This document shows, piece by piece, positions 1-64,000 of a stretch of 64,000 nt of DNA; positions within the stretch are counted from its first letter, which is position 1, and the number at the start of each line of letters is the position of its first letter. Source of the DNA: a virus; the IMG/VR virus record IMGVR_UViG_3300023174_000151, positions 1 through 64,000 of that record. The stretch is one strand, 5' to 3'. The translations under genes were made by a program, and so were the position numbers. The notes below the pieces were generated by a model. That model was not told where the DNA came from. It saw only the letters and a program-made list of their open reading frames with translations, and searched no databases.

Positions 1-54
1 AGTTTATCGTTTTATTTGTTGTATATCAATATTATATTGTTTAAAACTTAAAAT

Positions 55-303
55 ATGGGCGCTATAGTTAAAGAACAATCTATATGCACCAGGATGGACG
101 ACGAAACCCGTCTAAAACGAGTAGAAGCACTCGAAACTATAAAAAATAAAGCTTTGGAAAAGGCACAAAAAGGTGAAGACTCCCTTGAAGTACGTGATTT
201 CGTTACTTCCGCCAAAAAAGAACTGGCTTATGAGCTACCAGATGAAGATGCCTTCCGTAAAGCGATGAATGCAACTCTCGCATATAAGGCAAAGAAGGGA
301 TAA
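55..303 (+). CDS. hypothetical protein
   Basis: 82-aa ORF followed by an intrinsic terminator. Confidence 0.7.
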   Translation: MGAIVKEQSICTRMDDETRLKRVEALETIKNKALEKAQKGEDSLEVRDFVTSAKKELAYELPDEDAFRKAMNATLAYKAKKG

Positions 304-330
304 TAATAAAATTCTGTAATTTAAAACAAA

Positions 331-356
331 GCCGGGAATAAAACCCCGGCTTTTTT
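331..356 (+). terminator. rho-independent terminator
   Basis: GCCGGG-N8-CCCGGC followed by T6. Confidence 0.8.
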
Positions 357-660
357 GTCTAAATTCTTGGGCAAACACACATTTCGGACGACAAAATAAC
401 ACTTTTACTATATATAAAGCGCTCTTATACCCTCAAATAGGTATTAGATTTACCTGACCGTTCTCCCACCCCCCCACCGAGTAGTTATGTGTAAAGAAAA
501 AAAAGGATATGGGTATCACTTGTAATTTAGTCAAGGGAAGTACGAGTTAAGTAACGAAGAAAGTTCGCTTCGCTCACAAGAGAAGAAGCAACGCTCACTT
601 CGTTCGCTTAAAACTTACTTCGCTTACGTGTTATTGAGACGATAAGCTTACTGTTTTTAT

Positions 661-779
661 CAACTACCACCCCTCGTGTAGGGCGCGAATCCGGTAAATG
701 CCCGCCACCACTGGGTTCTCGGTATTCGGACTGTTATGTCGAAGGGTGGGGTTGAGCCTCCAGCGGAGATAGGCACCGC
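661..779 (+). ncRNA. candidate structured leader ending in a family A pseudoknot
   Basis: 661-676 complementary to about 739-754; GCCT/AGGC plus GCGG/CCGC pseudoknot at 756-779. Confidence 0.45.
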
Positions 780-797
780 ACAACCAAGAGTAATCCG

Positions 798-1034
798 GTG
801 AACAAGAACCAACAGCTAGCCAAACAAGCTGTAGATAAAGCTAAGAACATGGGCTGGGAAGTCCGTGTTTGCTACGACCAAAGTGACGTGATTGATTATG
901 CGACAGTAGTTGCCTGGGCACCAGGATCTACTAGAGCTCGCTATATCACTTTCATCGATGAGATAGAGGGATCAAAAGGATGGCGATCAGTACACAAACT
1001 TGATAGTCTTCTGGAGTTTCATACTGCTCTCTGA
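798..1034 (+). CDS. early hypothetical protein
   Basis: 78-aa ORF (GTG start) flanked by family A elements. Confidence 0.7.
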   Translation: MNKNQQLAKQAVDKAKNMGWEVRVCYDQSDVIDYATVVAWAPGSTRARYITFIDEIEGSKGWRSVHKLDSLLEFHTAL

Positions 1035-1106
1035 GTACCAGGCGTGATGCCGGGAGGTCGAACCTCCCACTCAGTATTGCCTAGTCCGCAGGAGATGGGC
1101 ACCTGC
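1031..1106 (+). repeat. family A element: tRNA-like junction plus pseudoknot
   Basis: CTGAGT/ACTCAG closing stem, GGC/GCC hairpin, GGGAG-GTCGAAC-CTCCC T-arm-like hairpin, then TGCCTA/TGGGCA plus GCAGG/CCTGC. Confidence 0.75.
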
Positions 1107-1120
1107 ACAGCACAAACATC

Positions 1121-1315
1121 ATGGGCATTCGCTCAGGTTTAGTCGCAGCTATCCGCAATGGTGTAGCCGTTGCACGGATGGAGTTTGACGCTGGCTTAGC
1201 TCAGCACAATGCGGAGTACGAACTCCGTCAGATTAAGGCTAAACAACAACAGCTCGATGCACGTATCACAGGAGATTACATTCCTGCTTCAAGATTACGT
1301 GTGACTAATAGCTGA
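1121..1315 (+). CDS. early hypothetical protein
   Basis: 64-aa ORF flanked by family A elements. Confidence 0.7.
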   Translation: MGIRSGLVAAIRNGVAVARMEFDAGLAQHNAEYELRQIKAKQQQLDARITGDYIPASRLRVTNS

Positions 1316-1387
1316 TCCGTACAAGCGGGTGACCAAGTGCAAACCTTGGTCCAGTCATTGCCTAGTCCGCAGGAGATGGGCACCTGC
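1311..1387 (+). repeat. family A element
   Basis: GCTG/CAGT, ATCCG/CGGGT, GACCAAG-TGCAAAC-CTTGGTC; pseudoknot identical to the 1078-1106 copy. Confidence 0.8.
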
Positions 1388-1401
1388 ACAGCATTAATTC
1401 A

Positions 1402-1563
1402 ATGACACTTACTTACGAACAACTGTTCAAGTTTATGGGCACCTTCAGCAACCAAGAGTTAGATGATGCACAAGTGATAGCAGAATATCACTCCAAAGAA
1501 TCTAGTAAGAGTTACAACCAGATACTGGTTGAGATATTAGTGGAGATGCGTCAAGCAAGCTGA
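1402..1563 (+). CDS. early hypothetical protein (53 aa, not in ORF track)
   Basis: ATG 1402 to TGA 1563, MTLTYEQLFKFMG...; fills the gap between two family A elements. Confidence 0.7.
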   Translation: MTLTYEQLFKFMGTFSNQELDDAQVIAEYHSKESSKSYNQILVEILVEMRQAS

Positions 1564-1631
1564 TCCGTACAAGCGGGTGGCTAGGTGCAAACCCTAGCCC
1601 AGTCATTACCCTTAGCGGAGATGGGTACCGC
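1559..1631 (+). repeat. family A element
   Basis: GGCTAGG-TGCAAAC-CCTAGCC (compensatory relative to the 1311 copy); pseudoknot TACCC/GGGTA plus GCGG/CCGC. Confidence 0.8.
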
Positions 1632-1648
1632 ACAACCAAAGGGTATCC

Positions 1649-1912
1649 ATGGACTTAGCAACAGGCTGGCAAAAGCATCTTGGTGTAACAGGTGGTTATC
1701 AACTGTTTTATCAAGATATCTACATCGGCGAAGTTTCCATTGTTACTGGACCGAAAGGTTCAGGAATAATGGGAAATAACGATCCAGGTCAAGAACCTAC
1801 TTACGAAGTATGGTTTCCAGGGGCAGCTAATCCAATTGGCTACCTTAAGCTTGATGAGATTAAAGGAATCATCAAGTATCTACATCAACTCCAGAATGAT
1901 TTTTGCAAGTAA
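1649..1912 (+). CDS. early hypothetical protein
   Basis: 87-aa ORF downstream of a family A element. Confidence 0.7.
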   Translation: MDLATGWQKHLGVTGGYQLFYQDIYIGEVSIVTGPKGSGIMGNNDPGQEPTYEVWFPGAANPIGYLKLDEIKGIIKYLHQLQNDFCK

Positions 1913-1953
1913 GCCTGAGTAACACCAGGCTTTCCTGCAGAGTTCACTCTGCA
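1911..1953 (+). repeat. family B double-hairpin element
   Basis: AAGCCTG-N8-CAGGCTT-TCC-TGCAGAG-TTCA-CTCTGCA; second copy at 2393-2505. Confidence 0.7.
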
Positions 1954-1976
1954 TTCACCATCGTTTAATTCAACTC

Positions 1977-2381
1977 ATGTTTAGCAACACCATCATCGGC
2001 AACATTACATACATGGAAGTTGCCGTCCATGAAGGCAAAGAGTTCCTTGCGATTACCGTCGCAGTGAACGATCGCTTCAATAGTAGCTGCCGCGTTAAGT
2101 TCAACAACTCTAATGGGTTGTTAACTGCATACATCAACAAGACACTTGTTGTAGGACAACAACTTATCTTGTCCCAGTATGATGTTCGGATCGATAAGAT
2201 CAGGACGCACTACCTAAAAGACGGCAAGATGTTAGCACTCAAGTGTCCCGAGTTGACGCTGACTGGAGTGCGTGCAACCATTGGCGCCTTACCAAAGGCT
2301 GCTAATGGTGCTGCACCAAAGCCCACGATTAGTGCGGCACTAATAGAAGATCATGAGCTAGAGGAAGCACTGGCTGTCTGA
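1977..2381 (+). CDS. putative OB-fold / SSB-like protein
   Basis: IIGNI...LAITVAVN...LVVGQQLIL pattern resembles SSB OB fold; low-complexity acidic tail. Confidence 0.45.
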   Translation: MFSNTIIGNITYMEVAVHEGKEFLAITVAVNDRFNSSCRVKFNNSNGLLTAYINKTLVVGQQLILSQYDVRIDKIRTHYLKDGKMLALKCPELTLTGVRATIGALPKAANGAAPKPTISAALIEDHELEEALAV

Positions 2382-2392
2382 TCTCTGCACTT

Positions 2393-2505
2393 AAGCCTGA
2401 GGTACAACCAATAGGTACACGTCTATACTTCTAATGGATAAATATCCAGGGGGTATAAAGTTACCGGCAGTACTACCAGGCTTTCCTGCAGGGTTCACAC
2501 TCTGC
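2393..2505 (+). repeat. family B element with long internal hairpin
   Basis: Same flanking stems as 1911-1953; loop replaced by about 75 nt of self-complementary sequence. Confidence 0.65.
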
Positions 2506-2527
2506 TACACCATTGCCATTGCACCTA

Positions 2528-2728
2528 ATGAAGAACAGTTACAAGATGAAGAACGGTAGGTACGTAACATTAGATTCGTACCGCCGATCACATGAGAGAA
2601 GGGGGAACATACTCTGTGTTCTCCTCGCACTCCTCATTACTGCCGCCACTGGCGCAGCAGTCGTGGGAGTAGATGTCACAGCTCCAACAGCTGTACCTAC
2701 TACACCTGCACATACGACAGGACCTTGA
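2528..2728 (+). CDS. small membrane protein
   Basis: Hydrophobic stretch ILCVLLALLITAATGAAVVGV; ATG 2528 preferred to TTG 2513. Confidence 0.6.
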   Translation: MKNSYKMKNGRYVTLDSYRRSHERRGNILCVLLALLITAATGAAVVGVDVTAPTAVPTTPAHTTGP

Positions 2729-2773
2729 AGCCAAAGCTCACAATTAGTGCGGCACTAATAGAAGATCATGAAC

Positions 2774-2803
2774 CTTGGCATCCACTCGTGGTGTAAGTCC
2801 AAG
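2774..2803 (+). repeat. family C bulged hairpin (GGCA...GTAAGYCC)
   Basis: CTTGG-CA..TG-TAAGT-CCAAG; related copies at 3586, 5016, 9133 and 55848 (minus). Confidence 0.7.
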
Positions 2804-2832
2804 AGTCACCTACTTATATATAAGTTTTACTT

Positions 2833-3147
2833 ATGTCCCGTAGGTGTCTAAGCCTTGTCCTTTCCATGTCTACCTTATCCTTCACACTTATCTACATCAT
2901 GACTATTCAAGAAGCTTTCCATGCATGGCTAAACGCATGCCCTGCAACAGACTATGAACTACTGTCGGTAAGCGATCATTGCATTACTTATACCTTTAGG
3001 TTTTCTACCAGGGGATCAGAGTATGCAGAAGAGTATACCGCAGATCAAATTGATTTCCTCTCTGACATTGCTGATGAGCAAGAGAAGATTATGAGGGAGG
3101 AGATGCCTGAACCTACCATGGAGTGTCCCATTGAAACACACACCTAG
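2833..3147 (+). CDS. hypothetical protein
   Basis: ORF; true start may be an internal Met. Confidence 0.5.
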   Translation: MSRRCLSLVLSMSTLSFTLIYIMTIQEAFHAWLNACPATDYELLSVSDHCITYTFRFSTRGSEYAEEYTADQIDFLSDIADEQEKIMREEMPEPTMECPIETHT

Positions 3148-3225
3148 TACATCAGTACTTACAGAGGATGACCTTATCCTCATCATCATCACACTCACTT
3201 CCATCCTTATTACAGAACTATTATC

Positions 3226-3582
3226 ATGCTTCACCCCATCACTCAAGAGATCGCTGCCTCCTTCGGGTACACACCTGTTACACCAGAAGAAAGGACCGAG
3301 CAATACGAAGTCGAACCTGACTTCCAAGACGCACCTAAGGGAGCTATCCCCTGCACCGGCAATGTCTTCCGTAACAAACAAGGAGTCTTACGTTGCTACT
3401 GGATTCCAGCCGGCAACAACTACACCTCGCAAGAGAAAGAAGATCTCATCGGTTGGTACGACATCCCCAGCCTAGAGGACATAGAAGAATGGACATTAGG
3501 TGATGAATGCTACACACCTGTATTCGATCAGGTAGAAGCTGATCATCCCGATTCCTGGCTACGTATCCTCAACGTTATCTAA
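3226..3582 (+). CDS. hypothetical protein
   Basis: 118-aa ORF; C-terminal VEADHPDSWL motif. Confidence 0.65.
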   Translation: MLHPITQEIAASFGYTPVTPEERTEQYEVEPDFQDAPKGAIPCTGNVFRNKQGVLRCYWIPAGNNYTSQEKEDLIGWYDIPSLEDIEEWTLGDECYTPVFDQVEADHPDSWLRILNVI

Positions 3583-3585
3583 TTG

Positions 3586-3619
3586 CCTGGGCACCCATCA
3601 CCATGGGGTAAGTCCCAGG
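3586..3619 (+). repeat. family C element
   Basis: CCTGGG-CA-CCCAT..ATGGG-G-TAAGT-CCCAGG. Confidence 0.7.
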
Positions 3620-3649
3620 TATCTAACCAAACCTTAATCTCCTCCTAAC

Positions 3650-3949
3650 ATGACTACCACTTCAACACGCATCAATGAGTACACAGTACTCAAACGTATT
3701 CTCAAAGAACTGAATGAGGTTGTAGCAAGGGAAAGCAAGCGTCCACAAGGATGTGAAGACCTCACACTTTCAATGCTTGCCCTCCTAAAAGAGGAGATCA
3801 TTCCTCAACTAGAGAATGAGATCGAGCATGATCTTGACTACGATCCAACACCTCAATACCTGTACGACAATACAGGGGGTGAGCCTCCAGTAACCATGGC
3901 AGAAATGCATGCTTGTGCTTGGCAACAACATCAAGAAATGCATAGCTAA
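3650..3949 (+). CDS. hypothetical protein
   Basis: 99-aa ORF. Confidence 0.65.
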   Translation: MTTTSTRINEYTVLKRILKELNEVVARESKRPQGCEDLTLSMLALLKEEIIPQLENEIEHDLDYDPTPQYLYDNTGGEPPVTMAEMHACAWQQHQEMHS

Positions 3950-4058
3950 ATCACACGTCCCATAGGTATCTAAGCTTTGTCTTGACAATGTCTTGACACT
4001 GTAATAATAATGTCTATACCTAACGTTAAACTGCTCACACTCCATTGCAATTCAACAC

Positions 4059-4424
4059 ATGCTCACAGCATCCACAACAAGTCTCAAAGAGACTATAAAA
4101 ACAATAGAAGATCGTATCGACGGTCTTATCTCCAAGCTAATCCGTAGCTTTGAGAAACAATATCCTGGTCGTTACGGTGACATGACCTTTGAGATTAACA
4201 AAGGTAATAAGTATTACAAGATCATGGAAGTAACAAGTTCCATGGGTTGTGTTACCAGTAGATCAGTCCATGCCTTTGTCAGTAGACAGACAGGTGCTGT
4301 ATACAAACCAGCAGGCTGGAAGTCTCCGGCTAAACACGTAAGGTACAACTTACTAGACGATGCATCCTATGCAAACTGTCTAGAGCGTGCCGACTGGGCA
4401 GGAGGTTATCTATACATAAGATAA
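4059..4424 (+). CDS. conserved phage early protein
   Basis: KYYKI..SVHAFV..TGAVYKPAGWKSPAKHVRYNL motif recalled from cyanophage and T4-like hypothetical proteins. Confidence 0.7.
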   Translation: MLTASTTSLKETIKTIEDRIDGLISKLIRSFEKQYPGRYGDMTFEINKGNKYYKIMEVTSSMGCVTSRSVHAFVSRQTGAVYKPAGWKSPAKHVRYNLLDDASYANCLERADWAGGYLYIR

Positions 4425-4535
4425 GGGCACACACTATGTGTCTTGACAATGTCCTGACATCTATCCCCCCTCGACCCCCCGTTGGGGTACCAGGGGGGAA
4501 CCTAATCTTCTATTAGTAATGTTAATGAATAACCT

Positions 4536-4817
4536 TTGTTAACATTTCTATCCATCCCTTACCTACCAAGTACACTACTTCAATCCAATCTCCAACCTAT
4601 CAACATGACTTCATCTAACCTTCCCAACATTCCCAACTCAATAAACACAGATCAACTACAAGCTATGGCCTTTGTAGCAAAGATGAAAGAAGCAGCTGAC
4701 CGTGTAGGTGCTGGCTTCATTGGTGGCTTTGTCACACCAGATGGTAAGAAATTTGTTATGACAAACTTCTCAGATCAAACAGACATTGACATGCTCCTAC
4801 CCGAAGGTTTGAAATGA
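4536..4817 (+). CDS. hypothetical protein
   Basis: ORF; probable start at internal ATG (MTSSNL). Confidence 0.55.
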   Translation: MLTFLSIPYLPSTLLQSNLQPINMTSSNLPNIPNSINTDQLQAMAFVAKMKEAADRVGAGFIGGFVTPDGKKFVMTNFSDQTDIDMLLPEGLK

Positions 4818-5011
4818 CTAAACGTTCACTCATCAGCTTTGATCGCACCATCCATGGTGTAAACATAACTGAACATGGAGTTAAATCATTTACCAAGTCA
4901 ATCAAACTTGGTCCGCTTCAACTAACTCTCAATGCCAATCCCAATGGTGTCAAAGGATCCTTTAGTATCCCTGGCACAGGACTAAGCATTCCAAACATTA
5001 AATTAATGTAA
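4814..5011 (+). CDS. DUF4236-like small protein
   Basis: KSIKLGPLQLTLN...FSIPGTGLS pattern. Confidence 0.5.
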   Translation: MTKRSLISFDRTIHGVNITEHGVKSFTKSIKLGPLQLTLNANPNGVKGSFSIPGTGLSIPNIKLM

Positions 5012-5015
5012 AGAT

Positions 5016-5054
5016 CTGGGCATTACCGACGCCAACTCGGTGTGTAAGTCCCAG
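5016..5054 (+). repeat. family C element
   Basis: CTGGG-CA..CCGA/TCGG..TG-TAAGT-CCCAG. Confidence 0.7.
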
Positions 5055-5086
5055 GTAAACAACCACTTCACCTCACTTCAATTTGT

Positions 5087-5290
5087 ATGACACCTTCTGA
5101 ATTCCACCAGCTTACCGATCTAATGCAACAGCATGGCGGTAAGTTTGTACAAAGTCTTGCTACTGCACTACGCTACGCTGATCCACTCAATAGGCAAAAG
5201 ATTCTAGATTCTTTTCCAGATCTTGTGCTTAAGTATGGACCTACGTCTATGTTCAATGCACCCATTCGTCAACCTATGGAGGTACTTTAA
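5087..5290 (+). CDS. hypothetical protein
   Basis: GGKFVQSLA..ADPLN motif recalled from small phage proteins. Confidence 0.7.
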   Translation: MTPSEFHQLTDLMQQHGGKFVQSLATALRYADPLNRQKILDSFPDLVLKYGPTSMFNAPIRQPMEVL

Positions 5291-5562
5291 TGTCATCTAT
5301 CTGGGCTATAAGACATGTTGATGTCTATCCCACAGGCGTCAACGAATATCAAGTCTATGCGGAAGCATGGATAGAAGATCGTATTCAAGTTAGTCCTGCT
5401 ACATGGGAAGAACCAGCAGAGCATAGGCCAGGCTTATGTTCTGCTTCCACCTATGTAGAGGACAAACCACCTAGCAACACAGAAGATCTAGAAGAGTATA
5501 TCCACGAATTAAATCGTGGTAATTCTCTTGACTGGATCGACGTTGATTCCACTGACATCTAA
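5290..5562 (+). CDS. hypothetical protein
   Basis: TAATG translational coupling to upstream ORF. Confidence 0.65.
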   Translation: MSSIWAIRHVDVYPTGVNEYQVYAEAWIEDRIQVSPATWEEPAEHRPGLCSASTYVEDKPPSNTEDLEEYIHELNRGNSLDWIDVDSTDI

Positions 5563-5567
5563 CTATC

Positions 5568-5822
5568 ATGATTGGATTTAGTATCGAATTCAAACCTTGG
5601 TATATCACAGTACGTGGTCCCAGAGGTAAAGTCTATCTAGCTACGGGCTTTAGTAAACATGTACCAGTTACACCACAGAAGTCAATACATCCAGACTTCT
5701 TGGTGATAAGACATCCGTATTGGGATTCTGAGTACTCTACGTTTATTAGTAATGCAACTAACTACATGTCAGAGCACTACGATGAACTAGAAGAAGAAAG
5801 ACAGTACGGTATTTACAAGTAA
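5568..5822 (+). CDS. hypothetical protein
   Basis: 84-aa ORF in operon. Confidence 0.6.
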   Translation: MIGFSIEFKPWYITVRGPRGKVYLATGFSKHVPVTPQKSIHPDFLVIRHPYWDSEYSTFISNATNYMSEHYDELEEERQYGIYK

Positions 5823-5880
5823 CTTATAGTATGTACGAGTAACTTACTTGTATATACACGCAACTTACAAGTAAACCAAT

Positions 5881-5907
5881 CGTCCTAAACATGACGTTAA
5901 AAGGTTT
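5881..5907 (+). promoter_or_regulatory. family D pseudoknot leader
   Basis: CGTC-CT-AAAC-AT-GACG-TTAAAAG-GTTT, 23 nt before ATG. Confidence 0.7.
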
Positions 5908-5930
5908 ACATCCCAACTACAACTCAACTC

Positions 5931-7664
5931 ATGCAATTCCAACTCCCATCAAACCTTCAGCAACACCTCGTCAAGTACGACCCTGAACTAAAGAAAGTTA
6001 TCGCAGCTGCTAAACCTAAGGTGACACGTAATACCCTTGGGTTACCAGATGATCTGATTCCTACTCACATTGTCAGTAAAGAAGAACTGCTACAAGCAGT
6101 TACTAATATCAATGCTGATCCAGTTGAAGATAGGTACCGTGTATTCCAAAAGGATACTGGCGAAGTCAAGGCTATTATCTACCACATAGAAAGCCTATGG
6201 GTAGCAGCCTGGTTACCTAAGTCTGGAGAAGACTACATCTATGGAATATCATTCGCATTTAAACCTAGTGCATTTAAGAAACTTAATATTCCCTACGGTA
6301 AAGATGGAAGGTTATTTAATATGGATAACGTTATCACCAAAAAGTATGGACGCATTGACTTCTGTACATGGACGGACTACATAACAAGAGACAGTATTGA
6401 AGCAGGGTTAACTACACCGTACTGGGCACATAATGCAACTAGTTACAAACAGAAGTTAGTACAAATCAAACGTGGAATTAAACTATTTACTGACCAACTT
6501 CAGCAGACTATACCTCACTGGAAGGATGATGGTACACATAATATGTTCAAGAGACTTGATCCTAAGACTAATAACTATAGATATATCCTACGTATAGCAG
6601 ATAACTTCACAGCAATTCTACATACACCAGAAGATCTTTTCTTGATCCCAGGAGTAGAACTATATAGGAAGTATCTAGATGATAACAACAAACATATACT
6701 AGATACACCTTGGTTCAAACGTTACATTAATACAGAAGCACAAAAGATAATTGATGCCTTCAATCATCCAGACACTAAGTCACCTGATGTATTAGTAGAT
6801 ATACATGAAGACATAAAGAAGATTCTTACCTGGATTAATAAAGTACTAAAGATATGGCCTGCTTGCCCTGTTGATTATTTACAGACTGCTATAAGCAATG
6901 ACATATTCAAAACACTTAGCATCTATAGCTTATGGCCTTCACCTTCCTCACCAGACTTAGTGCATGCCTGGCTTAATACTTATCTACCAGTAGAATCTTT
7001 CTTTAAAATTATCACCAAGTTCACAGAGGAATGGTTGAGTAGGTGCACAAACTATTCGCATACTACCAAGTACAATGCTACGTTTAGTTCATTGCGAGAT
7101 ACGATAGCAATGCTTGATCAGATACTTACAGCAGGTGAAACTATTGATCCACCTAAGCGTTGGCGCATAGAAGAATTCCATGATCATATCCAGACTAAAG
7201 CATGGACAATAAAGAATCCTAATCAAGAATTACCACAAGATCTATTCCCCACACCTATCAAAGTGTTAGATGAAGAACAGAACTGGACATTCTTTGAACC
7301 TAAAGATACAGATCAACTATCTCATCTATTTCCTACACCTAACAAAGGACAAACCTGGACATTCTTCCAGCCAAAAGATACGCACCAGCTATCCCAATGG
7401 GGGCAAGCAGTACGTAACTGTGTAGGTACAGCAGACTCATATGCTAATAACGTTAAAGCTAAGAAGGCATTCATTGTCTTGTGCATGTGCAACAACAAAC
7501 CTAAGTTCACTGTCTTGCTTAAGGTATCAGACGGTGTTATGCACGTAGACCAGATCGTTGGTTTGTCCAATGCCAGGCTCAACGATATTGAAAGAAACCT
7601 TTATGAAAATATGTTTAGCAAAGCATTGCAGCTACGAGAAGAAGAACTAAGATTAGATAACTGA
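5931..7664 (+). CDS. PcfJ-like domain protein
   Basis: C-terminal FHDHI...QLSQWGQAVRNCVG..Y...VDQIVG.SN pattern typical of PcfJ-like domains. Confidence 0.65.
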   Translation: MQFQLPSNLQQHLVKYDPELKKVIAAAKPKVTRNTLGLPDDLIPTHIVSKEELLQAVTNINADPVEDRYRVFQKDTGEVKAIIYHIESLWVAAWLPKSGEDYIYGISFAFKPSAFKKLNIPYGKDGRLFNMDNVITKKYGRIDFCTWTDYITRDSIEAGLTTPYWAHNATSYKQKLVQIKRGIKLFTDQLQQTIPHWKDDGTHNMFKRLDPKTNNYRYILRIADNFTAILHTPEDLFLIPGVELYRKYLDDNNKHILDTPWFKRYINTEAQKIIDAFNHPDTKSPDVLVDIHEDIKKILTWINKVLKIWPACPVDYLQTAISNDIFKTLSIYSLWPSPSSPDLVHAWLNTYLPVESFFKIITKFTEEWLSRCTNYSHTTKYNATFSSLRDTIAMLDQILTAGETIDPPKRWRIEEFHDHIQTKAWTIKNPNQELPQDLFPTPIKVLDEEQNWTFFEPKDTDQLSHLFPTPNKGQTWTFFQPKDTHQLSQWGQAVRNCVGTADSYANNVKAKKAFIVLCMCNNKPKFTVLLKVSDGVMHVDQIVGLSNARLNDIERNLYENMFSKALQLREEELRLDN

Positions 7665-7672
7665 TCTGCCAA

Positions 7673-7710
7673 TAGGTCGGTTACTTAATCCTTATTAAGT
7701 AATCGACCTA
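7673..7710 (+). other. 17-bp hairpin after PcfJ-like gene
   Basis: TAGGTCGGTTACTTAAT-CCTT-ATTAAGTAATCGACCTA (one G-T pair); no U-tract. Confidence 0.7.
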
Positions 7711-7749
7711 CCTTAAGCAAACAGTAGTACCAGACTACGTTTTTATCTC

Positions 7750-7962
7750 ATGACACAACACTACACCGATGATCAACTACTAGCTATGGCTATGGGAAAC
7801 CTTGGTACTTTTATCGAAACAAATACAAGACATTACATTCTCGTAGAAGATGATCCTCGTAATGAAGAAGACTATGACACATGGTCTTATGGTACTGAAC
7901 CATTACCTTATGATCATACTTGGTATTCAACATCTATTGAAATCAAACCCACTGAAGTATAA
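7750..7962 (+). CDS. hypothetical protein
   Basis: 70-aa ORF. Confidence 0.6.
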   Translation: MTQHYTDDQLLAMAMGNLGTFIETNTRHYILVEDDPRNEEDYDTWSYGTEPLPYDHTWYSTSIEIKPTEV

Positions 7963-8097
7963 TGACAAAAGAACTGCTTGATCAAGCTGATAAGCTTTGT
8001 AACAAACTTGAAAAGTTATGTTGGCAAACAGCAATGGATCAAAATGAACAATTGTACAACAGATACAAACAACTAAAATATAAAGCTTGGACTCGTT

Positions 8098-9072
8098 ATG
8101 AACGGCGCTTTAAAAAGTATCAATCAAATAATTAATCCTGCTCGTTCTTCTATTACAAAAGAAGAATTGTTTAATCAATTGTTTTCTCAAGCAAAACAAA
8201 AGTTTGCAATTGAACCTGGACCTATTGTTACAAGACAAAATAACGGTGACTTAACACAAGCTTTACATAAGTCTCAACAGTTTGCTCAACGTACATTGCA
8301 ACAACACATTGATACAGGAGCTTTAGAACTTGATCGTGTTCTTGGATCTATGGGAGTTCGTTCTAATCTATCTGGAACATTAAAGTATCCAACAATTAAT
8401 TATGTATTAGAACCAGGTGTTCATTACAAACGCCAACATAAATTACCAGCAGACCAATCTCGTGCAACTGTTCAATCGCCTGGCATGATTCAAGAGTTTA
8501 TAGGATTTAAAGATACGCCAATGATGGATTGGGATGTAGCTGGTCCTTATCATGCAGAACGCAATGCAACTATTAGACATTTAGGAGACGTAGAAGAACG
8601 CATTCAAAACTATTTAACACAAAGACCAGACGCAACAATTAAATTATATCAATCCCCAGGGGGGTATCGTGCCTTTGATTTAACAACAAGACAATCACCC
8701 ATTCAATACAATTCATCATTCGATTTATTAGATGTTGATCCAGACTATCGTATGATTTCACAACAGAAACCAGATGTTCTTAAATACGAAGGAACAATTC
8801 CTGTAAATGATACAGAGCGATTTAACGCTAGAATTAATCCTAAACTTAACCGTGTTGATTGGGTTGCTCAACCTATTGCATTAATCAAAGGAACACAATC
8901 TATTATTGATCCTGAAAGCAGACGACGTGTAAGTGTATATCATGATGAACCTATTGAAAAAAATTTCTTAACAGGTCAAGCTCAAACAGCTGGCCTTGAA
9001 AAAGTAAAAGAAAATTTACCTACTGCATCACAATTTTTACAGCAACAAATTCGTTCTTATCTTGGTTTATAA
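8098..9072 (+). CDS. hypothetical protein, possible divergent AEP-like fold
   Basis: PMMDWDV and YQSPGGYRAF resemble AEP motifs I and II. Confidence 0.5.
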   Translation: MNGALKSINQIINPARSSITKEELFNQLFSQAKQKFAIEPGPIVTRQNNGDLTQALHKSQQFAQRTLQQHIDTGALELDRVLGSMGVRSNLSGTLKYPTINYVLEPGVHYKRQHKLPADQSRATVQSPGMIQEFIGFKDTPMMDWDVAGPYHAERNATIRHLGDVEERIQNYLTQRPDATIKLYQSPGGYRAFDLTTRQSPIQYNSSFDLLDVDPDYRMISQQKPDVLKYEGTIPVNDTERFNARINPKLNRVDWVAQPIALIKGTQSIIDPESRRRVSVYHDEPIEKNFLTGQAQTAGLEKVKENLPTASQFLQQQIRSYLGL

Positions 9073-9132
9073 AATACAAAATGTAAGTTTAGTGATAAGA
9101 ATATAATATTAAATTGTTACATATTAATTATA

Positions 9133-9166
9133 CTTGGCATTCAACATCCGTTGATGTAAGCCCAAG
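9133..9166 (+). repeat. family C element
   Basis: CTTGG-CAT-TCAAC/GTTGA-TG-TAAGC-CCAAG. Confidence 0.7.
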
Positions 9167-9193
9167 ACATACGTTCACCTACTACACAACAAC

Positions 9194-9556
9194 ATGCAAA
9201 TCCTTGCTGCCTTTAAACATCTCATTCCTGAATTCCATGCTTACTCCGATCAAGACAAGCGTTACAACCTTGGCGCTACCTGGACAGCACCTGATGGCCT
9301 ACAAGACTTCCACAATCTGGAGCTACGATACGTTCATAACTCTGAACGTCTTGCGCTCCAAGGGGATCCGCAGCCTGACGGTAGCTGGAGATACATTGAA
9401 CCCAATGGTTCCGTGCATACCATCTCAGCTGAACGTGCAACTAAGTTTATGGATGACACCAATCGCCATGCCAATATCATGTGCGATATGTTAGATAAAT
9501 TAAAAGAACATGGTCTAAGTTCTACTATTGTAACTACTAGCGCTACAGCAGCGTAA
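9194..9556 (+). CDS. hypothetical protein
   Basis: 120-aa ORF followed by a GC hairpin at about 9575-9597. Confidence 0.65.
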   Translation: MQILAAFKHLIPEFHAYSDQDKRYNLGATWTAPDGLQDFHNLELRYVHNSERLALQGDPQPDGSWRYIEPNGSVHTISAERATKFMDDTNRHANIMCDMLDKLKEHGLSSTIVTTSATAA

Positions 9557-9601
9557 CTTTCCTGTACACCTCATGCCCCTGCCTTAGCGGGGGCTTTACC
9601 T

Positions 9602-9994
9602 ATGACTGATACCACCAGCCCTGAGTTCATTGATCTCAATCTTGTAGATCAAATTATGGAAGTTATTCCACCCTTAACCTGGCCCACAGTTCTTGATGGT
9701 GTAATCAACCAGATCATTGATGCTATGCCTAGTGATGTTCTGTTAAGACTTACTGGAGATCCAATGGGTTTTGAAGAAGCCGAAAGAATTTTATTCTCAT
9801 ACTATGCAGAACCTGAGAGGGAGAAAAAAGATCTTATCCTTGATGCCTTTAGGTGTATAGGAGAAGAACAGCTTTGTTACTTTTTGGATTCATTAGATCT
9901 TGAAAAGTTAAACAAACGTTTAGAACAACGTGCAGATACTGCGCCATGTTCTGTGGAAGAAACAAAAGAGTTCAATGACTTTTGGTTTGATTAG
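9602..9994 (+). CDS. hypothetical protein
   Basis: 130-aa acidic ORF. Confidence 0.65.
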   Translation: MTDTTSPEFIDLNLVDQIMEVIPPLTWPTVLDGVINQIIDAMPSDVLLRLTGDPMGFEEAERILFSYYAEPEREKKDLILDAFRCIGEEQLCYFLDSLDLEKLNKRLEQRADTAPCSVEETKEFNDFWFD

Positions 9995-10051
9995 TTTTGA
10001 TGGACTTAGGATGTCCTTAAACTCAACTACATTCCATTACTACACAACACC

Positions 10052-10813
10052 ATGCAACTTCTTAAATTCAGCACAGGCAATGGCAAACTTTCTAATCGAT
10101 TAATCTTTAATATCCCAGCGGGGTACACGTGCCCACATGCTGGTGTATGTAAGACATTTGCTGACAAGACTACCGGTAAGATTACTGATCTACCACAGCT
10201 CACAGGTACAATTGCACCTGAGTTCAGATGCTTTGCTGCCATGGCAGAGACTAGACCTAATGTACGTGATGCACGTTGGTATAACTGGGATCTATTAAGA
10301 GAAGCTTTGTACTCAGGAGAGAATCAAGTCAATCAATTAAGTGCATTAATCAAATTGTCTTTGATTGTACAGACAGATATGAGTCTTATACGTATACATG
10401 AGAGTGGTGATTTTTGGACAGAGAAGTATATGGCAGCTTGGATTAAAGTTGCACAAGAAGATCCTGATACTACCTACTATGCCTACACTAAATCACTAGG
10501 TATGTGGCTTAGCTTGCGAGATAGTATACCTAATAACTTTATGTTGACCGCATCTGTGGGTGGCACACTTGACTACTTACTTCCTAAGTATCCGGATGTG
10601 TTTAAACGTATAGCTTATGTTGTATACACAGAAGAAGAGGCGGCTACACGTGGATTAGAGATAGACCATGACGATAGTCATTGTTTAGGAGATAAACCGT
10701 TTGCACTATTGGTGCATGGGTCCCAACGAGCAGGGTCTGACGCAAGTAAAGCACTTGCCAAACGAAAGAAGGATGGTGGTTTTGTTGGTTACAACAAGAA
10801 GAAAGTAGCATAA
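10052..10813 (+). CDS. GP88-family phage protein
   Basis: FNIPAGYTCPxAGxC...CFA...RIHESGDF...YAYTKS signature. Confidence 0.75.
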   Translation: MQLLKFSTGNGKLSNRLIFNIPAGYTCPHAGVCKTFADKTTGKITDLPQLTGTIAPEFRCFAAMAETRPNVRDARWYNWDLLREALYSGENQVNQLSALIKLSLIVQTDMSLIRIHESGDFWTEKYMAAWIKVAQEDPDTTYYAYTKSLGMWLSLRDSIPNNFMLTASVGGTLDYLLPKYPDVFKRIAYVVYTEEEAATRGLEIDHDDSHCLGDKPFALLVHGSQRAGSDASKALAKRKKDGGFVGYNKKKVA

Positions 10814-10869
10814 AGGTTGCGTTCTAACTAAAGGTGTGTACTATGCTGGTGCACACCTTCAACTAGTTT

Positions 10870-11103
10870 ATGTCCTACGTTATTGCAACCTGGAAAGACA
10901 ACAAACCATATGCCATCCATTCCAATATGGAGGCTATGCAATTTGAACTAATACCACTAGACTCACAAGGCGCAATCAATAGAATGTATTCCAACCCACA
11001 TCGGGCTGGTGCACAACAAATCTTGACATGGATTAAAAGCAATGACACAAAACTTAACAGTGAAGACCTCAAAATTTGTGATGAGTCCCAGTTCCGCAAA
11101 TGA
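10870..11103 (+). CDS. hypothetical protein
   Basis: 77-aa ORF overlapping the polymerase start. Confidence 0.55.
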   Translation: MSYVIATWKDNKPYAIHSNMEAMQFELIPLDSQGAINRMYSNPHRAGAQQILTWIKSNDTKLNSEDLKICDESQFRK

Positions 11104-13687
11104 ATGTTGGCTTATCTTTGATATAGAAACTGACGGATTTTATGATCAAGCTACTAAAACATTCTGCATTGTCATCTATGATGTCACGCGAGCAGAAACT
11201 TTTGCTTATGGGCCTGATCGCATTGATGATGCTATTGCTTATCTGGCAACCGCTGATGTTCTTATAGGACACAACATAATCTTTTATGATCTCCCTGTCC
11301 TCCAAAAGCTACATTCATTTGTCGCCAAAGCACGCATCATTGATACGCTCATATGTACACGCATCATTTGGCCTAAAGAAAAACTCTATGACCTTGACAT
11401 AGAACAGTATCCAAATGTACCAGCGAAGATAAGAGGTAATGCATCACTTAAAGCTTGGGGTTGGCGTCTTGCTGATAACAAGATTGACTTCAAAGACTTC
11501 TCTGAATACTCAGAGGAGATGCTTATGTACTGTAAACAAGATGTCCAAGTAACACTAAAGTTATATAAGCATATTGTGAAGGAGAAGTATCCTGAATCAG
11601 CGCTTAGACTTGAGCACGACTTCGCACTTGCAATTAATAAACAGATTAGAGCCGGTGTTCCATTTGATGTGGACGCCTGTCTTGATCTAGTAGATAACCT
11701 TAGAAAAAAGAAAGTAGAACTAGAAGAACAATTAAAACAAATTTTTCCACCTATTAAACATAAGACTTGGTTTACACCTAAGGTGAATAATACTGCCCGT
11801 GGTTATGTGAAAGACGTACCATTTGAAAAAACAATAATAGAAGAATTCAACCCTGGTTCACGTAAGCAAATTGTTGAGCGACTCAAGAGTAAGTATGGGT
11901 GGGAACCAGAGAAGACAACAGAGAAAGGTAATCCAATTCTTGATGATGAAGTAATTGAAAAGTTACCATACTCAGAGGCTAAACCTTTAGCTGAATACAT
12001 GTTAATTAAAAAACGTTTAGGGCAAATAGAAGATGGTAACAACGCTTGGCTCAAGCTTGTTAATAACAACACTGGTCGTATGCACGGTGATGTTATTACT
12101 AACGGTTGTATTACTGGTCGTGCAAGTCATCGTCATCCCAACATGGGTCAAGTCCCTGCTGGTTATTCACCTTATGGTAAAGAGTGTCGTGCGTTATTTC
12201 ATGCGCCCCAAGGATGGGACATGATTGGTATAGATGCCAAGGCTTTGGAGCTGCGTTGTCTTGCTGGTTACTTAGCTTATTGGGATCAAGGTGAATATGC
12301 CAAGCTTGTTATTAATCCTGAATCAGATATACATACCATTAACCAAAAGTTATTTGGTGTAGAAACCAGGGATATAGCTAAGCGTTTACTTTATGCTTGT
12401 GTTCCTACTGATATAACAACAGTGCTTACAAAAGAAGGATGGAAAACATATGATGAATTAAAGGTTGGTCAATTAGTTTTAACTTACAACGAAGAAAAAG
12501 AAATAAAAGAATGGAAGCCTATTCTTGAAATCATACTTGAACATGAAGATGATGTTTGGCAAATGCAACATAATCATTCATTCAAAGTACAAGCTACCGC
12601 TGACCATCGGTGGTATGTAAAGAAACGTAAACGTAATAGAAATGTATCTTGCGGTTGGAGCACGGGTAAAAATTATATGGTGTCTAAAGTTGAAACAACA
12701 ACAGAAATAAATACTGAATCTAATATTATTGTTAATGCCCTATTAGTTGAACCTGAATCTTTGCCAATTGACATTGATTGGAAGTGGCAAAAATATGGTA
12801 CAGATTGGACTAAAGTTATTTTAAAAATGAACCAAGCCCAACGTAAAGCTTGGCTATCTGGATTCATAATTGCTGATGGCTTTCAATCATGTAAACCAGA
12901 TCAAAAAGAGAAATGGCATTGGACACAAATACGTAATGAACATTATGAAGCAGCTTTAGTTGCTTCTTATCTGGAATTTCCAGGGGTAATACATGTTGCT
13001 AAGCCATCACTCAATGCTAGTGGTACTACACAAATGCATGTGAGCATTGCAAATAAAGGTCATGTTACTGGACAAAAATTACAAAAGACTTATATAGGAA
13101 AGAAGAATGTATTTTGTATACGTACCGAAAATAAATCTTTTGTTATGCGCCAAGGGGATTGTATTACCATTACAGGAAATTGTTTATATGGTGCAGGTTC
13201 TTTGAAGATGGGAGGAATTATTAATCCGCATGAAAAAGATGAAACAGTTTTGCGTAATCTAGGAAAAACTGCAATGAATTTATTCCTTAAAGGTGTGCCT
13301 GCATTAGCTGAACTTAAAACAAAGATTGAGAGTTACATTTTGACTCGTCAACATTTAATTGGTCTTGACAAACGTGTCTTGTATTGTCGTTCACCTTTTA
13401 AAGGTTTGAATGTGTTGTTACAATCAGCAGGTGCAATCCTAATGAAACAAGTTGTAATAACAATACATAAGAACATCGAAACAAACTTGTCCTTACCCCA
13501 TGGTCAGGAGTGGGAACAAGTCTTGATGGTGCATGATGAAGTTCAATTGGTTTGCAACCCTAAATATACAGAACAGATTAGAGAACAAGCTATGCTTGCC
13601 TTCCCTCAAGCACAGGAATTCTTTGAGTTCCTTTGTCTTATAGAAGGAGATTCTCGTGTAGGATCTGACTGGTCAGCGACACACTGA
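11042..13687 (+). CDS. polA: family A (T7-like) DNA polymerase with 3'-5' exonuclease, intein-containing
   Basis: FDIETDG, GHNIIFYD, YCKQDV; TGRASH, DAKALELR, RDIAKRLLYA/CLYGAG, VHDEVQ; start may be ATG 11081. Confidence 0.95.
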   Translation: MTQNLTVKTSKFVMSPSSANECWLIFDIETDGFYDQATKTFCIVIYDVTRAETFAYGPDRIDDAIAYLATADVLIGHNIIFYDLPVLQKLHSFVAKARIIDTLICTRIIWPKEKLYDLDIEQYPNVPAKIRGNASLKAWGWRLADNKIDFKDFSEYSEEMLMYCKQDVQVTLKLYKHIVKEKYPESALRLEHDFALAINKQIRAGVPFDVDACLDLVDNLRKKKVELEEQLKQIFPPIKHKTWFTPKVNNTARGYVKDVPFEKTIIEEFNPGSRKQIVERLKSKYGWEPEKTTEKGNPILDDEVIEKLPYSEAKPLAEYMLIKKRLGQIEDGNNAWLKLVNNNTGRMHGDVITNGCITGRASHRHPNMGQVPAGYSPYGKECRALFHAPQGWDMIGIDAKALELRCLAGYLAYWDQGEYAKLVINPESDIHTINQKLFGVETRDIAKRLLYACVPTDITTVLTKEGWKTYDELKVGQLVLTYNEEKEIKEWKPILEIILEHEDDVWQMQHNHSFKVQATADHRWYVKKRKRNRNVSCGWSTGKNYMVSKVETTTEINTESNIIVNALLVEPESLPIDIDWKWQKYGTDWTKVILKMNQAQRKAWLSGFIIADGFQSCKPDQKEKWHWTQIRNEHYEAALVASYLEFPGVIHVAKPSLNASGTTQMHVSIANKGHVTGQKLQKTYIGKKNVFCIRTENKSFVMRQGDCITITGNCLYGAGSLKMGGIINPHEKDETVLRNLGKTAMNLFLKGVPALAELKTKIESYILTRQHLIGLDKRVLYCRSPFKGLNVLLQSAGAILMKQVVITIHKNIETNLSLPHGQEWEQVLMVHDEVQLVCNPKYTEQIREQAMLAFPQAQEFFEFLCLIEGDSRVGSDWSATH
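12398..13180 (+). mobile_element. intein (261 aa) with degenerate LAGLIDADG-like region
   Basis: Begins CVPTD, block B ATADHRW, WLSGFIIADG, ends VFCI..ITITGN with +1 Cys; removal restores motif B. Confidence 0.9.
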
Positions 13688-13692
13688 TTAAC

Positions 13693-13721
13693 CGTCCTCC
13701 GAGTATGACGTTAAACTGCTC
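13693..13721 (+). promoter_or_regulatory. family D pseudoknot leader
   Basis: CGTC-CTCC-GAGTA-T-GACG-TTAAAC-TGCTC, 23 nt before ssb ATG. Confidence 0.75.
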
Positions 13722-13744
13722 TACCACCTAACCCCTGACATCAA

Positions 13745-14548
13745 ATGAATTATGTTGACGCATGCGCTGTACTGAACGAGACTCCTCGTGAGGTATTCAC
13801 CAGTGCCACTTCATCCAATCTGTGTGCGGAAGTTATCCTTCCACCTGCAGGAAACAAATCTCCAACTCACATCAAACTTCATGTTTACGGAAAAGCTTGC
13901 GACAAGTTTAAGGACCTACCCAAGGGAACACGGATCTACATACATGGCTCGAAGCTACGGCATGATCTGGACACCCGTACGCACTCACTACATGGTGGAG
14001 TTATCGCTGCGGTTACTGAATCATTCCCGATCTTTAACGATGTCATCCTCACCGGAAGATGTGTAAAAGACATTGATGAAAAAGATCCGCGTTCATTTAG
14101 AACTACACCAGAAGGTTTGATGATTTGTAATCAAACACTTGCTGTTAACACAGGACGTAATCAGTCTGATCTGTTTAACTTCTCTGCTATTAACAGTGCA
14201 CAAGATAAGTTAAATCAAGCTGAACTACTTGCAAACTTCACACGTAAAGGAACAGGACTTACAATCCGTGGTCGTTTAGTAACCGATTCGTGGATTGATA
14301 AAGACACCAAAGAAAAACGTGCGTATGTAAAAATTCAATTAGTACAAATGACTCTTGCACCTAAGGTAACTTCTAGTTCAACAGAACCAGTGGCACCTAA
14401 GCCACAAACACAAGTAGCTAGCACAGGTCCGACCTTGTCAGATCCAGTGGAAACTGCTAGTCTTTGGGGCACAACCAGTGTTGGATTACCTGATCTACCT
14501 GGTGTGTATTCAGCTCCTACTTTCAACGAATCTGAACCTCCCTTCTGA
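13745..14548 (+). CDS. ssb: single-stranded DNA-binding protein, probably two OB folds
   Basis: NDVILTGR...TLAVN...AELLANFTRKG..IRGRL.TDSW.DK; acidic EPPF tail. Confidence 0.8.
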   Translation: MNYVDACAVLNETPREVFTSATSSNLCAEVILPPAGNKSPTHIKLHVYGKACDKFKDLPKGTRIYIHGSKLRHDLDTRTHSLHGGVIAAVTESFPIFNDVILTGRCVKDIDEKDPRSFRTTPEGLMICNQTLAVNTGRNQSDLFNFSAINSAQDKLNQAELLANFTRKGTGLTIRGRLVTDSWIDKDTKEKRAYVKIQLVQMTLAPKVTSSSTEPVAPKPQTQVASTGPTLSDPVETASLWGTTSVGLPDLPGVYSAPTFNESEPPF

Positions 14549-14751
14549 TGACTACTACACACAACCAGTTCACTTTCTTATATGAAGATGGTGAAGACCG
14601 AATCTTGTACGAATTTAAAGCAGTAACTACTGATGAAATTATGCATAGGTTTACAGACTTTTTAAAAGGTTGTGGACATTATGACGCTTCCATCTTAAAT
14701 AGCATGGAAGAAATGGTTGAAGAGTACCGAACACATGGATCTCCTATTTGA
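14548..14751 (+). CDS. conserved phage hypothetical protein
   Basis: YEF.A...EI..RF.DFLKGCG motif. Confidence 0.65.
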   Translation: MTTTHNQFTFLYEDGEDRILYEFKAVTTDEIMHRFTDFLKGCGHYDASILNSMEEMVEEYRTHGSPI

Positions 14752-14766
14752 TTCTATTTAAGATTG

Positions 14767-14792
14767 ACGTCGAGCTGGACGTTAAACGTAGC
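14767..14792 (+). promoter_or_regulatory. family D pseudoknot leader (weaker second stem)
   Basis: ACGTC-GAGCTG-GACGT-TAAAC-GTAGC, 22 nt before ATG 14815. Confidence 0.55.
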
Positions 14793-14814
14793 ATTCCTGT
14801 CCTCTGAATTTACT

Positions 14815-15858
14815 ATGATTGCTCTCATGGCTACTAAGAAAACCACCTCAAGCGGGAGTGATAACTCCTCTTCTCTGGTATCTAAGAGGAGTCTTGACTC
14901 CTTTCGGATGTTCCAGTCCAAAGAATTTGTTTCTGGCTACCAGAATCTAGTTACCATTCAACCGTTAAACAAATCTAAAACACGTGGTTGGTTTGTTCGC
15001 AAGTCCGACTTGGATACCTGTGGATGGACTGCTACTGAAGATCAGTTTGCAAATGGTTCTGTTATCTGGGACTATAAACAAACCTTTGGTATGGCACCAA
15101 ATACTTCCATTGAAGAAGGGTTAAACTTCATTGAGCCTCGTCTGCAGATACTCTTGCGCTCTCCACTTATGGTGGAAGAGACTAGCGGTATGCGTCAGAC
15201 AATTGGTACCTTTGAAGATCCAGAAGTAAAGCAGATGTTCGATAACGATCGTCTTGCTGCTGAACTGGAGAACAGCAAAGGTAACATGTACAAACGTAAG
15301 TACAGCGTACGTACAAAATACCTTGTGTATGTCTTAACTCAAGACAACAGAAGGGCGCATAAGATTCCAATGGTCCTTACTCTTAAGGGCTTAAATGGAA
15401 CTGATGTCAGCGATAAAGTTAAGCTTTATGAAAAAGAAATGTCTAAATGCCTTAGCAAAGCATTAGACTCTGAAATCCCTTTGGCATTCAATGAAAAGTT
15501 CTATGCCACTACAGTGTTTACTCCCCTCTTGGCTAACGAGATGCGTGGTGCAAACAATGTAGAAATCTGTGCCATTGAAAGTTTTGAGATTCCTGATTAC
15601 AGTTCGCAAGAAATTGCAATCGAATCTTTAAGTAACATGTCGATTCCTGATGAAGATCGTGAATCTACATGGAAGATGCAAGGAATATTTGAAGACTACA
15701 TCAACCAACATGCTCGTCAGGATGCCAAGAAACTTGGTGGTGCCTACGGTATTGCAGAAGGTGTAGAGATTCTACCTGTCTCACGTTCCGGTAACACAGT
15801 TGACGTAAAGGTTCTACCTGCACGCAATGAAATTACTGGTGAAGACGACAGCCTTTAA
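14815..15858 (+). CDS. replication-module protein, possibly DUF5895-like
   Basis: Located after ssb; MVLTLKG motif; in-frame ATG 14815 preferred to TTG 14764. Confidence 0.55.
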   Translation: MIALMATKKTTSSGSDNSSSLVSKRSLDSFRMFQSKEFVSGYQNLVTIQPLNKSKTRGWFVRKSDLDTCGWTATEDQFANGSVIWDYKQTFGMAPNTSIEEGLNFIEPRLQILLRSPLMVEETSGMRQTIGTFEDPEVKQMFDNDRLAAELENSKGNMYKRKYSVRTKYLVYVLTQDNRRAHKIPMVLTLKGLNGTDVSDKVKLYEKEMSKCLSKALDSEIPLAFNEKFYATTVFTPLLANEMRGANNVEICAIESFEIPDYSSQEIAIESLSNMSIPDEDRESTWKMQGIFEDYINQHARQDAKKLGGAYGIAEGVEILPVSRSGNTVDVKVLPARNEITGEDDSL

Positions 15859-15871
15859 TTAAACCAAACTT

Positions 15872-15899
15872 AGGGTCAGCATTTATGCTGGCCCTTTTT
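15872..15899 (+). terminator. rho-independent terminator
   Basis: AGGGTCAGCA-TTTA-TGCTGGCCCT followed by T-run. Confidence 0.75.
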
Positions 15900-15913
15900 C
15901 ACATCTACTTACA

Positions 15914-16294
15914 ATGACCCAACAATTTTCTCAAGCACAACTCAATCACATGAAAGAACTAAGGGAATCAGGTAACAGTCAACGTACTGTTGCAACAATG
16001 TACAACTGCCATCGAAAGACTATCTACTATTGGGAGTCACGTGCTTTTGTACTAACTAACAATTCAATAATGTTCCAGACTCAAGGTCGTTATCGTTCTA
16101 ACTCAAAGTACTTTGTTCAACAAGAAGAGCTTGACAGAATGAAAAAACTAAGGGAGCAAGGTATGACCCAGGAAGTGGTGGCTGGTTTGCTGGGACGTAC
16201 AAGAGCTACAGTTCGTCATTGGGAACGTCGTTCATTCCTTTTGGATGATAAGCTTCCTGCATCAGATCCAGTGAATCCTTCACTAGTCCCTTGA
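15914..16294 (+). CDS. tandem HTH DNA-binding protein
   Basis: Two similar units: MKELRESGNSQRTVA..TIYYWE and MKKLREQGMTQEVVA..TVRHWE. Confidence 0.8.
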   Translation: MTQQFSQAQLNHMKELRESGNSQRTVATMYNCHRKTIYYWESRAFVLTNNSIMFQTQGRYRSNSKYFVQQEELDRMKKLREQGMTQEVVAGLLGRTRATVRHWERRSFLLDDKLPASDPVNPSLVP

Positions 16295-16436
16295 TTACAA
16301 CTTGCCTTGTTGTTGCAATCTTGGTAAGTAACACTGCCATTTCTCGTAACTCAGCGATAGATGAGCAGTCGTTAATTTGTCGAGTCATCTTCTCTTGCCA
16401 GAACATATCTTCTGGCGACAGTATAAATTGCAACAT
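16206..16436 (-). CDS. NblA-like protein (divergent)
   Basis: LSPEDMF..RQI...S..EL.EM...L....RQ....LVK matches the NblA two-helix pattern. Confidence 0.5.
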   Translation of the reverse strand: MLQFILSPEDMFWQEKMTRQINDCSSIAELREMAVLLTKIATTRQVVIKGLVKDSLDLMQEAYHPKGMNDVPNDEL

Positions 16437-16480
16437 TAGCCACTACTCAATTACTAATCCTCATTGTAACCTCTTGAACC

Positions 16481-17428
16481 ATGACTACTACAGCAACACA
16501 TACTGAACTTAATGCAGCACAAACAACCATCTACACGCGAACAAATATATTGCGTGCGTTTCCAGACTTCGATGACTCTGGCGTGGTTGGTATTTACCTG
16601 CGAGGTGACTCTTGTCTTGTTGTGTATCGCGATGGTACTGAACGGTTGTATCCAAAGGATGCAATTAAAACAACTTTCATTTCCTATACGCACAGACTCA
16701 AGGACTTCTTTTCATACCTTGGACCTAATTACAGGGGGCCAAGTATCTGGCACGATAACTCTTACATCCTATTCAAAGGCTGGAACTACAGTCACACACT
16801 TGGACACTTAAATGACAATGCAAAACTACAAGGCCAATGGGCAGATAAGTTCATTCGTCTTACTGATCCAACAAAACTTAAGGCGTTGCTTCAGTCAGAG
16901 CACACAGACCTTGGGCATTTGGTTGCACCGGACGGGTTGCGGCTTCCAGATCGGCTCCCTGATTTGGACTCTGAGTTGGAGACAGTGCAAGAAGAACGGC
17001 CCATGTTTGGCGAACCTAACTGCTCATGTGGGTCCTTTCAACGTCAGCTCAACAACCTACCTTTGTTCCAACAAGAGATCGAAGGATTCAAACCACACTG
17101 CATCCACTTAACTTGGATTGCTAAATACAGAAGCCTACTATCCAAACGCACTGAGGCACGTGACGCATGTCCTGCTGGTGTCCCACACACTTGTGTTGCT
17201 TGGTGGTACCAGCCTCCTATGAATCATACCAGTGATGGTCGTTTCCTTTTACTACACACTAAGTCTGGGGTGCAAGCGCCCCTTAGCCATTGGCGTACTT
17301 ACAAACCTAAAGAATCATTTACTCAGCGTCATGCTTGGGATCTATTCTTTAGTATGCTTGATGCAGGCTACGTACCATTCCCTGGTACCTCACTACCTCA
17401 ACTAAGGATGGCTTTTAAACATGACTAA
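16481..17428 (+). CDS. SWIM zinc-finger protein
   Basis: CSCGSF...CIHL motif. Confidence 0.7.
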   Translation: MTTTATHTELNAAQTTIYTRTNILRAFPDFDDSGVVGIYLRGDSCLVVYRDGTERLYPKDAIKTTFISYTHRLKDFFSYLGPNYRGPSIWHDNSYILFKGWNYSHTLGHLNDNAKLQGQWADKFIRLTDPTKLKALLQSEHTDLGHLVAPDGLRLPDRLPDLDSELETVQEERPMFGEPNCSCGSFQRQLNNLPLFQQEIEGFKPHCIHLTWIAKYRSLLSKRTEARDACPAGVPHTCVAWWYQPPMNHTSDGRFLLLHTKSGVQAPLSHWRTYKPKESFTQRHAWDLFFSMLDAGYVPFPGTSLPQLRMAFKHD

Positions 17429-17589
17429 TCCAAATGCATGGCTTACCAAACTAGCCAGCGCCATGTTTGGGATCTATTATTTAATATGCTTGATGCAGGC
17501 TATGTACCATTCCCTGGTACCTCACTACCTCAACTAAGGATGGCTTTTAAACATGACTAATCCAAATGCATGGCTTACCAAACTAGCCA
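17324..17589 (+). repeat. 132-bp tandem duplication across a gene junction
   Basis: Two copies offset by 132 bp with 5 mismatches in the 5' part. Confidence 0.95.
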
Positions 17590-17747
17590 TTGATATTACA
17601 GAAGAAGACAATAGTCCCTGTCTAATGAAAATTGACTGGGACGAAACTGATCCAGAGCTTGACTACTGGAGTAACCTAAGCCAAGAGGGTAAAGAAACCC
17701 TTATCCACAATCTCCTCAACCCTGACGGTACTCACCATGACCATTGA
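17553..17747 (+). CDS. hypothetical protein
   Basis: 64-aa ORF, IDWDETDP motif. Confidence 0.65.
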   Translation: MTNPNAWLTKLAIDITEEDNSPCLMKIDWDETDPELDYWSNLSQEGKETLIHNLLNPDGTHHDH

Positions 17748-18141
17748 TGCATACGGACTTCCATTTGAACAATACGAAGATTTTTTTTCAAGCAATGCAG
17801 CCAATCTAATTGAAACGTATATTGCAACACATAAGTATTTTACAGAAGCAATAAAAGAAGTATATGGAGAAACTGCTACATATGTTCCAGTAGATTCTCC
17901 TGTCTTCTTGGAACTATTCAATGGGCTTGTTTATGAGACGAATAATGAATGTCGTCGTTACCAAAAGAAAAACAATCCTGAAGCTATGAAAGACGTTAGG
18001 TTAAGTCCTGATTTATTTGGTAATGATGAACTTCTTGATCAAATAAAAAAAGTCAATCAAAAAATAGATGATCTGCTTGAAGTCTTTATTATTGCACCAC
18101 CAAACCTACCTCCTAATATCACAGGAGACACGGAGGGGTGA
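17737..18141 (+). CDS. hypothetical protein
   Basis: 134-aa ORF. Confidence 0.65.
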   Translation: MTIDAYGLPFEQYEDFFSSNAANLIETYIATHKYFTEAIKEVYGETATYVPVDSPVFLELFNGLVYETNNECRRYQKKNNPEAMKDVRLSPDLFGNDELLDQIKKVNQKIDDLLEVFIIAPPNLPPNITGDTEG

Positions 18142-18169
18142 GTAGACTCCTGTTGTTCATGTGAGGAAC

Positions 18170-18196
18170 CGTCCTGGTGATGACGTGAAAAGCACC
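18170..18196 (+). promoter_or_regulatory. family D pseudoknot leader
   Basis: CGTC-CT-GGTG-AT-GACG-TGAAAAG-CACC, 23 nt before ATG 18220. Confidence 0.75.
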
Positions 18197-18219
18197 GCCA
18201 AACCTACCTATTCAATTTA

Positions 18220-18333
18220 ATGTTTGAAACCATTCTTGCTTACATTCTTCCCTTTGCCAAAGACTTACTTTGGACAGCATGCGCAGCAATGCTGGCCTTA
18301 GTACTCGCCAAAATCAAATCCCAATTCATCTGA
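18220..18333 (+). CDS. 37-aa hydrophobic peptide (not in ORF track)
   Basis: MFETILAYILPFAKDLLWTACAAMLALVLAKIKSQFI; at family D spacing and 3 nt before the next ATG. Confidence 0.6.
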   Translation: MFETILAYILPFAKDLLWTACAAMLALVLAKIKSQFI

Positions 18334-18336
18334 ACC

Positions 18337-19050
18337 ATGGCTCAAATTACTAGCACCAAACTCAAAGAACTTTCTGTTATCAAACTCTATGAACACTATG
18401 CTGCCCTTGAGAAGTCTCTTCCTTTACTCACTTCTGAGTCCCAGGACTTGGCAAAAGCTGAACTGGAATCTTGTATTGACTTACGCTCAGAGAAAGTTGA
18501 TCGTATCTATTATGCAATGGCCGCGCATGAAGATGCGTTGGAACGTATCAAAAAAGAAGGTGACTTAGTTGCAACAGCTAAGCTTCACCACACATCACAA
18601 CTTAAATCTCTTAAGGGTTTATTAAGTTATCTACGTCGGGTCCTGCCATTGGATACCAACAAGATCACTGGCCGCAACTATCAATTCACTCTCATTAAAA
18701 AAAAGGAGCTTACTGTTGAAATCAACTCGGACCCGGAGCTTTGGAACATTGACGAAAAGTCAACCTATTGTATGGAAGAAGAAACAACCACAACTAAAAG
18801 AGTTGTGCTACGTTCATTCTCAGGAGAAGTTCTATCCGATAGAACAGAACCTAAAACAACCACTAAAGTCCTCCCTAATCTCGATGTCATACGCTGCGCC
18901 TATCAAAATGGACAACAACTCCCGACCGGTGTCAAAGTTGTCCAAGACTATAGTGTCAGATCCAAACGAATCTTTAATGAATCAAGAATGGACTTGGTTG
19001 CATCCGAGTATCCAAGAGAGCTTTTACCTGAAGATTCCAGCGCCGACTAA
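18337..19050 (+). CDS. siphovirus Gp157 / Gam-like protein
   Basis: Coiled coil with EKVDRI..., C-terminal G.QLP.GVKV pattern. Confidence 0.6.
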   Translation: MAQITSTKLKELSVIKLYEHYAALEKSLPLLTSESQDLAKAELESCIDLRSEKVDRIYYAMAAHEDALERIKKEGDLVATAKLHHTSQLKSLKGLLSYLRRVLPLDTNKITGRNYQFTLIKKKELTVEINSDPELWNIDEKSTYCMEEETTTTKRVVLRSFSGEVLSDRTEPKTTTKVLPNLDVIRCAYQNGQQLPTGVKVVQDYSVRSKRIFNESRMDLVASEYPRELLPEDSSAD

Positions 19051-19309
19051 TGTAGATGACGCTCGCATTAAAATGAGTTGTCATGACCATGCTCTTAAGG
19101 ACTTTGATCTCCAGTTGGAGATGAATGACTTACAGGCTGACATGTTAAAAGATAATAATGAGGTTATACCATACCATGGAGATGAGCATGATGACTTGGA
19201 AGCAAAAAGATTAAAACTTCTTTTTGGTAAACGGTTTCATCAGAATGCTAGTAATGCCTATTGGTATTGGTTGCAAAAAGAAAAACCATGTAGTAATAAA
19301 GTAAATTGA
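18977..19309 (+). CDS. hypothetical protein
   Basis: In-frame ATG within track ORF 18716-19309 minimises overlap. Confidence 0.55.
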   Translation: MNQEWTWLHPSIQESFYLKIPAPTNVDDARIKMSCHDHALKDFDLQLEMNDLQADMLKDNNEVIPYHGDEHDDLEAKRLKLLFGKRFHQNASNAYWYWLQKEKPCSNKVN

Positions 19310-19338
19310 ACTACAATTAAAGAAAGATAAGGAGTCTC

Positions 19339-19602
19339 ATGGACGTAGATCCCACATTAGTTAATCTTATATCTGGGTTCACATCAGAGGGGACTCCTCT
19401 TTCTGCTACTATTGGTTCAAAGATTGAACATGCTGTCGTTATCTTGACGGCAGCAATGTTAGCTAATGAAAACTTAGCTGCTTCTATGGATGCAGCTGAG
19501 ATGGCAGACGCAGCAATTAATTATTACCACGTCATTCAAGAACGTCTTGGTTACTACCAGCAGAACCAAAGTCAGTCATTAGAACGTCTACTAAATAGCT
19601 AA
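19339..19602 (+). CDS. hypothetical protein
   Basis: AAGGAG Shine-Dalgarno upstream. Confidence 0.7.
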   Translation: MDVDPTLVNLISGFTSEGTPLSATIGSKIEHAVVILTAAMLANENLAASMDAAEMADAAINYYHVIQERLGYYQQNQSQSLERLLNS

Positions 19603-19796
19603 TGGAAATTGCAGGTAAGTATTCAGCATTGGCATCTGAAGCTTTTAATTTAGGAGCAGGTAACCCACGTAAAGGATTTGTAGAAGGACAGAAGGGTCTT
19701 TCATTGGGAAGGTATGCGGGTAACGCAGCTCTCATGGATGCACACCCACAGGTTGCTTTTGGTTCTCAAAGTTTAGGCTTTAGCCCAGCTCCTTAA
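19602..19796 (+). CDS. hypothetical protein
   Basis: TAATG coupling. Confidence 0.55.
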   Translation: MEIAGKYSALASEAFNLGAGNPRKGFVEGQKGLSLGRYAGNAALMDAHPQVAFGSQSLGFSPAP

Positions 19797-19836
19797 ACTT
19801 AATTTTTCTGCTAACCTAGACTAACGTTTACTTCGA

Positions 19837-20031
19837 TTGATGGAACCCGATCCAAAGCTAAAGCTCACCGTGTCACTATCGGTGGATGTTGAACTCATTT
19901 ATAAACCTTTTGCAGGTAAAACTCCTGACGAAGTCGTGGAGTATTTACAAGATGAACTTCATACTTTACTTTTTGAATTAGATGAAGTTATTGGCGTCGC
20001 ATCCAATTGCACATCCTTCCATGAACACTGA
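19837..20031 (+). CDS. hypothetical protein
   Basis: 64-aa ORF. Confidence 0.55.
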   Translation: MMEPDPKLKLTVSLSVDVELIYKPFAGKTPDEVVEYLQDELHTLLFELDEVIGVASNCTSFHEH

Positions 20032-20260
20032 TTACCTTTACGCCTGGGATGTTGTAGAACAACAGAAACGTGTGGACTTTATGGAGCGTATGTACCAGTG
20101 TTCTGGTAGAGCCGTTGCTGGACATCCCATGGAAGGACTATATACTGGGTTATGGCAAGACTTTTGTATCCGTGAAGCTGGCCCTGTCATGCGTGAACGG
20201 TACTTTGAAATGCTTGAAGCCATCCAACTTTACAATGACAACCTCCTCCAACCCGCTTAA
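19982..20260 (+). CDS. hypothetical protein
   Basis: HPMEGLYTGLWQ motif; probable internal start. Confidence 0.6.
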   Translation: MKLLASHPIAHPSMNTDYLYAWDVVEQQKRVDFMERMYQCSGRAVAGHPMEGLYTGLWQDFCIREAGPVMRERYFEMLEAIQLYNDNLLQPA

Positions 20261-20648
20261 CACAATGAACAGCTCGTACACCCCTGAAGAATCTAAAGCT
20301 TGGTCTAATGGGTCTTCTAAAGAGTTAAAGGAACTCGTTAAATCCTTCAAGCAAAACATTGTAGCTGAATTAGATGAGCCCTTGGTGACTAAAGACTCTA
20401 GAGAAAAGCTACATGATACTACTGCGAGTACAGCACAATCTATTGAACATGCTGAGTGTTTAAAAAAAACAAGAGAATACTTTGCAGATACTATCTGTGA
20501 AGCTATGGATGAACTAACAGGAAAAGAAGTGTATCAAGCTTTCTATATAGCATGTAAAGCACTAAGAAATATTACCAAAAAAGAATACAATAATGCTAAT
20601 GAATTGTTTGAATGTTTAGATAACAAACCTGATGTCACTGTATTCTAA
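20070..20648 (+). CDS. hypothetical protein
   Basis: ORF; true start probably near 20235. Confidence 0.5.
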   Translation: MWTLWSVCTSVLVEPLLDIPWKDYILGYGKTFVSVKLALSCVNGTLKCLKPSNFTMTTSSNPLNTMNSSYTPEESKAWSNGSSKELKELVKSFKQNIVAELDEPLVTKDSREKLHDTTASTAQSIEHAECLKKTREYFADTICEAMDELTGKEVYQAFYIACKALRNITKKEYNNANELFECLDNKPDVTVF

Positions 20649-20887
20649 TGGGACGTACCAAAGAATCAGATTATCCTGTGTGGGTCTGCCAGAATTGTGG
20701 CGAAGCTTATGGTGACTGGTATAAGAAAGGTAACTATATAGGTCCACCTAACTTTCTTTCTACCTGTCATATGGGTACATGTGATGTCTGTGGTACAACA
20801 GAAACTATTGTTACTGAGCCACGGGATTTTGGTCACCTTAGACCTACATGGAAAGAAGAGTATGCAAGAAGTATAGAGTCGCAGTAA
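20648..20887 (+). CDS. small zinc-ribbon protein
   Basis: CQNCG...CDVCG...VTEPRDFG. Confidence 0.7.
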   Translation: MGRTKESDYPVWVCQNCGEAYGDWYKKGNYIGPPNFLSTCHMGTCDVCGTTETIVTEPRDFGHLRPTWKEEYARSIESQ

Positions 20888-20899
20888 GTATGTTATTAC

Positions 20900-21235
20900 T
20901 TAGTCGGCGCCTAGACTAAACAATACAGTAGCTGCTGTACCGCCTGATTCAGATACAAAGACAGGTTGTACGTACTTAACTGGGTGGTTGGCAATATTGT
21001 AATGGGTCGTACCATTAGCGGTAATAGTTTGGTTTGCAATTATCTTTGACCAATTTGTACCATCAATTGAACCGTTTAATGCGACGATAACGTTAGTGTT
21101 AATGCTTGCAACAGTAGTAAACAAGACATAGTTCCTTGTATTAATTCTGTCTCCTAATTGAACTGAAGTTGACACACCAGAAGCAGGTGCTGTTAATGTG
21201 TCGTATGTAACAAAGAAAGCTTCCGAAAAATTCAT
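20900..21235 (-). CDS. beta-rich putative structural protein
   Basis: Thr/Val-rich, GSIDGTNW motif; TAGAAT box upstream. Confidence 0.55.
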   Translation of the reverse strand: MNFSEAFFVTYDTLTAPASGVSTSVQLGDRINTRNYVLFTTVASINTNVIVALNGSIDGTNWSKIIANQTITANGTTHYNIANHPVKYVQPVFVSESGGTAATVLFSLGAD

Positions 21236-21325
21236 AGCTATTGTTTTTTACTATTCTAAATTATGTATTCTATCAACGCCACTTAAGACACGTCACTGAT
21301 AAAATAAAAGTACTGAATAAAAACT

Positions 21326-21877
21326 ATGTACACCCCCGGTCCTCAAGATGTAGTACAGGTTCAAACCCCTCCTGTTCAAGAGGCACCTCAACCACAAGCT
21401 AAGATCAAAGCACCTAGTAAATCTAAGGAAGGCGACGTAGGCGCCTTTATACAACAATGTATTTCTTTGTGTTCCTACTTAAATGAATTACGGACACAAT
21501 CTCATTTGATACATTTGAACTATGAAGGATCTAACTTCTTTGGTGTTCATGCTTTCTTGAAAGAACAATACGAAGCACATCAAGATCAATTTGATAAGTT
21601 AGGTGAGTTCATTAGGTCCATGGATTACTTAATGCCTATGTGTGCCAAAGGATTGGCTGATGCTGCCCCAGGGTTTAAGAATTGTGTTAGCTATAAAGGT
21701 AATGAAATGTTAATTACGTACTATAAAAACCTAGAAGATTTTGCTATGCGTTGTAAAAAGGTAGAAGAACTTGCTGGTAAAGTACATGCCATTGATATTC
21801 AGAATTATATAGCAGAACTAGCAGGAGAAATCTTTAAGGCAGCATGGATGGTTAAGGCTACCTTGAGGAATGGTTAA
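21326..21877 (+). CDS. dps: Dps / ferritin-like protein
   Basis: HLIHLNYEGSNFFGVHAFLKEQYE...DKLGE; C-terminal KAAWMVKA. Confidence 0.8.
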   Translation: MYTPGPQDVVQVQTPPVQEAPQPQAKIKAPSKSKEGDVGAFIQQCISLCSYLNELRTQSHLIHLNYEGSNFFGVHAFLKEQYEAHQDQFDKLGEFIRSMDYLMPMCAKGLADAAPGFKNCVSYKGNEMLITYYKNLEDFAMRCKKVEELAGKVHAIDIQNYIAELAGEIFKAAWMVKATLRNG

Positions 21878-22491
21878 TGCCTAATCTTTTTGAAAGTTTT
21901 TTAAATCAAGTTAATCAAAAATATAAAGAGGCTGATAAAGCTACTGGTGGTTGGTTACCAGGGGGTGGTACTGCTTCTCCAGTAACTCGTAAAGCTCAAG
22001 AACTTACAAGATCAATCACGCCTGTAAACATTCGAGATAAAATTGCCATTCCTCTTTTAGATAAAGGTATTGAAAGCGGAATACTTCCTGCTGCTCCTGC
22101 AATGTTTGGACGGTATCTTAGTGGTACTAGTAATCCTTTAACGGTTTTACCAACTTCAATTAAACAAGATATTTCAAGACTTGTTTCCCAAAGTTCTGAT
22201 TATCCTGAACTTGTCAATACACAAAAGTCAAATACTCTTTTACCTGTGAACTGGGGATACGTAGACCGTGGTCCATCAACGTTAACGCTTGGGTCTTTTA
22301 CTGTAGATCCTCGTTTAAAAGAAGTTACTGATCGGTACAAATTCGATGATTTAGCAACAGATACACAAGAAGGAAATATTTATTCTGATGCACAAGAAGG
22401 CGGACTACCTGCTTCTTTCTTAATTAATTTTGCCTTGAATAAAGGGTTAATTACACCGCAAAGTGGTTACAACATTCAAGCAAAATATTAA
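21877..22491 (+). CDS. hypothetical protein
   Basis: TAATG coupling to dps. Confidence 0.65.
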   Translation: MPNLFESFLNQVNQKYKEADKATGGWLPGGGTASPVTRKAQELTRSITPVNIRDKIAIPLLDKGIESGILPAAPAMFGRYLSGTSNPLTVLPTSIKQDISRLVSQSSDYPELVNTQKSNTLLPVNWGYVDRGPSTLTLGSFTVDPRLKEVTDRYKFDDLATDTQEGNIYSDAQEGGLPASFLINFALNKGLITPQSGYNIQAKY

Positions 22492-22494
22492 TGT

Positions 22495-22720
22495 AAAGGG
22501 CGACCCCAGACTTTCGGGGCGAGGTACATTTAATGCAGTTGACCTAGCTGCACCCTTTATATTTTTGGGACCTCCTTCTAGGCTATGGGCCTAACGAGTA
22601 TCCCGTATTGCGGGTCCCATCCCCGCTGGGTTCTTTAGCAAGATCAAAGAACGCACCCTCCCGTTTAGCCGGAAGTACACTGAACCCGATACTAATGCAG
22701 AGCAATGCAGAGCGGGTACT
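22495..22720. ncRNA. candidate structured ncRNA region
   Basis: GC-rich gap between convergent genes with several stems, including a family D-like pseudoknot on the minus strand. Confidence 0.4.
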
Positions 22721-22726
22721 CAATTA

Positions 22727-23398
22727 TTATACAGTTTCATTTGGAGTTTTCCAAAAGTAATCGTCTTGTTCTCCAAGCCTGCCCCACTTAGGTGCGTGTT
22801 CTACATCAAAATAACGTGTAGACACCTTGAAGTCTGGTGTCTTTAACTCATGGTTAGTTAAAGATGCGTCAACCATGCGACAGCGATTATTGGGATAAGC
22901 ACCAATTTGACCATTGTCCAGCTCCACGATGTTATGTGACTTGTGCTCGTCGGGGAATTCTGAGAAGTAGAAATCAGGTTCATTCCTATGCGGGTGGTAG
23001 TTGTCTACTGTAAATATATACCTACCACTCATGACTCCTGCGCTACGTGTCAGGACTTCAAAACCCATGTTATAGATTAAATTCTTTTCTACAATTGTAA
23101 TTCCGGTATCAAAACCATTCCAAAACTGTAGGTCTGTTAGTGCCAGATCTGGTGTAGGTGGTTTGGGTTTGTCCGGATGGTCTGGATCCCAGGATAAGAA
23201 TGCACTAATAGGTAGCTTGTCATACAAGGCACCATACTCGGTTAGGTATGTTTCAAAATAAAGGGCACGACCACTTAATGACTTACATGTTACCCAATAG
23301 CCAGGTGTGTACTCACCATAGCCATCACGTAGATCACGCAAGTACTCACGACGAACCCATACCTTGATAGGTGGGACGTTTGCAACAAGGGTTGTCAC
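22727..23398 (-). CDS. conserved phage hypothetical protein
   Basis: EHKSHN...LDNGQIGAYPNNRC motif. Confidence 0.75.
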   Translation of the reverse strand: MTTLVANVPPIKVWVRREYLRDLRDGYGEYTPGYWVTCKSLSGRALYFETYLTEYGALYDKLPISAFLSWDPDHPDKPKPPTPDLALTDLQFWNGFDTGITIVEKNLIYNMGFEVLTRSAGVMSGRYIFTVDNYHPHRNEPDFYFSEFPDEHKSHNIVELDNGQIGAYPNNRCRMVDASLTNHELKTPDFKVSTRYFDVEHAPKWGRLGEQDDYFWKTPNETV

Positions 23399-23433
23399 AG
23401 AAATCTCTGATGTTTTATATCAGAGATCCTACC

Positions 23434-23604
23434 TTACTTTTTCTTTTTAGGTGGTACTGCACCTTTCTTAGGCGGTACTGGTGCTCCCTTTTTGGGAGGT
23501 ACGGCACCTTTCTTAGGTGGTACTGGTGCTCCCTTCTTACCTGCTTCTTCTTTTCCTACTGGCACTAAACCTTTACCAGGAACAAACTTTTTTTCTACGG
23601 CCAT
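23434..23604 (-). CDS. 56-aa Lys/Pro-rich repeat protein (not in ORF track)
   Basis: MAVEKKFVPGKG...(GA[P]VPPKK)x4-KK; repeats diverge synonymously. Confidence 0.7.
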   Translation of the reverse strand: MAVEKKFVPGKGLVPVGKEEAGKKGAPVPPKKGAVPPKKGAPVPPKKGAVPPKKKK

Positions 23605-23636
23605 GATTAAGAGATATCTCTTATGTAAGTATACTA

Positions 23637-23837
23637 CTATTTATTGTCTTTGTAACGTCTTGCTGCACGTCCTGCTCTCTTTGCTTTTTCAGTGTTAGCA
23701 ACAAACTGTTTGCCTTGTTTACTACCAGCTCTTTTCTTTTGGTCTGTGTCTTCACGTTCTTCTGGTGACAGGGAAGCCCATGCCTTTTCTGGTAGGTAAC
23801 GTTTGGTATAACCTTTTTGAATTGCTTTATCAGACAT
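23637..23837 (-). CDS. basic protein, C-terminal half of DUF5872-like family
   Basis: TKRYLPEKAW..LSPEER..TD.KKR.GS..GKQFVANT. Confidence 0.7.
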   Translation of the reverse strand: MSDKAIQKGYTKRYLPEKAWASLSPEEREDTDQKKRAGSKQGKQFVANTEKAKRAGRAARRYKDNK

Positions 23838-24121
23838 TACTTACTCTCCTTATATTTTTTAGCAGCAGCTTTAGCTTTGCTGCGTTTTTCATACTCATCT
23901 TTAGTGCCCCATTTTTCTTTACCCCACTTCTCTAAATCTTTTTGCTTCTCACCTTTTCCCCCTTGGTAGCCACCACCTTTCTCTTTGTATTCACTGGCAA
24001 CCATTTGAGCTTTACGTGCAGACCATTGGCCTGGTTTACCTCCACTGGAACCAGCCATGATACGATTTTTGATACGTTCACGTAATTCTGGTTTGGTATA
24101 TTTGTTATCCTCTTGGGGCAT
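23837..24121 (-). CDS. basic protein, N-terminal half of DUF5872-like family
   Basis: KYTKPELRERIK..GGKPGQWSARKAQ..YKEKGGGY. Confidence 0.75.
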   Translation of the reverse strand: MPQEDNKYTKPELRERIKNRIMAGSSGGKPGQWSARKAQMVASEYKEKGGGYQGGKGEKQKDLEKWGKEKWGTKDEYEKRSKAKAAAKKYKESK

Positions 24122-24302
24122 TACGTTCTTGTTTTTGTTCCTTTAATATTTTATCCCACTTACATGGACGCAAGAACTTATCCCAGTCTTTTCCTGGGTC
24201 TGGGATTTTTTCTTCTAGTTCTAGAAAGAACTTTTCAAATCTTTCCGATTCGGAAGGCAACTGTATCGTCATCTTTATCTTTGAGTTTTTGCATAATGTC
24301 AT
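24105..24302 (-). CDS. hypothetical protein
   Basis: Short ORF in minus-strand run; probable internal start. Confidence 0.45.
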   Translation of the reverse strand: MTLCKNSKIKMTIQLPSESERFEKFFLELEEKIPDPGKDWDKFLRPCKWDKILKEQKQERNAPRG

Positions 24303-24453
24303 TCATCTGATCCAAGGTGTCGATTCGACAGATGAGTTCAGAGATGGCACTAACAATTATAGGATGTTCAGTGCGTGCAGCAAAAGCTAATGCCTCACGT
24401 AAATGAGAGACTGATTCATCTAATGAACCTTTGACTTGACTGGAGAGTGCCAT
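24235..24453 (-). CDS. conserved cyanophage hypothetical protein
   Basis: MALS.QV..SL.E...LR.ALAFAAR.E.P motif. Confidence 0.7.
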   Translation of the reverse strand: MALSSQVKGSLDESVSHLREALAFAARTEHPIIVSAISELICRIDTLDQMNDIMQKLKDKDDDTVAFRIGKI

Positions 24454-24484
24454 GGTTGAGATTTATGGTATTCCTAGTATAGTT

Positions 24485-25075
24485 CTAACACCAAATCCAG
24501 CCAACTTGATAGGAATCAAAGTACGGATCTACGCCAAGTGCTTCCATTAATTCATGTACTAGGCGTCCTTTTCCATGGCGTCTACTGTCGGCTGCCTTGA
24601 TGTTGTCATCTACGACAATTAAAGTACCTGGACCAAGAAGGTTGTAGCCTGCAAACAGTTCCTTTAGATGATGGGAGGCTGGAGCCCAATCGTTATTCCA
24701 GTCAGTAATGTTGTAGGAATCTAGGTATAGAAGGTCTATTGGACCAAAGAGGGTGTCTAGTGTTTCAACGGAATCACCTTCTATTACCTTGGCATGTTTG
24801 GTGTTCTCACGAGCCAAGGCGCAAGCCGCTGGGTCGTTGTCAATTGAAATTAATTTTCCAGTGCCACGGATGTCGATGTAGTTGTCAAAAAGAAGGGTGG
24901 AGCAACCATCGCCTGTGTAGTTGTTTTCTTCTCGGTAGGTACCGGTCTCTACGATGAGTGGTTCTTTGGAGGTATCTAAGTATTGAAAGATTTTTTCAAA
25001 GGTTAATTGCCTGGCACCAAGACGTGTTTTGATTGGATCGAAGTAGTCATTCCAAGTGGTTTGAGTTGATTTCAT
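24485..25075 (-). CDS. class I SAM-dependent methyltransferase
   Basis: IVETG, ISID, GDSV, IDLLYLDS, LIVVDD. Confidence 0.8.
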   Translation of the reverse strand: MKSTQTTWNDYFDPIKTRLGARQLTFEKIFQYLDTSKEPLIVETGTYREENNYTGDGCSTLLFDNYIDIRGTGKLISIDNDPAACALARENTKHAKVIEGDSVETLDTLFGPIDLLYLDSYNITDWNNDWAPASHHLKELFAGYNLLGPGTLIVVDDNIKAADSRRHGKGRLVHELMEALGVDPYFDSYQVGWIWC

Positions 25076-25077
25076 GG

Positions 25078-25242
25078 CTAGAGTTCTATGCGTGTGTAAA
25101 GGATCTGTAAGGATTGTAGCTCCTGTTCGTACGTATCTGCATCTGCTTTACTCACGTCTTGACATGCAAAGCCAAGTAGGCATTCGGATGTAGGGCGACC
25201 TTCATCAAGATCAAAATAGAAACGTGTCAAATCAATTGTCAT
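25078..25242 (-). CDS. 54-aa hypothetical protein (not in ORF track)
   Basis: MTIDLTRFYFD... abutting the methyltransferase start. Confidence 0.55.
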   Translation of the reverse strand: MTIDLTRFYFDLDEGRPTSECLLGFACQDVSKADADTYEQELQSLQILYTRIEL

Positions 25243-25302
25243 GTAAGGTGAGCATCAATGTAAAAAATCTGTTACAGTTTTACTAATACATCTGCTCTTG
25301 CA

Positions 25303-26154
25303 ATGGCTGCTTTAAGCATAGTAGACGAGCTTACGGGTAAATACCAAGGGGATTCTGAGCTACTGGAGAAGTTAAACGAGAAGCCTGCACGAGTCACCAT
25401 CAATGGTAAGAGACATTATCACACTCCTTTTGTAACGGGACCGGCGCCATCGGTAACTACTATTTTAAGTGAGACTGCATCTGAGGCCAACAAACAAAAG
25501 TTGGAAATGTGGTCTAAGAATAATCCAGGCGTGAAGGAAGCTGCTGCTGAGAGGGGTACCAGTATTCACTATGGGATGGAACAATATTTGAAAGGGAATA
25601 AGACTCCGGATATACCCGAAGATTATTCTCCGTTCTGGGATGGTATGCCAAAAGTTCTTGATCAGTTTGAGGAGGTGTTATGGGCAGAGACTCCTATGTT
25701 GGAACACCATCAGTTCACACTTTCAAATGATGGTATTGGCAGGGTGTGGGGCCAGGATGAAGAGGGGCGTGCTTGGTGTGGTAGCCCAGATATCATTGGT
25801 GTAGCAAACGGAAAACTTACGTTGGCTGACTTAAAGACTAGTGTTAAGCCGTACTCACGGAACTGGCCAAAGAATGTAGAGAAGGGATCTCAGGAGTGGC
25901 GCGACTTGCTGGGAGGTAACCTCAAGTTTAAGAAAACGTTAAAGCAATTAGCAGCATATGACTTAGGTGTACAGCAAACGTTAGGCATGAAGGTACAGCA
26001 AGCAGCAATACTGGTATCTACACCAGAAAGAACTCAGGTCTTTAAGATTTCTCGTAACTTCTTGAATAAGATTCACGATGATTGGTATGCTGTAGTAAAT
26101 GAGTACTACACGCAGCTTGGTAATTGTAATGTGTATGATCCAGATTTGATTTAG
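25303..26154 (+). CDS. PD-(D/E)xK exonuclease
   Basis: PSVTTIL, RGTSIH, E, GSPD, ADLKTS, QLAAY. Confidence 0.85.
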   Translation: MAALSIVDELTGKYQGDSELLEKLNEKPARVTINGKRHYHTPFVTGPAPSVTTILSETASEANKQKLEMWSKNNPGVKEAAAERGTSIHYGMEQYLKGNKTPDIPEDYSPFWDGMPKVLDQFEEVLWAETPMLEHHQFTLSNDGIGRVWGQDEEGRAWCGSPDIIGVANGKLTLADLKTSVKPYSRNWPKNVEKGSQEWRDLLGGNLKFKKTLKQLAAYDLGVQQTLGMKVQQAAILVSTPERTQVFKISRNFLNKIHDDWYAVVNEYYTQLGNCNVYDPDLI

Positions 26155-26175
26155 ATTGGGTGGGTAGATGAGGTA

Positions 26176-26460
26176 ATGCCTGTGTTATTAAGTTTTGTAA
26201 AGGTAAATATAGAGGCGATTATCAAATGGTTAAAGAAAGTTTGGTTTGAGGCAAAGCTTAAGGCGCGACTAGATATGATTGAATTCGAGAATCAGATTGA
26301 GGCTGAACAAGAACGTAAACAACAAGCTGAGCCTATCTATAGGGAGTACGCTCCTGATCCAGAAAAACAGACTGGTGAGTCCTTAAAGTTAGGTGGGGAG
26401 ATGCGTCTGTCTGCACCATGGGTTGTTGAGGACTCTGGTGAGGAGCATAAGGGTTACTGA
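26176..26460 (+). CDS. hypothetical protein
   Basis: GAGG Shine-Dalgarno. Confidence 0.6.
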   Translation: MPVLLSFVKVNIEAIIKWLKKVWFEAKLKARLDMIEFENQIEAEQERKQQAEPIYREYAPDPEKQTGESLKLGGEMRLSAPWVVEDSGEEHKGY

Positions 26461-26530
26461 TCTATAGAATTCCACTGGTTTTCTTTGGGTATGCCAGCCG
26501 TAAGATTGTAAGACACCGAAAAAAAGAGCC

Positions 26531-26722
26531 ATGAACACCCACGTGATTAGCGTGGGCGAGTGGTCACAATCTCTACTTAACCGCATGGATAGTGCGGTGG
26601 AAGGGGATGTGTTTTGCTTGCCAACACCCATGCACCTACATATGTATGAATTAATAAAAGAACAGTATTTCGACCAGAAGCAGTTTAAAGTGGAAGTCAT
26701 TCAAACAAAGGCAGTAGCATGA
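26531..26722 (+). CDS. hypothetical protein
   Basis: ATGA overlap with primase. Confidence 0.6.
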   Translation: MNTHVISVGEWSQSLLNRMDSAVEGDVFCLPTPMHLHMYELIKEQYFDQKQFKVEVIQTKAVA

Positions 26723-29382
26723 CCAGTACAAGTCAAAAGGCAGTAAGGCCAGGTGAGATTAAGATTAGTTTAATACCGATTGATTGGCCTCTTACTCCGT
26801 TAGGACCAAATAAAGATCCGTATACACATGGGTGGCAACTGAAACCCTTTACTATCACAGAGATTGAAGATGAACTTGCTTCGGGACAATGTAAGGCTAT
26901 CGGATTGTTGGGCGGTCCTTTCTACAATCATCCTTATGGGTTGTGCTGGGTTGATGTTGATGGACCGAGCGTATTCGATCTCATTGAAAAAACAGCAGAG
27001 CTCCCATACGCTCAAGCATTGCCACCAACCCTGACTATATGTAGTGGAAAAGTAGGTCGTGAACGCCGTCTATACAAAGTAAGTCGTGATCATCAGAAGC
27101 ACTTCATACGAAATAAGTACACTTGGCACTCAGAAACCAACAAAGAAAAACTTGAAATCCTTTGGTCTAAACACCAAGGGGTGTTGATGGGTATGCATCC
27201 AGAGACTGAGGGTTATTTCACAAAAGACGGGTTGGGATTCGAGTGGGTACATAACTTGCCTGAGTTACCTGAATGGATCTTATCTGGAATCATTACTAAG
27301 AATGCAAGGCAAGGTAAGCCATCCGTCGAAACTTCTCGCGTCGTAGGCCCAGGGTTTGTTATTGAAGCTGAGATGGGTCTCGAACGAGATATCCAATTGG
27401 CAAAAGAGGCTACATGGGGTATGCCACCAGAGGCTGCCGATGACTATGACATCTGGTTAACGGTAGGTCAGACATTACATTCCTTAGACGAATCTTTGCT
27501 TGATGAATGGGATGAATGGTCTAAACAGTCGCCTAAATATAAGGAAGGTGTATGTCACAGTCGTTGGCTTGGCTTTAATAAGCAGGGTGGACGTGGTGTC
27601 GGATCTCTTATTTTTATGGCAAAAGAACAAGGGTGGTCACCGTCTCAAGAACACCGCGCCATGAGCGTAGACGATTCAACCTTAGAACATATAGCAAAAC
27701 AACTTGCGGAAATGCAAAACACATTTGAGTATACACAGCAACAACAAGTGGAAGATCAACTGATAACAGTTGTTCCTATGTCAAGCAAAGAGGAAAAAAA
27801 GAAAAGGACTAGACGCACAAAAGAAGGTGATGGTGATAAGCCACCTAGGAACAGGGCTGCCAATGAAATTGCCGATAACATAATGGCACTTTATGGTGAG
27901 CACCTTAAGTACAGCGAACAACATGGCTGCTTCTATCTATATGAATACCGTTCTAAAGGCGTGTGGTGTAGCCTGTCAGATAACGAAATGAAAGGCTCGG
28001 TAAAAGATAAGATTGAATATGTGAAAGGTGAGCTGTTGCCTAATGGTTACAGTATGTCCATGATTACAGATGTTGTAGAACAACTACGCATCTCCCTTCT
28101 GGATGACGATTGGTATGAAGGTTCAGACTATTTGTTATTCACTAATGGCATCTTGGATGTACAAACGCGAGAACTGCTGCCTTTTAATTGGAAACTACAT
28201 ATGACACAACAGTTGCCATATGAATATGATCCAGGGGCAGATTGTGAACATATCATTAAGTGGTTGAAGGGTACACAAGCTAATGATTGGGGTCGCGTTC
28301 AAGTGTTAAGGGCTTGGCTTCGTGCTGTACTACTTAGTCACTCAGAGATACAGAAGTTTGTTGAAGTTGTAGGTCCAGGTAAATCAGGTAAATCGACGTA
28401 TGCAAACTTGGCACATGCACTGGTAGGACAAGACAATGCTATGACGTCTAGCCTGGAGCACATTGAGAAGAATAGGTTCGAGACAGCGAACTTATATAAG
28501 AAGAAGTTGGTATTGTTTAATGATGTTGAACGATATGGCGGTTCGGTAGCCATGTTAAAAGGCTTGACTGGTGGTGACTTAATACGTAAGGAACGTAAGT
28601 TTCAATCTGGGTCCCAGAATCCGTTTAAGTTTTCTGGTCTCGTCATAATTACAGCTAACGAACCTATTCAGACAACAGACCCTACTTCTGGTTTGGCTCG
28701 TAGACGCCTGACGATACCATTTGATAAACCATTTAAAGGTAGTTCGGCAGAGCAACGTATCCTTATTGATATGAACGATAAAGGTAAGCCGTACGGAGAT
28801 TTTGCTTCTTTGCTTCCAGGGTTGGTTAACTGGTTACTTGATATGTCGGAAGTAGAGATGCGTGAATACCTTATGGAAACAACAACGAAAGTACCGTTTT
28901 TTGCTAAGCACAATAAAGAACAGATCTTGAAATCAAATTCGTTATTGGATTGGATGGAACATTGTGTTGTTTTTGATGTAGGTGCTGTTTGTCAAATAGG
29001 ACAAAAAAAACTTGCACCGCGAGAAACTAGTACAGTATATGTTAATGCTGGTTGGCAGTTATATCCAAACTATTGTGAGTTCTCTACTGGATCTGGTAAC
29101 AATATAATGTCTCGTTCTAGGTTTGAAAATAATTTCTTGGATGCATGTAAGCACCAGTTGGGGTTAAATGTTTATAAATTTAAACAAGGTAATACTTGGT
29201 TGTTTGGTAATGTTGCTTGTCGTGCCGAGGCTTCTCAGAAACATTCAGACTATCCTTCTATTATTGAAGTGGGTTTGAATAAGGCTAAATGGTTAGAACA
29301 TTATGGAGAAACACTAATTAAGGAAACTGATGAGACAATAGAGATTGGTGAAGAACAAACGTGGGACATGGTAAGCATATGA
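26719..29382 (+). CDS. Prim-Pol primase / PriCT-2 / D5-type SF3 helicase
   Basis: WVDVDG; YDIWL.VG..LH...WDEWSKQSPKY; FTNG.LD; GPGKSGKST; ANE. Confidence 0.9.
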   Translation: MTSTSQKAVRPGEIKISLIPIDWPLTPLGPNKDPYTHGWQLKPFTITEIEDELASGQCKAIGLLGGPFYNHPYGLCWVDVDGPSVFDLIEKTAELPYAQALPPTLTICSGKVGRERRLYKVSRDHQKHFIRNKYTWHSETNKEKLEILWSKHQGVLMGMHPETEGYFTKDGLGFEWVHNLPELPEWILSGIITKNARQGKPSVETSRVVGPGFVIEAEMGLERDIQLAKEATWGMPPEAADDYDIWLTVGQTLHSLDESLLDEWDEWSKQSPKYKEGVCHSRWLGFNKQGGRGVGSLIFMAKEQGWSPSQEHRAMSVDDSTLEHIAKQLAEMQNTFEYTQQQQVEDQLITVVPMSSKEEKKKRTRRTKEGDGDKPPRNRAANEIADNIMALYGEHLKYSEQHGCFYLYEYRSKGVWCSLSDNEMKGSVKDKIEYVKGELLPNGYSMSMITDVVEQLRISLLDDDWYEGSDYLLFTNGILDVQTRELLPFNWKLHMTQQLPYEYDPGADCEHIIKWLKGTQANDWGRVQVLRAWLRAVLLSHSEIQKFVEVVGPGKSGKSTYANLAHALVGQDNAMTSSLEHIEKNRFETANLYKKKLVLFNDVERYGGSVAMLKGLTGGDLIRKERKFQSGSQNPFKFSGLVIITANEPIQTTDPTSGLARRRLTIPFDKPFKGSSAEQRILIDMNDKGKPYGDFASLLPGLVNWLLDMSEVEMREYLMETTTKVPFFAKHNKEQILKSNSLLDWMEHCVVFDVGAVCQIGQKKLAPRETSTVYVNAGWQLYPNYCEFSTGSGNNIMSRSRFENNFLDACKHQLGLNVYKFKQGNTWLFGNVACRAEASQKHSDYPSIIEVGLNKAKWLEHYGETLIKETDETIEIGEEQTWDMVSI

Positions 29383-29711
29383 TTCTTGATCTGTACGGTT
29401 GCCCCCGTGAGATTCTGGATGACTACGACTATTTGCAGGAGGTGATGGAGACAGCCATAAGCATGTCTGGCGCTACCTTATTGCGTATTTTTGGAGAGAA
29501 GTTTAGTCCGCAAGGCGTCACACTATTGGCATTACTTGCGGAATCTCATGCCTCTATTCATACGTGGCCGGAGCAAGGCTATGCTGCTGTTGATTTATAT
29601 ACTTGTAATCCAGAAGGTGTGACCCCACATAAGGCGGTGGAATACATAAAAGAAAAGTTGGGTGCAACAGACGTAAAAGAACAAGAGGTAGAGCGTCAAA
29701 CTACTCTATAA
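29361..29711 (+). CDS. speD: S-adenosylmethionine decarboxylase proenzyme (pyruvoyl)
   Basis: GKH..LDLYGC, F.PQGVT, LAESHASIHTWPE, DLYTC. Confidence 0.9.
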   Translation: MGHGKHMILDLYGCPREILDDYDYLQEVMETAISMSGATLLRIFGEKFSPQGVTLLALLAESHASIHTWPEQGYAAVDLYTCNPEGVTPHKAVEYIKEKLGATDVKEQEVERQTTL

Positions 29712-29741
29712 ATACGATATATTACATACAGTTAAACACAT

Positions 29742-31040
29742 TTGAACATGAGTAAAAAGAAAACTAAGGTTCTTTGGTGCGCCGATCTGGTGGCAATGAC
29801 CGGTTTTGCCAGGGTAAGTGGTGGAATATTACCGCGTCTACGCGATGATTTTGAGATTGTTTGCATGGCTTCTAATTGGTGGGGTGACCCATGTGATGAG
29901 CAAGTTCTGTATCGCATGTACCCAGCCTCCAACAGGCATCAGACGGCTCCTTTTGGCGAGCAACGGATTCGTGAGATTGTCGAAAAGGAACAACCTGACA
30001 TCGTATTTAGTTTGAATGATCCATGGATTGTGAGTGAACAATATAAACAGATTCAGGATTTACATAAAGCTGGGAAGTTTAAGTTCGTTGGGTACCTCAC
30101 TATGGACTCAATGAATTGGGTAGGTGGTATTGATCCACATATCAATGATTGGGATGCGTTGGTTGCATTTACAGAATTTGGTGCACACGAATTTGTGAAG
30201 GGCGGTGTGACAAAGCCTATTGCTGTTATTCCCCATGGGTTGGATACCAAGGATTTTTATCCTATGGATCAAGGGGAAGCAAGGAAAAGGTTGGGACTAA
30301 AGGAGGACATCTTTATTTGTTTGAATGGGAATCGCAATCAGTTTAGGAAGAGGCAGGATATTACGATCGCTGCGTTTGCCAAGTTTGCGGTAGGTAGACC
30401 TAATGCACAGTTGTATATGCACATGGGGTTAAAGGATCAGGGTTGGGATTTGATGTCGTTATTTGGTAGGGAGATGGTCAAGAATGGCTTAGATCCAAAT
30501 GGAAGGATCATTATGACAGCTAATAATCCTAATCCTCCTAACGTACCTGTGGACATGCTGCGGTCGATCTATAACTGTGCTGACGTTGGTGTTAATACGT
30601 GTAAAGGTGGGGGCTGGGAGCTTGTTAACTTCGAGCATGCGGCATGTCGTATAGCTCAAGTGGTACCGAACCATACGGCAACCAAGGAGATCTTTGAGGG
30701 TTACGGTAAGTTAATTGAATGTAATCACATTGATGTTGATACGAACTACTGCCGTGAGATGCCGTGCCCTAGCACGGAACACCTGACTGAGATTCTGTGT
30801 GAACTGTATGAGTCACCAGTGCTGCTGGAGAAGACTGCACAGGATTGTTACAACCGTGTAACAGATGCACAGTTTAGTTGGGACACAATAGCGTCTCAGT
30901 TTGGCGGCATCTTTGAGGATGTAATGAATGGGGTAGGTCATGAGGTTGCACCAGAGGGGCAGCAGATCGTGAAGGAGGAGAAGAAGAAGAGAAAAAGTAG
31001 GAAGGAACGTGAACGAAAAGAGGTGTGTAGCCTAAAGTAG
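29742..31040 (+). CDS. GT-B (GT4-like) glycosyltransferase
   Basis: TGFARV, IPHG.D, NRNQ.RKR.D, GWEL..FEHAAC. Confidence 0.85.
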   Translation: MNMSKKKTKVLWCADLVAMTGFARVSGGILPRLRDDFEIVCMASNWWGDPCDEQVLYRMYPASNRHQTAPFGEQRIREIVEKEQPDIVFSLNDPWIVSEQYKQIQDLHKAGKFKFVGYLTMDSMNWVGGIDPHINDWDALVAFTEFGAHEFVKGGVTKPIAVIPHGLDTKDFYPMDQGEARKRLGLKEDIFICLNGNRNQFRKRQDITIAAFAKFAVGRPNAQLYMHMGLKDQGWDLMSLFGREMVKNGLDPNGRIIMTANNPNPPNVPVDMLRSIYNCADVGVNTCKGGGWELVNFEHAACRIAQVVPNHTATKEIFEGYGKLIECNHIDVDTNYCREMPCPSTEHLTEILCELYESPVLLEKTAQDCYNRVTDAQFSWDTIASQFGGIFEDVMNGVGHEVAPEGQQIVKEEKKKRKSRKERERKEVCSLK

Positions 31041-31057
31041 GTAGTACATAAGTATTG

Positions 31058-31085
31058 ATTCCTCCCGCAAGGGGGGATTTTTTTT
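31058..31085 (+). terminator. rho-independent terminator
   Basis: TCCTCCC-GCAA-GGGGGGA followed by T8. Confidence 0.8.
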
Positions 31086-31100
31086 GGCCTGAAACTTGTT

Positions 31101-31301
31101 GAAAACTCCAAACTATAGGTATAGCACGATTTTCATTAGATTCATGGAGTTTCCGACATTTCTGCATCAAAATGTCGTTCGCTATACCGATTCTCATGAG
31201 ACTCACCTAAATGCGTATACAAACCGACATTTCTGCATCGAATTGTCGGAAACCCTATAGAACTAATAAAAACATGGCTATACCTATAGTTTGGAGTTTT
31301 C
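31101..31301. repeat. 200-bp imperfect palindrome with 25-bp perfect terminal inverted repeats
   Basis: GAAAACTCCAAACTATAGGTATAGC at 31101-31125, reverse complement at 31277-31301. Confidence 0.9.
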
Positions 31302-31347
31302 CCAGCTCTAAGCAACGCTATACTTATTTTGTACCTACGCTTCTCCC

Positions 31348-31683
31348 ATGGGACGCAACTACAAACCAATGCCTCCTCTTTGGAGAATCCAAGAGTTAGT
31401 TGAGTTAACTGATGATCATCCCAGTGGCCTTTACTACCCCCGTAAAAAGAAGTTCGTCACACACAAGCACAAACACTCTGGCCACTATCTAGTGTCACTT
31501 GACGCCGACGTATACCTTGCGCACAGGGTCGTCTACTACCTACGTACAGGCCGAAGCCCTGATCTTTGTTCCATCACCCATCATTCCTATAACAAAGACA
31601 AGGACAACCGTCAGGAGCTCTGTAGCACCGCACCTAAACGCACAACAAAAAAACCTAATCCTCCTTGGATGCAAGACGTCTAA
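31348..31683 (+). CDS. HNH endonuclease-like protein (possibly degenerate)
   Basis: PSGL...YLAHRVVY...H....DN. Confidence 0.6.
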   Translation: MGRNYKPMPPLWRIQELVELTDDHPSGLYYPRKKKFVTHKHKHSGHYLVSLDADVYLAHRVVYYLRTGRSPDLCSITHHSYNKDKDNRQELCSTAPKRTTKKPNPPWMQDV

Positions 31684-32354
31684 TGACAAACGTTCTCAAG
31701 AAGGTGTTGAAGACTAACTTTCGTTATGTCCCAGGTATCGACAGCCTCGACGAAGGGCAGCTTGACGAATATGGGTACTACAAAGGTTATCCTTGTCCAC
31801 ACCACCACCACATCAGGGACAAACAAAATCACTGGTGTTACCACTGTGTCGTAAAGATCCTGTCCAACACCTGTGGCTTCAATACGAACTTTCTTCATCC
31901 GTACTACAACCACAAGTACGAACAACTGTGGAAAAACATTGAGGTGGGTGATCTTGATGAGTGTTGGGAAATAGATTTACCTGGGAGCAGAAGTCCTAAA
32001 CGCATTGGCTTTCCTTCTTATCGCTCACGATTCACTGGACGTGCGATAGAAAATGTCACACCACACAAGGTGATCTACCAGTGTGCTTGGGGTGATATAG
32101 GTGCAATGACAGTGTCTAGGGCTTGTGGTAACCCCTGGTGCGCCAACCCATTACATCTGGTCTCAAGCTGGAATATTGGCTTACCACCTTCCTCTATAAC
32201 ACCGTTTATACGTACGTTTGAACCTACGCATGTAATGGCACTCATCAAAGCAAAGAAAGAAGGGCGAGAACAAGAGTTAATTCAGCGGTACCACAAGCAA
32301 GTAATACGTAATCCCTTATGTGCAAAAGACGCACCTTACTACGATGAAGGTTGA
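31665..32354 (+). CDS. His-Me finger / zinc-binding HNH-like protein
   Basis: CPHHH..CYHC; DECWE; CGNPWCANPLHL. Confidence 0.65.
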   Translation: MDARRLMTNVLKKVLKTNFRYVPGIDSLDEGQLDEYGYYKGYPCPHHHHIRDKQNHWCYHCVVKILSNTCGFNTNFLHPYYNHKYEQLWKNIEVGDLDECWEIDLPGSRSPKRIGFPSYRSRFTGRAIENVTPHKVIYQCAWGDIGAMTVSRACGNPWCANPLHLVSSWNIGLPPSSITPFIRTFEPTHVMALIKAKKEGREQELIQRYHKQVIRNPLCAKDAPYYDEG

Positions 32355-32396
32355 GTTTTCAGAATTAGAATATACAAACGGAACATTGATAAAATA

Positions 32397-33521
32397 ATGG
32401 CACGCACTTCTGCTGTAGCTCAAGATCGTCGTAGTTTAAACAATCCATTAAACCTTGGCACCTTTTCTTCTACTTCTTTACGTTATCTAAAAGGTTCTTT
32501 AGGTCCCAAGAATAAAATTGTTGGTTATGCTGACACCAATCAACTTTCTAACGGTGGTTTTGGTGGAGGCGCTTATACTAATTGGTTTTCAATTACAATT
32601 ACTGATCCCGCTTGGATTATTATTGCTAAAGGTAATCCTCGACCACAGTACATTCAAACATCAACATATGATCTAAATAAAAATCCAATTCAGGGAGAAG
32701 CAATTTTTGACGCTGATTCAGTTACTGACGGTTTAAAAACAAACGGAGAAGTTTATATTCCATATCTGGACACTATGATGAGTGCTCAGTCAGATTTATA
32801 CAACACATTTGCAAGGTCACGTTTAGATCGTGGTGATGAACGTTATTATCCATTGGAAGTAGGAAGTTATTTAATATGTATTTCAACAACACGTAATGAA
32901 CCTCTTGATTATGAGGTAGGTGTTGTTATTGAATTTCCAGTAACAGAATTATTTGTTGGCTTAGAAGATACTGATGAATCTGGTTTATTCTTACAAGAAA
33001 CTGCAATTGACTTTACACGGACTATTACCGTCTCATCAACTATTACTGTTGATACAATAATAACTTCTAACTTTGACCGGCCTAATGCTTTTACTGAGAA
33101 TATCTGTACAATCAATGCTGGTATAACTGTTGAAGTTGGTTTGTTTCAAAGTAATCCAGATATAACTTTTACACCTTCTGCTACTGTTCTTATTTCTTCA
33201 CCTGTAATTATTAATACACTAATATCTTCAAACGCTTTTTCTGTAACTACATGTACTATAAATTTTGGTGTAACAGTTACCATATCATCAACTTCTATTT
33301 GGTTTATTTCTTTATTCTCTGGTTCTACTTGGCTTATTGATGTGCCAATACCTTCTTCTCAAGACGATGACTTTAAAATTATCATAGACCCAGGGGGAGA
33401 ATCTTCTTTTGCTGGTTTCCATGACCATTCTTTAACTGAGTGGAAAAATGCGTGGGAAAGCCAACATCAAAGCACAGATGTTTTTCCTGAACTCTTTGCT
33501 TCTTTAACAAACAGACTATGA
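32397..33521 (+). CDS. hypothetical, probable virion protein
   Basis: Beta-rich; internally repeated CTINxG.TV segment. Confidence 0.6.
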   Translation: MARTSAVAQDRRSLNNPLNLGTFSSTSLRYLKGSLGPKNKIVGYADTNQLSNGGFGGGAYTNWFSITITDPAWIIIAKGNPRPQYIQTSTYDLNKNPIQGEAIFDADSVTDGLKTNGEVYIPYLDTMMSAQSDLYNTFARSRLDRGDERYYPLEVGSYLICISTTRNEPLDYEVGVVIEFPVTELFVGLEDTDESGLFLQETAIDFTRTITVSSTITVDTIITSNFDRPNAFTENICTINAGITVEVGLFQSNPDITFTPSATVLISSPVIINTLISSNAFSVTTCTINFGVTVTISSTSIWFISLFSGSTWLIDVPIPSSQDDDFKIIIDPGGESSFAGFHDHSLTEWKNAWESQHQSTDVFPELFASLTNRL

Positions 33522-33940
33522 TTTCAAGAAAAAAGAAAACAAAAACAGTTGTACTACCAGGTGGTCTCTTACTTAAGATGCGTTTGCTCCCTTGGATACG
33601 TACAGAGAAAGGTTGTGTATGGCTCGCAAGCTTAGCTATTGGTCGTTCCAAACGACAGATAAATGATTGGATGGATCGTAGAAAGAAAAAATCAGTAGCT
33701 AAATTAGATAAAAGTTTAAACGGCACTTTTGGTCCTAAAACACAAGCAATTGCAATACGTCAAGTACGTCAGTGGGTAGATGAATTACCAAAGGGGGAAT
33801 CAATCGCCTTACGTTGTGAGTCAACTGTTTCTGATAAACAGTTTCGTGTGTGGAAGAAATGGTTTACAAAACATGAAGATATAAGGTGGGAAATATCAGA
33901 AGAACACAAATCTTTTTTCTTTTACAAATCAATACTGTAA
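33518..33940 (+). CDS. hypothetical basic protein
   Basis: ATGA overlap. Confidence 0.6.
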   Translation: MISRKKKTKTVVLPGGLLLKMRLLPWIRTEKGCVWLASLAIGRSKRQINDWMDRRKKKSVAKLDKSLNGTFGPKTQAIAIRQVRQWVDELPKGESIALRCESTVSDKQFRVWKKWFTKHEDIRWEISEEHKSFFFYKSIL

Positions 33941-33964
33941 AATAAAAGTAATCAAGTAAGTTTC

Positions 33965-34126
33965 ATGAATTTTTCCAAGTACCTCGAAGTAGCTCTTGCT
34001 ATCCATGCAGCAGCTAGTGTTATTACAGCTTTGACTCCAACACCAAAAGATGACGGTCTTGTTCGTCAGTTCTATAAGGTAATTGAAATCTTAGCTTTAG
34101 TTGTAGGTAAAGCTAAACAACGTTGA
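33965..34126 (+). CDS. small holin-like membrane protein (53 aa, not in ORF track)
   Basis: Hydrophobic helix, TPTPKDD, basic C-terminus; convergent with endolysin. Confidence 0.55.
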   Translation: MNFSKYLEVALAIHAAASVITALTPTPKDDGLVRQFYKVIEILALVVGKAKQR

Positions 34127-34128
34127 GT

Positions 34129-35220
34129 TCAGGTGAGAACACACCAACCGGAACCTGGCCCTTCGACTAGCCATCTAGGGTTAAAATTTTTGTAGCTATA
34201 TTTGCGTTTAGCACCATTAGTACTTACATATTCACCAGACAATAAATCTATTTCGCCCCAGGGATCGTTGACAATATAACCAGTATCGTCGTAACCAATA
34301 ATACAAAGCCAATGCCCACCTCCTCGTGGTGAATTTACAGGACCATGGTGGAGAAAACCGACAGGAACAGGTTTGTTATTGTTGATTTGCTTCTTAATTA
34401 ACTCGACTGTACCTTTAACACTAAAGCGTGCTTCTACGCCATACTTAAACAAAGCTTTAATTTGCGCTGTGCTATCCGTGCTATCACCATAAGTAAACAC
34501 AGTTTTAATGTAGTCATCATCACCTGTTATTGCTTTGGGTTTCAGATATTTCAACATCATGGCACAACTAGAACTAAAGCATGTTCTACCTGCGTCTCTG
34601 TAGTTATCCCTTTGACTCATGTAAAAAACAGGTAGGGGATTTACTTTTGGTACGTCACCCCCTGGTGCCTCAAGCTTTTGATCCATTATCTGAATCACTT
34701 TCGTGGGGTATCCAGGATCTGTTGCATAGCCTTGTTCTTTAAGTTGTTCTGCTGCTGCATTACGATTTGGTGCGTTGTTAACACCTTTGTATCCTTCGTA
34801 ATCTTTGTACCATCGGTCAACGAGATAGGAAACACAAGTACGTAGGTCAGGAAAATCAAGGAACCCATCAGTAATTGTGATCCAGTTGCCGTTAATAAAT
34901 TCCTGCGTAGATTGATTAGTTCCTGATCCTTTAAGTCCAAAGTAGTTGTTCTTACCCGAGACATGTTTTCCCCAGTTTGATTCCAATGCCCATTGTGCTG
35001 CTACTAATTCTGGATATTTGGCACCAGAAACTTTAGCTGCTGCTGTAATACCATCCCAATCATTGGTATAAGTGTCTTGAGCAGAAGCATTCGTACGGTA
35101 CTTAACAAAGAATTCTTTTAGTTTATCAGCTGGAATGTTAGTTTCCAGCCAATTAAACGCATCTGTTTGTTCTTTAAGTCCTTTATAGAACCTAGCTGCA
35201 TCGGTAAGTTTGTCTGCCAT
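34129..35220 (-). CDS. endolysin: GH73 glucosaminidase plus C39-like peptidase
   Basis: AQWALES.WG, NNYFGLK, GYATDP.Y; QRDN..CFSSSCAM, GGHW..IIGYD, DPWG. Confidence 0.9.
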   Translation of the reverse strand: MADKLTDAARFYKGLKEQTDAFNWLETNIPADKLKEFFVKYRTNASAQDTYTNDWDGITAAAKVSGAKYPELVAAQWALESNWGKHVSGKNNYFGLKGSGTNQSTQEFINGNWITITDGFLDFPDLRTCVSYLVDRWYKDYEGYKGVNNAPNRNAAAEQLKEQGYATDPGYPTKVIQIMDQKLEAPGGDVPKVNPLPVFYMSQRDNYRDAGRTCFSSSCAMMLKYLKPKAITGDDDYIKTVFTYGDSTDSTAQIKALFKYGVEARFSVKGTVELIKKQINNNKPVPVGFLHHGPVNSPRGGGHWLCIIGYDDTGYIVNDPWGEIDLLSGEYVSTNGAKRKYSYKNFNPRWLVEGPGSGWCVLT

Positions 35221-35227
35221 GATTTAA

Positions 35228-35407
35228 TCAATCAACAACATCAACTTCGTTTGTCTCAACAGGGTCTGCTTCTGGAGCAAACTCAAGAGTTTCTACTAGT
35301 TGACCAATGAGATTAACAGCAAAACCAATTAGATTGTGATCACCAGTAGCACGAGCCGAACCAAAGGAATTAATGGCACTAACCAACTCAGATTTTTTGC
35401 AAGCCAT
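35228..35407 (-). CDS. 59-aa hypothetical protein (not in ORF track)
   Basis: MACKKSELVSAINSF... Confidence 0.6.
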   Translation of the reverse strand: MACKKSELVSAINSFGSARATGDHNLIGFAVNLIGQLVETLEFAPEADPVETNEVDVVD

Positions 35408-35440
35408 GATGTGTAGATAACTGTTTAAAATATAGCAGAA

Positions 35441-35770
35441 TTAATTGTTCCAGGGGATACCCTGTGCATTTGTTGGATGTAGTTTCTGTTCGATCTGAGC
35501 AGCTAATGCTGTGGCAATATCAGAAACCTGTTCTTCTCCCAGGGCATCCTGCACCCAACCTACGACAGTTTCTTTGGTTAAATTTTCGTAAGGAATAAAA
35601 TTCTCTGGATCTTCAGCAACAGTAAAACCAATGCTGCCGTAGCAGCCAGCACTCTCACCTTGATCTTGTAAATTTACTGTCCAGTGTGCGGTATATACAG
35701 CACCATCTCTTAGATGACGTTCGAGTTGAGCAATATTCCATTCAGGTGTAGCAGGAGTAACGTCAGTCAT
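35441..35770 (-). CDS. tail-fibre-associated protein
   Basis: W.I..LER...VYTAHW...FIPYENLT.E.V.GWV...G.PW pattern, recalled from genes near fibre genes. Confidence 0.65.
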   Translation of the reverse strand: MTDVTPATPEWNIAQLERHLRDGAVYTAHWTVNLQDQGESAGCYGSIGFTVAEDPENFIPYENLTKETVVGWVQDALGEEQVSDIATALAAQIEQKLHPTNAQGIPWNN

Positions 35771-35801
35771 AAAACTCTTTTTTCTTATTATAGGTCAGTT
35801 T

Positions 35802-36656
35802 TTACAATTCTGGCATTTCGTATTCTTTTGTGCTGTTGCAATAGTGTTTAAAGATGATCTCACTTGTGTTCCCTGCCCATGATGCTACCTGTGGTACAGG
35901 AATACCAGCTTCTATCCAGCAACTGATCGCAGTGTGGCGACAATCGTAGGGACGGTATAGGTGAGAAATTACTCTTGTGTCATGTAAAGGCTTTAGTTTT
36001 TTACGGAAGTAACTTTGAAAAGCTACTCGATCCCAAGGAAAAATAAAATCATTTTCCTTTGGTACTTTTTCAAGAAGCTCTTGGCACTTGTTGTTGAGTG
36101 GGACCCAGCGTTTCTTGTTGGTTTTAGTACTGTTCTTTAAACCGTGTGTAAGGGTGTAGTTCTGATGTACAAGAATCTTATTTTCTTTAATATCATCCCA
36201 GCGTAAAGCCCGCACTTCTCCTGTACGCATTGCTGTTTGAAGCATGAATTCTGTGTACCAAGACCAATTAACATTCCTATATGTACGCTTTGCCGCTAAT
36301 GCGGCTAACACTATACCTATTTCATTTCTAGGAATAACAATAATCTCTTCATCTTTCTGTGGCGGCTTAGGCATTTTAAAGCTAGCCAAAGGATTCTTGT
36401 CCATATGTCCTACATCTTCTTGTGCTGCCCATTTGTACATTGTTTTTGCGTACATCGCTACACGCCTGGAAGCAAGCACAGGCTTTTCTCCCAGTATCCA
36501 GATCATGACCTTTCGTGCTTCGCTGATGTCTTGTACTGGACAACGGGATAACCATTTTGTGGTTTGCCTGTAATCAGATGTAAGGCTAGTGGGACACAGC
36601 GAAATTGAACGTTCTTCCAGGAAGGCGTTCCATAATTCTTTGAGTTCTAGTGCCAT
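35802..36656 (-). CDS. tyrosine recombinase / integrase
   Basis: MRTGEVRAL.W, TKT, PYDCRHT, AGNT, KHY. Confidence 0.9.
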   Translation of the reverse strand: MALELKELWNAFLEERSISLCPTSLTSDYRQTTKWLSRCPVQDISEARKVMIWILGEKPVLASRRVAMYAKTMYKWAAQEDVGHMDKNPLASFKMPKPPQKDEEIIVIPRNEIGIVLAALAAKRTYRNVNWSWYTEFMLQTAMRTGEVRALRWDDIKENKILVHQNYTLTHGLKNSTKTNKKRWVPLNNKCQELLEKVPKENDFIFPWDRVAFQSYFRKKLKPLHDTRVISHLYRPYDCRHTAISCWIEAGIPVPQVASWAGNTSEIIFKHYCNSTKEYEMPEL

Positions 36657-36726
36657 GGGATTGAGTGGTGTAAAGGGTTACACTACGCTGTTACGCACTA
36701 CTGGTCAATCCCTGTCTTTGCTACCA

Positions 36727-36756
36727 TAAAAAAAGGACGGCTGTTACCCCGTCCTT
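36727..36756 (-). terminator. rho-independent terminator
   Basis: AAGGACGG/CCGTCCTT stem with T-run on the minus strand. Confidence 0.6.
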
Positions 36757-36764
36757 ACCTTCTC

Positions 36765-37514
36765 ATGGATAGCCTAACACCCTCTGACTCATTTGTTGTT
36801 CGTGTATGGAACGACACTCCGATCTCTCGACGCACCAGCGATAGTTACGTTAACGCCACGGCAATGTGCCGAGCCAACGGCAAACGGTGGACCAAATACC
36901 GCGAGTCGGACCGGGCTAACGAGTATTTGGAAGCCCTTTCGACCGAAGCCCGAATTTCGGTCCACGCTTTGATCGAGTCCCGCGCCGGAGGTATTGATGG
37001 GGGCGAAACCTGGATTCACCCCCAGGTTGCTATTGACTTGGCTCGCTGGATTAATGCACCATTCGCAGTGTGGATGGATGGTTGGTTTCTTGAACAATTT
37101 GAAAATACACAAAAACAAAAAGCTGAACCACAACCTGCAATTTCTGGCGCAAACATACTTAACTTGTTAAAAGAATCTGTAGATTTTATTAAAGAGTTAG
37201 GGTGCCTTGAAGATAGGGATTGTATTTTGTTTTCAGATTTAGCTAGAAATAACGCAATGCGTGTTAACTCAGACTTTCTTCTTCCCCCTGGGGACGAGGA
37301 AATAACCATAAGTGATGCTTATCTAGAGTTATTCCAAAAGAATTTACCACGCAATCAAATGAGTAATGTTGGTAAATTTGTTGCTCAAAAATACCGTGTT
37401 GAGTTTAAACAAGAGCCGCCAACACGTATTCAATATGTAGATGGCGCTCCAAGGAGAGTTAAAAGCTATCAAAAAAACTGGTTGACTTCAGTGCTTACAT
37501 TACTTAAAGATTAG
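36765..37514 (+). CDS. KilA-N domain protein
   Basis: YVNATAMC.A.GK...TWIHP.VAIDLARWI. Confidence 0.9.
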   Translation: MDSLTPSDSFVVRVWNDTPISRRTSDSYVNATAMCRANGKRWTKYRESDRANEYLEALSTEARISVHALIESRAGGIDGGETWIHPQVAIDLARWINAPFAVWMDGWFLEQFENTQKQKAEPQPAISGANILNLLKESVDFIKELGCLEDRDCILFSDLARNNAMRVNSDFLLPPGDEEITISDAYLELFQKNLPRNQMSNVGKFVAQKYRVEFKQEPPTRIQYVDGAPRRVKSYQKNWLTSVLTLLKD

Positions 37515-37783
37515 TTGTTTCAACCTGCTCGTCAATCTCCTTAGCGTCAGGGGGAATTGTATTTAGAACATATTGAGAAATAACGCGGTAACAGCCCAAT
37601 GCTTCTTCCGTGTCCATTCCACCATTTACTAGATCAACAGCAGCTTGCAGGACGTCGTTTTGTTGTGGTGTCATTTGATGTTCCCGTTCGGGTAGAAAGT
37701 CGGATATCTTCCGATTATGTGGCCAAAACTTACCGTTCGGTAATAATAAAATTAAGTCTAGTGTTGTTTAGTCAGGATGTAGG

Positions 37784-38119
37784 TTAGGTAAAAAACGTAA
37801 ACCAAGTTCTTATGGCATCACCTGTAGCTGTACCTGGTGATGTACGTACTGCTTTTAATAATTGTTTAGGGTTAGTAAACAGTTGTGAGCCTGTGTCCTG
37901 GTACAACGTAAACCACACACCCTCGGTATTGTGTGTACCAGGGGGGACATTTGCGAATACGCGAAAGCTACCACCGTCAAATGTACGACTTACTCCAGCA
38001 GCAGGTGGTACCACACCACAAGCTTTAAGTACGGATGCCTTGAGTACCGACTCAGGAATAACAGCTAGTTGGCGCCAGGAGGGTTGAGTTCCTGTAACTG
38101 AAGTGTCGTCAATAGACAT
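37784..38119 (-). CDS. hypothetical protein
   Basis: 111-aa ORF. Confidence 0.5.
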   Translation of the reverse strand: MSIDDTSVTGTQPSWRQLAVIPESVLKASVLKACGVVPPAAGVSRTFDGGSFRVFANVPPGTHNTEGVWFTLYQDTGSQLFTNPKQLLKAVRTSPGTATGDAIRTWFTFFT

Positions 38120-38292
38120 TGCTTGCCCTAACTAGACTTTTCATAGAATAGCCTTTTGTTAAAATCGTGAAAAAGCAAGTCTAGCAAACAAAAAATGTAC
38201 CTACCAGACCTACGGTGTGCAAAAACATTATGTTCAGTAAGTTGAACACTACGTCAGTTACTGTCCGCGTTGGTGAACAGTAGTGGCGTTGA

Positions 38293-38469
38293 CTACTCAA
38301 CTACAGGCAGAGGTTCACCAAGTGACTCCAGCCAGCAAATTTGGCACCAATAGCCTTCGTGACTTGGAATAGTGCTCACAATTGTGTGGCTGTGAATCCC
38401 GTGCTTTGGGCAATCAATCTTTGGTGCTTGGTAGCCGACTGCTAACCTGGGGTAATCTTGTTGGGTCAT
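38293..38469 (-). CDS. 58-aa Cys/His zinc-finger-like protein (not in ORF track)
   Basis: CPKHG.H...WCQICW; stop lies in an AGTAGT palindrome arm. Confidence 0.65.
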   Translation of the reverse strand: MTQQDYPRLAVGYQAPKIDCPKHGIHSHTIVSTIPSHEGYWCQICWLESLGEPLPVVE

Positions 38470-38501
38470 GGTGGTATGGCGAGGGTCAGAAGAGAAGGTG
38501 A

Positions 38502-38729
38502 CTACTTACCTACTTCAATGGCATCCGTGAGTGGTGTCAAGTCTTCTGTTGTCCAGAAGGGTTTGGCAACCATTAGCTCTAGGTGCTCTACATTACGCTT
38601 GATTGTGTCGAGTTCATTGGAGGTACGGCTGGGCTTGGCGATCAGCTTGTTGATGAGACGTACGCTGTCAAGGGCAGCGGAATAGTGTTGAGCAATTTGC
38701 TCAGCAGTCGGGGCTTCCAGGATTGACAT
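38502..38729 (-). CDS. tail fibre accessory protein (putative)
   Basis: Directly downstream of fibre gene; RNVEHLELM..K.FWT.EDL. Confidence 0.65.
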   Translation of the reverse strand: MSILEAPTAEQIAQHYSAALDSVRLINKLIAKPSRTSNELDTIKRNVEHLELMVAKPFWTTEDLTPLTDAIEVGK

Positions 38730-38751
38730 TTGGCTCTTTGGGGAATGAAAG

Positions 38752-41589
38752 TTAAGCGCCCTTGAGGGCAGCTAGTTCTAATTGTAACTCTTTAACTATA
38801 ATAGTTAATTCTTGTACGGCATTTACCAGCACAGGAATCATGTTTGACTGAGCAAAGGTATATTGATTAGGATCGTTAGTGTCAACAAGATTAGTGTAAG
38901 AGGCATCAAAAGTTTCAATAGTTTCTAAGACTTCTTGAGCTATAAAACCTGCGGCTTGTTTACCTTGATCAGCATCAGTGTGACGTAGATTCCATTCAAA
39001 TTTACGGGGTTTTAGTGCAGCAATAAAATCCAAGCCAAGCGTTAAGTCTTGAATGTTAGCTTTATCACGGGCATCTGAAACAAAAGCCCAAGCCGATGCT
39101 ACACCTTGGAAACGCGCCACAACACTACCGTTGTATATGCTAACTTCATTGTTAACAGTTGCTGACGACCCAACAGATTGATAACCAATGAATATATTGT
39201 TGCTGCCAGTGGTGTTTGCGTTGGTGCCAATGCCATGTCCGGCACTGTATCCATTAGCAGTGTTGTAGTTACCAGTGGTGTTGGAGTAAAGGGCACTTAG
39301 TCCATTAGCAGTGTTGTATTCACCAGTGGTGTTGGAGTAAAGGGCACTGTATCCATTAGCAGTGTTCTGGGTACCAGTGGTGTTGGAGTAAAGGGCACTG
39401 TATCCATTAGCAGTGTTGTAGTTACCAGTGGTGTTGGAGTAAAGGGCACTGTATCCATTAGCAGTGTTGTAGTTACCAGTGGTGTTGGAGTAAAGGGCAC
39501 TGTATCCATTAGCAGTGTTCTGGGTACCAGTGGTGTTGGAGTAAAGGGCACTTAGTCCATTAGCAGTGTTGTATTCACCAGTGGTGTTGGAGTAAAGGGC
39601 ACTGTATCCATTAGCAGTGTTCTGGGTACCAGTGGTGTTGGATTTAAGGGCACTGTATCCATTAGCAGTGTTGTAGTTACCAGTGGTGTTGGAGTAAAGG
39701 GCATTTAGTCCAACCGCTGTATTAGAACTTATTGCCCCTGCACCACGCCCTACGGTTATTCCATAAACTAGCGCATCGCTATTCACTTGCAGGAGGTTGG
39801 CGCCAGACGCACTAGACGTGCCAACTAACAGTCTCCCGGAGCTGTCGATGCGGGCGCGTTCGGTGGTAGCTGAATAATTGCTTGCGCCACCGGTAGCAAA
39901 AATAAGATTATTACGAGAAAAGAAGCCTAAATCACCATCGCCTGCGTTTACGGCGCCAAGACCGCACAATGTATCGTCACTGGTAGTTCTGCTAAATCGA
40001 ATACCAGCACCTTCGCCTGTAAAGTTATCAAGCGTTAATTGCCCAATGCGTGTGTTTATGTTTGTACCATCAGACACAAGTAGTCTTGCGTCAGGCCCAG
40101 TAGAGCCAATCCCTACTTGGCCTGAGGAATTTATGTACATCCGATATGTAGCTGCAGTATTGTCCCATATACCAAAGGCTCCACTAGCATTTACACCGAG
40201 CGAGTATTTATTTGCGCCTGTTCCAGTGTTATCAATAGAGATACATGGAAGATTTCCTGTGAGCTGAAGTTGTTGGCCAAATCCTGCTGTATTAGTAGGC
40301 GAACTAGTCCCCAGACCTAATCGGCCTGAAGAATCCAGGCGCATCCGCTCGACTGCCGATGCGTTATTACTTGCAGTGGTGCAAAATTGGATGTTGCCGT
40401 TACCTATTTCGGCTTCAAGATTGATAAAGCAAGTGGCTGCTCCGGTGTTGACAATCGAGCCATCAACGGGATTGCGGTTTGCCGCTATTTGAGTAGTGTA
40501 ACCACTGGCACCAAGAAATGCAGCGCTAGTAGCAGAGTTAATCCTGACTGTTTGTGCAGAGCTTCCGCCAAGGTGTAAGGCTGTACTCGGTGTTGTTCCA
40601 ATACCAATTCTCCCACTCGCATCAACAAACAACCGCCCAGTGCCATTAGTTGAGATGGCTAGTTGGTTTGCACCAGGGGAAAATATACCTGTGTCTGGGT
40701 CTGAAAGTATGGCTAGTGACGGGAGTGCGGCTGTACCACTAGCAATAATGCCAGATGTAAAGGTTGCTGTAGTACCTGTTAATGAAGTGAATGTTCCCGT
40801 AGGAGCAATAACAGTTGCACCAGAAACTTGTGTAGTAAAGACTCCTGATGTGAAGGTAGCAGTCGTACCTGTAGTTGTAGTACCTGTTAGGGAAGTAAAT
40901 GTACCTGTTGTGGCAATAGCAGTTACACCGGAAACTTGTGTAGTGAAGACGCCAGATACAAAATTAGCAGTCGTACCTGTAGTTGTAGTACCTGTTAATG
41001 AAGTGAATGTTCCCGTAGGAGCAATGACAGTTGCACCGGAAACTTGTGTAGTAAATACACCTGATGCAAAGTTAGCACTAGTACCTGTAATTGTAGTACC
41101 TGTTAGGGAAGTAAATGTGCCTGTTGTGGCAATAACTGTTGTACCAGAAACTTGTGTAGTGAATACACCAGATGCAAAATTAGCAGTCGTACCTGTAGTT
41201 GTAGTACCTGTTAGGGAAGTAAATGTTCCTGTAGGAGCAATAACAGTTGCACCGGAAACTTGTGTAGTGAATACACCAGATGCAAAATTAGCAGTCGTAC
41301 CTGTAGTTGTAGTACCCGTTAGTGAAGTAAATGTTCCTGTTGTGGCAATAACAGTTGCACCGGAAACTTGTGTAGTGAAGACGCCAGATACAAAGTTAGC
41401 AGTTGTACCAGTAACAGTTACGCCTGAGATTGTTGTACCGCCTCTAATTACATCTCCAGAAATTGTTCCAGTTGCGGTTATGTTTCCTGTGAAGGTAGGA
41501 TTTTGAACTAAACCAGAAAGTGAAATACTTTTATCTACGCCATTATCGGTAAACGTAACTGTGTCAACTTTGATAATTCCGTAAGGCAT
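38752..41589 (-). CDS. tail fibre with C-terminal peptidase S74 intramolecular chaperone
   Basis: Thr/Gly repeats, RLDSSGRLG-type motifs, SDARDK.NI...L.P..F.W, GFIAQE, terminal coiled coil. Confidence 0.9.
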   Translation of the reverse strand: MPYGIIKVDTVTFTDNGVDKSISLSGLVQNPTFTGNITATGTISGDVIRGGTTISGVTVTGTTANFVSGVFTTQVSGATVIATTGTFTSLTGTTTTGTTANFASGVFTTQVSGATVIAPTGTFTSLTGTTTTGTTANFASGVFTTQVSGTTVIATTGTFTSLTGTTITGTSANFASGVFTTQVSGATVIAPTGTFTSLTGTTTTGTTANFVSGVFTTQVSGVTAIATTGTFTSLTGTTTTGTTATFTSGVFTTQVSGATVIAPTGTFTSLTGTTATFTSGIIASGTAALPSLAILSDPDTGIFSPGANQLAISTNGTGRLFVDASGRIGIGTTPSTALHLGGSSAQTVRINSATSAAFLGASGYTTQIAANRNPVDGSIVNTGAATCFINLEAEIGNGNIQFCTTASNNASAVERMRLDSSGRLGLGTSSPTNTAGFGQQLQLTGNLPCISIDNTGTGANKYSLGVNASGAFGIWDNTAATYRMYINSSGQVGIGSTGPDARLLVSDGTNINTRIGQLTLDNFTGEGAGIRFSRTTSDDTLCGLGAVNAGDGDLGFFSRNNLIFATGGASNYSATTERARIDSSGRLLVGTSSASGANLLQVNSDALVYGITVGRGAGAISSNTAVGLNALYSNTTGNYNTANGYSALKSNTTGTQNTANGYSALYSNTTGEYNTANGLSALYSNTTGTQNTANGYSALYSNTTGNYNTANGYSALYSNTTGNYNTANGYSALYSNTTGTQNTANGYSALYSNTTGEYNTANGLSALYSNTTGNYNTANGYSAGHGIGTNANTTGSNNIFIGYQSVGSSATVNNEVSIYNGSVVARFQGVASAWAFVSDARDKANIQDLTLGLDFIAALKPRKFEWNLRHTDADQGKQAAGFIAQEVLETIETFDASYTNLVDTNDPNQYTFAQSNMIPVLVNAVQELTIIVKELQLELAALKGA
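39242..39723 (-). repeat. 51-bp (17-aa) tandem repeat, 9 full copies plus a partial
   Basis: NTANGYSALYSNTTGxx units, near-identical at DNA level. Confidence 0.95.
40760..41410 (-). repeat. 108-bp (36-aa) tandem repeat, about 6 copies
   Basis: TGTTANFxSGVFTTQVSGATVIAxTGTFTSLTGTTT. Confidence 0.9.
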
Positions 41590-41628
41590 TTTGTGTTCCT
41601 TGTTTTTTCTTTATTTTAACCGAAAAAA

Positions 41629-42276
41629 CTAAACAAGGATGATTAAAGGGCCTTTGAAATTTAAAACTGCAAATTGTCCGTAAAATTGTTTTGCAGCTAA
41701 ATCATAAGCTTTAGCTGCATCTTCTTCTTTATGAAATCTTCCAAGTTCTTTTGGTTTACCGTTAATTACAATTCTTGCACGCCACTTGTTTCTAGGCTTA
41801 TGCCAGTAAACACCTTTATACTTGCTTGTTTTTTTCTCTTTTATTGCAGGAGTTAATTGTCGGTTATGACAATTTGATGCAGAAGTTGCAAGGCGTAAAT
41901 TCCCAATATTATTATTTTGTTTATTTTGATCGATATGATCTATTTGTAACTCTGCAGGATCTTCGTCAAAATAAAGAGCCCAAACAAATCGGTGGCACGC
42001 CCAAGATTCTTTTTTGTACTTAACATACCAGTATTGTCCATTTCTTATACCACCTGCGGGCATCCCAACGTTTTTGCCTTTCTTCCATAAGAGTCCAGAT
42101 GGGCTATCTTGAGAGATTTTAAAAGCAAGGGATAGTTCTTTGAGCAGCGGTAAAGGCTTTGACTTGACCAAGTTGTTTTGGACGGGCTTTATAGTATAAA
42201 CCAAAACCGCTATAAAATAATCAAAGGGCCACGGATAACAAATCCACTGGTACTGCCCGAGACAACGCCAGAACAA
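41629..42276 (-). CDS. HNH-AP2 homing endonuclease
   Basis: HRFVW, IDHIDQNKQNN.I.NLR, SKYKGVYW..KWRARI..LGRF..EEDAAKAYD; true start probably near 42171. Confidence 0.9.
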   Translation of the reverse strand: MFWRCLGQYQWICYPWPFDYFIAVLVYTIKPVQNNLVKSKPLPLLKELSLAFKISQDSPSGLLWKKGKNVGMPAGGIRNGQYWYVKYKKESWACHRFVWALYFDEDPAELQIDHIDQNKQNNNIGNLRLATSASNCHNRQLTPAIKEKKTSKYKGVYWHKPRNKWRARIVINGKPKELGRFHKEEDAAKAYDLAAKQFYGQFAVLNFKGPLIILV

Positions 42277-43991
42277 ATTAAAGCAGGAGAAGCACCTGAT
42301 ACTGTTGTTATATGAAGAGTGCTTCCTGTCAGAGTAGTAAATAAACCTGTATTACCTGTTATTGTTGTGCCTGAAACCTGTGTAGTAAATACACCGGATA
42401 CAAAATTAGCAGTTGTACCAGTAGTTGTGGTACCTGTTAAGGAAACAAATGTTCCAGTGGTTGCAGCAACTGTTGTACCTGTAAATGTCTGTCCACTAAC
42501 TGTTCCTGTAACACTGATACCTGAGCTAAAAAACCCTGAACCAAGCGTAGAGGTATTACCTGAAAAAACTAAACCTCCTGAATAACTTTGGTTAACTGCA
42601 TTGATGGTCGTAAAATTACCAGTTGCTGCAGCAAACGTAGTACCTGTGAGATTAACAAAATCTCCTGATGTGCCTTGAATTAAGTTACCTGTAATTGTTG
42701 CGCCAGAAGCACTGGTTGTAAATACAGCAACTTGTCCAGTTACAGACGTAAAGGAACCTGTGTCTCCTGTGACGAGTGTTCCAGATACACGTGTTGTAAA
42801 TGTTCCGGTAGCTCCTGTAACAGATGAAAATGCTGCTACGTCACCAGTAACAATGGCACCTGAAACTTTAGTTGTGAAATTACCAGATACACCATTAACT
42901 ACTGAAAATAAACCAGATGTTCCAGTAATAGTTACGCCTGAAATATTACTTGTAAATACTCCAGAAACACCTGAAACAAAAGTAGCTGCAACTGTATTCC
43001 CTGTTACAAGTAAACCTGATACACGATTTGTAAATGTACCTGATACACCTGTTAATTGTGTAATGTTTCCTGTGTCTCCAATAATGGATGCCCCTGATAA
43101 GAATTGTGTAAATACACCTGAAACACCTGTAACATTACCAAATGAACTATTGTTTCCCGTAATCGTTGCACCAGATAACCTGGTTGTAAATACACCAGAC
43201 ACTCCAGTGATATTACTCACTAAGGTTGTATCACCTGTAATCGTTGCTCCTGAAAGCTGACTAGTAAAAACACCTGAAACACCAGTAACTGTACTGAATT
43301 TAGCTGTAGTTCCGGTTACCGTAGTGCCAGATAATGTTCCTGTGACTTGTACGCCGGAAGCAAATTGGGCAAGTCCAGTAACTGTTAGGCCACTTGCTAC
43401 GGAGAGATTTCCGGTTACGGCTAAAATAGGTATATTTAAAGTTTGGAAAGTTCCTGTTGTAGCTTCTACTGTTGTTCCTGTAATTGTTGTTCCACTTAAA
43501 TTAATAAATGTTCCCGAGGTTGCAAGTATCTGCCCACCAGTTATTGTGGTTCCTGATAAATTTTGAAATCTTCCACTTGTAAATAAACTAGATGTTCCTG
43601 TGGTTGTTGTGGTTGTGGCTGTAACTGCATTGACAAAAGTACCTTGTAAATATGTACCTGTTACTGTTGTTCCGCTTATAACGCCGCTAACAGTAGCGTT
43701 ATTTTGTACTAGGAGACCACTAACGGTTGTTAAACCGGAAGCTGTAATTGTGGAAAAGGTACTAGTACCGCTTACAGAAAGATTTCCAGTAACTGTAATA
43801 TTTCCACTAAAAGTAGCACCACTAGTAGAAGGATAATAAGTGTCAAGATAATCTTTGAATTGTATAAATGTAATTTTTTTATTACGTAACGTTGGATCCA
43901 CTTCAAAAACGTGGACAAGCGTTAGCAAGTCTTCTTCGTCAATTTGGTTTCCGTCAATAGATGGAAACTCACTTATTCTACGGTTTGCCAC
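42210..43991 (-). CDS. repetitive tail fibre / spike protein
   Basis: MANRRISE start; many SGVFT..SG.TITG repeats. Confidence 0.8.
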   Translation of the reverse strand: MANRRISEFPSIDGNQIDEEDLLTLVHVFEVDPTLRNKKITFIQFKDYLDTYYPSTSGATFSGNITVTGNLSVSGTSTFSTITASGLTTVSGLLVQNNATVSGVISGTTVTGTYLQGTFVNAVTATTTTTTGTSSLFTSGRFQNLSGTTITGGQILATSGTFINLSGTTITGTTVEATTGTFQTLNIPILAVTGNLSVASGLTVTGLAQFASGVQVTGTLSGTTVTGTTAKFSTVTGVSGVFTSQLSGATITGDTTLVSNITGVSGVFTTRLSGATITGNNSSFGNVTGVSGVFTQFLSGASIIGDTGNITQLTGVSGTFTNRVSGLLVTGNTVAATFVSGVSGVFTSNISGVTITGTSGLFSVVNGVSGNFTTKVSGAIVTGDVAAFSSVTGATGTFTTRVSGTLVTGDTGSFTSVTGQVAVFTTSASGATITGNLIQGTSGDFVNLTGTTFAAATGNFTTINAVNQSYSGGLVFSGNTSTLGSGFFSSGISVTGTVSGQTFTGTTVAATTGTFVSLTGTTTTGTTANFVSGVFTTQVSGTTITGNTGLFTTLTGSTLHITTVSGASPALICSGVVSGSTSGFVIRGPLIIL

Positions 43992-44036
43992 CTACTTCTC
44001 AATATATGTGCGTACTTTAATTATAAAGCGTTTTCC

Positions 44037-44348
44037 TTACTTTACTCTAATTTCTATGCGAGGTAAAACATTTGTGCCATAGTTCCAAATCTGTTGTATT
44101 CCTGTTACAATTCCACAAGCTACAGCAAATAACAAAAGTAATTCTGCAACAGTCCAGTTGCGACGCACATAAACAATCCTTGGGCCTTGTTGTGTTTGCA
44201 CTGTTTGTTGTTGAATTCCTTGTTGAATTCCCTGTTGTATTGCCATTTCCATGGCACGAGCTTTCATTTCTGCAAGTTGTGCAGGGGAGATTGACCCCTC
44301 TGGCATCTGTGGAATTGAAGGTTGGCTAGGCGGAATCTGGTCTTCCAT
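44037..44348 (-). CDS. small membrane protein
   Basis: Gln-rich segment then one hydrophobic helix. Confidence 0.65.
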   Translation of the reverse strand: MEDQIPPSQPSIPQMPEGSISPAQLAEMKARAMEMAIQQGIQQGIQQQTVQTQQGPRIVYVRRNWTVAELLLLFAVACGIVTGIQQIWNYGTNVLPRIEIRVK

Positions 44349-44401
44349 AATGGTTGTTTTATCTTTAAAAACGTTAGCATGTTCTCGACTTATTTGTCGT
44401 T

Positions 44402-44836
44402 ATGTACACCGGAATTCCTAAAGGGCTACAGGATATTGTTGCTGAACTCAAAAGCATCAAGCACATACTGGCCTCAATGTGGCACAGTCGCTACCAAGAG
44501 GGCGAAACGGATCAGTTAAATCCAGAAGCCTATACTGACGAGTACATTTCTACTGAAGAGTGTGGCAGGCGTCTAGGTATATCAGATCAGACGGTAAGAA
44601 ATTGGATTTCTATCGGTAAGAACAACCCAAGTAAGGGCTGGGTAGAGGGCCTTCATTACGTCAACGCATCTCCTAATCCTGGTAAAAAAGCACTTCTTCG
44701 TATCCCCTGGAACACTTTAGTTCGTTCTTTTGCTAAAAATAAGAAAATAGATCAGGCAGATTTACGTGACAATCTTCCTTCCATGTATTGCACAACCACA
44801 GCTGAAAAGGTTATGGAAAATGGCACACCGCTTTAA
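44402..44836 (+). CDS. HTH (excisionase/MerR-like) DNA-binding protein
   Basis: YISTEEC.RRLGISDQTVRNWI; WVEGLHY. Confidence 0.75.
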   Translation: MYTGIPKGLQDIVAELKSIKHILASMWHSRYQEGETDQLNPEAYTDEYISTEECGRRLGISDQTVRNWISIGKNNPSKGWVEGLHYVNASPNPGKKALLRIPWNTLVRSFAKNKKIDQADLRDNLPSMYCTTTAEKVMENGTPL

Positions 44837-45278
44837 AAATGTAGATATTGCAGCGGTCACTCTTGACAATGTCAATGAGGTGCTTCCAGAATCCCTTTTT
44901 TTACAGTTGGAATTTTTTCTTCCGCCTGAAGGTTCTTTTGATGATGGTTGCTTACAAAGATACCTGACAATCTTAAAACAATATGAAGAAGAGGATGAGA
45001 ATTCTCACATGACGTTAGCGAATCGTTTACGTCTTGCGTTCCAGGAACCTACGCCAGCTACAATATGCGGTAAATTCCCACAAGCAGAACTTCCCTTGAA
45101 AAGGCGGTTGCGTTGTGTAGCGGAGTATTTGATTCGTTCAGGTGAATTAGATAAGGTTAAAGATGAAAATGGAAAGCTTGTAAAAAAGCGTGGCATCTTA
45201 GGTAAAATGGTAGTGCTGTACAGACCTACTGGTAAGCTGCTAGAGTCTTTAGTACGTCAAGGGTTAATAGAAAAATGA
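44766..45278 (+). CDS. hypothetical protein
   Basis: ORF; probable start at MAHRF. Confidence 0.65.
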   Translation: MTIFLPCIAQPQLKRLWKMAHRFKNVDIAAVTLDNVNEVLPESLFLQLEFFLPPEGSFDDGCLQRYLTILKQYEEEDENSHMTLANRLRLAFQEPTPATICGKFPQAELPLKRRLRCVAEYLIRSGELDKVKDENGKLVKKRGILGKMVVLYRPTGKLLESLVRQGLIEK

Positions 45279-45661
45279 ACCGCAGAGAAAACTTAATTGC
45301 TTCTGTTATCGGTCCAGAGTTGGACGAAACAAAAGCTAAGATGCTCGACGCAACACTTAAGTTGATTCTTGGTGATATGGGAGAACAGTACTGTAAACAT
45401 TGGGAGCTTTCTGGTCCAGGTGTAATGGTCTTTCAACCAGAACATAAAGATCGCACAATGTTCTATTGGTTACTTTCTGAAATACATAAGGCACAAGAGA
45501 AATCTGAAAGAGAAAACAACGGAGATCTAGCAGAAACATTTAGACGTATTCTTGAGTCTGCACAGAAAATTAATCCAGTAGAGAATGCTGGTTATGTAAT
45601 CAATGACAATGAGGGCATTCGCTATTTCCAAATAGACTATAACAAAACAGCTGAGTCTTAA
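45275..45661 (+). CDS. hypothetical protein
   Basis: Coupled ORF. Confidence 0.65.
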   Translation: MNRRENLIASVIGPELDETKAKMLDATLKLILGDMGEQYCKHWELSGPGVMVFQPEHKDRTMFYWLLSEIHKAQEKSERENNGDLAETFRRILESAQKINPVENAGYVINDNEGIRYFQIDYNKTAES

Positions 45662-46248
45662 TGGGAATACAGAATATACATAGTCACACCGAAGATCGGG
45701 AATTCATTACCAACCAAGATCTTGTTACCGCAGCACATGGTTTACTTGGAGGTATTGACCTTGATCCAGCAAGTTCTGAGTTTGCAAACACTCATGTATG
45801 TGCAGATGAAATCTACACACCATCCGATGATGGTTTAAATTGCCAACCTTGGTACGGCAAGGTGTATCTCTTCCCTCCAGCAGGAGCCTATTTTTGGGAC
45901 AAGAAACGTCAACGTTGGAAAATGACTAGAGCATCTTCTCCATCGTTAATGTCATCTCATGCTGTTTGGTTCAATCGTCTTTATAAGGAGTGGTTGGCAG
46001 GAGAAGTTACAGAAGGTTTGTTCTTTACTAACGTTCCAGACATGATTAGGTATGATCCAAGGATCTTTAAGTTCCCTTTGTGTATCTTGAAGACACCGCC
46101 AACACTTCTAAAAAGAACCAGTGAGGGTCTCACTAAACACAAGACGTGTACTTCGTTGATCGTTTACATGCCGCCAAAGAATGACACAGCAGACTTTATA
46201 GAAAAATTCATTAGTATTTATGAAGAGAAGGGGCACATCCTGAGTTGA
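45661..46248 (+). CDS. phage DNA N6-adenine methyltransferase-like protein (altered motif IV)
   Basis: IDLDPAS..AN...DDGL..PW.GKVYLFPPA. Confidence 0.65.
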   Translation: MGIQNIHSHTEDREFITNQDLVTAAHGLLGGIDLDPASSEFANTHVCADEIYTPSDDGLNCQPWYGKVYLFPPAGAYFWDKKRQRWKMTRASSPSLMSSHAVWFNRLYKEWLAGEVTEGLFFTNVPDMIRYDPRIFKFPLCILKTPPTLLKRTSEGLTKHKTCTSLIVYMPPKNDTADFIEKFISIYEEKGHILS

Positions 46249-46281
46249 TCCTGTAAGCTAGTCCAGGACCTACCAACGAGT

Positions 46282-46869
46282 ATGAGCATTTTAGCTGACT
46301 GGGAAATCAAAAAACTTGCGGAAGAAGAGCAGATGATCGAACCTTTTGCTGACCATCTTGTCAGCAAAGAACATAAACGCAAAATTCTCAGCTACGGCCT
46401 TGGTTCCTATGGTTATGATATTCGGTTATCACCTGAACAGTGTTTAATTTTTGGTAATGTTCAATCAGGTGATTGTGATCCAAAAAACTTTGATCCTGAA
46501 ATTCTTAGACCCACTGAACTACTTAAAGATAAGCGCGGTGACTATTTCTTATTGCCACCTTATGGTTATTGCTTGGGTGTAGCTATGGAACGATTAAAGC
46601 TACCACGTGATATTACCGTTGTAGCTGTCGGTAAGTCAACATATGCACGTTCAGGGATAATGGTAAATATAACTCCTGCAGAAGCGATGTGGGAAGGCTA
46701 TTTAACATTGGAGATTAATAATTGCACTCCTTTATTTAATCGTATTTATGCTAATGAAGGTATTACGCAATTACTTTTTTATCGTGGTAATCCTTGTGAA
46801 GTAAGTTATCAAGATAGGAAAGGTAAGTACCAAGATCAACCGCCAGAGGTTGTGTTTTCTCATGTTTAA
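46282..46869 (+). CDS. dcd: dCTP deaminase
   Basis: SYGL.SYGYDIRL, GKSTYARSG, TP.E..WEG.LTLE, YQDRKGKYQ. Confidence 0.95.
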   Translation: MSILADWEIKKLAEEEQMIEPFADHLVSKEHKRKILSYGLGSYGYDIRLSPEQCLIFGNVQSGDCDPKNFDPEILRPTELLKDKRGDYFLLPPYGYCLGVAMERLKLPRDITVVAVGKSTYARSGIMVNITPAEAMWEGYLTLEINNCTPLFNRIYANEGITQLLFYRGNPCEVSYQDRKGKYQDQPPEVVFSHV

Positions 46870-47336
46870 TAACTATAAGATCTACCTGAGAAGGACTTAG
46901 GTTTGTCAGCATAGTTACTGCCACCACCACCATAACTATCTCCCATACTCGGCAGCTCAACTCCTTCAATCGAAGCAGCACCTCTAGGAGTTCTTCCACG
47001 AATTGCTGGTTCTGCAATGGCAGTACGTTTTTTGTATTCACCAGCAGTCTTTGCTGCTTGCATGAATTTTGAAAGACGTGCTTGTGCGTCTTGCTGCGAG
47101 TTATCAATTGGTTTATAACCTGTTCTTCCTGGGGTATATGCAAAGTCTCGCGCAATGTCTGAAAATATATCTCGCTCTTCTGGATCTAAACGACGTAGAT
47201 CAACATCCCTAGCTTGTTCTGGTCGTAAGTCGGTTACTTCAACACCTGAGGATCCAGGGTCCTTTAGTGGATCGTAAGTGGGATCATAAAAACTTGCCAT
47301 AGTAATATTGTAAGAGGAGATAATCAAGCTTTTCAA
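46866..47336 (-). CDS. hypothetical protein
   Basis: ORF; probable start at MASFY. Confidence 0.6.
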   Translation of the reverse strand: MKSLIISSYNITMASFYDPTYDPLKDPGSSGVEVTDLRPEQARDVDLRRLDPEERDIFSDIARDFAYTPGRTGYKPIDNSQQDAQARLSKFMQAAKTAGEYKKRTAIAEPAIRGRTPRGAASIEGVELPSMGDSYGGGGSNYADKPKSFSGRSYSY

Positions 47337-47341
47337 ATATT

Positions 47342-47686
47342 ATGCATAACAATGCAGCTGGTTTTTTAGACGGATTTATGGATGAGGTGATGTGTCGTTG
47401 TATTGGCGAAGATGACTTTGGTCAACCACTAGCCAATCAGAATAACGATGTTCCCTTACAAGACATGTATAATCGTGGCTTGGTAGCACCAATGCGAGGT
47501 CTTGAACGTAATCCTTTACACATTGAAGGAATGAAGCGGCCTGGTGTATCGGGACTCATTCCTTCCATGGAAGAAGGTGTAGCACTGGGTGCATCACCTA
47601 AGCCACATACCTTGGTACTAGAGTTACCTGAGGCTGATGATGAAATGAAAATACAATCTGCTAAACGTCGTGGCTTAATGCGTTAA
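47342..47686 (+). CDS. hypothetical protein
   Basis: 114-aa ORF. Confidence 0.6.
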   Translation: MHNNAAGFLDGFMDEVMCRCIGEDDFGQPLANQNNDVPLQDMYNRGLVAPMRGLERNPLHIEGMKRPGVSGLIPSMEEGVALGASPKPHTLVLELPEADDEMKIQSAKRRGLMR

Positions 47687-47713
47687 GCTGGCATTTGAAT
47701 TACCCTCTGGTTT

Positions 47714-47941
47714 GTGAATTCAGATCTTGTTGACCATCCTCCGCACTACACGGCGAGTGATAGGGTTGAGTGCATCGAAGCACATGAGGCACAACTAAGT
47801 ACAGACGAATTTCGTGGCTACTTACGTGGCTGCTGTATCAAATATCTTTGGCGCTGTATGCTCAAAGGTAAACCTTTAGAAGATCTTAAGAAATGTCAGT
47901 GGTACCTTAGTAGGTTGATTGACACCTTTCAGAACGGCTGA
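47714..47941 (+). CDS. DUF3310 family protein
   Basis: VDHPPHY...ECIEA...GYLRG..IKYLWR...K..EDL.K..WYL. Confidence 0.85.
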   Translation: MNSDLVDHPPHYTASDRVECIEAHEAQLSTDEFRGYLRGCCIKYLWRCMLKGKPLEDLKKCQWYLSRLIDTFQNG

Positions 47942-48237
47942 AGCAAGTAATCGTCTTCATCATCGTCGTCATCGTCATCAGATATACAAGCTGCCGCGAG
48001 CTCCGCCAGGTCAACATCAGTTGGTTGGCCCCAGGTGATCTCGATATTTTCGCCTGCCATAATATCTTTGACTGCTGTCCACTCCATCATCCGAGTGTAG
48101 TAAAGGTTTAAAAGAGCAGCCTGAAGCTCATCCCAAGTCATTTCTGCGCTTTGGAGTTCAGCTTTCTTCATTGCAAACTGAAGCTCCAAAGGGAGGTCAA
48201 ACTCCCGATGCTCACACGGTTCGACTGAGTGCTCCAT
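47929..48237 (-). CDS. nblA: NblA-like phycobilisome degradation adaptor with acidic tail
   Basis: LPLELQF.M......EMT.DEL...LL.LY..RM....VKDIM. Confidence 0.65.
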   Translation of the reverse strand: MEHSVEPCEHREFDLPLELQFAMKKAELQSAEMTWDELQAALLNLYYTRMMEWTAVKDIMAGENIEITWGQPTDVDLAELAAACISDDDDDDDEDDYLLQPF

Positions 48238-48266
48238 TTTCTCTGCGTGTCTTATGTAATTCTATT

Positions 48267-48932
48267 CTAAGGGTAAGAGTCAAACACACTGCTTAAGACA
48301 CTGTCCGTAGCACCAAGCCATGGGTCATCTGATACTCTAAATCTGTTTGCAAACTCCGATAAAACGTACGGATTAAGTTGTTCTTCCAGATGACGGATGG
48401 CTTCTACTTGATGTGGTGCAGCACTGTAGACTCTAAATGCTGTTAACAAGATGTCTGGAGACGAACGGAAGGGTGTGTTGAGCTGTAGTAGGAATAGATC
48501 AACTTCTTCTCTCCTGCGGTCCAGGAGACCACCAATGACCTTGTAGTCGGCATCGAAGATCCAGTGACCAATGTCCTCAATGGCACCATGAAAATCATCA
48601 GCCTCTAAGCAGTCAATAATTCCGCTGTACAGAAAAGAATCCCAGCCAACCGAATGAATAAAGGAGACTAACGCTTGGCGCATACAACCGTCTAGATTCA
48701 GGCTTAACTTGTCTAGACGTCCTTCAATAATCCCAAGTTCGTGAAATAAATATTCTAATGCTTTTTCTTGACTGCAATACTGACCTTTTTTGACGGGAGC
48801 ACCGTCTGGATAAAATTGAGTTCCATATCCGATAGTGTATGGTTCTTTGCCAGTGTGTTGATCGGGATAGGCTTTTTCACTAAAGCCTTCATATTTACGG
48901 ATCAAATTAACAGCGCAAGATAGATCCGACAT
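48267..48932 (-). CDS. GH24 phage lysozyme
   Basis: YEG...AYPD......TIGYG; ALVSF; GL..RR.EE..LF. Confidence 0.9.
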   Translation of the reverse strand: MSDLSCAVNLIRKYEGFSEKAYPDQHTGKEPYTIGYGTQFYPDGAPVKKGQYCSQEKALEYLFHELGIIEGRLDKLSLNLDGCMRQALVSFIHSVGWDSFLYSGIIDCLEADDFHGAIEDIGHWIFDADYKVIGGLLDRRREEVDLFLLQLNTPFRSSPDILLTAFRVYSAAPHQVEAIRHLEEQLNPYVLSEFANRFRVSDDPWLGATDSVLSSVFDSYP

Positions 48933-49005
48933 AAAAACAATAATTATTACTTCTAATATACACAGAAATTTTTTATTTTGACTTTATGTTTTTGTTTTAT
49001 GCTAG

Positions 49006-49305
49006 CTACCATTTAACCTTGTGACTCCAATATCTAGCACTCATCTTGTCAGGATTAGGATCTTGAGCATTATGTCTAGCGTAATAAGATTTCTTTCGTG
49101 CTTTATCCTTTTCTGTTGTTGGGTTTTTACCAGCGCCTTCTACGCCTTGTTGACCAAAGCGGATAATACGTTCTTCTCCTTTATCACAAGCTTTAACTAC
49201 ATGACTTTTGGTTGGATGACCAGGAGTCTTACGGGGCTTATTACAAGCCATTTTATCTTTCGCTAGCTTGGCTGCACTTGCCGCTTTTTGGTGTTTTTCA
49301 GTCAT
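49006..49305 (-). CDS. conserved basic phage protein
   Basis: KSHVVKA..IIRFGQQG...RKKSYYARH...SARYWS..KW. Confidence 0.7.
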   Translation of the reverse strand: MTEKHQKAASAAKLAKDKMACNKPRKTPGHPTKSHVVKACDKGEERIIRFGQQGVEGAGKNPTTEKDKARKKSYYARHNAQDPNPDKMSARYWSHKVKW

Positions 49306-49310
49306 GTTAG

Positions 49311-51845
49311 TTATTTAAAGTTCTTGGTAAATTCTCCTAGGATATCTGATCCTGATTTGGATTTGTAATCATCATCTTCATCCTCATCATCATCTAATCC
49401 TAATCGAAAAAATTGTGCAGGCGTTTTTACTTTACTATCGGTTTTTTTCTTATCGTCTTCTTGTTCTTCTGGGAACATACCTTGAATTGTATCAAAGTTT
49501 TCAAAAGGATCATCACTTAGCGTTAGTCCGGTTGTTTCAAACTTTGATCCTGTTAAAGCTTTAGTTAAATATTCTTGTTCAGAACGATCACTGTCAGGGA
49601 AAAACTTTTCGTAAAATTCATCTTCTGTTCCTTTGTATCCAGCTTTTTGAAATGTGGTATACAGTGCAGTATCTGATTTGGGTACACCTGTCTTGTAATC
49701 TTCTGGACGTTCAATGTAAGTTATACCAAGTTCTTCTTGTGTTGGACGTTTACGTTTTTCGTTTAAGTACTTAATGTTTTCTCGTATTGTTTGAGCAGAG
49801 CCTGTGCGTAATGCTTCTTTAATTTCTTCTTTAAGTTCCTCTACTGTTCCTTTAAAGTCTTCTAGTCCATTTGCTTTAAGTACTTTGTCCCAAGCTTCTT
49901 TATTTGATGGGTCTATACCTTCAAGCATGTTATCTGCAAATTCTTCTGGTGTAGTAAAAATACCAAAAACAGATCCTAAATCTTTAGCTTCTTTACTTAA
50001 GGCGGGAAGAATATTTTTATAGATTTCATCTTGGATTTTACTGGCGTTAACAATATCGTCAGCACCATCATACCCTTGACCTTGTCCTTTTACTTGGAAG
50101 TGTATACGTGCAAAGGCATCTTTATCGTTAACGTCAATACCAAAACGATAAGCTTGTTGAGCCCAGTACTCATCTCCTTTTTTGGCAGCTTCCCAGTCTT
50201 GTGTTACTGTGTCCATTTGTTTTTTATAGTCTTCTTCTCTGGCTTTATCTCCAGTGGGATTGAAATAAAATTCAGAATTAAAATCACGTGCTGCTGTGTT
50301 TTGAATTTTATCTAAATAGTCTTTTATTCTTCTGTCCGCAACAACTTTTACAGCATTAACAATATCCTGTGTTTGGAAGGGGTTTTGTTCTTCTTGTCTA
50401 ACATCAATGTATTCACTAAATTCATCCATTGAACGAGACGTATTAAATCTTGGAGTCAAATAACCATCAACAAATTTTTTAGCAAAGGCACCATCAATTT
50501 TTAATTGTTCCTCACTATCTTCTGTTTTATAACCTAATTCAATATCTTTTTGATAACGTTCTTTAAGTGTTGTATCAAACCATTTCTGCCAGTTATATAC
50601 TACGTTGTTTCGTACACCTGTAATGTTCTCTAGTTTTTTTTCTAAGTCTTCTTCTGTTTCTTTTGTATTACCTGTTTGAGATAGGATTCCACCAACACCA
50701 CTATCTCCTAGTATTGAGTCACTTAATTGTTTGTTTATATCCATAATTTCACTAAAGCCGCCAAGCCCTTTAAATAAACTAAGCGTTTGCTCCTGTCCTT
50801 TAGCTTTCTTCATTTCAGCAATTGTTTGCTTTAAAACGTCTTGAGCTAAAGCACCAAACTTTTTTGTTTCTGTTAATGCTGTTGCACCAACGGCTTGGTT
50901 AAATGCGTCTTCTAATTCAGTGATTCCACTTTTGGTGCCTACTACACCCTTAAGTATCTCTTTATCTTCTGGTCGTTCTGAAAGACGGAATAACGTTAGA
51001 AACTCATCTTGTTTATCAATGGAAAGATATTTTTCTTTGGCTTGTTTTGCCCAATAGGGATCACCTTTTTTTGCTTTATCCCATGCAGCTGCTATTGCAC
51101 TCCCCTCTCCCATTAAACGAGAAGCTTGTGTACCTGTATTTAACCCTAACTGCTGATCACGAATAGCTTGAATCTCAGCGTCTGTTTTTTTAGCTTCAGT
51201 ATATTTTTTAGTTTCTTCTGCTATTTCCGCTGCATTAGCACGGCGTTTTGCAGCTTTACCGTAGTTGGTGTAATGATTAGCATAGAATCCATTTTCTCCG
51301 TAACGTTCAACAACATCTACGTCATCGTTTTTTACATAACTATCCCATGTATTTTTTACGTCTGGATACTTTTCTTTGTAATACTTTGGATCGAAATCAC
51401 CATAGGGGGGTTTTGATGAGAGTGCTGGATCCCATTTATCAAGTTTTTCATTTACATAAAATTGTCTGTAACTTGTTTTTAATTCTTCAAGTGTTTTTTT
51501 GTCAATGTCTAATTTTTCAATTCCTTCTCTTTGGGAAAGATAGCCTCCTTTTTGTGCTGTACTAGCAGTAGCAATAACTTTGTCATAGGCAGTATTTTTC
51601 TTAGTGTTTAATGTATTTAATTCGTTGTCATCAACTTCAACTAGTTCATCTATCACTTTTGTTGTTGGAGGTGGATAATGTCCTTGTCCTTGTTTATAGT
51701 ATTTACCATCAGCACCAAATCCAGCGTTAGTTGTCCAAGGGCTGGCAGATGTTACTTCTTTTTGATTAGGTACTAATTTTTTATTATCTGTTTTTTCTGG
51801 TACTTTAATCCATTTTTTCTCTAATGCATTATAGGTAAGGGCCAT
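49311..51845 (-). CDS. large putative virion protein
   Basis: 844 aa in the late arm; internal repeat W..AKKGD.YWA.QA. Confidence 0.7.
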   Translation of the reverse strand: MALTYNALEKKWIKVPEKTDNKKLVPNQKEVTSASPWTTNAGFGADGKYYKQGQGHYPPPTTKVIDELVEVDDNELNTLNTKKNTAYDKVIATASTAQKGGYLSQREGIEKLDIDKKTLEELKTSYRQFYVNEKLDKWDPALSSKPPYGDFDPKYYKEKYPDVKNTWDSYVKNDDVDVVERYGENGFYANHYTNYGKAAKRRANAAEIAEETKKYTEAKKTDAEIQAIRDQQLGLNTGTQASRLMGEGSAIAAAWDKAKKGDPYWAKQAKEKYLSIDKQDEFLTLFRLSERPEDKEILKGVVGTKSGITELEDAFNQAVGATALTETKKFGALAQDVLKQTIAEMKKAKGQEQTLSLFKGLGGFSEIMDINKQLSDSILGDSGVGGILSQTGNTKETEEDLEKKLENITGVRNNVVYNWQKWFDTTLKERYQKDIELGYKTEDSEEQLKIDGAFAKKFVDGYLTPRFNTSRSMDEFSEYIDVRQEEQNPFQTQDIVNAVKVVADRRIKDYLDKIQNTAARDFNSEFYFNPTGDKAREEDYKKQMDTVTQDWEAAKKGDEYWAQQAYRFGIDVNDKDAFARIHFQVKGQGQGYDGADDIVNASKIQDEIYKNILPALSKEAKDLGSVFGIFTTPEEFADNMLEGIDPSNKEAWDKVLKANGLEDFKGTVEELKEEIKEALRTGSAQTIRENIKYLNEKRKRPTQEELGITYIERPEDYKTGVPKSDTALYTTFQKAGYKGTEDEFYEKFFPDSDRSEQEYLTKALTGSKFETTGLTLSDDPFENFDTIQGMFPEEQEDDKKKTDSKVKTPAQFFRLGLDDDEDEDDDYKSKSGSDILGEFTKNFK

Positions 51846-51860
51846 TGTAATAAACTTTTG

Positions 51861-52238
51861 TTAACCTGCAACTAGCTCAGGTATAAGACTAGTAATATTA
51901 TAAGCAAAAATATCAATACTTCCTTGGTCCATCCAAGATTTAATACGTGTTAATTTTTGTTCACAAAAATATGTTTGCTGAATATACCATTCTTCCATCT
52001 TATCGCTGCCCTTGTGATTATTGCAACGTTGGCACGCAGGAAGCAGGTTATTACGGTTGTTAGAACCAGAACGAAACCTTGGTATTATGTGATCTAAAGA
52101 CGTAGCTTCCCTGCCACAATAACCACATTTGTAGTCCCAGGATTCGTAGATAGATTGTCGATAACGTCGCTTAGCTAATTTAGGAGTTAATTCAAGGAGA
52201 AGGGAAAGGGGATCCTGCTCACAATTGAACATACTCAA
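51861..52238 (-). CDS. HNH endonuclease
   Basis: CGYCG..LDHIIPR..G.N..NL.PAC..CN..KG. Confidence 0.9.
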   Translation of the reverse strand: MSMFNCEQDPLSLLLELTPKLAKRRYRQSIYESWDYKCGYCGREATSLDHIIPRFRSGSNNRNNLLPACQRCNNHKGSDKMEEWYIQQTYFCEQKLTRIKSWMDQGSIDIFAYNITSLIPELVAG

Positions 52239-52322
52239 TTTGCTGTTATCTTATTTTAATTTCTCTAAACGCGGGGGAAAGAGTATAGATACAGAAGCTT
52301 TCTTGAAGACAGCAACAAGTAT

Positions 52323-53882
52323 TCAAGGCGTATATGCTATACCGTCTTTGTCATACATAGTAAAGTTGGCAATAAGAATACGGTCTGTTGTAATGTTAAA
52401 TAGTTTTTGTAACATTGGATATATCATTGGTGACTGGGAATTGTAAGGTGGCACGTCCATCATTGCCAGTGATCTTCTGGTTGCATAGTATGATCTTGCT
52501 GCTTGTTGTTCTTTTTCTGTTTTAGCAACTAGCTTTTGTTCCCAGTTGACCATACTTTCTGGTCCCACTGGAAAATCAGATGGTTCAGGGGGGAACACAC
52601 GATCTTTAAATCTAAGTGCATAGATGTGTTTGCAATAACGTAACTCATCCAGAAGAGGTGTCCAGTTATCTGTAATAGATGTGATTACATCTTGTGGAAT
52701 GGAGTTTGCGTCTGTACTTGTGATACTTACAGAGTAGTCTTTGTAGTCAGGTAAACCTTCTGCGGAGGAGCCTGGGAGAGCCACGTCAGGTGTGCTACGG
52801 GTGTACAGGAAACCAAACTCACGATAGACTCCAGGGTTGTCTCTGGTGGCTCCTGCTTCGGTTATAGAGCTATCTGAGACTGTGTAATCAAGTCCGAAAG
52901 TATCTGGCGCATATACCTCAATGTTTCTGTCTACAGATGCTGTAGTCATTGCACTGTTATCTAAGGTGCCATCACGTTTTGTTAATTCAAAACGACCTGG
53001 TTTAATCGATGATATATTGTTGCGCGGCATTGCTTGCTTGTTGTTGCTGGAAGTAAGGAAGGAGTAATCCCGATGTGTAAAGTCCTGGCAAGTACAACAG
53101 TATCGTGCTCCTGTTACAAGGTATCTACCTACTGTAAATCCTTGTGGGGATGGACTTATGTACACAGCATCCGGTGTTACGTACACAGAACCAGCCTTCT
53201 TGAACGTAAGTATTCCCGTAAAAGGATCTATATTTGTAGCAACGGCCTGAACATAACCATAACGTTTTTGTGTTGCTGGATCAAACGTTTCTTTTGTAAT
53301 GATGTTTCCACCAACAGTAATAACACGATCTTCAAAAATCTCTGTTGTCGCTGGACGTAAACCATTAGGCTGTCCTGTGACAGGAATGTAGAAGGGCGCG
53401 GGAAGTGGGTTGCCTGAGCTCCAGGTTCCAGCGAGAGTTACATACCAATTCGTTGCGTCTTCTGTGACGCTACTGATATAAAGTCTGTTGGTACTAACGG
53501 GATCAATAAAATCATCACATCGTAATGATCCAGCGTATCGCCATACCGCCCAGTGCATTCCAAGTTCTTTATTTGTAGTTGGAAAACCTACAAAAGCACC
53601 TGAGATTACAGGCGTTGGATTACCACTTGTTGTAGTAGCCGGTATCTCGTAGGAGAATTCATATCTGTAATCAGTGTTATGTGTAGATGCGGTCGCAAGT
53701 TCATAGCCTTTCCTCCAACGTGTCCAAGCAGATTCTCTATTTATTGTGTAAATAGAGTCTGGAATTGAACCACGGGAAAATTCCGTAGTTATTGGTTTCA
53801 CACCCGCTGGTGGAATTATGGGTGCGGTTGATAAGCCACCAAAGGAACTTGAGCCAAAAGAGTTTCCACTCTTCTTTGCCAT
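52323..53882 (-). CDS. late protein with split SWIM-like motif
   Basis: CTCQDF ... CKHI. Confidence 0.6.
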   Translation of the reverse strand: MAKKSGNSFGSSSFGGLSTAPIIPPAGVKPITTEFSRGSIPDSIYTINRESAWTRWRKGYELATASTHNTDYRYEFSYEIPATTTSGNPTPVISGAFVGFPTTNKELGMHWAVWRYAGSLRCDDFIDPVSTNRLYISSVTEDATNWYVTLAGTWSSGNPLPAPFYIPVTGQPNGLRPATTEIFEDRVITVGGNIITKETFDPATQKRYGYVQAVATNIDPFTGILTFKKAGSVYVTPDAVYISPSPQGFTVGRYLVTGARYCCTCQDFTHRDYSFLTSSNNKQAMPRNNISSIKPGRFELTKRDGTLDNSAMTTASVDRNIEVYAPDTFGLDYTVSDSSITEAGATRDNPGVYREFGFLYTRSTPDVALPGSSAEGLPDYKDYSVSITSTDANSIPQDVITSITDNWTPLLDELRYCKHIYALRFKDRVFPPEPSDFPVGPESMVNWEQKLVAKTEKEQQAARSYYATRRSLAMMDVPPYNSQSPMIYPMLQKLFNITTDRILIANFTMYDKDGIAYTP

Positions 53883-53884
53883 GA

Positions 53885-54667
53885 CTAGAAGAAGCCGCCT
53901 TCCGCTATAACGTGAGCACCTGGAATATAACCACTTGAGTTTGGACCATCTGGGAATACACCTACGTAAATTCTGTCGCCACGTTCCAAATAAATTCCTT
54001 TGTTACGTAAAGGTGCGGTCGAACCTAAACCAGTGGTATTACCTGCTTGCACAACAGGTGTCGCAAGTTGAGGCATCACATCAGAACAATCAACTACACC
54101 ACTATCAGCCGGAACTGTCTTAGCAAACAACAATCTGTAATCACCAGAACCAGGGATTGGTATTGTTGTGCCACGGGTGTGATAAAACGCAAAGGTAACT
54201 GCAGGTTTGTATCCGTAGTTAACGCCGTTGTACAAGAAACCTGTAGTTGTACCGCCAGAGTACAAGAGGGAGGTATTAACACCTGTCAATGTTGATGTTC
54301 CTGTATAGGTGTAATAACCAACGCCGCTAGCAGGAGCTGTACCTATACCTGTAACTGCTGTGATCTGAATTATCTGACCACTCACAAAGGAAACAACTTG
54401 ACCAGAACTTGCAATTCCCGTGTAAGTGTAGTCTGGAGCACGATAGAAATCATTACGCACAATCGTAATGGAATCAACAACACCACCATTGTTGGTGTCT
54501 TCGCTAAGAGCTGCGTCCATGTCCACCAAGATTGATGGCCCTTGTCCGCCTTGTACAAAGAGTGTGTTGGAGGATGCACTACCTACAGTCTGTGTAGTTA
54601 CACGGACGGAATCAAATAATGGTCTATCAACCAACAAGGGTTGTTTATTTGTGGCTGTAGAAGACAA
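53885..54667 (-). CDS. putative structural protein
   Basis: Gly/Thr-rich beta protein in the late arm. Confidence 0.65.
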   Translation of the reverse strand: MSSTATNKQPLLVDRPLFDSVRVTTQTVGSASSNTLFVQGGQGPSILVDMDAALSEDTNNGGVVDSITIVRNDFYRAPDYTYTGIASSGQVVSFVSGQIIQITAVTGIGTAPASGVGYYTYTGTSTLTGVNTSLLYSGGTTTGFLYNGVNYGYKPAVTFAFYHTRGTTIPIPGSGDYRLLFAKTVPADSGVVDCSDVMPQLATPVVQAGNTTGLGSTAPLRNKGIYLERGDRIYVGVFPDGPNSSGYIPGAHVIAEGGFF

Positions 54668-54697
54668 TGTACTTACCGCTTTTTATTAATTATAGCG

Positions 54698-54994
54698 TTA
54701 TGTTCCAAGGTTAGACAGGGCTTGGAACTCTTGAAATTTCTGAGGAAGACGCATTTTACTTGTAAATAAAGACTCTGGATTATTTTGTAAATTTAAAAAC
54801 CGTTCAAAAGAACTCCCTGGTTTTGCCAAGGAGTCTTGTATGCTACCTGTAGTAGGGATATCGGCAAACTTAAATTTCTTCTTTGTTAAATAATCAACAA
54901 TAGATTGTGGATCTTCGCGGTATTCTGATAGGCCACTGTTATACACTTCCCCTGGGAGGTAGGAGCTATCTACGTAGTCAGAAAATCTAGCCAT
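54698..54994 (-). CDS. hypothetical protein
   Basis: TGATG coupling. Confidence 0.6.
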   Translation of the reverse strand: MARFSDYVDSSYLPGEVYNSGLSEYREDPQSIVDYLTKKKFKFADIPTTGSIQDSLAKPGSSFERFLNLQNNPESLFTSKMRLPQKFQEFQALSNLGT

Positions 54995-55665
54995 CAGTAC
55001 AACGCAAAAGGATTAGGTGGTATCGCTGGACTAGTTGTAGAAAGCACTCCAGGGAGTACGGATTGCATTACCATCTCTACTAATGTTTTCGCCTTATTAT
55101 TCTTTTCTTCTAACTCTGGCTTTACTGCGCCACCGATGACTGATGCCAAAATATCTTCTACGCTTTTATTTGTAGAAGTAGGTGGTGCAGCAAATGAAGA
55201 TGTAGCTGTTTGTTGAGGCTTATCCAGAAAACTTAATTTATCATACAAAGTACGTGCGGCTTGCATGCGCTCATTTGTTTTTGGAACACCAGCACGCTCA
55301 AAATCAGTTAAGAAACGACGTGACGCTTCTTCTGGAGAAACAGCTTTACGTAAAGAAGCAGCAGCCGCTTTCTCGGGACCACTTAACTCATGTAATAAAA
55401 AGTCCGCTTGTATGCCTGTATTACCTGGATCTGCTTTTCGTCCTTTAGCAAAATTAACAAGAGCAGTTTGACGGTCACCTGTCCATTGACCTAAACCGTA
55501 ACCACCAACACCCCTGGGACCACCAACTGCTCCTCCTTCGTTTATACGAGGATTAAAGTCAGACTCAAGTTGAAAATTACCTAAGACGCCAGCAATCTGT
55601 GCGCGGGTGTAGCCCGCACCTTTCAAACGTTCAGCAACAAGAGTAGCGTTTGGATTTAAAGGCAT
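54994..55665 (-). CDS. phage tail lysozyme-like virion protein
   Basis: AGVLGN..LES.FNP...GYGL.QWT..R...FER; ATG 55665 preferred. Confidence 0.85.
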   Translation of the reverse strand: MPLNPNATLVAERLKGAGYTRAQIAGVLGNFQLESDFNPRINEGGAVGGPRGVGGYGLGQWTGDRQTALVNFAKGRKADPGNTGIQADFLLHELSGPEKAAAASLRKAVSPEEASRRFLTDFERAGVPKTNERMQAARTLYDKLSFLDKPQQTATSSFAAPPTSTNKSVEDILASVIGGAVKPELEEKNNKAKTLVEMVMQSVLPGVLSTTSPAIPPNPFALY

Positions 55666-55669
55666 AACA

Positions 55670-55789
55670 TTAACTTTCTCTAACCCAATTTGATTCGGCC
55701 TTGAGACCTGGTGCAAATACGGCTTGAACAGACGTAATCAAACTAACGGTAGCTGCAAGGCGTCTAACAAAATTAGGACAAAGAGTCAT
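55670..55789 (-). CDS. 39-aa signal-peptide-like ORF (not in ORF track)
   Basis: MTLCPNFVRRLAATVSLITSVQAVFAPGLKAESNWVRES. Confidence 0.45.
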   Translation of the reverse strand: MTLCPNFVRRLAATVSLITSVQAVFAPGLKAESNWVRES

Positions 55790-55847
55790 CAGTTTAAAGC
55801 AACAACACTGGTCTCCGTGAATCAAAGATTCTTATCCAGTTGGGTTC

Positions 55848-55874
55848 TTGGACTTACATGTTGTGCAATGCCAA
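55848..55874 (-). repeat. family C element
   Basis: TTGG-CAT..ATG-TAAGT-CCAA on the minus strand. Confidence 0.55.
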
Positions 55875-55884
55875 TTATATAAAG

Positions 55885-56817
55885 TTAATTATATTGTTGT
55901 ATTTGTTTCATTAACTCTTCGTCAAATACCGCATTTTTAAACAAATCTGCAAGGTCTTGAGCTTGTACTTGTGCTCCAGTATTTACTTGTTGTGCTGTAG
56001 TTGCATTAAGTCCTGGCACAGATGTGATGGGTGATTGCAGCTGATAACCAACAGTAGGATTTTGGGGTTCGCCATAATCACGGTAATCATATTCTGTGCC
56101 AGCTTTACCGTAGGCGCTAAGTTCCTGTGGTGCTGCACCAGGGTTTATGGTATTTTGAATTACATCATATCCAGCTTGGCCAGGCTTTACTTTACTAGCT
56201 AAACCACCTGGACCACCATACTTTTTAGCCCAGATTTGCATGCCAATATCTTCTGCTGTCTTAACGCTTTCAGGTGTAGCACCTTGAGCTGCAGCAATTT
56301 TACGTGCGTTTTCGTAACGCTGAAGTTCAGGATCTTGTGCTGTTAATTGCGCAGTACGAGACACTTCCTGTTGGTAGCTACGCTCTCCTGGTGGTACATA
56401 AGCATCAGCAAGAGGAGTTTGTGTACTAGTTCTTGGTAAAAGGTTACCAAATTGACCGCCTACTTTACCAGCTTCTCGCGTATAAACTAAATCTTTTCCA
56501 CGTTGAGCAGGGAAAAAACGTTGTCCTCCAACATTGATTTCACCTAATGCAGCAGCATCCGGTGTATACCCTCCTTTCCCAAGCAAAACTTCTCTGCCAT
56601 CTAAACGTGCAGCACCTAAATTAGGAAGTTTTGTTTCGCTAGTTCCAAGATTTAAGAAGGCTCCTATTCTTGCAAGAGGATTAGCCGGTTCTGCCCCACG
56701 GATAACACCACCTTGTCTTAATCGATTAAGAACAGCTTGTTGCTCTCTAGCTCTTTGTACCTGACCTGGATCAGGAGCACTCTTTCTTTGTCCACCTTGA
56801 TAAGCCATTAGCGCCAA
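55885..56817 (-). CDS. putative internal virion protein
   Basis: Gly/Ala/Gln-rich, in the head gene cluster. Confidence 0.6.
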   Translation of the reverse strand: MALMAYQGGQRKSAPDPGQVQRAREQQAVLNRLRQGGVIRGAEPANPLARIGAFLNLGTSETKLPNLGAARLDGREVLLGKGGYTPDAAALGEINVGGQRFFPAQRGKDLVYTREAGKVGGQFGNLLPRTSTQTPLADAYVPPGERSYQQEVSRTAQLTAQDPELQRYENARKIAAAQGATPESVKTAEDIGMQIWAKKYGGPGGLASKVKPGQAGYDVIQNTINPGAAPQELSAYGKAGTEYDYRDYGEPQNPTVGYQLQSPITSVPGLNATTAQQVNTGAQVQAQDLADLFKNAVFDEELMKQIQQYN

Positions 56818-57269
56818 ACCTCATGAAGATAAATACGTGAGCCTACTGCCGTATCAGCAGGTCCCGGTAAAGCTTGAATAAACTCAGCACCAGAGCGTTC
56901 GTAACGGTATCTGGCTTGAAAAGGATCTTTGTAGTTTGGAACGTAAAGAATACCAGCTAAACGATTAGTTTCGTAAAGGTAAACTTCATCCCAAACCTTC
57001 AAGGCTTCCTTGGTATTACTAGAGCGGATCGTGCGATCCACATCACCTGCAATACTTTCTAAACGTGTGGAAGGAGAAGAGGCAACTTCTGTTTTCTTTT
57101 CAGCCGTATCACAACGACCTATTTGAATAGCAATTTTGTCGTAGAAGTAAGAATCAGGAACAGTGTTCAAAGATTCTTCTAAACGAGCATAATCTCCCGC
57201 TGGAACAGAAACCACATAGTAGCCCAGATGGTATCTAACTCTGCTTTTGTCGAAGTCAGAGAGTTGCAC
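56808..57269 (-). CDS. putative head-tail adaptor
   Basis: Size and position after capsid; DKSRVRYHLGY. Confidence 0.5.
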   Translation of the reverse strand: MQLSDFDKSRVRYHLGYYVVSVPAGDYARLEESLNTVPDSYFYDKIAIQIGRCDTAEKKTEVASSPSTRLESIAGDVDRTIRSSNTKEALKVWDEVYLYETNRLAGILYVPNYKDPFQARYRYERSGAEFIQALPGPADTAVGSRIYLHEVWR

Positions 57270-57308
57270 TTCTATTCCTCCTTATCTATTTATTATAAAA
57301 GCATGTAA

Positions 57309-58037
57309 TCAACTAAATACATTGTTAAGGAAATCACCTGTTGCTGCAGACTTACCTTGTATAAACGGATTACTTGTTGAGTAGGATGACAGGAAAGATT
57401 GTGGGTTAAGTGCTTGACTCAAAACATTACCTAATAACTGTTCTTTCAACTGTTGTTCAAATGTCTTTGGTGCTTCCTTTGGTTTATCTGTAGATCCTAC
57501 ACCATACAAGAAAGCTTTAAGTATATCTTCTGTTCGTGCGTCAGTGGATGTTGTTGTTTGTGCAGGTGTAGTTACAGCCGGTGTAGTTGATGCAATTGTA
57601 CTGCTCCCCGCTGGTTTTGTATGTAAGAACTGAATATCATAAGGTTGTCCTTTTGGATCTGTAGTTGATAAAGTACCATAACCTTTATTTGGTGTAAAGG
57701 TACCATAACCTTTATAAGCTAATTGCGTCCCAGCGCCAATGCCTAAATCAATTCCCTCATGGTACGTTGATGCTCCTGCGGTAGGTGCAGAACGTGGTCC
57801 AAAACGTGATGTGATTGGATTGTTCCAGCTCCACTGACCATCTTTGCCTTGTTGTACGATAGGCTTCCCTGCAGCTTGTATATTTTGAAGTAAAGATCTT
57901 ATTGTCTCTGGGTTAATTTTTTTACCTTTATCTTTTCCAAATTGTGGAATTACACGTACATCAAGATGTGGTCCAGTAGTCGCAAAGACATCTTCTCCGG
58001 GACTAGCAATTTTTCCTATCGGTATTAAACCTGCCAT
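57309..58037 (-). CDS. M23 peptidase-like protein, circularly permuted
   Basis: TTGPHLD precedes ITSRFGPR..HEGID. Confidence 0.75.
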   Translation of the reverse strand: MAGLIPIGKIASPGEDVFATTGPHLDVRVIPQFGKDKGKKINPETIRSLLQNIQAAGKPIVQQGKDGQWSWNNPITSRFGPRSAPTAGASTYHEGIDLGIGAGTQLAYKGYGTFTPNKGYGTLSTTDPKGQPYDIQFLHTKPAGSSTIASTTPAVTTPAQTTTSTDARTEDILKAFLYGVGSTDKPKEAPKTFEQQLKEQLLGNVLSQALNPQSFLSSYSTSNPFIQGKSAATGDFLNNVFS

Positions 58038-58069
58038 TTGTATTTTATTTTTCTTTTATTCTAAAAGCA

Positions 58070-58093
58070 AAAACCCCCAGTTTCCCAGGGGTA
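58070..58093 (-). terminator. terminator-like hairpin
   Basis: ACCCC-TGG../..GGGGT stem followed by T-run on the minus strand. Confidence 0.6.
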
Positions 58094-58108
58094 AATAGGA
58101 GATGAGTA

Positions 58109-58519
58109 TTAAACACGTATTAAATCAGCAGCAAAAACGTTTTCCCAATCAATTCGTTTAATCTGTCTCAGTTGTTCGAGATTGTTGAATCTTTCACCTG
58201 ATAAGGACATTTGAAGATCTTTGATCTCACGAGCGGTCTTAAGACCAATGCCCTTGATATGATCTGCGAGCATCTGAGCAGTTGCTGAATTTACATTCAA
58301 GCGATGATCAGGAGGGAAAGTACGTGGCTCTTCTTTTGCTGCTTTATCTTTTACCTGAAGAGTCTTTACCTTTTTAGTGGCATCTTCATCAGGAGATATT
58401 TCAGTTTTATAAGCTGTAAATAAACGTCCGTCTTGGTCTTCGACCATAAACCAATCGCCGTTATCCCACTCGCTTATAACTTTGAGGCGTGCGCCTGTCT
58501 TTTTGTGCTGATAGAGCAT
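58109..58519 (-). CDS. helix-hairpin-helix (ComEA-like) DNA-binding protein
   Basis: LNVNSAT...L...IKGIG.K.A..I...F..LEQL..I. Confidence 0.8.
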   Translation of the reverse strand: MLYQHKKTGARLKVISEWDNGDWFMVEDQDGRLFTAYKTEISPDEDATKKVKTLQVKDKAAKEEPRTFPPDHRLNVNSATAQMLADHIKGIGLKTAREIKDLQMSLSGERFNNLEQLRQIKRIDWENVFAADLIRV

Positions 58520-58557
58520 AAGGACCAGAAGAGTGTTCTGGTCCTAGTTTACCCTAA

Positions 58558-59361
58558 TTAGCTAACAGTGCGACCAATTAAGTAGCTATCGATATCTTCG
58601 TAGCCAGGAGCTTCATCAGGTTGGATGTAGCATATTTCAACTACAAAGTAACCTGTACGACCAGCAAGTGAATCACCACTGGAGATGTAGAAACCACCAG
58701 AAGTAGCTGTACTGTTAGCTGTCTCTTTTGCAAACACCTTCATGGTGGTGGATGCAGTAGCAGCGTAGTTTACATTACCGGCTGTTACACCAGCAGCACC
58801 AGAGGCGATAAGGAAAGGGTTAGTACCAAAACCTTGAACACCTGCAGCAAACAAGATTTCACCAGCTTGGCTACCTGAAACTGTAGAGGTTAGGTTTGCT
58901 TGAATAACGCCTTCACCAATGCCAGATGCAGCGGTTGGTGAGCCAGCATTACTGCGACCGAATGATAATACGTTACCTGTTGCGGCATAGATGCCGGAAG
59001 CAACGCGACCATCACCCCAACCAGAAGCTACGGAAACCGCAGTGCGGTACACGTAAGCAGGTAGGGTAGATGAACCAGAGATCACCATACCAGTAATATT
59101 GGTACGTGTGTCGTCATTCTGATAAGGAGAAGGAACGATCACATCAGCAGCAGATACTGCACCAGCACCAGATGTTGCAGTTACAGCGACATAACCACGT
59201 TGTTGAAAATAACGATAACCGGGGAGCGACAATACGGAAGTAGGGCCACCTTTAGTTGCATCATTAGAGCCGTTGTCGTTGGTATCAATGTTTTTGTACC
59301 AACCGTTCAGGGGTTCTATCCAGTTGCCTGGGTAGATTTTCTTAGCGGACAAATAAGTCAT
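58558..59361 (-). CDS. putative capsid decoration / structural protein
   Basis: Ala/Gly/Ser-rich, directly after capsid. Confidence 0.6.
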   Translation of the reverse strand: MTYLSAKKIYPGNWIEPLNGWYKNIDTNDNGSNDATKGGPTSVLSLPGYRYFQQRGYVAVTATSGAGAVSAADVIVPSPYQNDDTRTNITGMVISGSSTLPAYVYRTAVSVASGWGDGRVASGIYAATGNVLSFGRSNAGSPTAASGIGEGVIQANLTSTVSGSQAGEILFAAGVQGFGTNPFLIASGAAGVTAGNVNYAATASTTMKVFAKETANSTATSGGFYISSGDSLAGRTGYFVVEICYIQPDEAPGYEDIDSYLIGRTVS

Positions 59362-59398
59362 TTATTTTTTCCTTTGGGGATTATTACAGTGATTATGT

Positions 59399-60565
59399 TT
59401 AAACAGTGCCGTCATCGGAGACGTAGCTGAATGCGGTAGTAACGAAGTCCTTGTTCAAGGCTTCAAAACCAGCATACAGTTGCCAAATCAAGATGATGAA
59501 ACGACTGAAGTCATCGTTGTTGTTGATGAGAACTTGAGCGTTAGGACCACCGATACCTACGCCAATTGCTTGAGGACCAAAGAAATAACCTTGGGCAACT
59601 TCTTGGGAAGCGTAAGTACCACCTGTACCAGCAAAGGAGGTAGTAACGTTCTTGGTTGGGAAGTTCGTTGATTCGTAGAACTTCACACCTTCAAACTGAA
59701 CACCAGTTGGCATTACAGGTTCACCAGCCAAGAAGTAAGCTTGACCAGCTTGAGGACCCATGAAGAAGCTGGCGTTGTTAGGCATCATGGGGTTAGCCAT
59801 GTACATGCCTTGACCGGGGTTACCGGCATAACGTGCAATCTCACGGAAGTCAGGATCACGACGCAAGTGCATCATGAATGTAGGATCGCATACACAACGA
59901 TACAAGCCATCAGCAAAGCTTGGTACGTTGCGCTTACGTAGATCCTTAACAACAGTCAGTAGGTCAGTACGTACTGAGAACTGTTGCTGATCGGCGGTAT
60001 ACTCAGTTGCAGTATAGGTAATGCGATTAGAAGAATCTTTTGTCTTACCGCTAGGGAAGTAGTAACCACCTTGGGTTCCAGAAGCTTGACCGTTAGCTTC
60101 AGTTTTAGCTAGTTCGTCAAGGAAGACGCGATCGCGCCAACGACGATAGTCATCTAGCAGTGTGAGGCTACCGATAGATTGATGGAACATATTCAAGTTA
60201 CCTGTGTCCAGCAACATGCGCTGAGCGGTAACTAGAGTCTCACGAGCAATCTTAAAGGTTGAAGGTTGGGTAGGATCACCAGGGTCCGCAGGACCGGTGT
60301 ACTCCTTAAGCACCACAAGGACTTTCTCCTTGGTGATGTTACGGCTATTAGCGGTACCAATGGTTTGGTCGGCAATACGCTCGCGGCTATCCTTAGTGCC
60401 AGGGGTTCCCCAGAACTTGTAGCGGTCGAGTTGTACAGTTTGACCAGGTTGACGTGTGAAGTCGTGGACGACCACGGGCTCAACAGCCATTTCCGCAATA
60501 TAAGCAGGGTGGGGACGGTAAAGTTCCGCACCTAGAATCTTCGGAAAATCGTTATCAATGAACAC
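59399..60565 (-). CDS. major capsid protein
   Basis: 388 aa after portal and scaffold; GGAGG Shine-Dalgarno; biased codon usage; PGQTVQL, FEGVKFYES. Confidence 0.85.
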   Translation of the reverse strand: MFIDNDFPKILGAELYRPHPAYIAEMAVEPVVVHDFTRQPGQTVQLDRYKFWGTPGTKDSRERIADQTIGTANSRNITKEKVLVVLKEYTGPADPGDPTQPSTFKIARETLVTAQRMLLDTGNLNMFHQSIGSLTLLDDYRRWRDRVFLDELAKTEANGQASGTQGGYYFPSGKTKDSSNRITYTATEYTADQQQFSVRTDLLTVVKDLRKRNVPSFADGLYRCVCDPTFMMHLRRDPDFREIARYAGNPGQGMYMANPMMPNNASFFMGPQAGQAYFLAGEPVMPTGVQFEGVKFYESTNFPTKNVTTSFAGTGGTYASQEVAQGYFFGPQAIGVGIGGPNAQVLINNNDDFSRFIILIWQLYAGFEALNKDFVTTAFSYVSDDGTV

Positions 60566-60682
60566 TTTGTTTTATCCTCCAGTTCTCGGGGAATGTTTTT
60601 ACAGGGTGAAAGATTCAGACATTATATGTCTTATCTAACATGATTTTAACAGCTTGTAATTTATTCATTACAAGCTGATGTA

Positions 60683-61678
60683 TTACTCCATTACAAACAG
60701 TTTGTTTGCAACAGTTTGAGGTTGTGCTTGATTCAAAATGCGCCAAGCATTTTGTGGATCACGTGTCATTGTGTCGTTAAATTCACCCCAGAAATTACCA
60801 GGGGCTTGAGGAGCAGCAGCAGCAGGAGGTGCAGGGAACTGACCTACTTGTGTATAACCAGCAGGCTGAGTGGGATAACCACGAGTAGCTAGTTGCTGTT
60901 CATTTTCGTACACAGGATAAGGACCTTCAGGACCGAAGAACTTAAGTGTGTAGTCGCTGAGTACATCAGGGTTAGTCAGAATCTCGTTATAAGCGAGGTT
61001 CTCCTGGTGCTCATTAACGGCAAAGTTGGCGTAACCGGTAATGCAGTTAGTTGCGCGGTTTCCCCATGCGACGGCGCTGTCCACCATTGCTTCCAGGTTT
61101 AGCGCGTAGTTGTTCAGGACTGCTGGCGCTTCCATCCCGAACGCGTCCAGAACCTGACGAGTCTCGTTGCTCAGATTGTAGTAATCTGCTATCGCCGTAT
61201 TTACTTCCTGGTGAGCCTGAGCCCCCGAGGATCCCGTCAAGTAGGTTGGGGAATAGTTGGGCGAGTAAACCTGGTTGGCTTGCCAGGTCTGCGGAGCCGA
61301 TTGTTGCGTAGCTTGGCTGTACGGAATTCCGTAATTGGCCGGGGTATACTGAGGTGCCGCTTGAGAGGGTTGACCCTGGAACGGGGATTGGACTGGTGCG
61401 CTCAGTAGCCCCACTACCTTGTTGAACGCCGACTCCCATGGGTTGCCCTGAGGTGCCGCCGGTTGGGATTGGGGGGCGTATTGAGTAGGGCTTGATAGGT
61501 AACTGGGGTTCGCCTGAGGTACCGCTTGGGGGTAGCTCGTACCCACTTGATAAGCCTGAGGTGCTGCCTGGTAGCTGACCGGAGCTGCTTGTGGTGCTGC
61601 CACCACGTAGTTGCTCGGAGCGACGGCTGCTGGTACTTGGCTCATCTGTGGGATCGATTGGACGGTAGCGTCCTGCAT
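60683..61678 (-). CDS. capsid scaffolding / assembly protein
   Basis: Pro/Gln/Ala-rich, between portal and capsid; AAGGAG Shine-Dalgarno. Confidence 0.7.
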   Translation of the reverse strand: MQDATVQSIPQMSQVPAAVAPSNYVVAAPQAAPVSYQAAPQAYQVGTSYPQAVPQANPSYLSSPTQYAPQSQPAAPQGNPWESAFNKVVGLLSAPVQSPFQGQPSQAAPQYTPANYGIPYSQATQQSAPQTWQANQVYSPNYSPTYLTGSSGAQAHQEVNTAIADYYNLSNETRQVLDAFGMEAPAVLNNYALNLEAMVDSAVAWGNRATNCITGYANFAVNEHQENLAYNEILTNPDVLSDYTLKFFGPEGPYPVYENEQQLATRGYPTQPAGYTQVGQFPAPPAAAAPQAPGNFWGEFNDTMTRDPQNAWRILNQAQPQTVANKLFVME

Positions 61679-63425
61679 AACTCATCTCCTTTTGTAATGC
61701 TTCTAATGTACGATACAGATATGGAGTTAGATCCAATCTTGGATCCGCAGCCATCGGTAAGTCCGGTGATTGCGGGTGAGGAGTCTGCATCATACCCCCC
61801 ACCAGGCGAGAGAATTGAGAGTATGCACTCTGTAATTCATTCACCATCCTGAACGGGAACCCAGATAACATCTCGGCCCGCTCCTCTTCCGTTTTTGAGG
61901 GGAAGAGGTATTTCAGTGCTTCAATGCTATCAACACCTAATTCCTGTAGGTTCCTAACAACAATTGAGTTGTTAAGAATATCTTGTGTTGAGTCTTCATA
62001 AACAGGACCCAGCCAACGCCATTGGAGCGTCACATCTCCATCTGGAATTAGTCCTAATACACCAGGTGGTATTTGTTGGGTCTTAAGACAAGCCATCATT
62101 ATCTTTTTGACTTGGGCCTCAAACATACCCATAGCTTCGTTATATGCTGCTGTATCTTCATCAGTAGCTTGCTCGGGAAGTTCCAAGGGTCTTTCGATTC
62201 CTGCAGCCGCTGCTAATGTGTTACGGAATAAAGTTTCTTCTTGGAATAAGATAAGTTCTAGACAACGACATATTCCATATGTGTAAATAGCAGTTGCCTT
62301 CTTCTTTGCAGTGGCAGATACTCTACCAAATAACGATTTATATTCTGTTGCAGTTACACCTGCAGATATAGATAGTTCGTCTACACCACCAAGAGATGTA
62401 CGTATCTCTTCTCGATATTGACGTGCAAAAGAATTTTGATCTCCTGTGATTGCATCTGGAACAATGTAACCAACACGATCGTTAGGTTCAAGGTTTGCAA
62501 TGATGCGTGGTACGCGAAGCTGACCATCGATACCGCGATAGATAGGATCAGATTTAAACTGAGATCTACTTAAGGGTCCTGCACCACCAAAGCCTGAGTT
62601 TGCTGCAATAGAAGGACGTTGCACAGTAGCGGTGTCACTACTCGATTCCATTAGGTCCGTTTTAGGACGAGAAGAAAGTAGAGTTGGGCTACCAAAGAAA
62701 GTAACATTCTTCCGCATGGTGCGCACCAAGTCATCATGCGTGCATATATGGTTGGCTAAGGCGTCAAATTCACCAACACCTTCCATTGAAAAACCTTTGG
62801 TATTGTTAAAGATTTCAACACAAGGAATAAAGCCAAGCGTATTTTTAAGTGTGGTGGTACGCCCAGAGTTCATTTGATAGTTAGTATCAAATGAAAGTTC
62901 TGCCTCCGAGTGTGTCTCTTCTATTGTCTTACGTTTAATTGAAAGACGAATATAACGTTTAACTCCGCCTTGTCCCATGGAAGCAGGACCTGTTACATCA
63001 GAAGATACAATGTCTTGTTGAAAGCCAAAACCTTGACGTATCTTGTAGCTATAGATAATTACAACTTCGTCTAACTCACCGTCAATGTTGTAGAAACTCC
63101 TATACTCATTACGTCTAAAGAAATAAAGGCGATAATTGTTTTCTGTAGGACGTATGTAAAAAAGACCTTGTCCATCACATAGGAAGTAGTCCCAGATGGA
63201 ATCTAGGCGTGTGTCTATTTGATTGAATTTAATTACACGGTCGATAAAGTCTTTGCGTTGATTACCAAAGTTATCTTGAGCTGGAAAGAATTCAACACCC
63301 TGGCGGATGCCAAACAACTTCATCTGTGCTAAGTGGGACGCGACAATGCCGGTATCAACGGAAGCTCCTCCATCCTTCTCGATGTAGGAATCAACAATCT
63401 CTTTAAGCCGGGCTTTAGCGTCCAT
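61047..63425 (-). CDS. portal protein with long C-terminal extension
   Basis: Position upstream of scaffold and capsid; NTLGFIPCVEI.N, VTLQW.W..VYEDS. Confidence 0.75.
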   Translation of the reverse strand: MDAKARLKEIVDSYIEKDGGASVDTGIVASHLAQMKLFGIRQGVEFFPAQDNFGNQRKDFIDRVIKFNQIDTRLDSIWDYFLCDGQGLFYIRPTENNYRLYFFRRNEYRSFYNIDGELDEVVIIYSYKIRQGFGFQQDIVSSDVTGPASMGQGGVKRYIRLSIKRKTIEETHSEAELSFDTNYQMNSGRTTTLKNTLGFIPCVEIFNNTKGFSMEGVGEFDALANHICTHDDLVRTMRKNVTFFGSPTLLSSRPKTDLMESSSDTATVQRPSIAANSGFGGAGPLSRSQFKSDPIYRGIDGQLRVPRIIANLEPNDRVGYIVPDAITGDQNSFARQYREEIRTSLGGVDELSISAGVTATEYKSLFGRVSATAKKKATAIYTYGICRCLELILFQEETLFRNTLAAAAGIERPLELPEQATDEDTAAYNEAMGMFEAQVKKIMMACLKTQQIPPGVLGLIPDGDVTLQWRWLGPVYEDSTQDILNNSIVVRNLQELGVDSIEALKYLFPSKTEEERAEMLSGFPFRMVNELQSAYSQFSRLVGGMMQTPHPQSPDLPMAADPRLDLTPYLYRTLEALQKEMSYAGRYRPIDPTDEPSTSSRRSEQLRGGSTTSSSGQLPGSTSGLSSGYELPPSGTSGEPQLPIKPYSIRPPIPTGGTSGQPMGVGVQQGSGATERTSPIPVPGSTLSSGTSVYPGQLRNSVQPSYATIGSADLASQPGLLAQLFPNLLDGILGGSGSPGSKYGDSRLLQSEQRDSSGSGRVRDGSASSPEQLRAKPGSNGGQRRRMGKPRN

Positions 63426-63456
63426 TAATTATTACCTTTGTTAAATGCTAGCAGAT

Positions 63457-63879
63457 TCAAGAGACGTATTTATTAATAAATCCGTTTGGTAAAGAAGATT
63501 GATTTTCGCGAAGCTGCGCTAAGATCTGTTCCATACCATCAGAATTTTCAGTAAAACCAGCAAAATTACCTGGCTGACCTGGATTCATTTGTGCTGTTGC
63601 ACCGGCAAGGTTACTAGAACCAAAAGGTGATCCGGCTAAAGGAAGTTGTGGACCACCGCTAGGAGTAATCCCACGGCGTTTCATTTCGTCAAGTAACTGT
63701 TGATTATTTGGAGTGCTCTGTAGAAGACGTCGTATCTGTTCTTCTGAACGGCCACCTAAAGCACCTGGACCTTTATTCACATCAAAACTAGGGTTACCAG
63801 CAAGGAAGCTATTAGCTGTACCACCTATATTTCCAACCGCTCCAGGTACGTTGCGTTCTCCGCCATAATAACCAGCCAT
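63457..63879 (-). CDS. hypothetical Gly-rich protein
   Basis: 140-aa ORF with TAGAAT box upstream. Confidence 0.6.
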   Translation of the reverse strand: MAGYYGGERNVPGAVGNIGGTANSFLAGNPSFDVNKGPGALGGRSEEQIRRLLQSTPNNQQLLDEMKRRGITPSGGPQLPLAGSPFGSSNLAGATAQMNPGQPGNFAGFTENSDGMEQILAQLRENQSSLPNGFINKYVS

Positions 63880-64000
63880 AATCTAACTACTTACTTTTGT
63901 GTATTCTACTCTTCTATAACCTCATAACCGCTTGAGTCATTTACTTTGCTTAGAACGATGCCGTTACTACGTACATCCCAACTAAGCACATCATCCTCCT

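Follow-up and report, generated by a model that had tools for sequence, protein, structure and literature searches.

In the long early transcripts of phage T7, RNase III sites lie between cistrons and are cut, so that the RNA is divided into units. The operator of T4 gene 32 consists of a pseudoknot followed by an unstructured leader. A structured RNA with a different activity, coremin (xrRNA-C), occurs in beny-, cucumo- and other plant and fungal RNA viruses; its motif is given as GUCCGAAGACGUUAAACUAC, a pseudoknot between loop and spacer is proposed, and the element is described as stalling Xrn1 and, in vitro, scanning ribosomes (PMC6546385; PMC10520033). Bacterial RNase J1 is blocked in vitro by a flaviviral xrRNA. 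Here, we describe a phage RNA element that closely resembles the plant-virus nuclease-stopping RNA and is widespread in other phages.

The window analysed comprises bases 1-64000 of a 72,113-bp IMG/VR virus record (IMGVR_UViG_3300023174_000151). The nearest named relative is Synechococcus phage S-EIVl (DNA polymerase identity, 66%), and the window phage is an S-EIV1-like cyanophage. The early arm was represented by 33 curated + strand starts, from 798 to 18337. The original prediction held that about 16 genes stand behind one of four folds at family-specific spacing; we found a repeat element from one of four families, A, B, C and D, upstream of 15 of the 33 starts. Family A precedes starts 798, 1121, 1402 and 1649, family B starts 1977 and 2528, family C starts 2833, 3650, 5087 and 9194, and family D starts 4059 (a disrupted copy), 5931, 13745, 14815 and 18220. 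Between the last paired base and the start codon lie 14-18 nt in A, 22-23 nt in B, 27-31 nt in C, and 22-23 nt in D. Every early-arm member is on the + strand. The copies, including one remnant and a C-like copy elsewhere in the window, are the following.

756..779, + strand, terminal module of A (P3 type a, two crossing helices around GGAGAU), 18 nt before GTG 798
1031..1106, + strand, A variant whose P3a module ends 14 nt before ATG 1121
1312..1387, + strand, A with P1, P2, linker and P3a, 14 nt before ATG 1402
1560..1631, + strand, A, 17 nt before ATG 1649
1912..1953, + strand, B with a hairpin (loop AGUAACAC), short linker and second covarying hairpin, 23 nt before ATG 1977
2476..2505, + strand, second copy of B, 22 nt before ATG 2528
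2773..2803, + strand, C, 29 nt before ATG 2833
3586..3619, + strand, C, 30 nt before ATG 3650
3956..4036, + strand, D disrupted by a 62-nt insert (3961-4022) in the loop, 22 nt before ATG 4059
5015..5055, + strand, C, 31 nt before ATG 5087
5881..5907, + strand, D (coremin-like), 23 nt before ATG 5931 (577-aa PcfJ-like protein)
7907..7935, + strand, C remnant (5' half) within the 3' end of gene 7750-7962
9133..9166, + strand, C, 27 nt before ATG 9194
13693..13721, + strand, D, 23 nt before ATG 13745 (SSB)
14766..14792, + strand, D variant with an ACGUC/GACGU stem and short second helix, 22 nt before ATG 14815 (DUF5895 protein)
18170..18196, + strand, D variant with spacer GUGAAAA, 23 nt before ATG 18220 (37-aa membrane-like ORF)
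55845-55876, - strand, C-like copy in the same direction as the late genes

The pooled spacers between folds and starts (338 nt) contain 35% A, 33% C, 27% T and 5.9% G, compared to 19.6% G in the whole early arm; 10,000 random length-matched draws gave no set as G-poor. The A/C-rich, G-poor spacer of the original prediction was thus confirmed. An SD-like motif at -20..-4 was present at 2 of 33 early starts and at 10 of 69 other starts, the latter being the output of a crude ORF caller. SD-less starts are therefore common genome-wide and not peculiar to the early arm; the prediction itself had cautioned that SD-less genes are frequent in cyanobacteria. It had also assigned GGAG(G) sites to capsid and scaffold genes: GGAGG does lie upstream of the major head gene (59399-60565, phrog_1357), while no scaffold gene was identified.

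Folding energy by itself is weak evidence for the elements: 9 of 24 upstream regions had a folding z of -2 or below, and those of D gave +0.66, -0.81 and -0.56. Structural support comes instead from covariation among relatives. In D, both sides of the helix flanking the conserved loop change in all five pairs, with 90% paired; there were 34 compensated cells, compared to 7.8 +/- 4.8 in shuffles, and none of 500 shuffles scored as high. The helix reads AAAC/GUUU in the copy at 5881..5907 and GAGCA/UGCUC in a 97% relative, L003. The D pattern had 132 IMG/VR matches; in 109 of these the two unconstrained 5-mers were complementary at five of five positions, and in 21 at four of five. The CGUC/GACG stem of D is invariant, so covariation speaks neither for nor against it. 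Family C has an outer stem that covaries, an asymmetric internal loop that is conserved (5' side, about CAU; 3' side, about UGUAAGU), and an inner hairpin that varies; all four variable pairs of the outer stem covary (62 compensated cells versus 21.6 +/- 3.5 in shuffles). In A, six of seven P2 pairs covary, with 99% pairing. The copy at 1312..1387 has P1 UCCGU/GCGGG, a P2 stem with loop GUGCAAAC, and linker CAGUCAUUGCC, and the P2 stem of the copy at 1560..1631 is fully compensated relative to it. The variant at 1031..1106 carries a closed junction with two hairpins in place of P1-P2, and 1076-1112 and 1357-1393, in two A copies, form a 100% repeat. A longer structured leader, from about 661, precedes the module at 756..779. 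The second B copy retains the linker and second hairpin, the first hairpin being degenerate.

The same data bear on whether the elements act as DNA, as promoters for an unrecognised phage RNA polymerase or sigma factor, hairpin promoters, or priming or recombination sites, which we consider very improbable. Repetition before genes and tRNAs would suit such signals, as would cassette junctions inside elements and the partial replacement of one copy by a sigma-70-like promoter. The insert at 3961-4022 indeed holds the best sigma-70-like site of the early arm (3982-4011, 11/12). An intact D precedes the homologue of gene 4059 in L072, and an RNA contig from run X2 links 3960 to 4023 via 8 letters, restoring an intact D. 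However, both halves of each covarying helix must be on one strand, the conserved loops are asymmetric, and all copies are co-directional with transcription. Two U.G pairs are invariant in P1 of A and would turn into A.C mismatches on the opposite strand; the structure is strand-specific. D stems show 31 G.U versus 11 A.C, although the C outer stem has no G.U excess (14 versus 18 A.C). Sequence upstream of the folds is not conserved: no position within 45 nt of D exceeded 0.3 bit (210 distinct copies), and upstream of C only three stem-flanking positions reached 0.4-0.7 bit (125 distinct copies). Sigma-70-like sites were not enriched (37, compared to 48.4 +/- 6.5 in shuffles), and neither an RNA polymerase nor a sigma factor turned up among those large proteins that were tested. 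The possibility raised in the original prediction, that the elements are DNA promoters, thus finds no support in these results.

Absence from relatives, which would also have told against the prediction, was not observed, since D was present in 16 of 16 relatives and C in 13 of 16. Each of C and D occurs in at least 113-119 IMG/VR stretches of 0.30-0.67 G+C. The families are widespread phage RNA motifs, neither specific to the window phage nor an early-arm toolkit; the folds themselves are real and strand-specific, with covarying helices in A, C and D. Bacterial genomes yielded 60 D matches, of which 44 form at least four of the five pseudoknot pairs. Going by record titles, the Alpha-, Beta-, Gamma- and Epsilonproteobacteria contribute none of these 44, while 6 of the 16 chance-like matches are proteobacterial. 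The host range of D is consistent with where RNase J occurs. In some prophage-like Firmicute contexts, a terminator immediately precedes D, an odd arrangement for an internal guard.

The claim that the folds replace SD-type initiation was not supported. Elsewhere among phages and prophages, tRNA genes and canonical SD sites likewise follow C and D, the SD sites at varied distances, e.g., 17-57 nt. In L006, C ends 2 nt before a tRNA-Leu, and in five further relatives it lies directly upstream of a tRNA. Many type-a A copies of relatives have an AGGAG or GGAG after them, at 7-9 nt from the start, including the copies of the gene 798 orthologues in L020, L021 and S-EIVl; in L020 and L021, AGGAG occupies the position of AAGAG in the window. 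These placements, and a hammerhead ribozyme in the same slot (see below), make it unlikely that the folds are translation elements that recruit or position the 30S subunit (e.g., via protein S1 or another ribosomal contact) and, with the G-poor leader, substitute for the SD. The nearly G-free leaders, the rarity of SD motifs at early starts, the reported interaction of coremin with ribosomes (scanning ones, stalled in vitro), and the tight family-specific spacing all favour such a role. The start codon is 26-29 nt from the spacer AAA in 40 of 48 lineage D copies, many of which are orthologous and not independent; spacing uniformity arises largely from orthologous or duplicated copies.

Somewhat less probable still is that the elements are operators, with a phage or host RNA-binding repressor or activator reading the conserved loop of D (UGACGUUAAAC) and the conserved internal loop of C in an early/middle regulon. 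The T4 gene 32 pseudoknot operator and RegA are precedents, and pseudoknot plus unstructured leader is the gene 32 architecture. The sequences of loops and internal loops are conserved, those of the stems free to vary. D stands upstream of SSB in S-EIVl, in the position it has in the window, and likewise upstream of the SSB orthologues of most relatives; among clustered SSB orthologues, 20 of 21 have D. However, no RNA-binding protein was recognised in the early arm, and exchange with a hammerhead would not be expected of an operator. Moreover, the motifs span contigs of 0.30-0.67 G+C and genomes of many phyla, so the operator would need a universally present protein.

Examination of orthologous genes bore out the idea of structure-plus-gene modules. 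Depending on the genome, the same cluster is preceded by D or C: 25 D and 4 C for the PcfJ-like cluster, 22 and 3 for DUF5895, 20 and 1 for SSB, 10 and 4 for the GP88-like cluster, and 9 and 11 for another. Gene cassettes are flanked by duplicated element halves; the C remnant at 7907..7935 and the C copy at 9133 form a direct repeat around a two-ORF cassette of ~1.2 kb that is missing in L003. A purpose-made descriptor detected seven type-II hammerheads in 4.26 Mb of loci, compared to one match in a shuffle. Three of the seven (L021, L072, L306) take the place of B, 28 nt upstream of the gene homologous to 2528 of the window; L088 has one fused to the 3' module of an A element, where it stands in for P1-P2. 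The same descriptor found none in the window, and an Rfam search did not report the relatives' copies.

Hammerheads in these slots raise the question of whether the elements are themselves processing sites, cut by host endonucleases (RNase E, RNase III, or RNase P-like), or, for some of A, B and C, new self-cleaving ribozymes, yielding monocistronic RNA. New ribozyme classes were earlier found beside known ribozymes in phage-like DNA. The position of the elements is exactly intercistronic: the A copies at 1031..1106 (CTGA) and 1312..1387 and the B copy at 1912..1953 begin on the upstream stop codon. A weak hint comes from a single RNA contig of run X1, which covers 9169-9564 and starts just past the C copy at 9133-9166; the RNA runs yielded short, low-depth contigs from which RNA ends are not readable. 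However, Rfam gave no ribozyme or other family in the early arm at E <= 5, and the nearest relative of D is a nuclease blocker rather than a cleavage site. Furthermore, an RNase III site needs roughly 20 bp, and the helices are well below this (4+5 bp in D, 6 bp plus 2-9 bp in C, 6-7 bp per hairpin in A). We therefore regard processing as doubtful.

The interpretation we consider the best available, and hold tentatively, is that A-D are intercistronic modules that define and protect cistron 5' ends and serve as recombination points for gene cassettes. The early arm would be transcribed as a few long polycistronic RNAs, many cistrons of which would open with a two-part module. The first part would be a compact, very stable fold straight after the upstream stop codon, drawn from an interchangeable set: D (a coremin-type pseudoknotted hairpin), C, A, B and, in relatives, a type-II hammerhead. 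The second would be a short, unstructured, nearly G-free leader up to the start codon. The fold may mark and guard the 5' boundary: after an upstream cut, it would halt 5'-to-3' decay by RNase J exonuclease or by RNase E tracking from the 5' end. A hammerhead would give the same outcome through the 5'-hydroxyl end and hairpin that it leaves; ribozymes are used as insulators in synthetic biology. The fold may also prevent upstream coding RNA from pairing with the leader, which would stay open for SD-independent or weak-SD initiation, with the fold placed as near the start as the ribosome permits. As repeats of 30-85 nt before many genes, the elements may also be homologous recombination sites that move gene or tRNA cassettes.

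Exchange of D and C across orthologues, with hammerheads in the same slots, may be counted as functional equivalence, and elements before tRNAs are not translation-specific; both favour the protective role. The tight spacing between folds and start codons is also compatible with elements that act directly in initiation, and an open leader with little G is itself expected to be cut readily by RNase E. Both points count against protection. A, B and C match nothing known, so any role for them is suggested by their interchange with D and the hammerhead.

D matches coremin in order at 15 of 20 positions, in the 4-bp hp1 stem (C)GUC/GAC(G) and the spacer UUAAAC(U). In both, the first loop base is a pyrimidine and the last two are A plus U, A or G, and both occur as tandem copies. 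Canonical coremin forms with 4- and 6-nt loops were found in 16 contigs of 23-159 kb, a large, phage-like size. The window D differs: its 8-nt loop (CU....AU) departs from the required YGAD or YGNNAD, and the middle of this loop pairs with the 5 nt that follow the spacer in an explicit H-type pseudoknot. The separate hp2, experimentally required in coremin, is absent; the 3' flank pairs with the loop instead. D is found upstream of tRNAs and in the 5' leaders of genes of dsDNA phages, whereas coremin lies in 3' UTRs of RNA viruses. Unlike in the coremin setting, the hosts of D-bearing phages are without Xrn1, and nuclease resistance of D is only predicted. Like the T7 RNase III sites and T4 gene 32 operator, A-D are structured intercistronic elements of phage early transcripts; unlike the T7 sites, their helices are too short for RNase III, and, unlike both systems, motifs of this type span phages of many unrelated hosts. 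Type-II hammerheads share the intercistronic slot, 16-28 nt before the next start (L021, L072, L306, L324), but their core is absent from A-D. PeSL cassettes of T4-type phages likewise place short conserved elements before many small early genes and act as homologous-exchange points at which genes are inserted, deleted and swapped (PMC2839356; PMC4122927). A PeSL combines a sigma-70 promoter with a terminator stem-loop (PMC2839356; PMC4122927), whereas A-D, without promoter conservation or a U tract, are defined by conserved RNA loops and pseudoknots.

The window covers bases 1–64000 of an IMG/VR virus record of 72,113 bp. In its family-A DNA polymerase, the phage shares 66% identity with Synechococcus phage S-EIVl, no other named phage being close, and its early arm (661–18333, + strand) shows synteny with the S-EIVl arm on the minus strand. 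The arm contains ~33 mostly small ORFs, whose products include a 577-aa PcfJ-like protein, a GP88-like protein, DNA polymerase, SSB, and a DUF5895 protein; protein searches recognised no RNA polymerase, sigma factor, or RNase among the proteins tested. A member of one of four repeated RNA element families (A, B, C, and D) was found upstream of 15 of the 33 curated early starts, at a family-specific distance, measured from the last paired base to the start codon:

Genes starting at 798, 1121, 1402, and 1649 (+ strand): preceded by family A, distance 14–18 nt
Genes starting at 1977 and 2528 (+ strand): preceded by family B, distance 22–23 nt
Genes starting at 2833, 3650, 5087, and 9194 (+ strand): preceded by family C, distance 27–31 nt
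Genes starting at 4059 (element disrupted), 5931, 13745, 14815, and 18220 (+ strand): preceded by family D, distance 22–23 nt

The pooled spacers contain 5.9% G, versus 19.6% for the whole arm, a scarcity that 10,000 random draws did not once reproduce. The repeated folds at family-specific spacing, followed by G-poor spacers, that the original prediction described were thus confirmed. Thermodynamics alone provided unconvincing support for the folds: the folding energy had z ≤ −2 in 9 of 24 upstream regions, the D regions lying above that cut-off.

Comparative evidence was obtained for all four families. The outer stem of C covaries (CUGGG/CCCAG, CUUGG/CCAAG, CUAGG/CCUAG, and many more), its asymmetric internal loop is conserved, and its inner hairpin is free in length and sequence. 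A is ~85 nt long and starts at the upstream stop codon (CUGA); its P1 contains two invariant U·G pairs, six of the seven P2 pairs covary below the loop GUGCAAAC, and its 3′ part consists of a conserved linker followed by one of three kinds of P3. B also begins at a stop codon and comprises two hairpins, the loop of the first being AGUAACAC; a 16-nt B pattern occurred in 23 stretches, of which only ~13 have a B context, the rest being chance-like. D has the form CGUCCU-N5-UGACGUUAAAC-N5′. Its N5 blocks covary in all five pairs (none of 500 shuffles scored as high), and the constant CGUC is able to pair with GACG, which would produce an H-type pseudoknot. In an ungapped alignment of 37 D sequences (A1), GACGU never changes and the copies contain CGUC; stem cells that appear unpaired come from register shifts of 1–2 nt.

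No known relatives of C, A, or B were found. The Rfam 15 covariance models gave no match in the window at the gathering score, and at E ≤ 5 a single unrelated weak match in 400–18600, inside the polymerase gene. No support was found for any of the known elements considered as candidates: pistol, twister, and hatchet ribozymes, preQ1-I riboswitches, K-turns, a 16S rRNA hairpin mimic, and a T7-like cyanophage promoter. C was also compared with plant-virus xrRNA-LT as described in the text of PMC7668246; xrRNA-LT conserves its apical loop while the apical loops of C are free, and there is therefore no likeness. A C-like element (outer stem, GGCA, GUAAGUCC) at 55845–55876 on the − strand, between genes of the late minus-strand block and co-directional with them, was the sole family member found outside the early arm.

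The comparison covered sixteen IMG/VR relatives (polymerase identity 76–97%), each with at most 10 kb of upstream sequence. D was found in all 16 and C in 13, the three relatives without C having an upstream flank of only 1.4–3.3 kb. The leader hypothesis had been made to depend on the elements occurring in relatives, which they do. The polymerase itself (11042–13687) is 881 aa long compared to ~620 aa in 15 relatives; its residues 455–714 (12404–13183), which begin with C and end with N followed by C, have no counterpart in the relative L004, are present in the 97% relative L003, and look like an intein. A 132-nt tandem duplication, 96% identical (17324–17587), repeats the 3′ end of gene 16481–17428 and the start of the next ORF.

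A reading of the elements as DNA-level signals is very improbable. Every copy is co-directional with transcription, and each helix needs both of its halves on one strand. In the 45 nt upstream of D, all positions are at or below 0.3 bit (210 distinct copies), and upstream of C only three stem-flanking positions reach 0.4–0.7 bit (125 distinct copies). A scan of the arm for σ70-like sites and terminators revealed no enrichment (37 σ70-like sites versus 48.4 ± 6.5 in shuffles, the best being at 3982–4011), and no U tract follows the folds. Without upstream conservation or enrichment, the elements do not qualify as the DNA-level promoters that the original prediction had named as the alternative. 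The D element before gene 4059 is split by a 62-nt insert (3961–4022) bearing a promoter-like site, and is intact at this position in the locus L072 and in an RNA contig of run X2. The insert contains two overlapping TTGACA boxes and TAATAAT-like boxes, is matched by similar sequence at 4439–4459 and more weakly at 2843–2864, and may be a small mobile promoter cassette.

Four metatranscriptomes contained 5–9% of the sampled words. RNA contigs on 600–19000 were short, had a depth of 2–9, and showed no molecule ends of either kind; position 4389, at which a contig starts in two studies alike, lies within a gene, away from any element. Two further kinds of hairpin were noted:

328–353, 9575–9598, and 15871–15896: terminator-like hairpins with U tracts, the first lying 3′ of the first ORF and the other two ahead of genes 9602 and 15914, respectively
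4462–4498: G/C-rich hairpin with C and G runs, outside the four families, in the 180-nt gap before gene 4605

The terminator-like hairpins suggest that the arm is split into a few transcription units.

The original prediction held that the folds replace SD-type initiation, capsid genes having clear SD sites instead. The major head gene does have GGAGG upstream. SD-like motifs precede 2 of 33 early starts and 10 of 69 other starts, and their scarcity is a property of the whole genome, early arm included. The replacement itself was not borne out, since the elements also precede tRNAs and SD-bearing starts. Elsewhere among phages, what comes after C or D is either an ordinary SD site, at a distance that varies, or a tRNA gene; C is located directly 5′ of a tRNA in six relatives, with a 2-nt gap in L006. 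Many type-a A copies have AGGAG or GGAG 7–9 nt ahead of the start, and AAGAG of window gene 798 is replaced by AGGAG at the same place in two other contigs, L020 and L021. The elements are thus specific neither to this phage nor to SD-less genes. That they act directly as translation elements is improbable, their family-specific spacing to start codons standing beside their occurrence ahead of tRNA genes.

No tRNA genes were found in the window. In relatives L004–L006, L008–L010, L012, and L014–L018, a tRNA gene follows just after the homologue of window gene 7750–7962; it was confirmed by Rfam in L004–L006, L012, L014, and L015, and in the alignments of L006 and L012 its anticodon identifies it as tRNA-Leu(UAA). 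The window has a two-ORF cassette and no tRNA at this site.

At least 113 IMG/VR stretches contain the D pattern and at least 119 the C pattern; among the matches listed, G+C is 0.33–0.63 and 0.30–0.67, respectively. The A pattern occurs in 117 stretches as 120 distinct copies, ~114 of them in context, every in-context copy being on a contig with 0.40–0.54 G+C. In high-GC phage contigs (L136, L140, L148, L163, and others), a C element follows a conserved protein C-terminus, and 3′ of the element a short GGC-rich motif is repeated in long runs. The 596 Gb of bacterial genomes searched yielded 60 D-pattern matches in 56 stretches. This number is close to the chance expectation for a 17-base pattern, and only the 44 matches with pseudoknot complementarity (at least four of five pairs) were therefore counted. 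By record title, these belong to Bacillota, Chloroflexota, Patescibacteria, cyanobacteria, and other groups, with none from Alpha-, Beta-, Gamma-, or Epsilonproteobacteria; 6 of the 16 chance-like matches were proteobacterial.

Early arms of relatives were compared for gene swapping, as the original prediction had proposed, and both D/C swaps before orthologues and element-bounded cassettes were found. Proteins following C or D were clustered over all loci:

Elements preceding orthologous genes (numbers of orthologues; the way in which loci were collected biases the sample)
PcfJ-like: D 25, C 4
DUF5895: D 22, C 3
SSB: D 20, C 1
GP88-like: D 10, C 4
Another orthologue cluster: D 9, C 11

The families are thus interchangeable before orthologous genes. 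Window 7931–9131 contains two ORFs between a remnant of a C 5′ half and the C copy at 9133, and this cassette is missing in L003. In L016, an extra 105-aa gene is flanked by two near-identical C copies with identical cores.

The interchange extends to hammerhead ribozymes. When 542 loci (4.26 Mb) were scanned with a descriptor, seven type-II hammerheads were found, versus one in a shuffle, and the core (CUGAUGA, GAAA, UH cleavage site, and three helices) is present in L021, L072, L306, L088, L324, L331, and L366. In L021, L072, and L306, stem III covaries, and the hammerhead lies 28 nt before a homologue of window gene 2528 (41% identity, E = 7e-11), whose slot in the window holds B; in L088, a hammerhead takes the place of P1–P2 of an A element. 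Rfam reported only tRNAs in eight relatives, and did not report the descriptor-found hammerhead of L021 at E ≤ 10. The descriptor scan of the whole 72-kb genome found no type-II hammerhead and a single loose core match, within coding sequence. Since hammerheads swap with C, A, and B, at least one of these families might be a new self-cleaving ribozyme class. That the elements in general are endonuclease or self-cleavage sites is unlikely, if the least so of the alternatives weighed here; protein operators are a distinctly improbable reading, slightly more so than direct translation elements.

The most economical reading, which we hold tentatively and at somewhat less than an even chance, is that the modules are 5′-end guards or insulators of cistrons and also recombination points. 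The fold would guard or insulate the 5′ end of its cistron, the G-poor leader would serve as a landing site for the ribosome, and the modules would double as sites of recombination.

A likeness to a known RNA of this kind was found for D through a full-text literature search for motif strings, which returned nothing else relevant. Coremin, an Xrn1-resistant plant-virus RNA, is described in PMC6546385 and PMC10520033 as GUCCGAAGACGUUAAACUAC: a hairpin (hp1) of 3–4 bp whose loop is YGAD or YGNNAD, a conserved spacer, and a second hairpin (hp2). According to these descriptions, it stalls Xrn1 and scanning ribosomes, and a loop–spacer pseudoknot has been proposed; the spacer after hp1 is UUAAACUAC, in which AAA is essential by mutation data (PMC6546385). 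D shares with coremin the hp1 stem (GUC/GAC) and the conserved spacer. The GUC/GAC stem does not vary in D, and so is supported by the coremin likeness rather than by covariation. UUAAAC follows GACG in three of the four intact window copies (5881, 13693, and 14766), the copy at 18170 having UGAAAA instead, and the spacer AAA is invariant in all 37 sequences of alignment A1. The differences lie in the loop and in what follows the spacer. In window and lineage copies, the D loop has 8 nt (CU-NNNN-A-U) in place of the 4-nt YGAD or 6-nt YGNNAD, and where coremin has hp2, D has 5 nt that pair to the hp1 loop, followed by the G-poor leader without a hairpin; the two 5-mers are fully complementary in 109 of the 132 IMG/VR matches listed. 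Judged by sequence, D is coremin-like, the window copies departing from coremin in these two features.

Canonical short-loop coremin forms were found in at least 119 viral stretches, most in small contigs of RNA-virus size, the loops being CGAA (24), CGCAAT (16), CGAAAT (15), and others among the 125 matches listed. Among the matches listed, 16 are in contigs of 23–159 kb, and one copy lies 15 nt ahead of a tRNA. The publications searched contained nothing linking coremin with phages; the coremin papers make no mention of "phage", two of them lack "bacteri" as well, and their supplementary alignments may hold loop variants closer to D. Bacterial RNase J1 can be stopped in vitro by a flaviviral xrRNA, and RNase J is a subject of study in Synechocystis. 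A bolder proposal, possible though doubtful, is that D would be the first exoribonuclease-resistant RNA to be described from bacteria and their phages, a coremin relative by sequence that halts RNase J or RNase E where each cistron begins, that C, A, and B would be three further, hitherto undescribed RNA classes with the same job, at least one of them possibly a new self-cleaving ribozyme, and that early operons would be built from a shared, horizontally exchanged kit of 5′-end guards.

In the coremin literature consulted, RNAs of this type are described only in RNA viruses of eukaryotes. The coremin stem plus spacer occurs hundreds of times in dsDNA phage contigs and bacterial genomes, and this opens to experiment the question of whether roadblocks to nucleases that depend on RNA structure are generally used against RNA decay in bacteria as well. 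A, B, and C are new covariation-supported RNA motif families without Rfam counterpart, and their interchange with D and hammerheads provides a handle on the long-open question of the role of phage hammerheads. The modules may account for the shuffling of small early genes in this phage lineage, and could serve as natural compact insulators for multigene expression in cyanobacteria.

The elements can also be compared with PeSLs (promoter-early stem-loops). Unlike a PeSL, which combines a strong σ70-like promoter with a terminator stem-loop, they have neither part; what they have in common with PeSLs is a role in cassette insertion, deletion, and replacement, as seen in the 7931–9131 cassette, in L016, and in the D/C swaps.

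What the first reader, a model, noticed from the sequence alone, without database searches (positions are those of the whole stretch)
4023..18220. Second pseudoknot family (D) fixed 22-25 nt upstream of SD-less start codons
Seen: CGTC-loop-GACG-T(T/G)AAA-tail at 5881, 13693, 14767 and 18170. The loop pairs with the tail and covaries (AAAC/GTTT, GAGTA/TGCTC, GCT/AGC, GGTG/CACC). Gaps to ATG are 23, 23, 22 and 23 nt, through G-poor spacers with no Shine-Dalgarno. A 3' half-copy (4023-4036) and a stem variant (10002-10026) keep similar spacing (22 and 25 nt). The spacing independently picks out ATG 14815 and an unannotated ORF at 18220. Inference: a translation enhancer, ribosome-standby or protein-binding leader, functionally like the T4 gene 32 pseudoknot, on ssb and other DNA-metabolism genes.
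Basis: partly seen in the sequence, partly recalled or inferred. Interest (0 to 1): 0.8.

Follow-up and report, generated by a model that had tools for sequence, protein, structure and literature searches.

The report
Coremin-like RNA knots between cyanophage genes
Six copies of a tiny, strongly covarying RNA pseudoknot sit between the early and replication genes of this lake cyanophage; its core matches a plant-virus RNA that stops RNA-degrading enzymes, the same fold is widespread in phages and bacteria but is in no RNA catalogue, and its job in bacteria is untested.

Summary
CGTC-loop-GACG-T(T/G)AAA occurs 4 times in the window, all on the gene strand, against 0.005 expected. Each copy ends 22-23 nt before an ATG, across an unstructured, G-poor leader with no Shine-Dalgarno.

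The loop-tail pairing is real. On 84 sequences chosen without regard to it, 90% of cells pair against 79% in shuffles, with 108 doubly changed cells against 35.

The "stem variant" at 10002 is a true member with a compensated stem, GGAC/GTCC, shared by 24 of 64 distinct orthologous upstream regions. The "half copy" at 4023 is the 3' half of a copy split by a 62-nt promoter-bearing insertion; a near-identical relative keeps it whole.

The window is an S-EIV1-like Synechococcus phage. The motif matches no Rfam family. Its invariant parts match the plant-virus "coremin" exonuclease-resistant RNA.

It is also anchored 5 nt after upstream stop codons. Elsewhere it precedes Shine-Dalgarno sites, U-tracts or hammerhead ribozymes.

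Best reading (about 0.4): a mechanical boundary knot that shields the downstream cistron, not a gene-32-like operator.

The parts
5881..5908 (+). Pseudoknot copy 1. Stem 1 is CGUC 5881-84 with GACG 5893-96. L3 is UUAAAA 5897-5902. Stem 2 is 5886-90 with 5904-08 (5 bp). It lies before the PcfJ-like gene, ATG 5931.
   Evidence: Model R1 gives 36.6 bits, E 1.4e-6, but this copy was in the training set.
13693..13721 (+). Pseudoknot copy 2, with a 10-nt loop. Stem 1 is 13693-96 with 13707-10. L3 is UUAAAC 13711-16. Stem 2 is 13701-05 with 13717-21 (5 bp, one G-U). It starts 5 nt after the DNA polymerase stop (TGA 13685-87) and lies before ssb, ATG 13745.
   Evidence: R1 gives 31.0 bits, E 2.9e-5, and this copy was not in the training set. 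It is kept upstream of ssb in 10 of 10 relatives whose upstream region is held and in S-EIVl.
14768..14792 (+). Pseudoknot copy 3, the short-loop subtype. Stem 1 is 14768-71 with 14778-81, the loop is GAGCUG, and L3 is UUAAACG. Stem 2 is 14774-77 with 14789-92 (4 bp, one G-U). It lies before the DUF5895 gene, ATG 14815.
   Evidence: The same subtype occurs in 5 further distinct contexts in relatives (L018, L019, L022, L031, L035). There stem 2 changes on one side only (C/U opposite G). R1 matches only the GACGUUAAAC core.
18170..18197 (+). Pseudoknot copy 4. Stem 1 is 18170-73 with 18182-85. L3 is UGAAAA. Stem 2 is 18175-79 with 18193-97 (5 bp, one G-U). It lies before the small ORF at 18220.
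   Evidence: R1 gives 29.2 bits, E 7.9e-5, but this copy was in the training set.
18220..18333 (+). Conserved 37-aa hydrophobic ORF (MFETIL...), which the knot spacing picks out.
   Evidence: Seven distinct homologous peptides lie directly downstream of the same knot in relatives. Pfam and PHROGs give no hit.
10002..10029 (+). Type II variant. Stem 1 is GGAC 10002-05 with GUCC 10013-16. L3 is UUAAAC 10017-22. Stem 2 is only 3 bp (10007-09 with 10027-29). It lies before the GP88-family gene, ATG 10052.
   Evidence: Of 64 distinct upstream regions of GP88 homologues, 24 carry the GGAC/GUCC stem with covarying stem 2 and 32 carry the canonical stem. R1 does not find it at E<=10.
3956..3960 (+). 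The 5' half (CGUCC) of a split copy, 6 nt after the stop TAA 3947-49.
   Evidence: A contig of run X1 joins 3960 to 4023 with 8 letters between, which rebuilds a canonical copy. Relative L181 has the intact copy at this locus.
3961..4022 (+). A 62-nt insertion inside the knot's loop. It carries tandem TTGACA boxes and the best sigma-70-like match in 1-20000 (3982-4011; TTGACA, 18 nt, AATAAT; 11 of 12).
   Evidence: A second copy of GTCTTGACAATGTC lies at 4440.
4023..4037 (+). The 3' half of the split copy (ACGUUAAAC-UGCUCA), followed by a leader to ATG 4059 (DUF7717 gene).
   Evidence: (local match only, E 7).
5909..5930 (+). A 22-nt G-free unstructured leader. It stands for the six leaders: 5909-30, 13722-44, 14793-14814, 18198-18219, 4038-58 and 10030-51.

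Best explanation
The sites are copies of a compact H-type RNA pseudoknot that folds in the polycistronic early and replication mRNA of an S-EIV1-like Synechococcus phage.

Anatomy:
- Stem 1 is 4 bp, CGUC/GACG.
- Loop 1 is one C.
- Stem 2 is 4-6 variable pairs between the hairpin loop and the tail.
- One junction base follows stem 2's 5' strand.
- Loop 3 is UUAAAC.

Its invariant parts are those of the plant-virus coremin element (GUCC...GACGUUAAACU). That element mechanically stops enzymes and ribosomes that thread RNA 5' to 3'.

Proposed mechanism: the knot is a boundary element between cistrons. It sits just beyond the reach of a ribosome terminating upstream and just outside the footprint of a 30S subunit on the next AUG. 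Decay or scanning that starts upstream (RNase J exonuclease, 5'-end-dependent RNase E, stray ribosomes) is halted at the knot. The downstream cistron then keeps a defined, protected 5' end plus a roughly 22-nt unstructured, G-poor landing pad for Shine-Dalgarno-independent initiation.

Shown: the fold, its conservation, its placement and its likeness to coremin. Inferred: that it blocks bacterial nucleases or ribosomes, and that this is why it is kept.
For: Fold:
- On 84 sequences picked only by stem 1, loop 3 and loop length, 90.0% of cells pair against 79.4% in shuffles (0 of 500 reach it).
- There are 108 doubly changed cells against 35. Slid registers give 20-50%.
- Stem 1 also covaries at orthologous sites: UGUC/GACA twice and AGUC/GACU once in S-EIVl, and GGAC/GUCC in 24 of 64 GP88-upstream regions.

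Placement:
- In the window ATG lies 28-30 nt after T(T/G)AAA at 6 of 6 sites.
- In viral contigs 43 of 86 well-paired instances have ATG at 25-29 nt and only 2 are nearer.
- ORF-closing stops pile up at exactly 5 nt (23 of 86), with only 2 nearer. That is the pattern expected of a structure that must stay folded beside both ribosomes.

Likeness to coremin:
- The coremin sequence is printed in PMC10520033 Methods.
- Its hp1 is C1-G12, G2-C11, U3-A10, C4-G9; nucleotide 5 is C; the spacer is U13U14A15A16A17C18U19; A16-A20 are essential and U13U14 are tolerant (PMC6546385 Results).
- A Watson-Crick stem 2 between loop and spacer is proven by compensatory mutants, and the element stimulates -1 frameshifting, including in an E. 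coli screen (PMC10321173 Results).
- It blocks scanning ribosomes (PMC10520033 abstract).
- A flaviviral exonuclease-resistant RNA also stops bacterial RNase J1 (PMC5760640 passages).
- A Synechococcus MAG that carries a copy of the knot encodes an RNase J family protein at 680 bits.

Natural experiment: a promoter-bearing insertion destroys one copy and keeps its leader, while a relative with 97% identity in the neighbouring gene keeps the knot. This fits a knot needed only by internal cistrons.

Generic role: another structured family replaces it upstream of GP88 in 3 of 64 regions.
Against: - No experiment exists in any bacterium or phage.
- Coremin needs a second hairpin (hp2) to resist Xrn1, and ordinary frameshifter pseudoknots of similar size do not resist it. 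None of the six window sites has an hp2, although many relatives do upstream of GP88.
- The stop-codon anchor, and the copies followed at once by type III hammerheads (4 of 4 in L396-L398) or by U-tracts, point to the upstream RNA's 3' end.
- 14 of 86 instances have no ATG within 60 nt.
- The tight ATG spacing could equally mean a direct role in initiation.
- RNA-library contigs run across the knots and show no ends there, though contigs cannot show ends.
Confidence: 0.4

Rival explanations
1. It is a 3'-end cap or boundary mark of the upstream message. The knot belongs to the gene before it and shields its 3' end after cleavage or termination just downstream.
For: - A stop triplet lies exactly 5 nt before the knot in 34 of 86 instances, ORF-closing in 23. 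In the window the DNA polymerase stop lies 5 nt before copy 2.
- Type III hammerheads start at the knot's 3' edge in 4 of 4 copies in L396-L398.
- U-tracts follow stem 2 in several Firmicutes contigs.
- 14 of 86 instances lack a nearby ATG.
Against: - In the window 3 of 6 copies are 16, 28 and 58 nt from the upstream stop, while all six keep the ATG distance.
- The known strength of the coremin fold is against 5'-to-3' threading.
- Loss of one copy to a promoter insertion left the upstream gene without it.
- A small 4+6 bp knot is an odd choice against 3' exonucleases when a GC hairpin would do (inference).
Confidence: 0.2
2. This is the first reader's idea: a translation enhancer or ribosome standby site. 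The folded knot docks on the 30S platform or on S1 and feeds the Shine-Dalgarno-less leader into the ribosome.
For: - The distance to ATG is narrow.
- Leaders are G-poor, unstructured and lack a Shine-Dalgarno.
- When an extra hairpin follows the knot, the ATG moves out by about the hairpin's length, so the last structure stays roughly 20 nt from the ATG.
Against: - All early genes of this phage have such leaders, with or without this knot.
- The DUF7717 gene keeps its leader after the knot was destroyed.
- In other hosts the knot precedes strong Shine-Dalgarno sites at varied distances, or no gene at all.
- Some relatives couple GP88 directly to the upstream stop with no knot.
Confidence: 0.15
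3. It is a ribosome insulator. The knot stops ribosomes that read through or slide after termination, so that neighbouring cistrons are translated independently and downstream folds or start sites are not disturbed.
For: - Coremin blocks scanning ribosomes and stalls elongating ones enough to cause frameshifting, also in E. coli.
- The 5-nt stop spacing puts the first pair just beyond the ribosomal helicase site. That site's position is from my own knowledge of ribosome helicase work and was not checked here.
- The knot sits directly before hammerheads.
Against: - Bacterial post-termination sliding over more than 50 nt is not an obvious problem to solve.
- This reading gives no reason for the fixed ATG distance.
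- It overlaps with the best explanation rather than excluding it.
Confidence: 0.1
4. It is an operator for one trans-acting protein, for example phage SSB as with T4 gene 32, forming a post-transcriptional regulon of replication genes.
For: - The single-stranded bases are invariant (C of loop 1, UUAAAC).
- A copy is kept before ssb in 10 of 10 relatives and in S-EIVl.
- There are 4-5 copies per relative genome, all in the early and replication block.
Against: - The same core occurs in unrelated phages, in bacteria of several phyla and in eukaryotic RNA viruses, which share no such protein.
- It is interchangeable with another element.
- The leader is C/A-rich, not the A/U-rich repeat operator of T4 gene 32 (the T4 features are recalled, not checked).
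Confidence: 0.08
5. It is a small-ligand riboswitch aptamer (preQ1-I-like topology) or a recoding signal (-1 frameshift or read-through at the upstream stop).
For: - The topology and size resemble preQ1-I and luteovirus frameshift knots (recalled).
- The stop-to-knot spacing of 5 nt equals frameshift spacers.
- An Erysipelotrichaceae variant is flanked by a helix that would hide the Shine-Dalgarno.
Against: - There is no Rfam match, even at E<=10 on 71 nt.
- Several copies per genome lie before unrelated genes.
- No slippery heptamer precedes the polymerase stop, and reading through it meets a stop after 6 codons (read from the sequence).
- Coremin works without a ligand in vitro.
Confidence: 0.04

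Closest known systems
[quoted passage not shown]
   Same: The 4-bp hairpin stem is the same (CGUC/GACG, with a C-G closing pair). The C follows the stem in both. The spacer UUAAACU is the same. That makes 15 of the 20 printed coremin letters, in two blocks. Natural variation in the phage copies falls on spacer positions 13-14 (UU, UA, CU, AU), which is where coremin tolerates change.
   Different: The loop is 6-10 nt instead of YGAD or YGNNAD. It forms 4-6 canonical pairs with the tail. No second hairpin follows in this window. The element lies in mRNA of a DNA phage, between cistrons, not in an RNA-virus 3' UTR. Resistance to any nuclease is untested.
Watson-Crick coremin variant (xrRNA-WCC; selected hits and Sanxia picorna-like virus 5; PMC10321173)
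   Same: It is an H-type pseudoknot on the coremin scaffold with a canonical stem 2 between the hairpin loop and the spacer. In that variant the second hairpin is dispensable for stalling ribosomes.
   Different: There stem 2 is 3 bp (nt 6-8 with 18-20) and nucleotide 5 is G. Here stem 2 is 4-6 bp, starts after C18, and nucleotide 5 is C.
Luteovirus-type -1 frameshift pseudoknots (e.g. BWYV)
   Same: Similar size and H-type layout, with a short loop 1 and an A-rich loop 3 (recalled). PMC10321173 calls the BWYV knot comparable in dimensions to coremin hp1 plus spacer.
   Different: No slippery site and no overlapping frame here. BWYV-type knots did not resist Xrn1.
T4 gene 32 mRNA leader pseudoknot
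   Same: A pseudoknot upstream of a phage ssb gene, followed by an unstructured leader.
   Different: It is not specific to ssb, lies much nearer the AUG, and has a C/A-rich rather than A/U-repeat leader. There is no evidence of SSB binding, and the sequence family is a different one.
5' stabiliser stem-loops of bacterial mRNAs, and obstacles to RNase E scanning or RNase J (own knowledge)
   Same: The proposed job is the same: a 5'-proximal structure that keeps 5'-end-dependent decay out of a cistron.
   Different: Those are simple hairpins or bound ribosomes at primary 5' ends. This is a conserved knot placed inside operons.

Membership tests
Coremin / xrRNA-C | A 5' hairpin (hp1) of 3-5 bp with a pyrimidine-purine closing pair | tested here: met
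   CGUC/GACG with C-G closing in 4 window copies. GGAC/GUCC with C-G closing in the 10002 variant. The criterion comes from PMC6546385.
Coremin / xrRNA-C | hp1 loop consensus YGAD (4 nt) or YGNNAD (6 nt) | tested here: not met
   The window loops are CUAAACAU, CUCCGAGUAU, GAGCUG, CUGGUGAU and UUAGGAU. The first base is C in three of these five loops (G and U in the other two). The rest of the loop does not fit the consensus and instead pairs with the tail.
Coremin / xrRNA-C | Conserved 10-nt spacer UUAAACUAC., with A16-A20 essential | tested here: inconclusive
   UUAAAC occurs in 4 of 6 window sites, with UUAAAA and UGAAAA in the other two. AAA is always kept. Positions 19-21 are taken over by stem 2.
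Coremin / xrRNA-C | A second hairpin (hp2) directly after the spacer, needed for Xrn1 resistance | tested here: not met
   The six leaders fold at 0 to -4.1 kcal/mol, with no hairpin before the ATG. A hairpin directly follows the knot in many GP88-upstream copies of relatives.
Coremin / xrRNA-C | Stalls a 5'-to-3' exoribonuclease | not testable with these tools
   This needs an in vitro RNase J or Xrn1 assay.
Watson-Crick coremin (xrRNA-WCC) | A canonical antiparallel stem 2 between the hp1 loop and the spacer, shown by compensatory change | tested here: met
   Six stem-2 pairs all show changes on both sides. The score is 0.364 against 0.159 in shuffles, and 0 of 500 shuffles reach it.
T4 gene 32-type autoregulatory leader | The element is specific to the ssb mRNA, with an A/U-rich cooperative binding tract up to the start (definition recalled) | tested here: not met
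   Only 1 of 6 window copies precedes ssb. The leaders are C/A-rich and 22-25 nt long.
Any Rfam 15 family (including preQ1-I, pistol and frameshift elements) | A covariance-model match | tested here: not met
   There were 0 matches at gathering score on 64 kb. None lay at the sites at E<=10 on 20 kb. There were 0 at E<=10 on 71 nt around copy 2.
-1 programmed frameshift signal | A slippery heptamer 5-8 nt upstream and an open -1 frame | tested here: not met
   The sequence before copy 2 is ...GACACACUGAUUAAC, with no X XXY YYZ. The frames close within a few codons.

The most novel reading that the evidence does not exclude
This is the first natural exoribonuclease-resistant RNA class of the prokaryotic world. 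On this reading, phages and bacteria of RNase J-bearing lineages use the coremin fold, shared with eukaryotic RNA viruses, to punctuate operons. It would stop RNase J or RNase E (and ribosomes) at cistron borders and so set the 5' ends and lifetimes of individual cistrons.
Probability: 0.3. Interest if true: 0.85.

Novelty: new variant of a known kind. Interest (0 to 1): 0.7.

Why it matters
If the knot blocks bacterial 5'-to-3' decay or ribosomes, several things follow.
- It would be a new, very compact way of setting cistron-specific mRNA stability inside operons.
- It would show that one roughly 28-nt RNA fold is used by plant RNA viruses, DNA phages and bacteria alike.
- It would give synthetic biology a tiny insulator part.

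It also marks true start codons and small genes in poorly annotated phage genomes: here ATG 14815 and the 37-aa ORF at 18220.

Literature: the held library returned no paper placing coremin-like elements in phages or bacteria.
- Searches run: coremin plus pseudoknot; xrRNA plus bacteriophage; exoribonuclease-resistant plus RNase J; coremin alone, 40 of 198 listed; and the core sequence as text.
- PMC10520033 contains no word beginning 'bacteri' or 'prokaryot'.
- The S-EIV1 genome paper is not held, so I cannot say whether it mentions the repeat.

Tried and rejected
- Megablast of 9 kb against the phage collection found no match. tRNA search found none.
- Rfam was run at three sensitivities and gave nothing at the sites.
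- I first read the motif as a possible promoter for a phage RNA polymerase or a DNA hairpin. I rejected this because no RNA polymerase gene turned up among the ORFs scanned, and because G-U pairs and covariation fit sense-strand RNA only.
- The sigma-70-like scan of 1-20000 found 37 sites against 48.8 expected, so promoters are not enriched. None lies directly before the intact copies.
- Model R1 found neither the short-loop copy at 14768 as a whole nor the 10002 variant. Their membership rests on relatives.
- RNA runs X1-X4 hold only small shares as assembled contigs. These bridge the knots at 13693 and 14768 and cannot show RNA ends. No conclusion on expression or processing was drawn.
- The RNase J family search was hardly discriminating. 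It rang in 13 of 14 control genomes, 8 over the cut-off.
- Earlier findings looked up by place and by sequence gave nothing.
- The S-EIV1 paper could not be fetched.
- The genome-contig scan has a sizeable chance background. By my own arithmetic with equal base frequencies it is about 50 of 89 stretches, so only stem-2 pairing separates real copies.

Full report
WHAT THE WINDOW IS

The window is the first 64 kb of a 72,113-bp viral contig. Its nearest isolate is Synechococcus phage S-EIVl (KJ410740.1). The DNA polymerase is 66% identical and SSB 57% identical.

The + strand of 1-34 kb carries early and replication genes:
- a PcfJ-like gene at 5931;
- a GP88-family gene at 10052;
- family A DNA polymerase at 11042;
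- SSB at 13745;
- a DUF5895 gene at 14815;
- a primase-helicase at 26719.

No RNA polymerase gene turned up among the ORFs scanned. Early genes have G-poor leaders without a Shine-Dalgarno. Several late genes do have one, such as AAGGAG.

CGTC-N6-10-GACGT[TG]AAA occurs 4 times, all on the + strand, at 5881, 13693, 14768 and 18170.
- Two hundred first-order Markov simulations gave a mean of 0.005.
- The end of stem 2 lies 22, 23, 22 and 22 nt before ATG 5931, 13745, 14815 and 18220.
- The six leaders hold 5 G in 136 nt, against 19.5% G in the region.
- They are predicted unstructured.

IT IS AN RNA PSEUDOKNOT

All 10 relatives whose ssb upstream region is held keep the motif there, with loop and tail changing together: AAGCA/UGCUU, AGGUA/UGCCU, AAGUA/UGCUU, GAGUA/UGCUC. 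Five relative genomes carry 4-5 copies each. That is 22 on the gene strand and none opposite, against 1 for a reversed control pattern.

Of 136 distinct instances, 86 have at least 5 contiguous loop-tail pairs.

I then aligned 84 distinct sequences, chosen only by stem 1, loop 3 and an 8-nt loop. The structure ...((((.[[[[[[.))))......]]]]]]... gave the following:
- 90.0% of cells paired, against 79.4% in shuffles (0 of 500 reach it).
- 108 doubly changed cells, against 35.
- All six stem-2 pairs changed on both sides.
- Slid registers gave 20-50%.
- G-U pairs are frequent (for example 19 U-G at one pair), which fits only the sense RNA.

Stem 1 could not be tested on that set, because it was selected by stem 1. 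It does covary at orthologous sites:
- S-EIVl has UGUC/GACA twice and AGUC/GACU once.
- Of 64 distinct regions upstream of GP88 homologues (80 loci), 31 have xGUC/GACx, 1 has a U-G wobble form, and 24 have GGAC/GUCC.

The window's "stem variant" at 10002 belongs to this GGAC/GUCC type. Its stem 2 is reduced to 3 bp, and my covariance model missed it. The model did find 13690-13725, which was not in its training set, at 31 bits.

THE "HALF COPY" IS A SPLIT COPY

A contig of run X1 joins 3960 to 4023 with 8 letters between. This restores a canonical knot. A relative with 97% identity in the adjacent gene (L181) has the knot intact.

The window therefore carries a 62-nt insertion (3961-4022) in the loop. 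The insertion holds the best sigma-70-like match in the first 20 kb. The leader and gene downstream are unchanged.

PLACEMENT ON BOTH SIDES

Counts are among the 86 well-paired viral instances.
- A stop triplet lies exactly 5 nt before CGUCC in 34; other distances hold 1 to 11.
- Stops that close a frame open for at least 25 codons number 23 at 5 nt and 2 nearer, with a decaying tail beyond.
- ATG lies 25-29 nt after UUAAAC in 43, 30-36 nt in 17, nearer than 25 nt in 2, and is absent within 60 nt in 14.
- The 30 poorly paired pattern matches show neither peak.

In the window the upstream stops are 5, 6, 7, 16, 28 and 58 nt away.

Upstream of GP88, knots followed by an extra hairpin have the ATG at 38-42 nt instead of 24-28.

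My inference is that the knot is packed as close as a terminating and an initiating ribosome allow.

WHAT IT RESEMBLES

No Rfam family matches.

Notes of earlier agents in this scan pointed to the plant-virus coremin motif, and I checked the papers.
- The coremin sequence is printed in PMC10520033 Methods.
- PMC6546385 (Results and Discussion read) gives hp1 as C1-G12, G2-C11, U3-A10, C4-G9. The loop is CGAA. The spacer is U13U14A15A16A17C18U19A20C21, with A16-A20 essential and U13U14 tolerant. A second hairpin is needed for Xrn1 resistance.
- PMC10321173 (Results read) shows a Watson-Crick stem 2 between loop and spacer by compensatory mutants. It shows -1 frameshift stimulation, including in an E. 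coli screen. It shows that hp2 is dispensable for frameshifting in the Watson-Crick type, and that ordinary frameshift knots do not resist Xrn1.
- The PMC10520033 abstract reports blocking of scanning ribosomes.
- PMC5760640 (passages) shows that a flaviviral resistant RNA also stops bacterial RNase J1.

The phage knot shares stem 1, the C after it, and UUAAACU with coremin. It differs in three ways: a longer loop, a 4-6 bp stem 2, and no second hairpin in this window.

WIDER OCCURRENCE

A stricter pattern found 89 stretches in bacterial and archaeal genome contigs. In the 80 loci held there are 82 instances: 33 pair fully in stem 2 and 24 have one mismatch.
- They lie mostly in Firmicutes, Saccharibacteria, Phytoplasma and Alphaproteobacteria, plus a Synechococcus MAG and a Haloarcula.
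- None of the 57 instances with at most one stem-2 mismatch lies in a record named as beta- or gammaproteobacterial. Several records name no phylum.
- This is a weak and phylogenetically confounded hint towards RNase J-bearing lineages; the distribution of RNase J is recalled.
- RNase J family proteins pass the cut-off in 4 of 5 knot-bearing genomes tested.

Contexts differ. Some copies precede strong Shine-Dalgarno sites and some are followed by U-tracts. In one contig 4 of 4 copies are followed at once by type III hammerheads (RF00008, 42-51 bits).

Upstream of GP88, a different structured family (YUGGGCA-hairpin-GUAAGUCCCAR) replaces the knot in 3 of 64 regions. Four or five regions have nothing, some with the stop and ATG coupled.

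READING

The fold, its conservation and its placement are shown. The function is inferred.

I rank the readings as follows:
1. A mechanical boundary knot that halts 5'-to-3' decay or scanning and leaves the next cistron with a protected end and a short landing pad (about 0.4).
2. A 3' cap of the upstream message (0.2).
3. A standby or enhancer role in translation (0.15).
4. A ribosome insulator (0.1).
5. A protein operator (0.08).
6. A riboswitch or recoding signal (0.04).

The promoter-insertion case and the interchangeability with another element argue against a gene-specific operator and against an indispensable enhancer. The hammerhead and U-tract contexts, and the missing second hairpin, argue against a pure 5'-shield reading.

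NOVELTY

The held literature returned no paper that places coremin-like elements in phages or bacteria. Other agents of this scan have met the same knot in other genomes, so it is not new to the scan.

I file it as a new variant of a known kind.

Noticed in passing
window 2775-2803, 3587-3618, 5016-5054, 9134-9166 (+) and 55874-55847 (-): A second structured family: YUGG(G)CA, a variable hairpin with covarying stem, then GUAAGYCC(C)AR. The four + strand copies end 27-32 nt before the ATG of an early gene. In relatives this family takes the place of the pseudoknot upstream of the GP88 homologue (L308, L309, L320; L329 is similar).
   Followed up: partly
window 1352-1384, 1600-1629 and 1924-1960, 2475-2511 (+): Two more repeated leader elements before small early ORFs: CAGUCAUURCC...GGAGAUGGGYACC and ACCAGGCUUUCCUGCAG.... 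They were seen in the upstream listing and by pattern.
   Followed up: no
window 3979-4003 and 4440-4460 (+): A repeated GTCTTGACAATGTC(Y)TGACA box with tandem -35-like hexamers. One copy lies inside the insertion that split a pseudoknot. The other lies right after the DUF7717 gene and before a G/C-rich structured stretch at 4465-4500.
   Followed up: partly
window 11042-13687 (+): The DNA polymerase is 881 aa, but tblastn matches to other phage polymerases, S-EIVl included, cover only about 70% in two pieces. Pfam and PHROG matches leave roughly residues 455-765 unexplained. This suggests an insertion such as an intein or a homing element.
   Followed up: no
window 35802-36656 (-): A tyrosine-integrase-like gene (phrog_1, E 3.7e-39) lies next to a transcription-regulator-like gene at 36765-37514. 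This hints at a temperate lifestyle for this S-EIV1-like phage.
   Followed up: no
L396, L397, L398 (one bacterial contig): Four of four copies of the pseudoknot are followed at once by a type III hammerhead ribozyme (RF00008, 42-51 bits). Self-cleavage would then leave the knot at the 3' end of the upstream RNA.
   Followed up: partly
L335, L354, L356, L372, L376, L384, L409 (Erysipelotrichaceae and Bacilli contigs): A variant of the knot with a weakened stem 2 (4 of 6 pairs) is enclosed by a flanking helix (UAUUACCU ... AGGUAAUA). That helix would hide the Shine-Dalgarno of a conserved MK(Y/F/H)Y... gene, a riboswitch-like layout.
   Followed up: no
L252-L314 (upstream of GP88 homologues): Many copies, mostly of the GGAC/GUCC type, are directly followed by a short hairpin (AUAAGY-N3-RCUUAU and variants). 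This recalls the second hairpin that coremin needs for Xrn1 resistance. The window's own copies lack it.
   Followed up: partly
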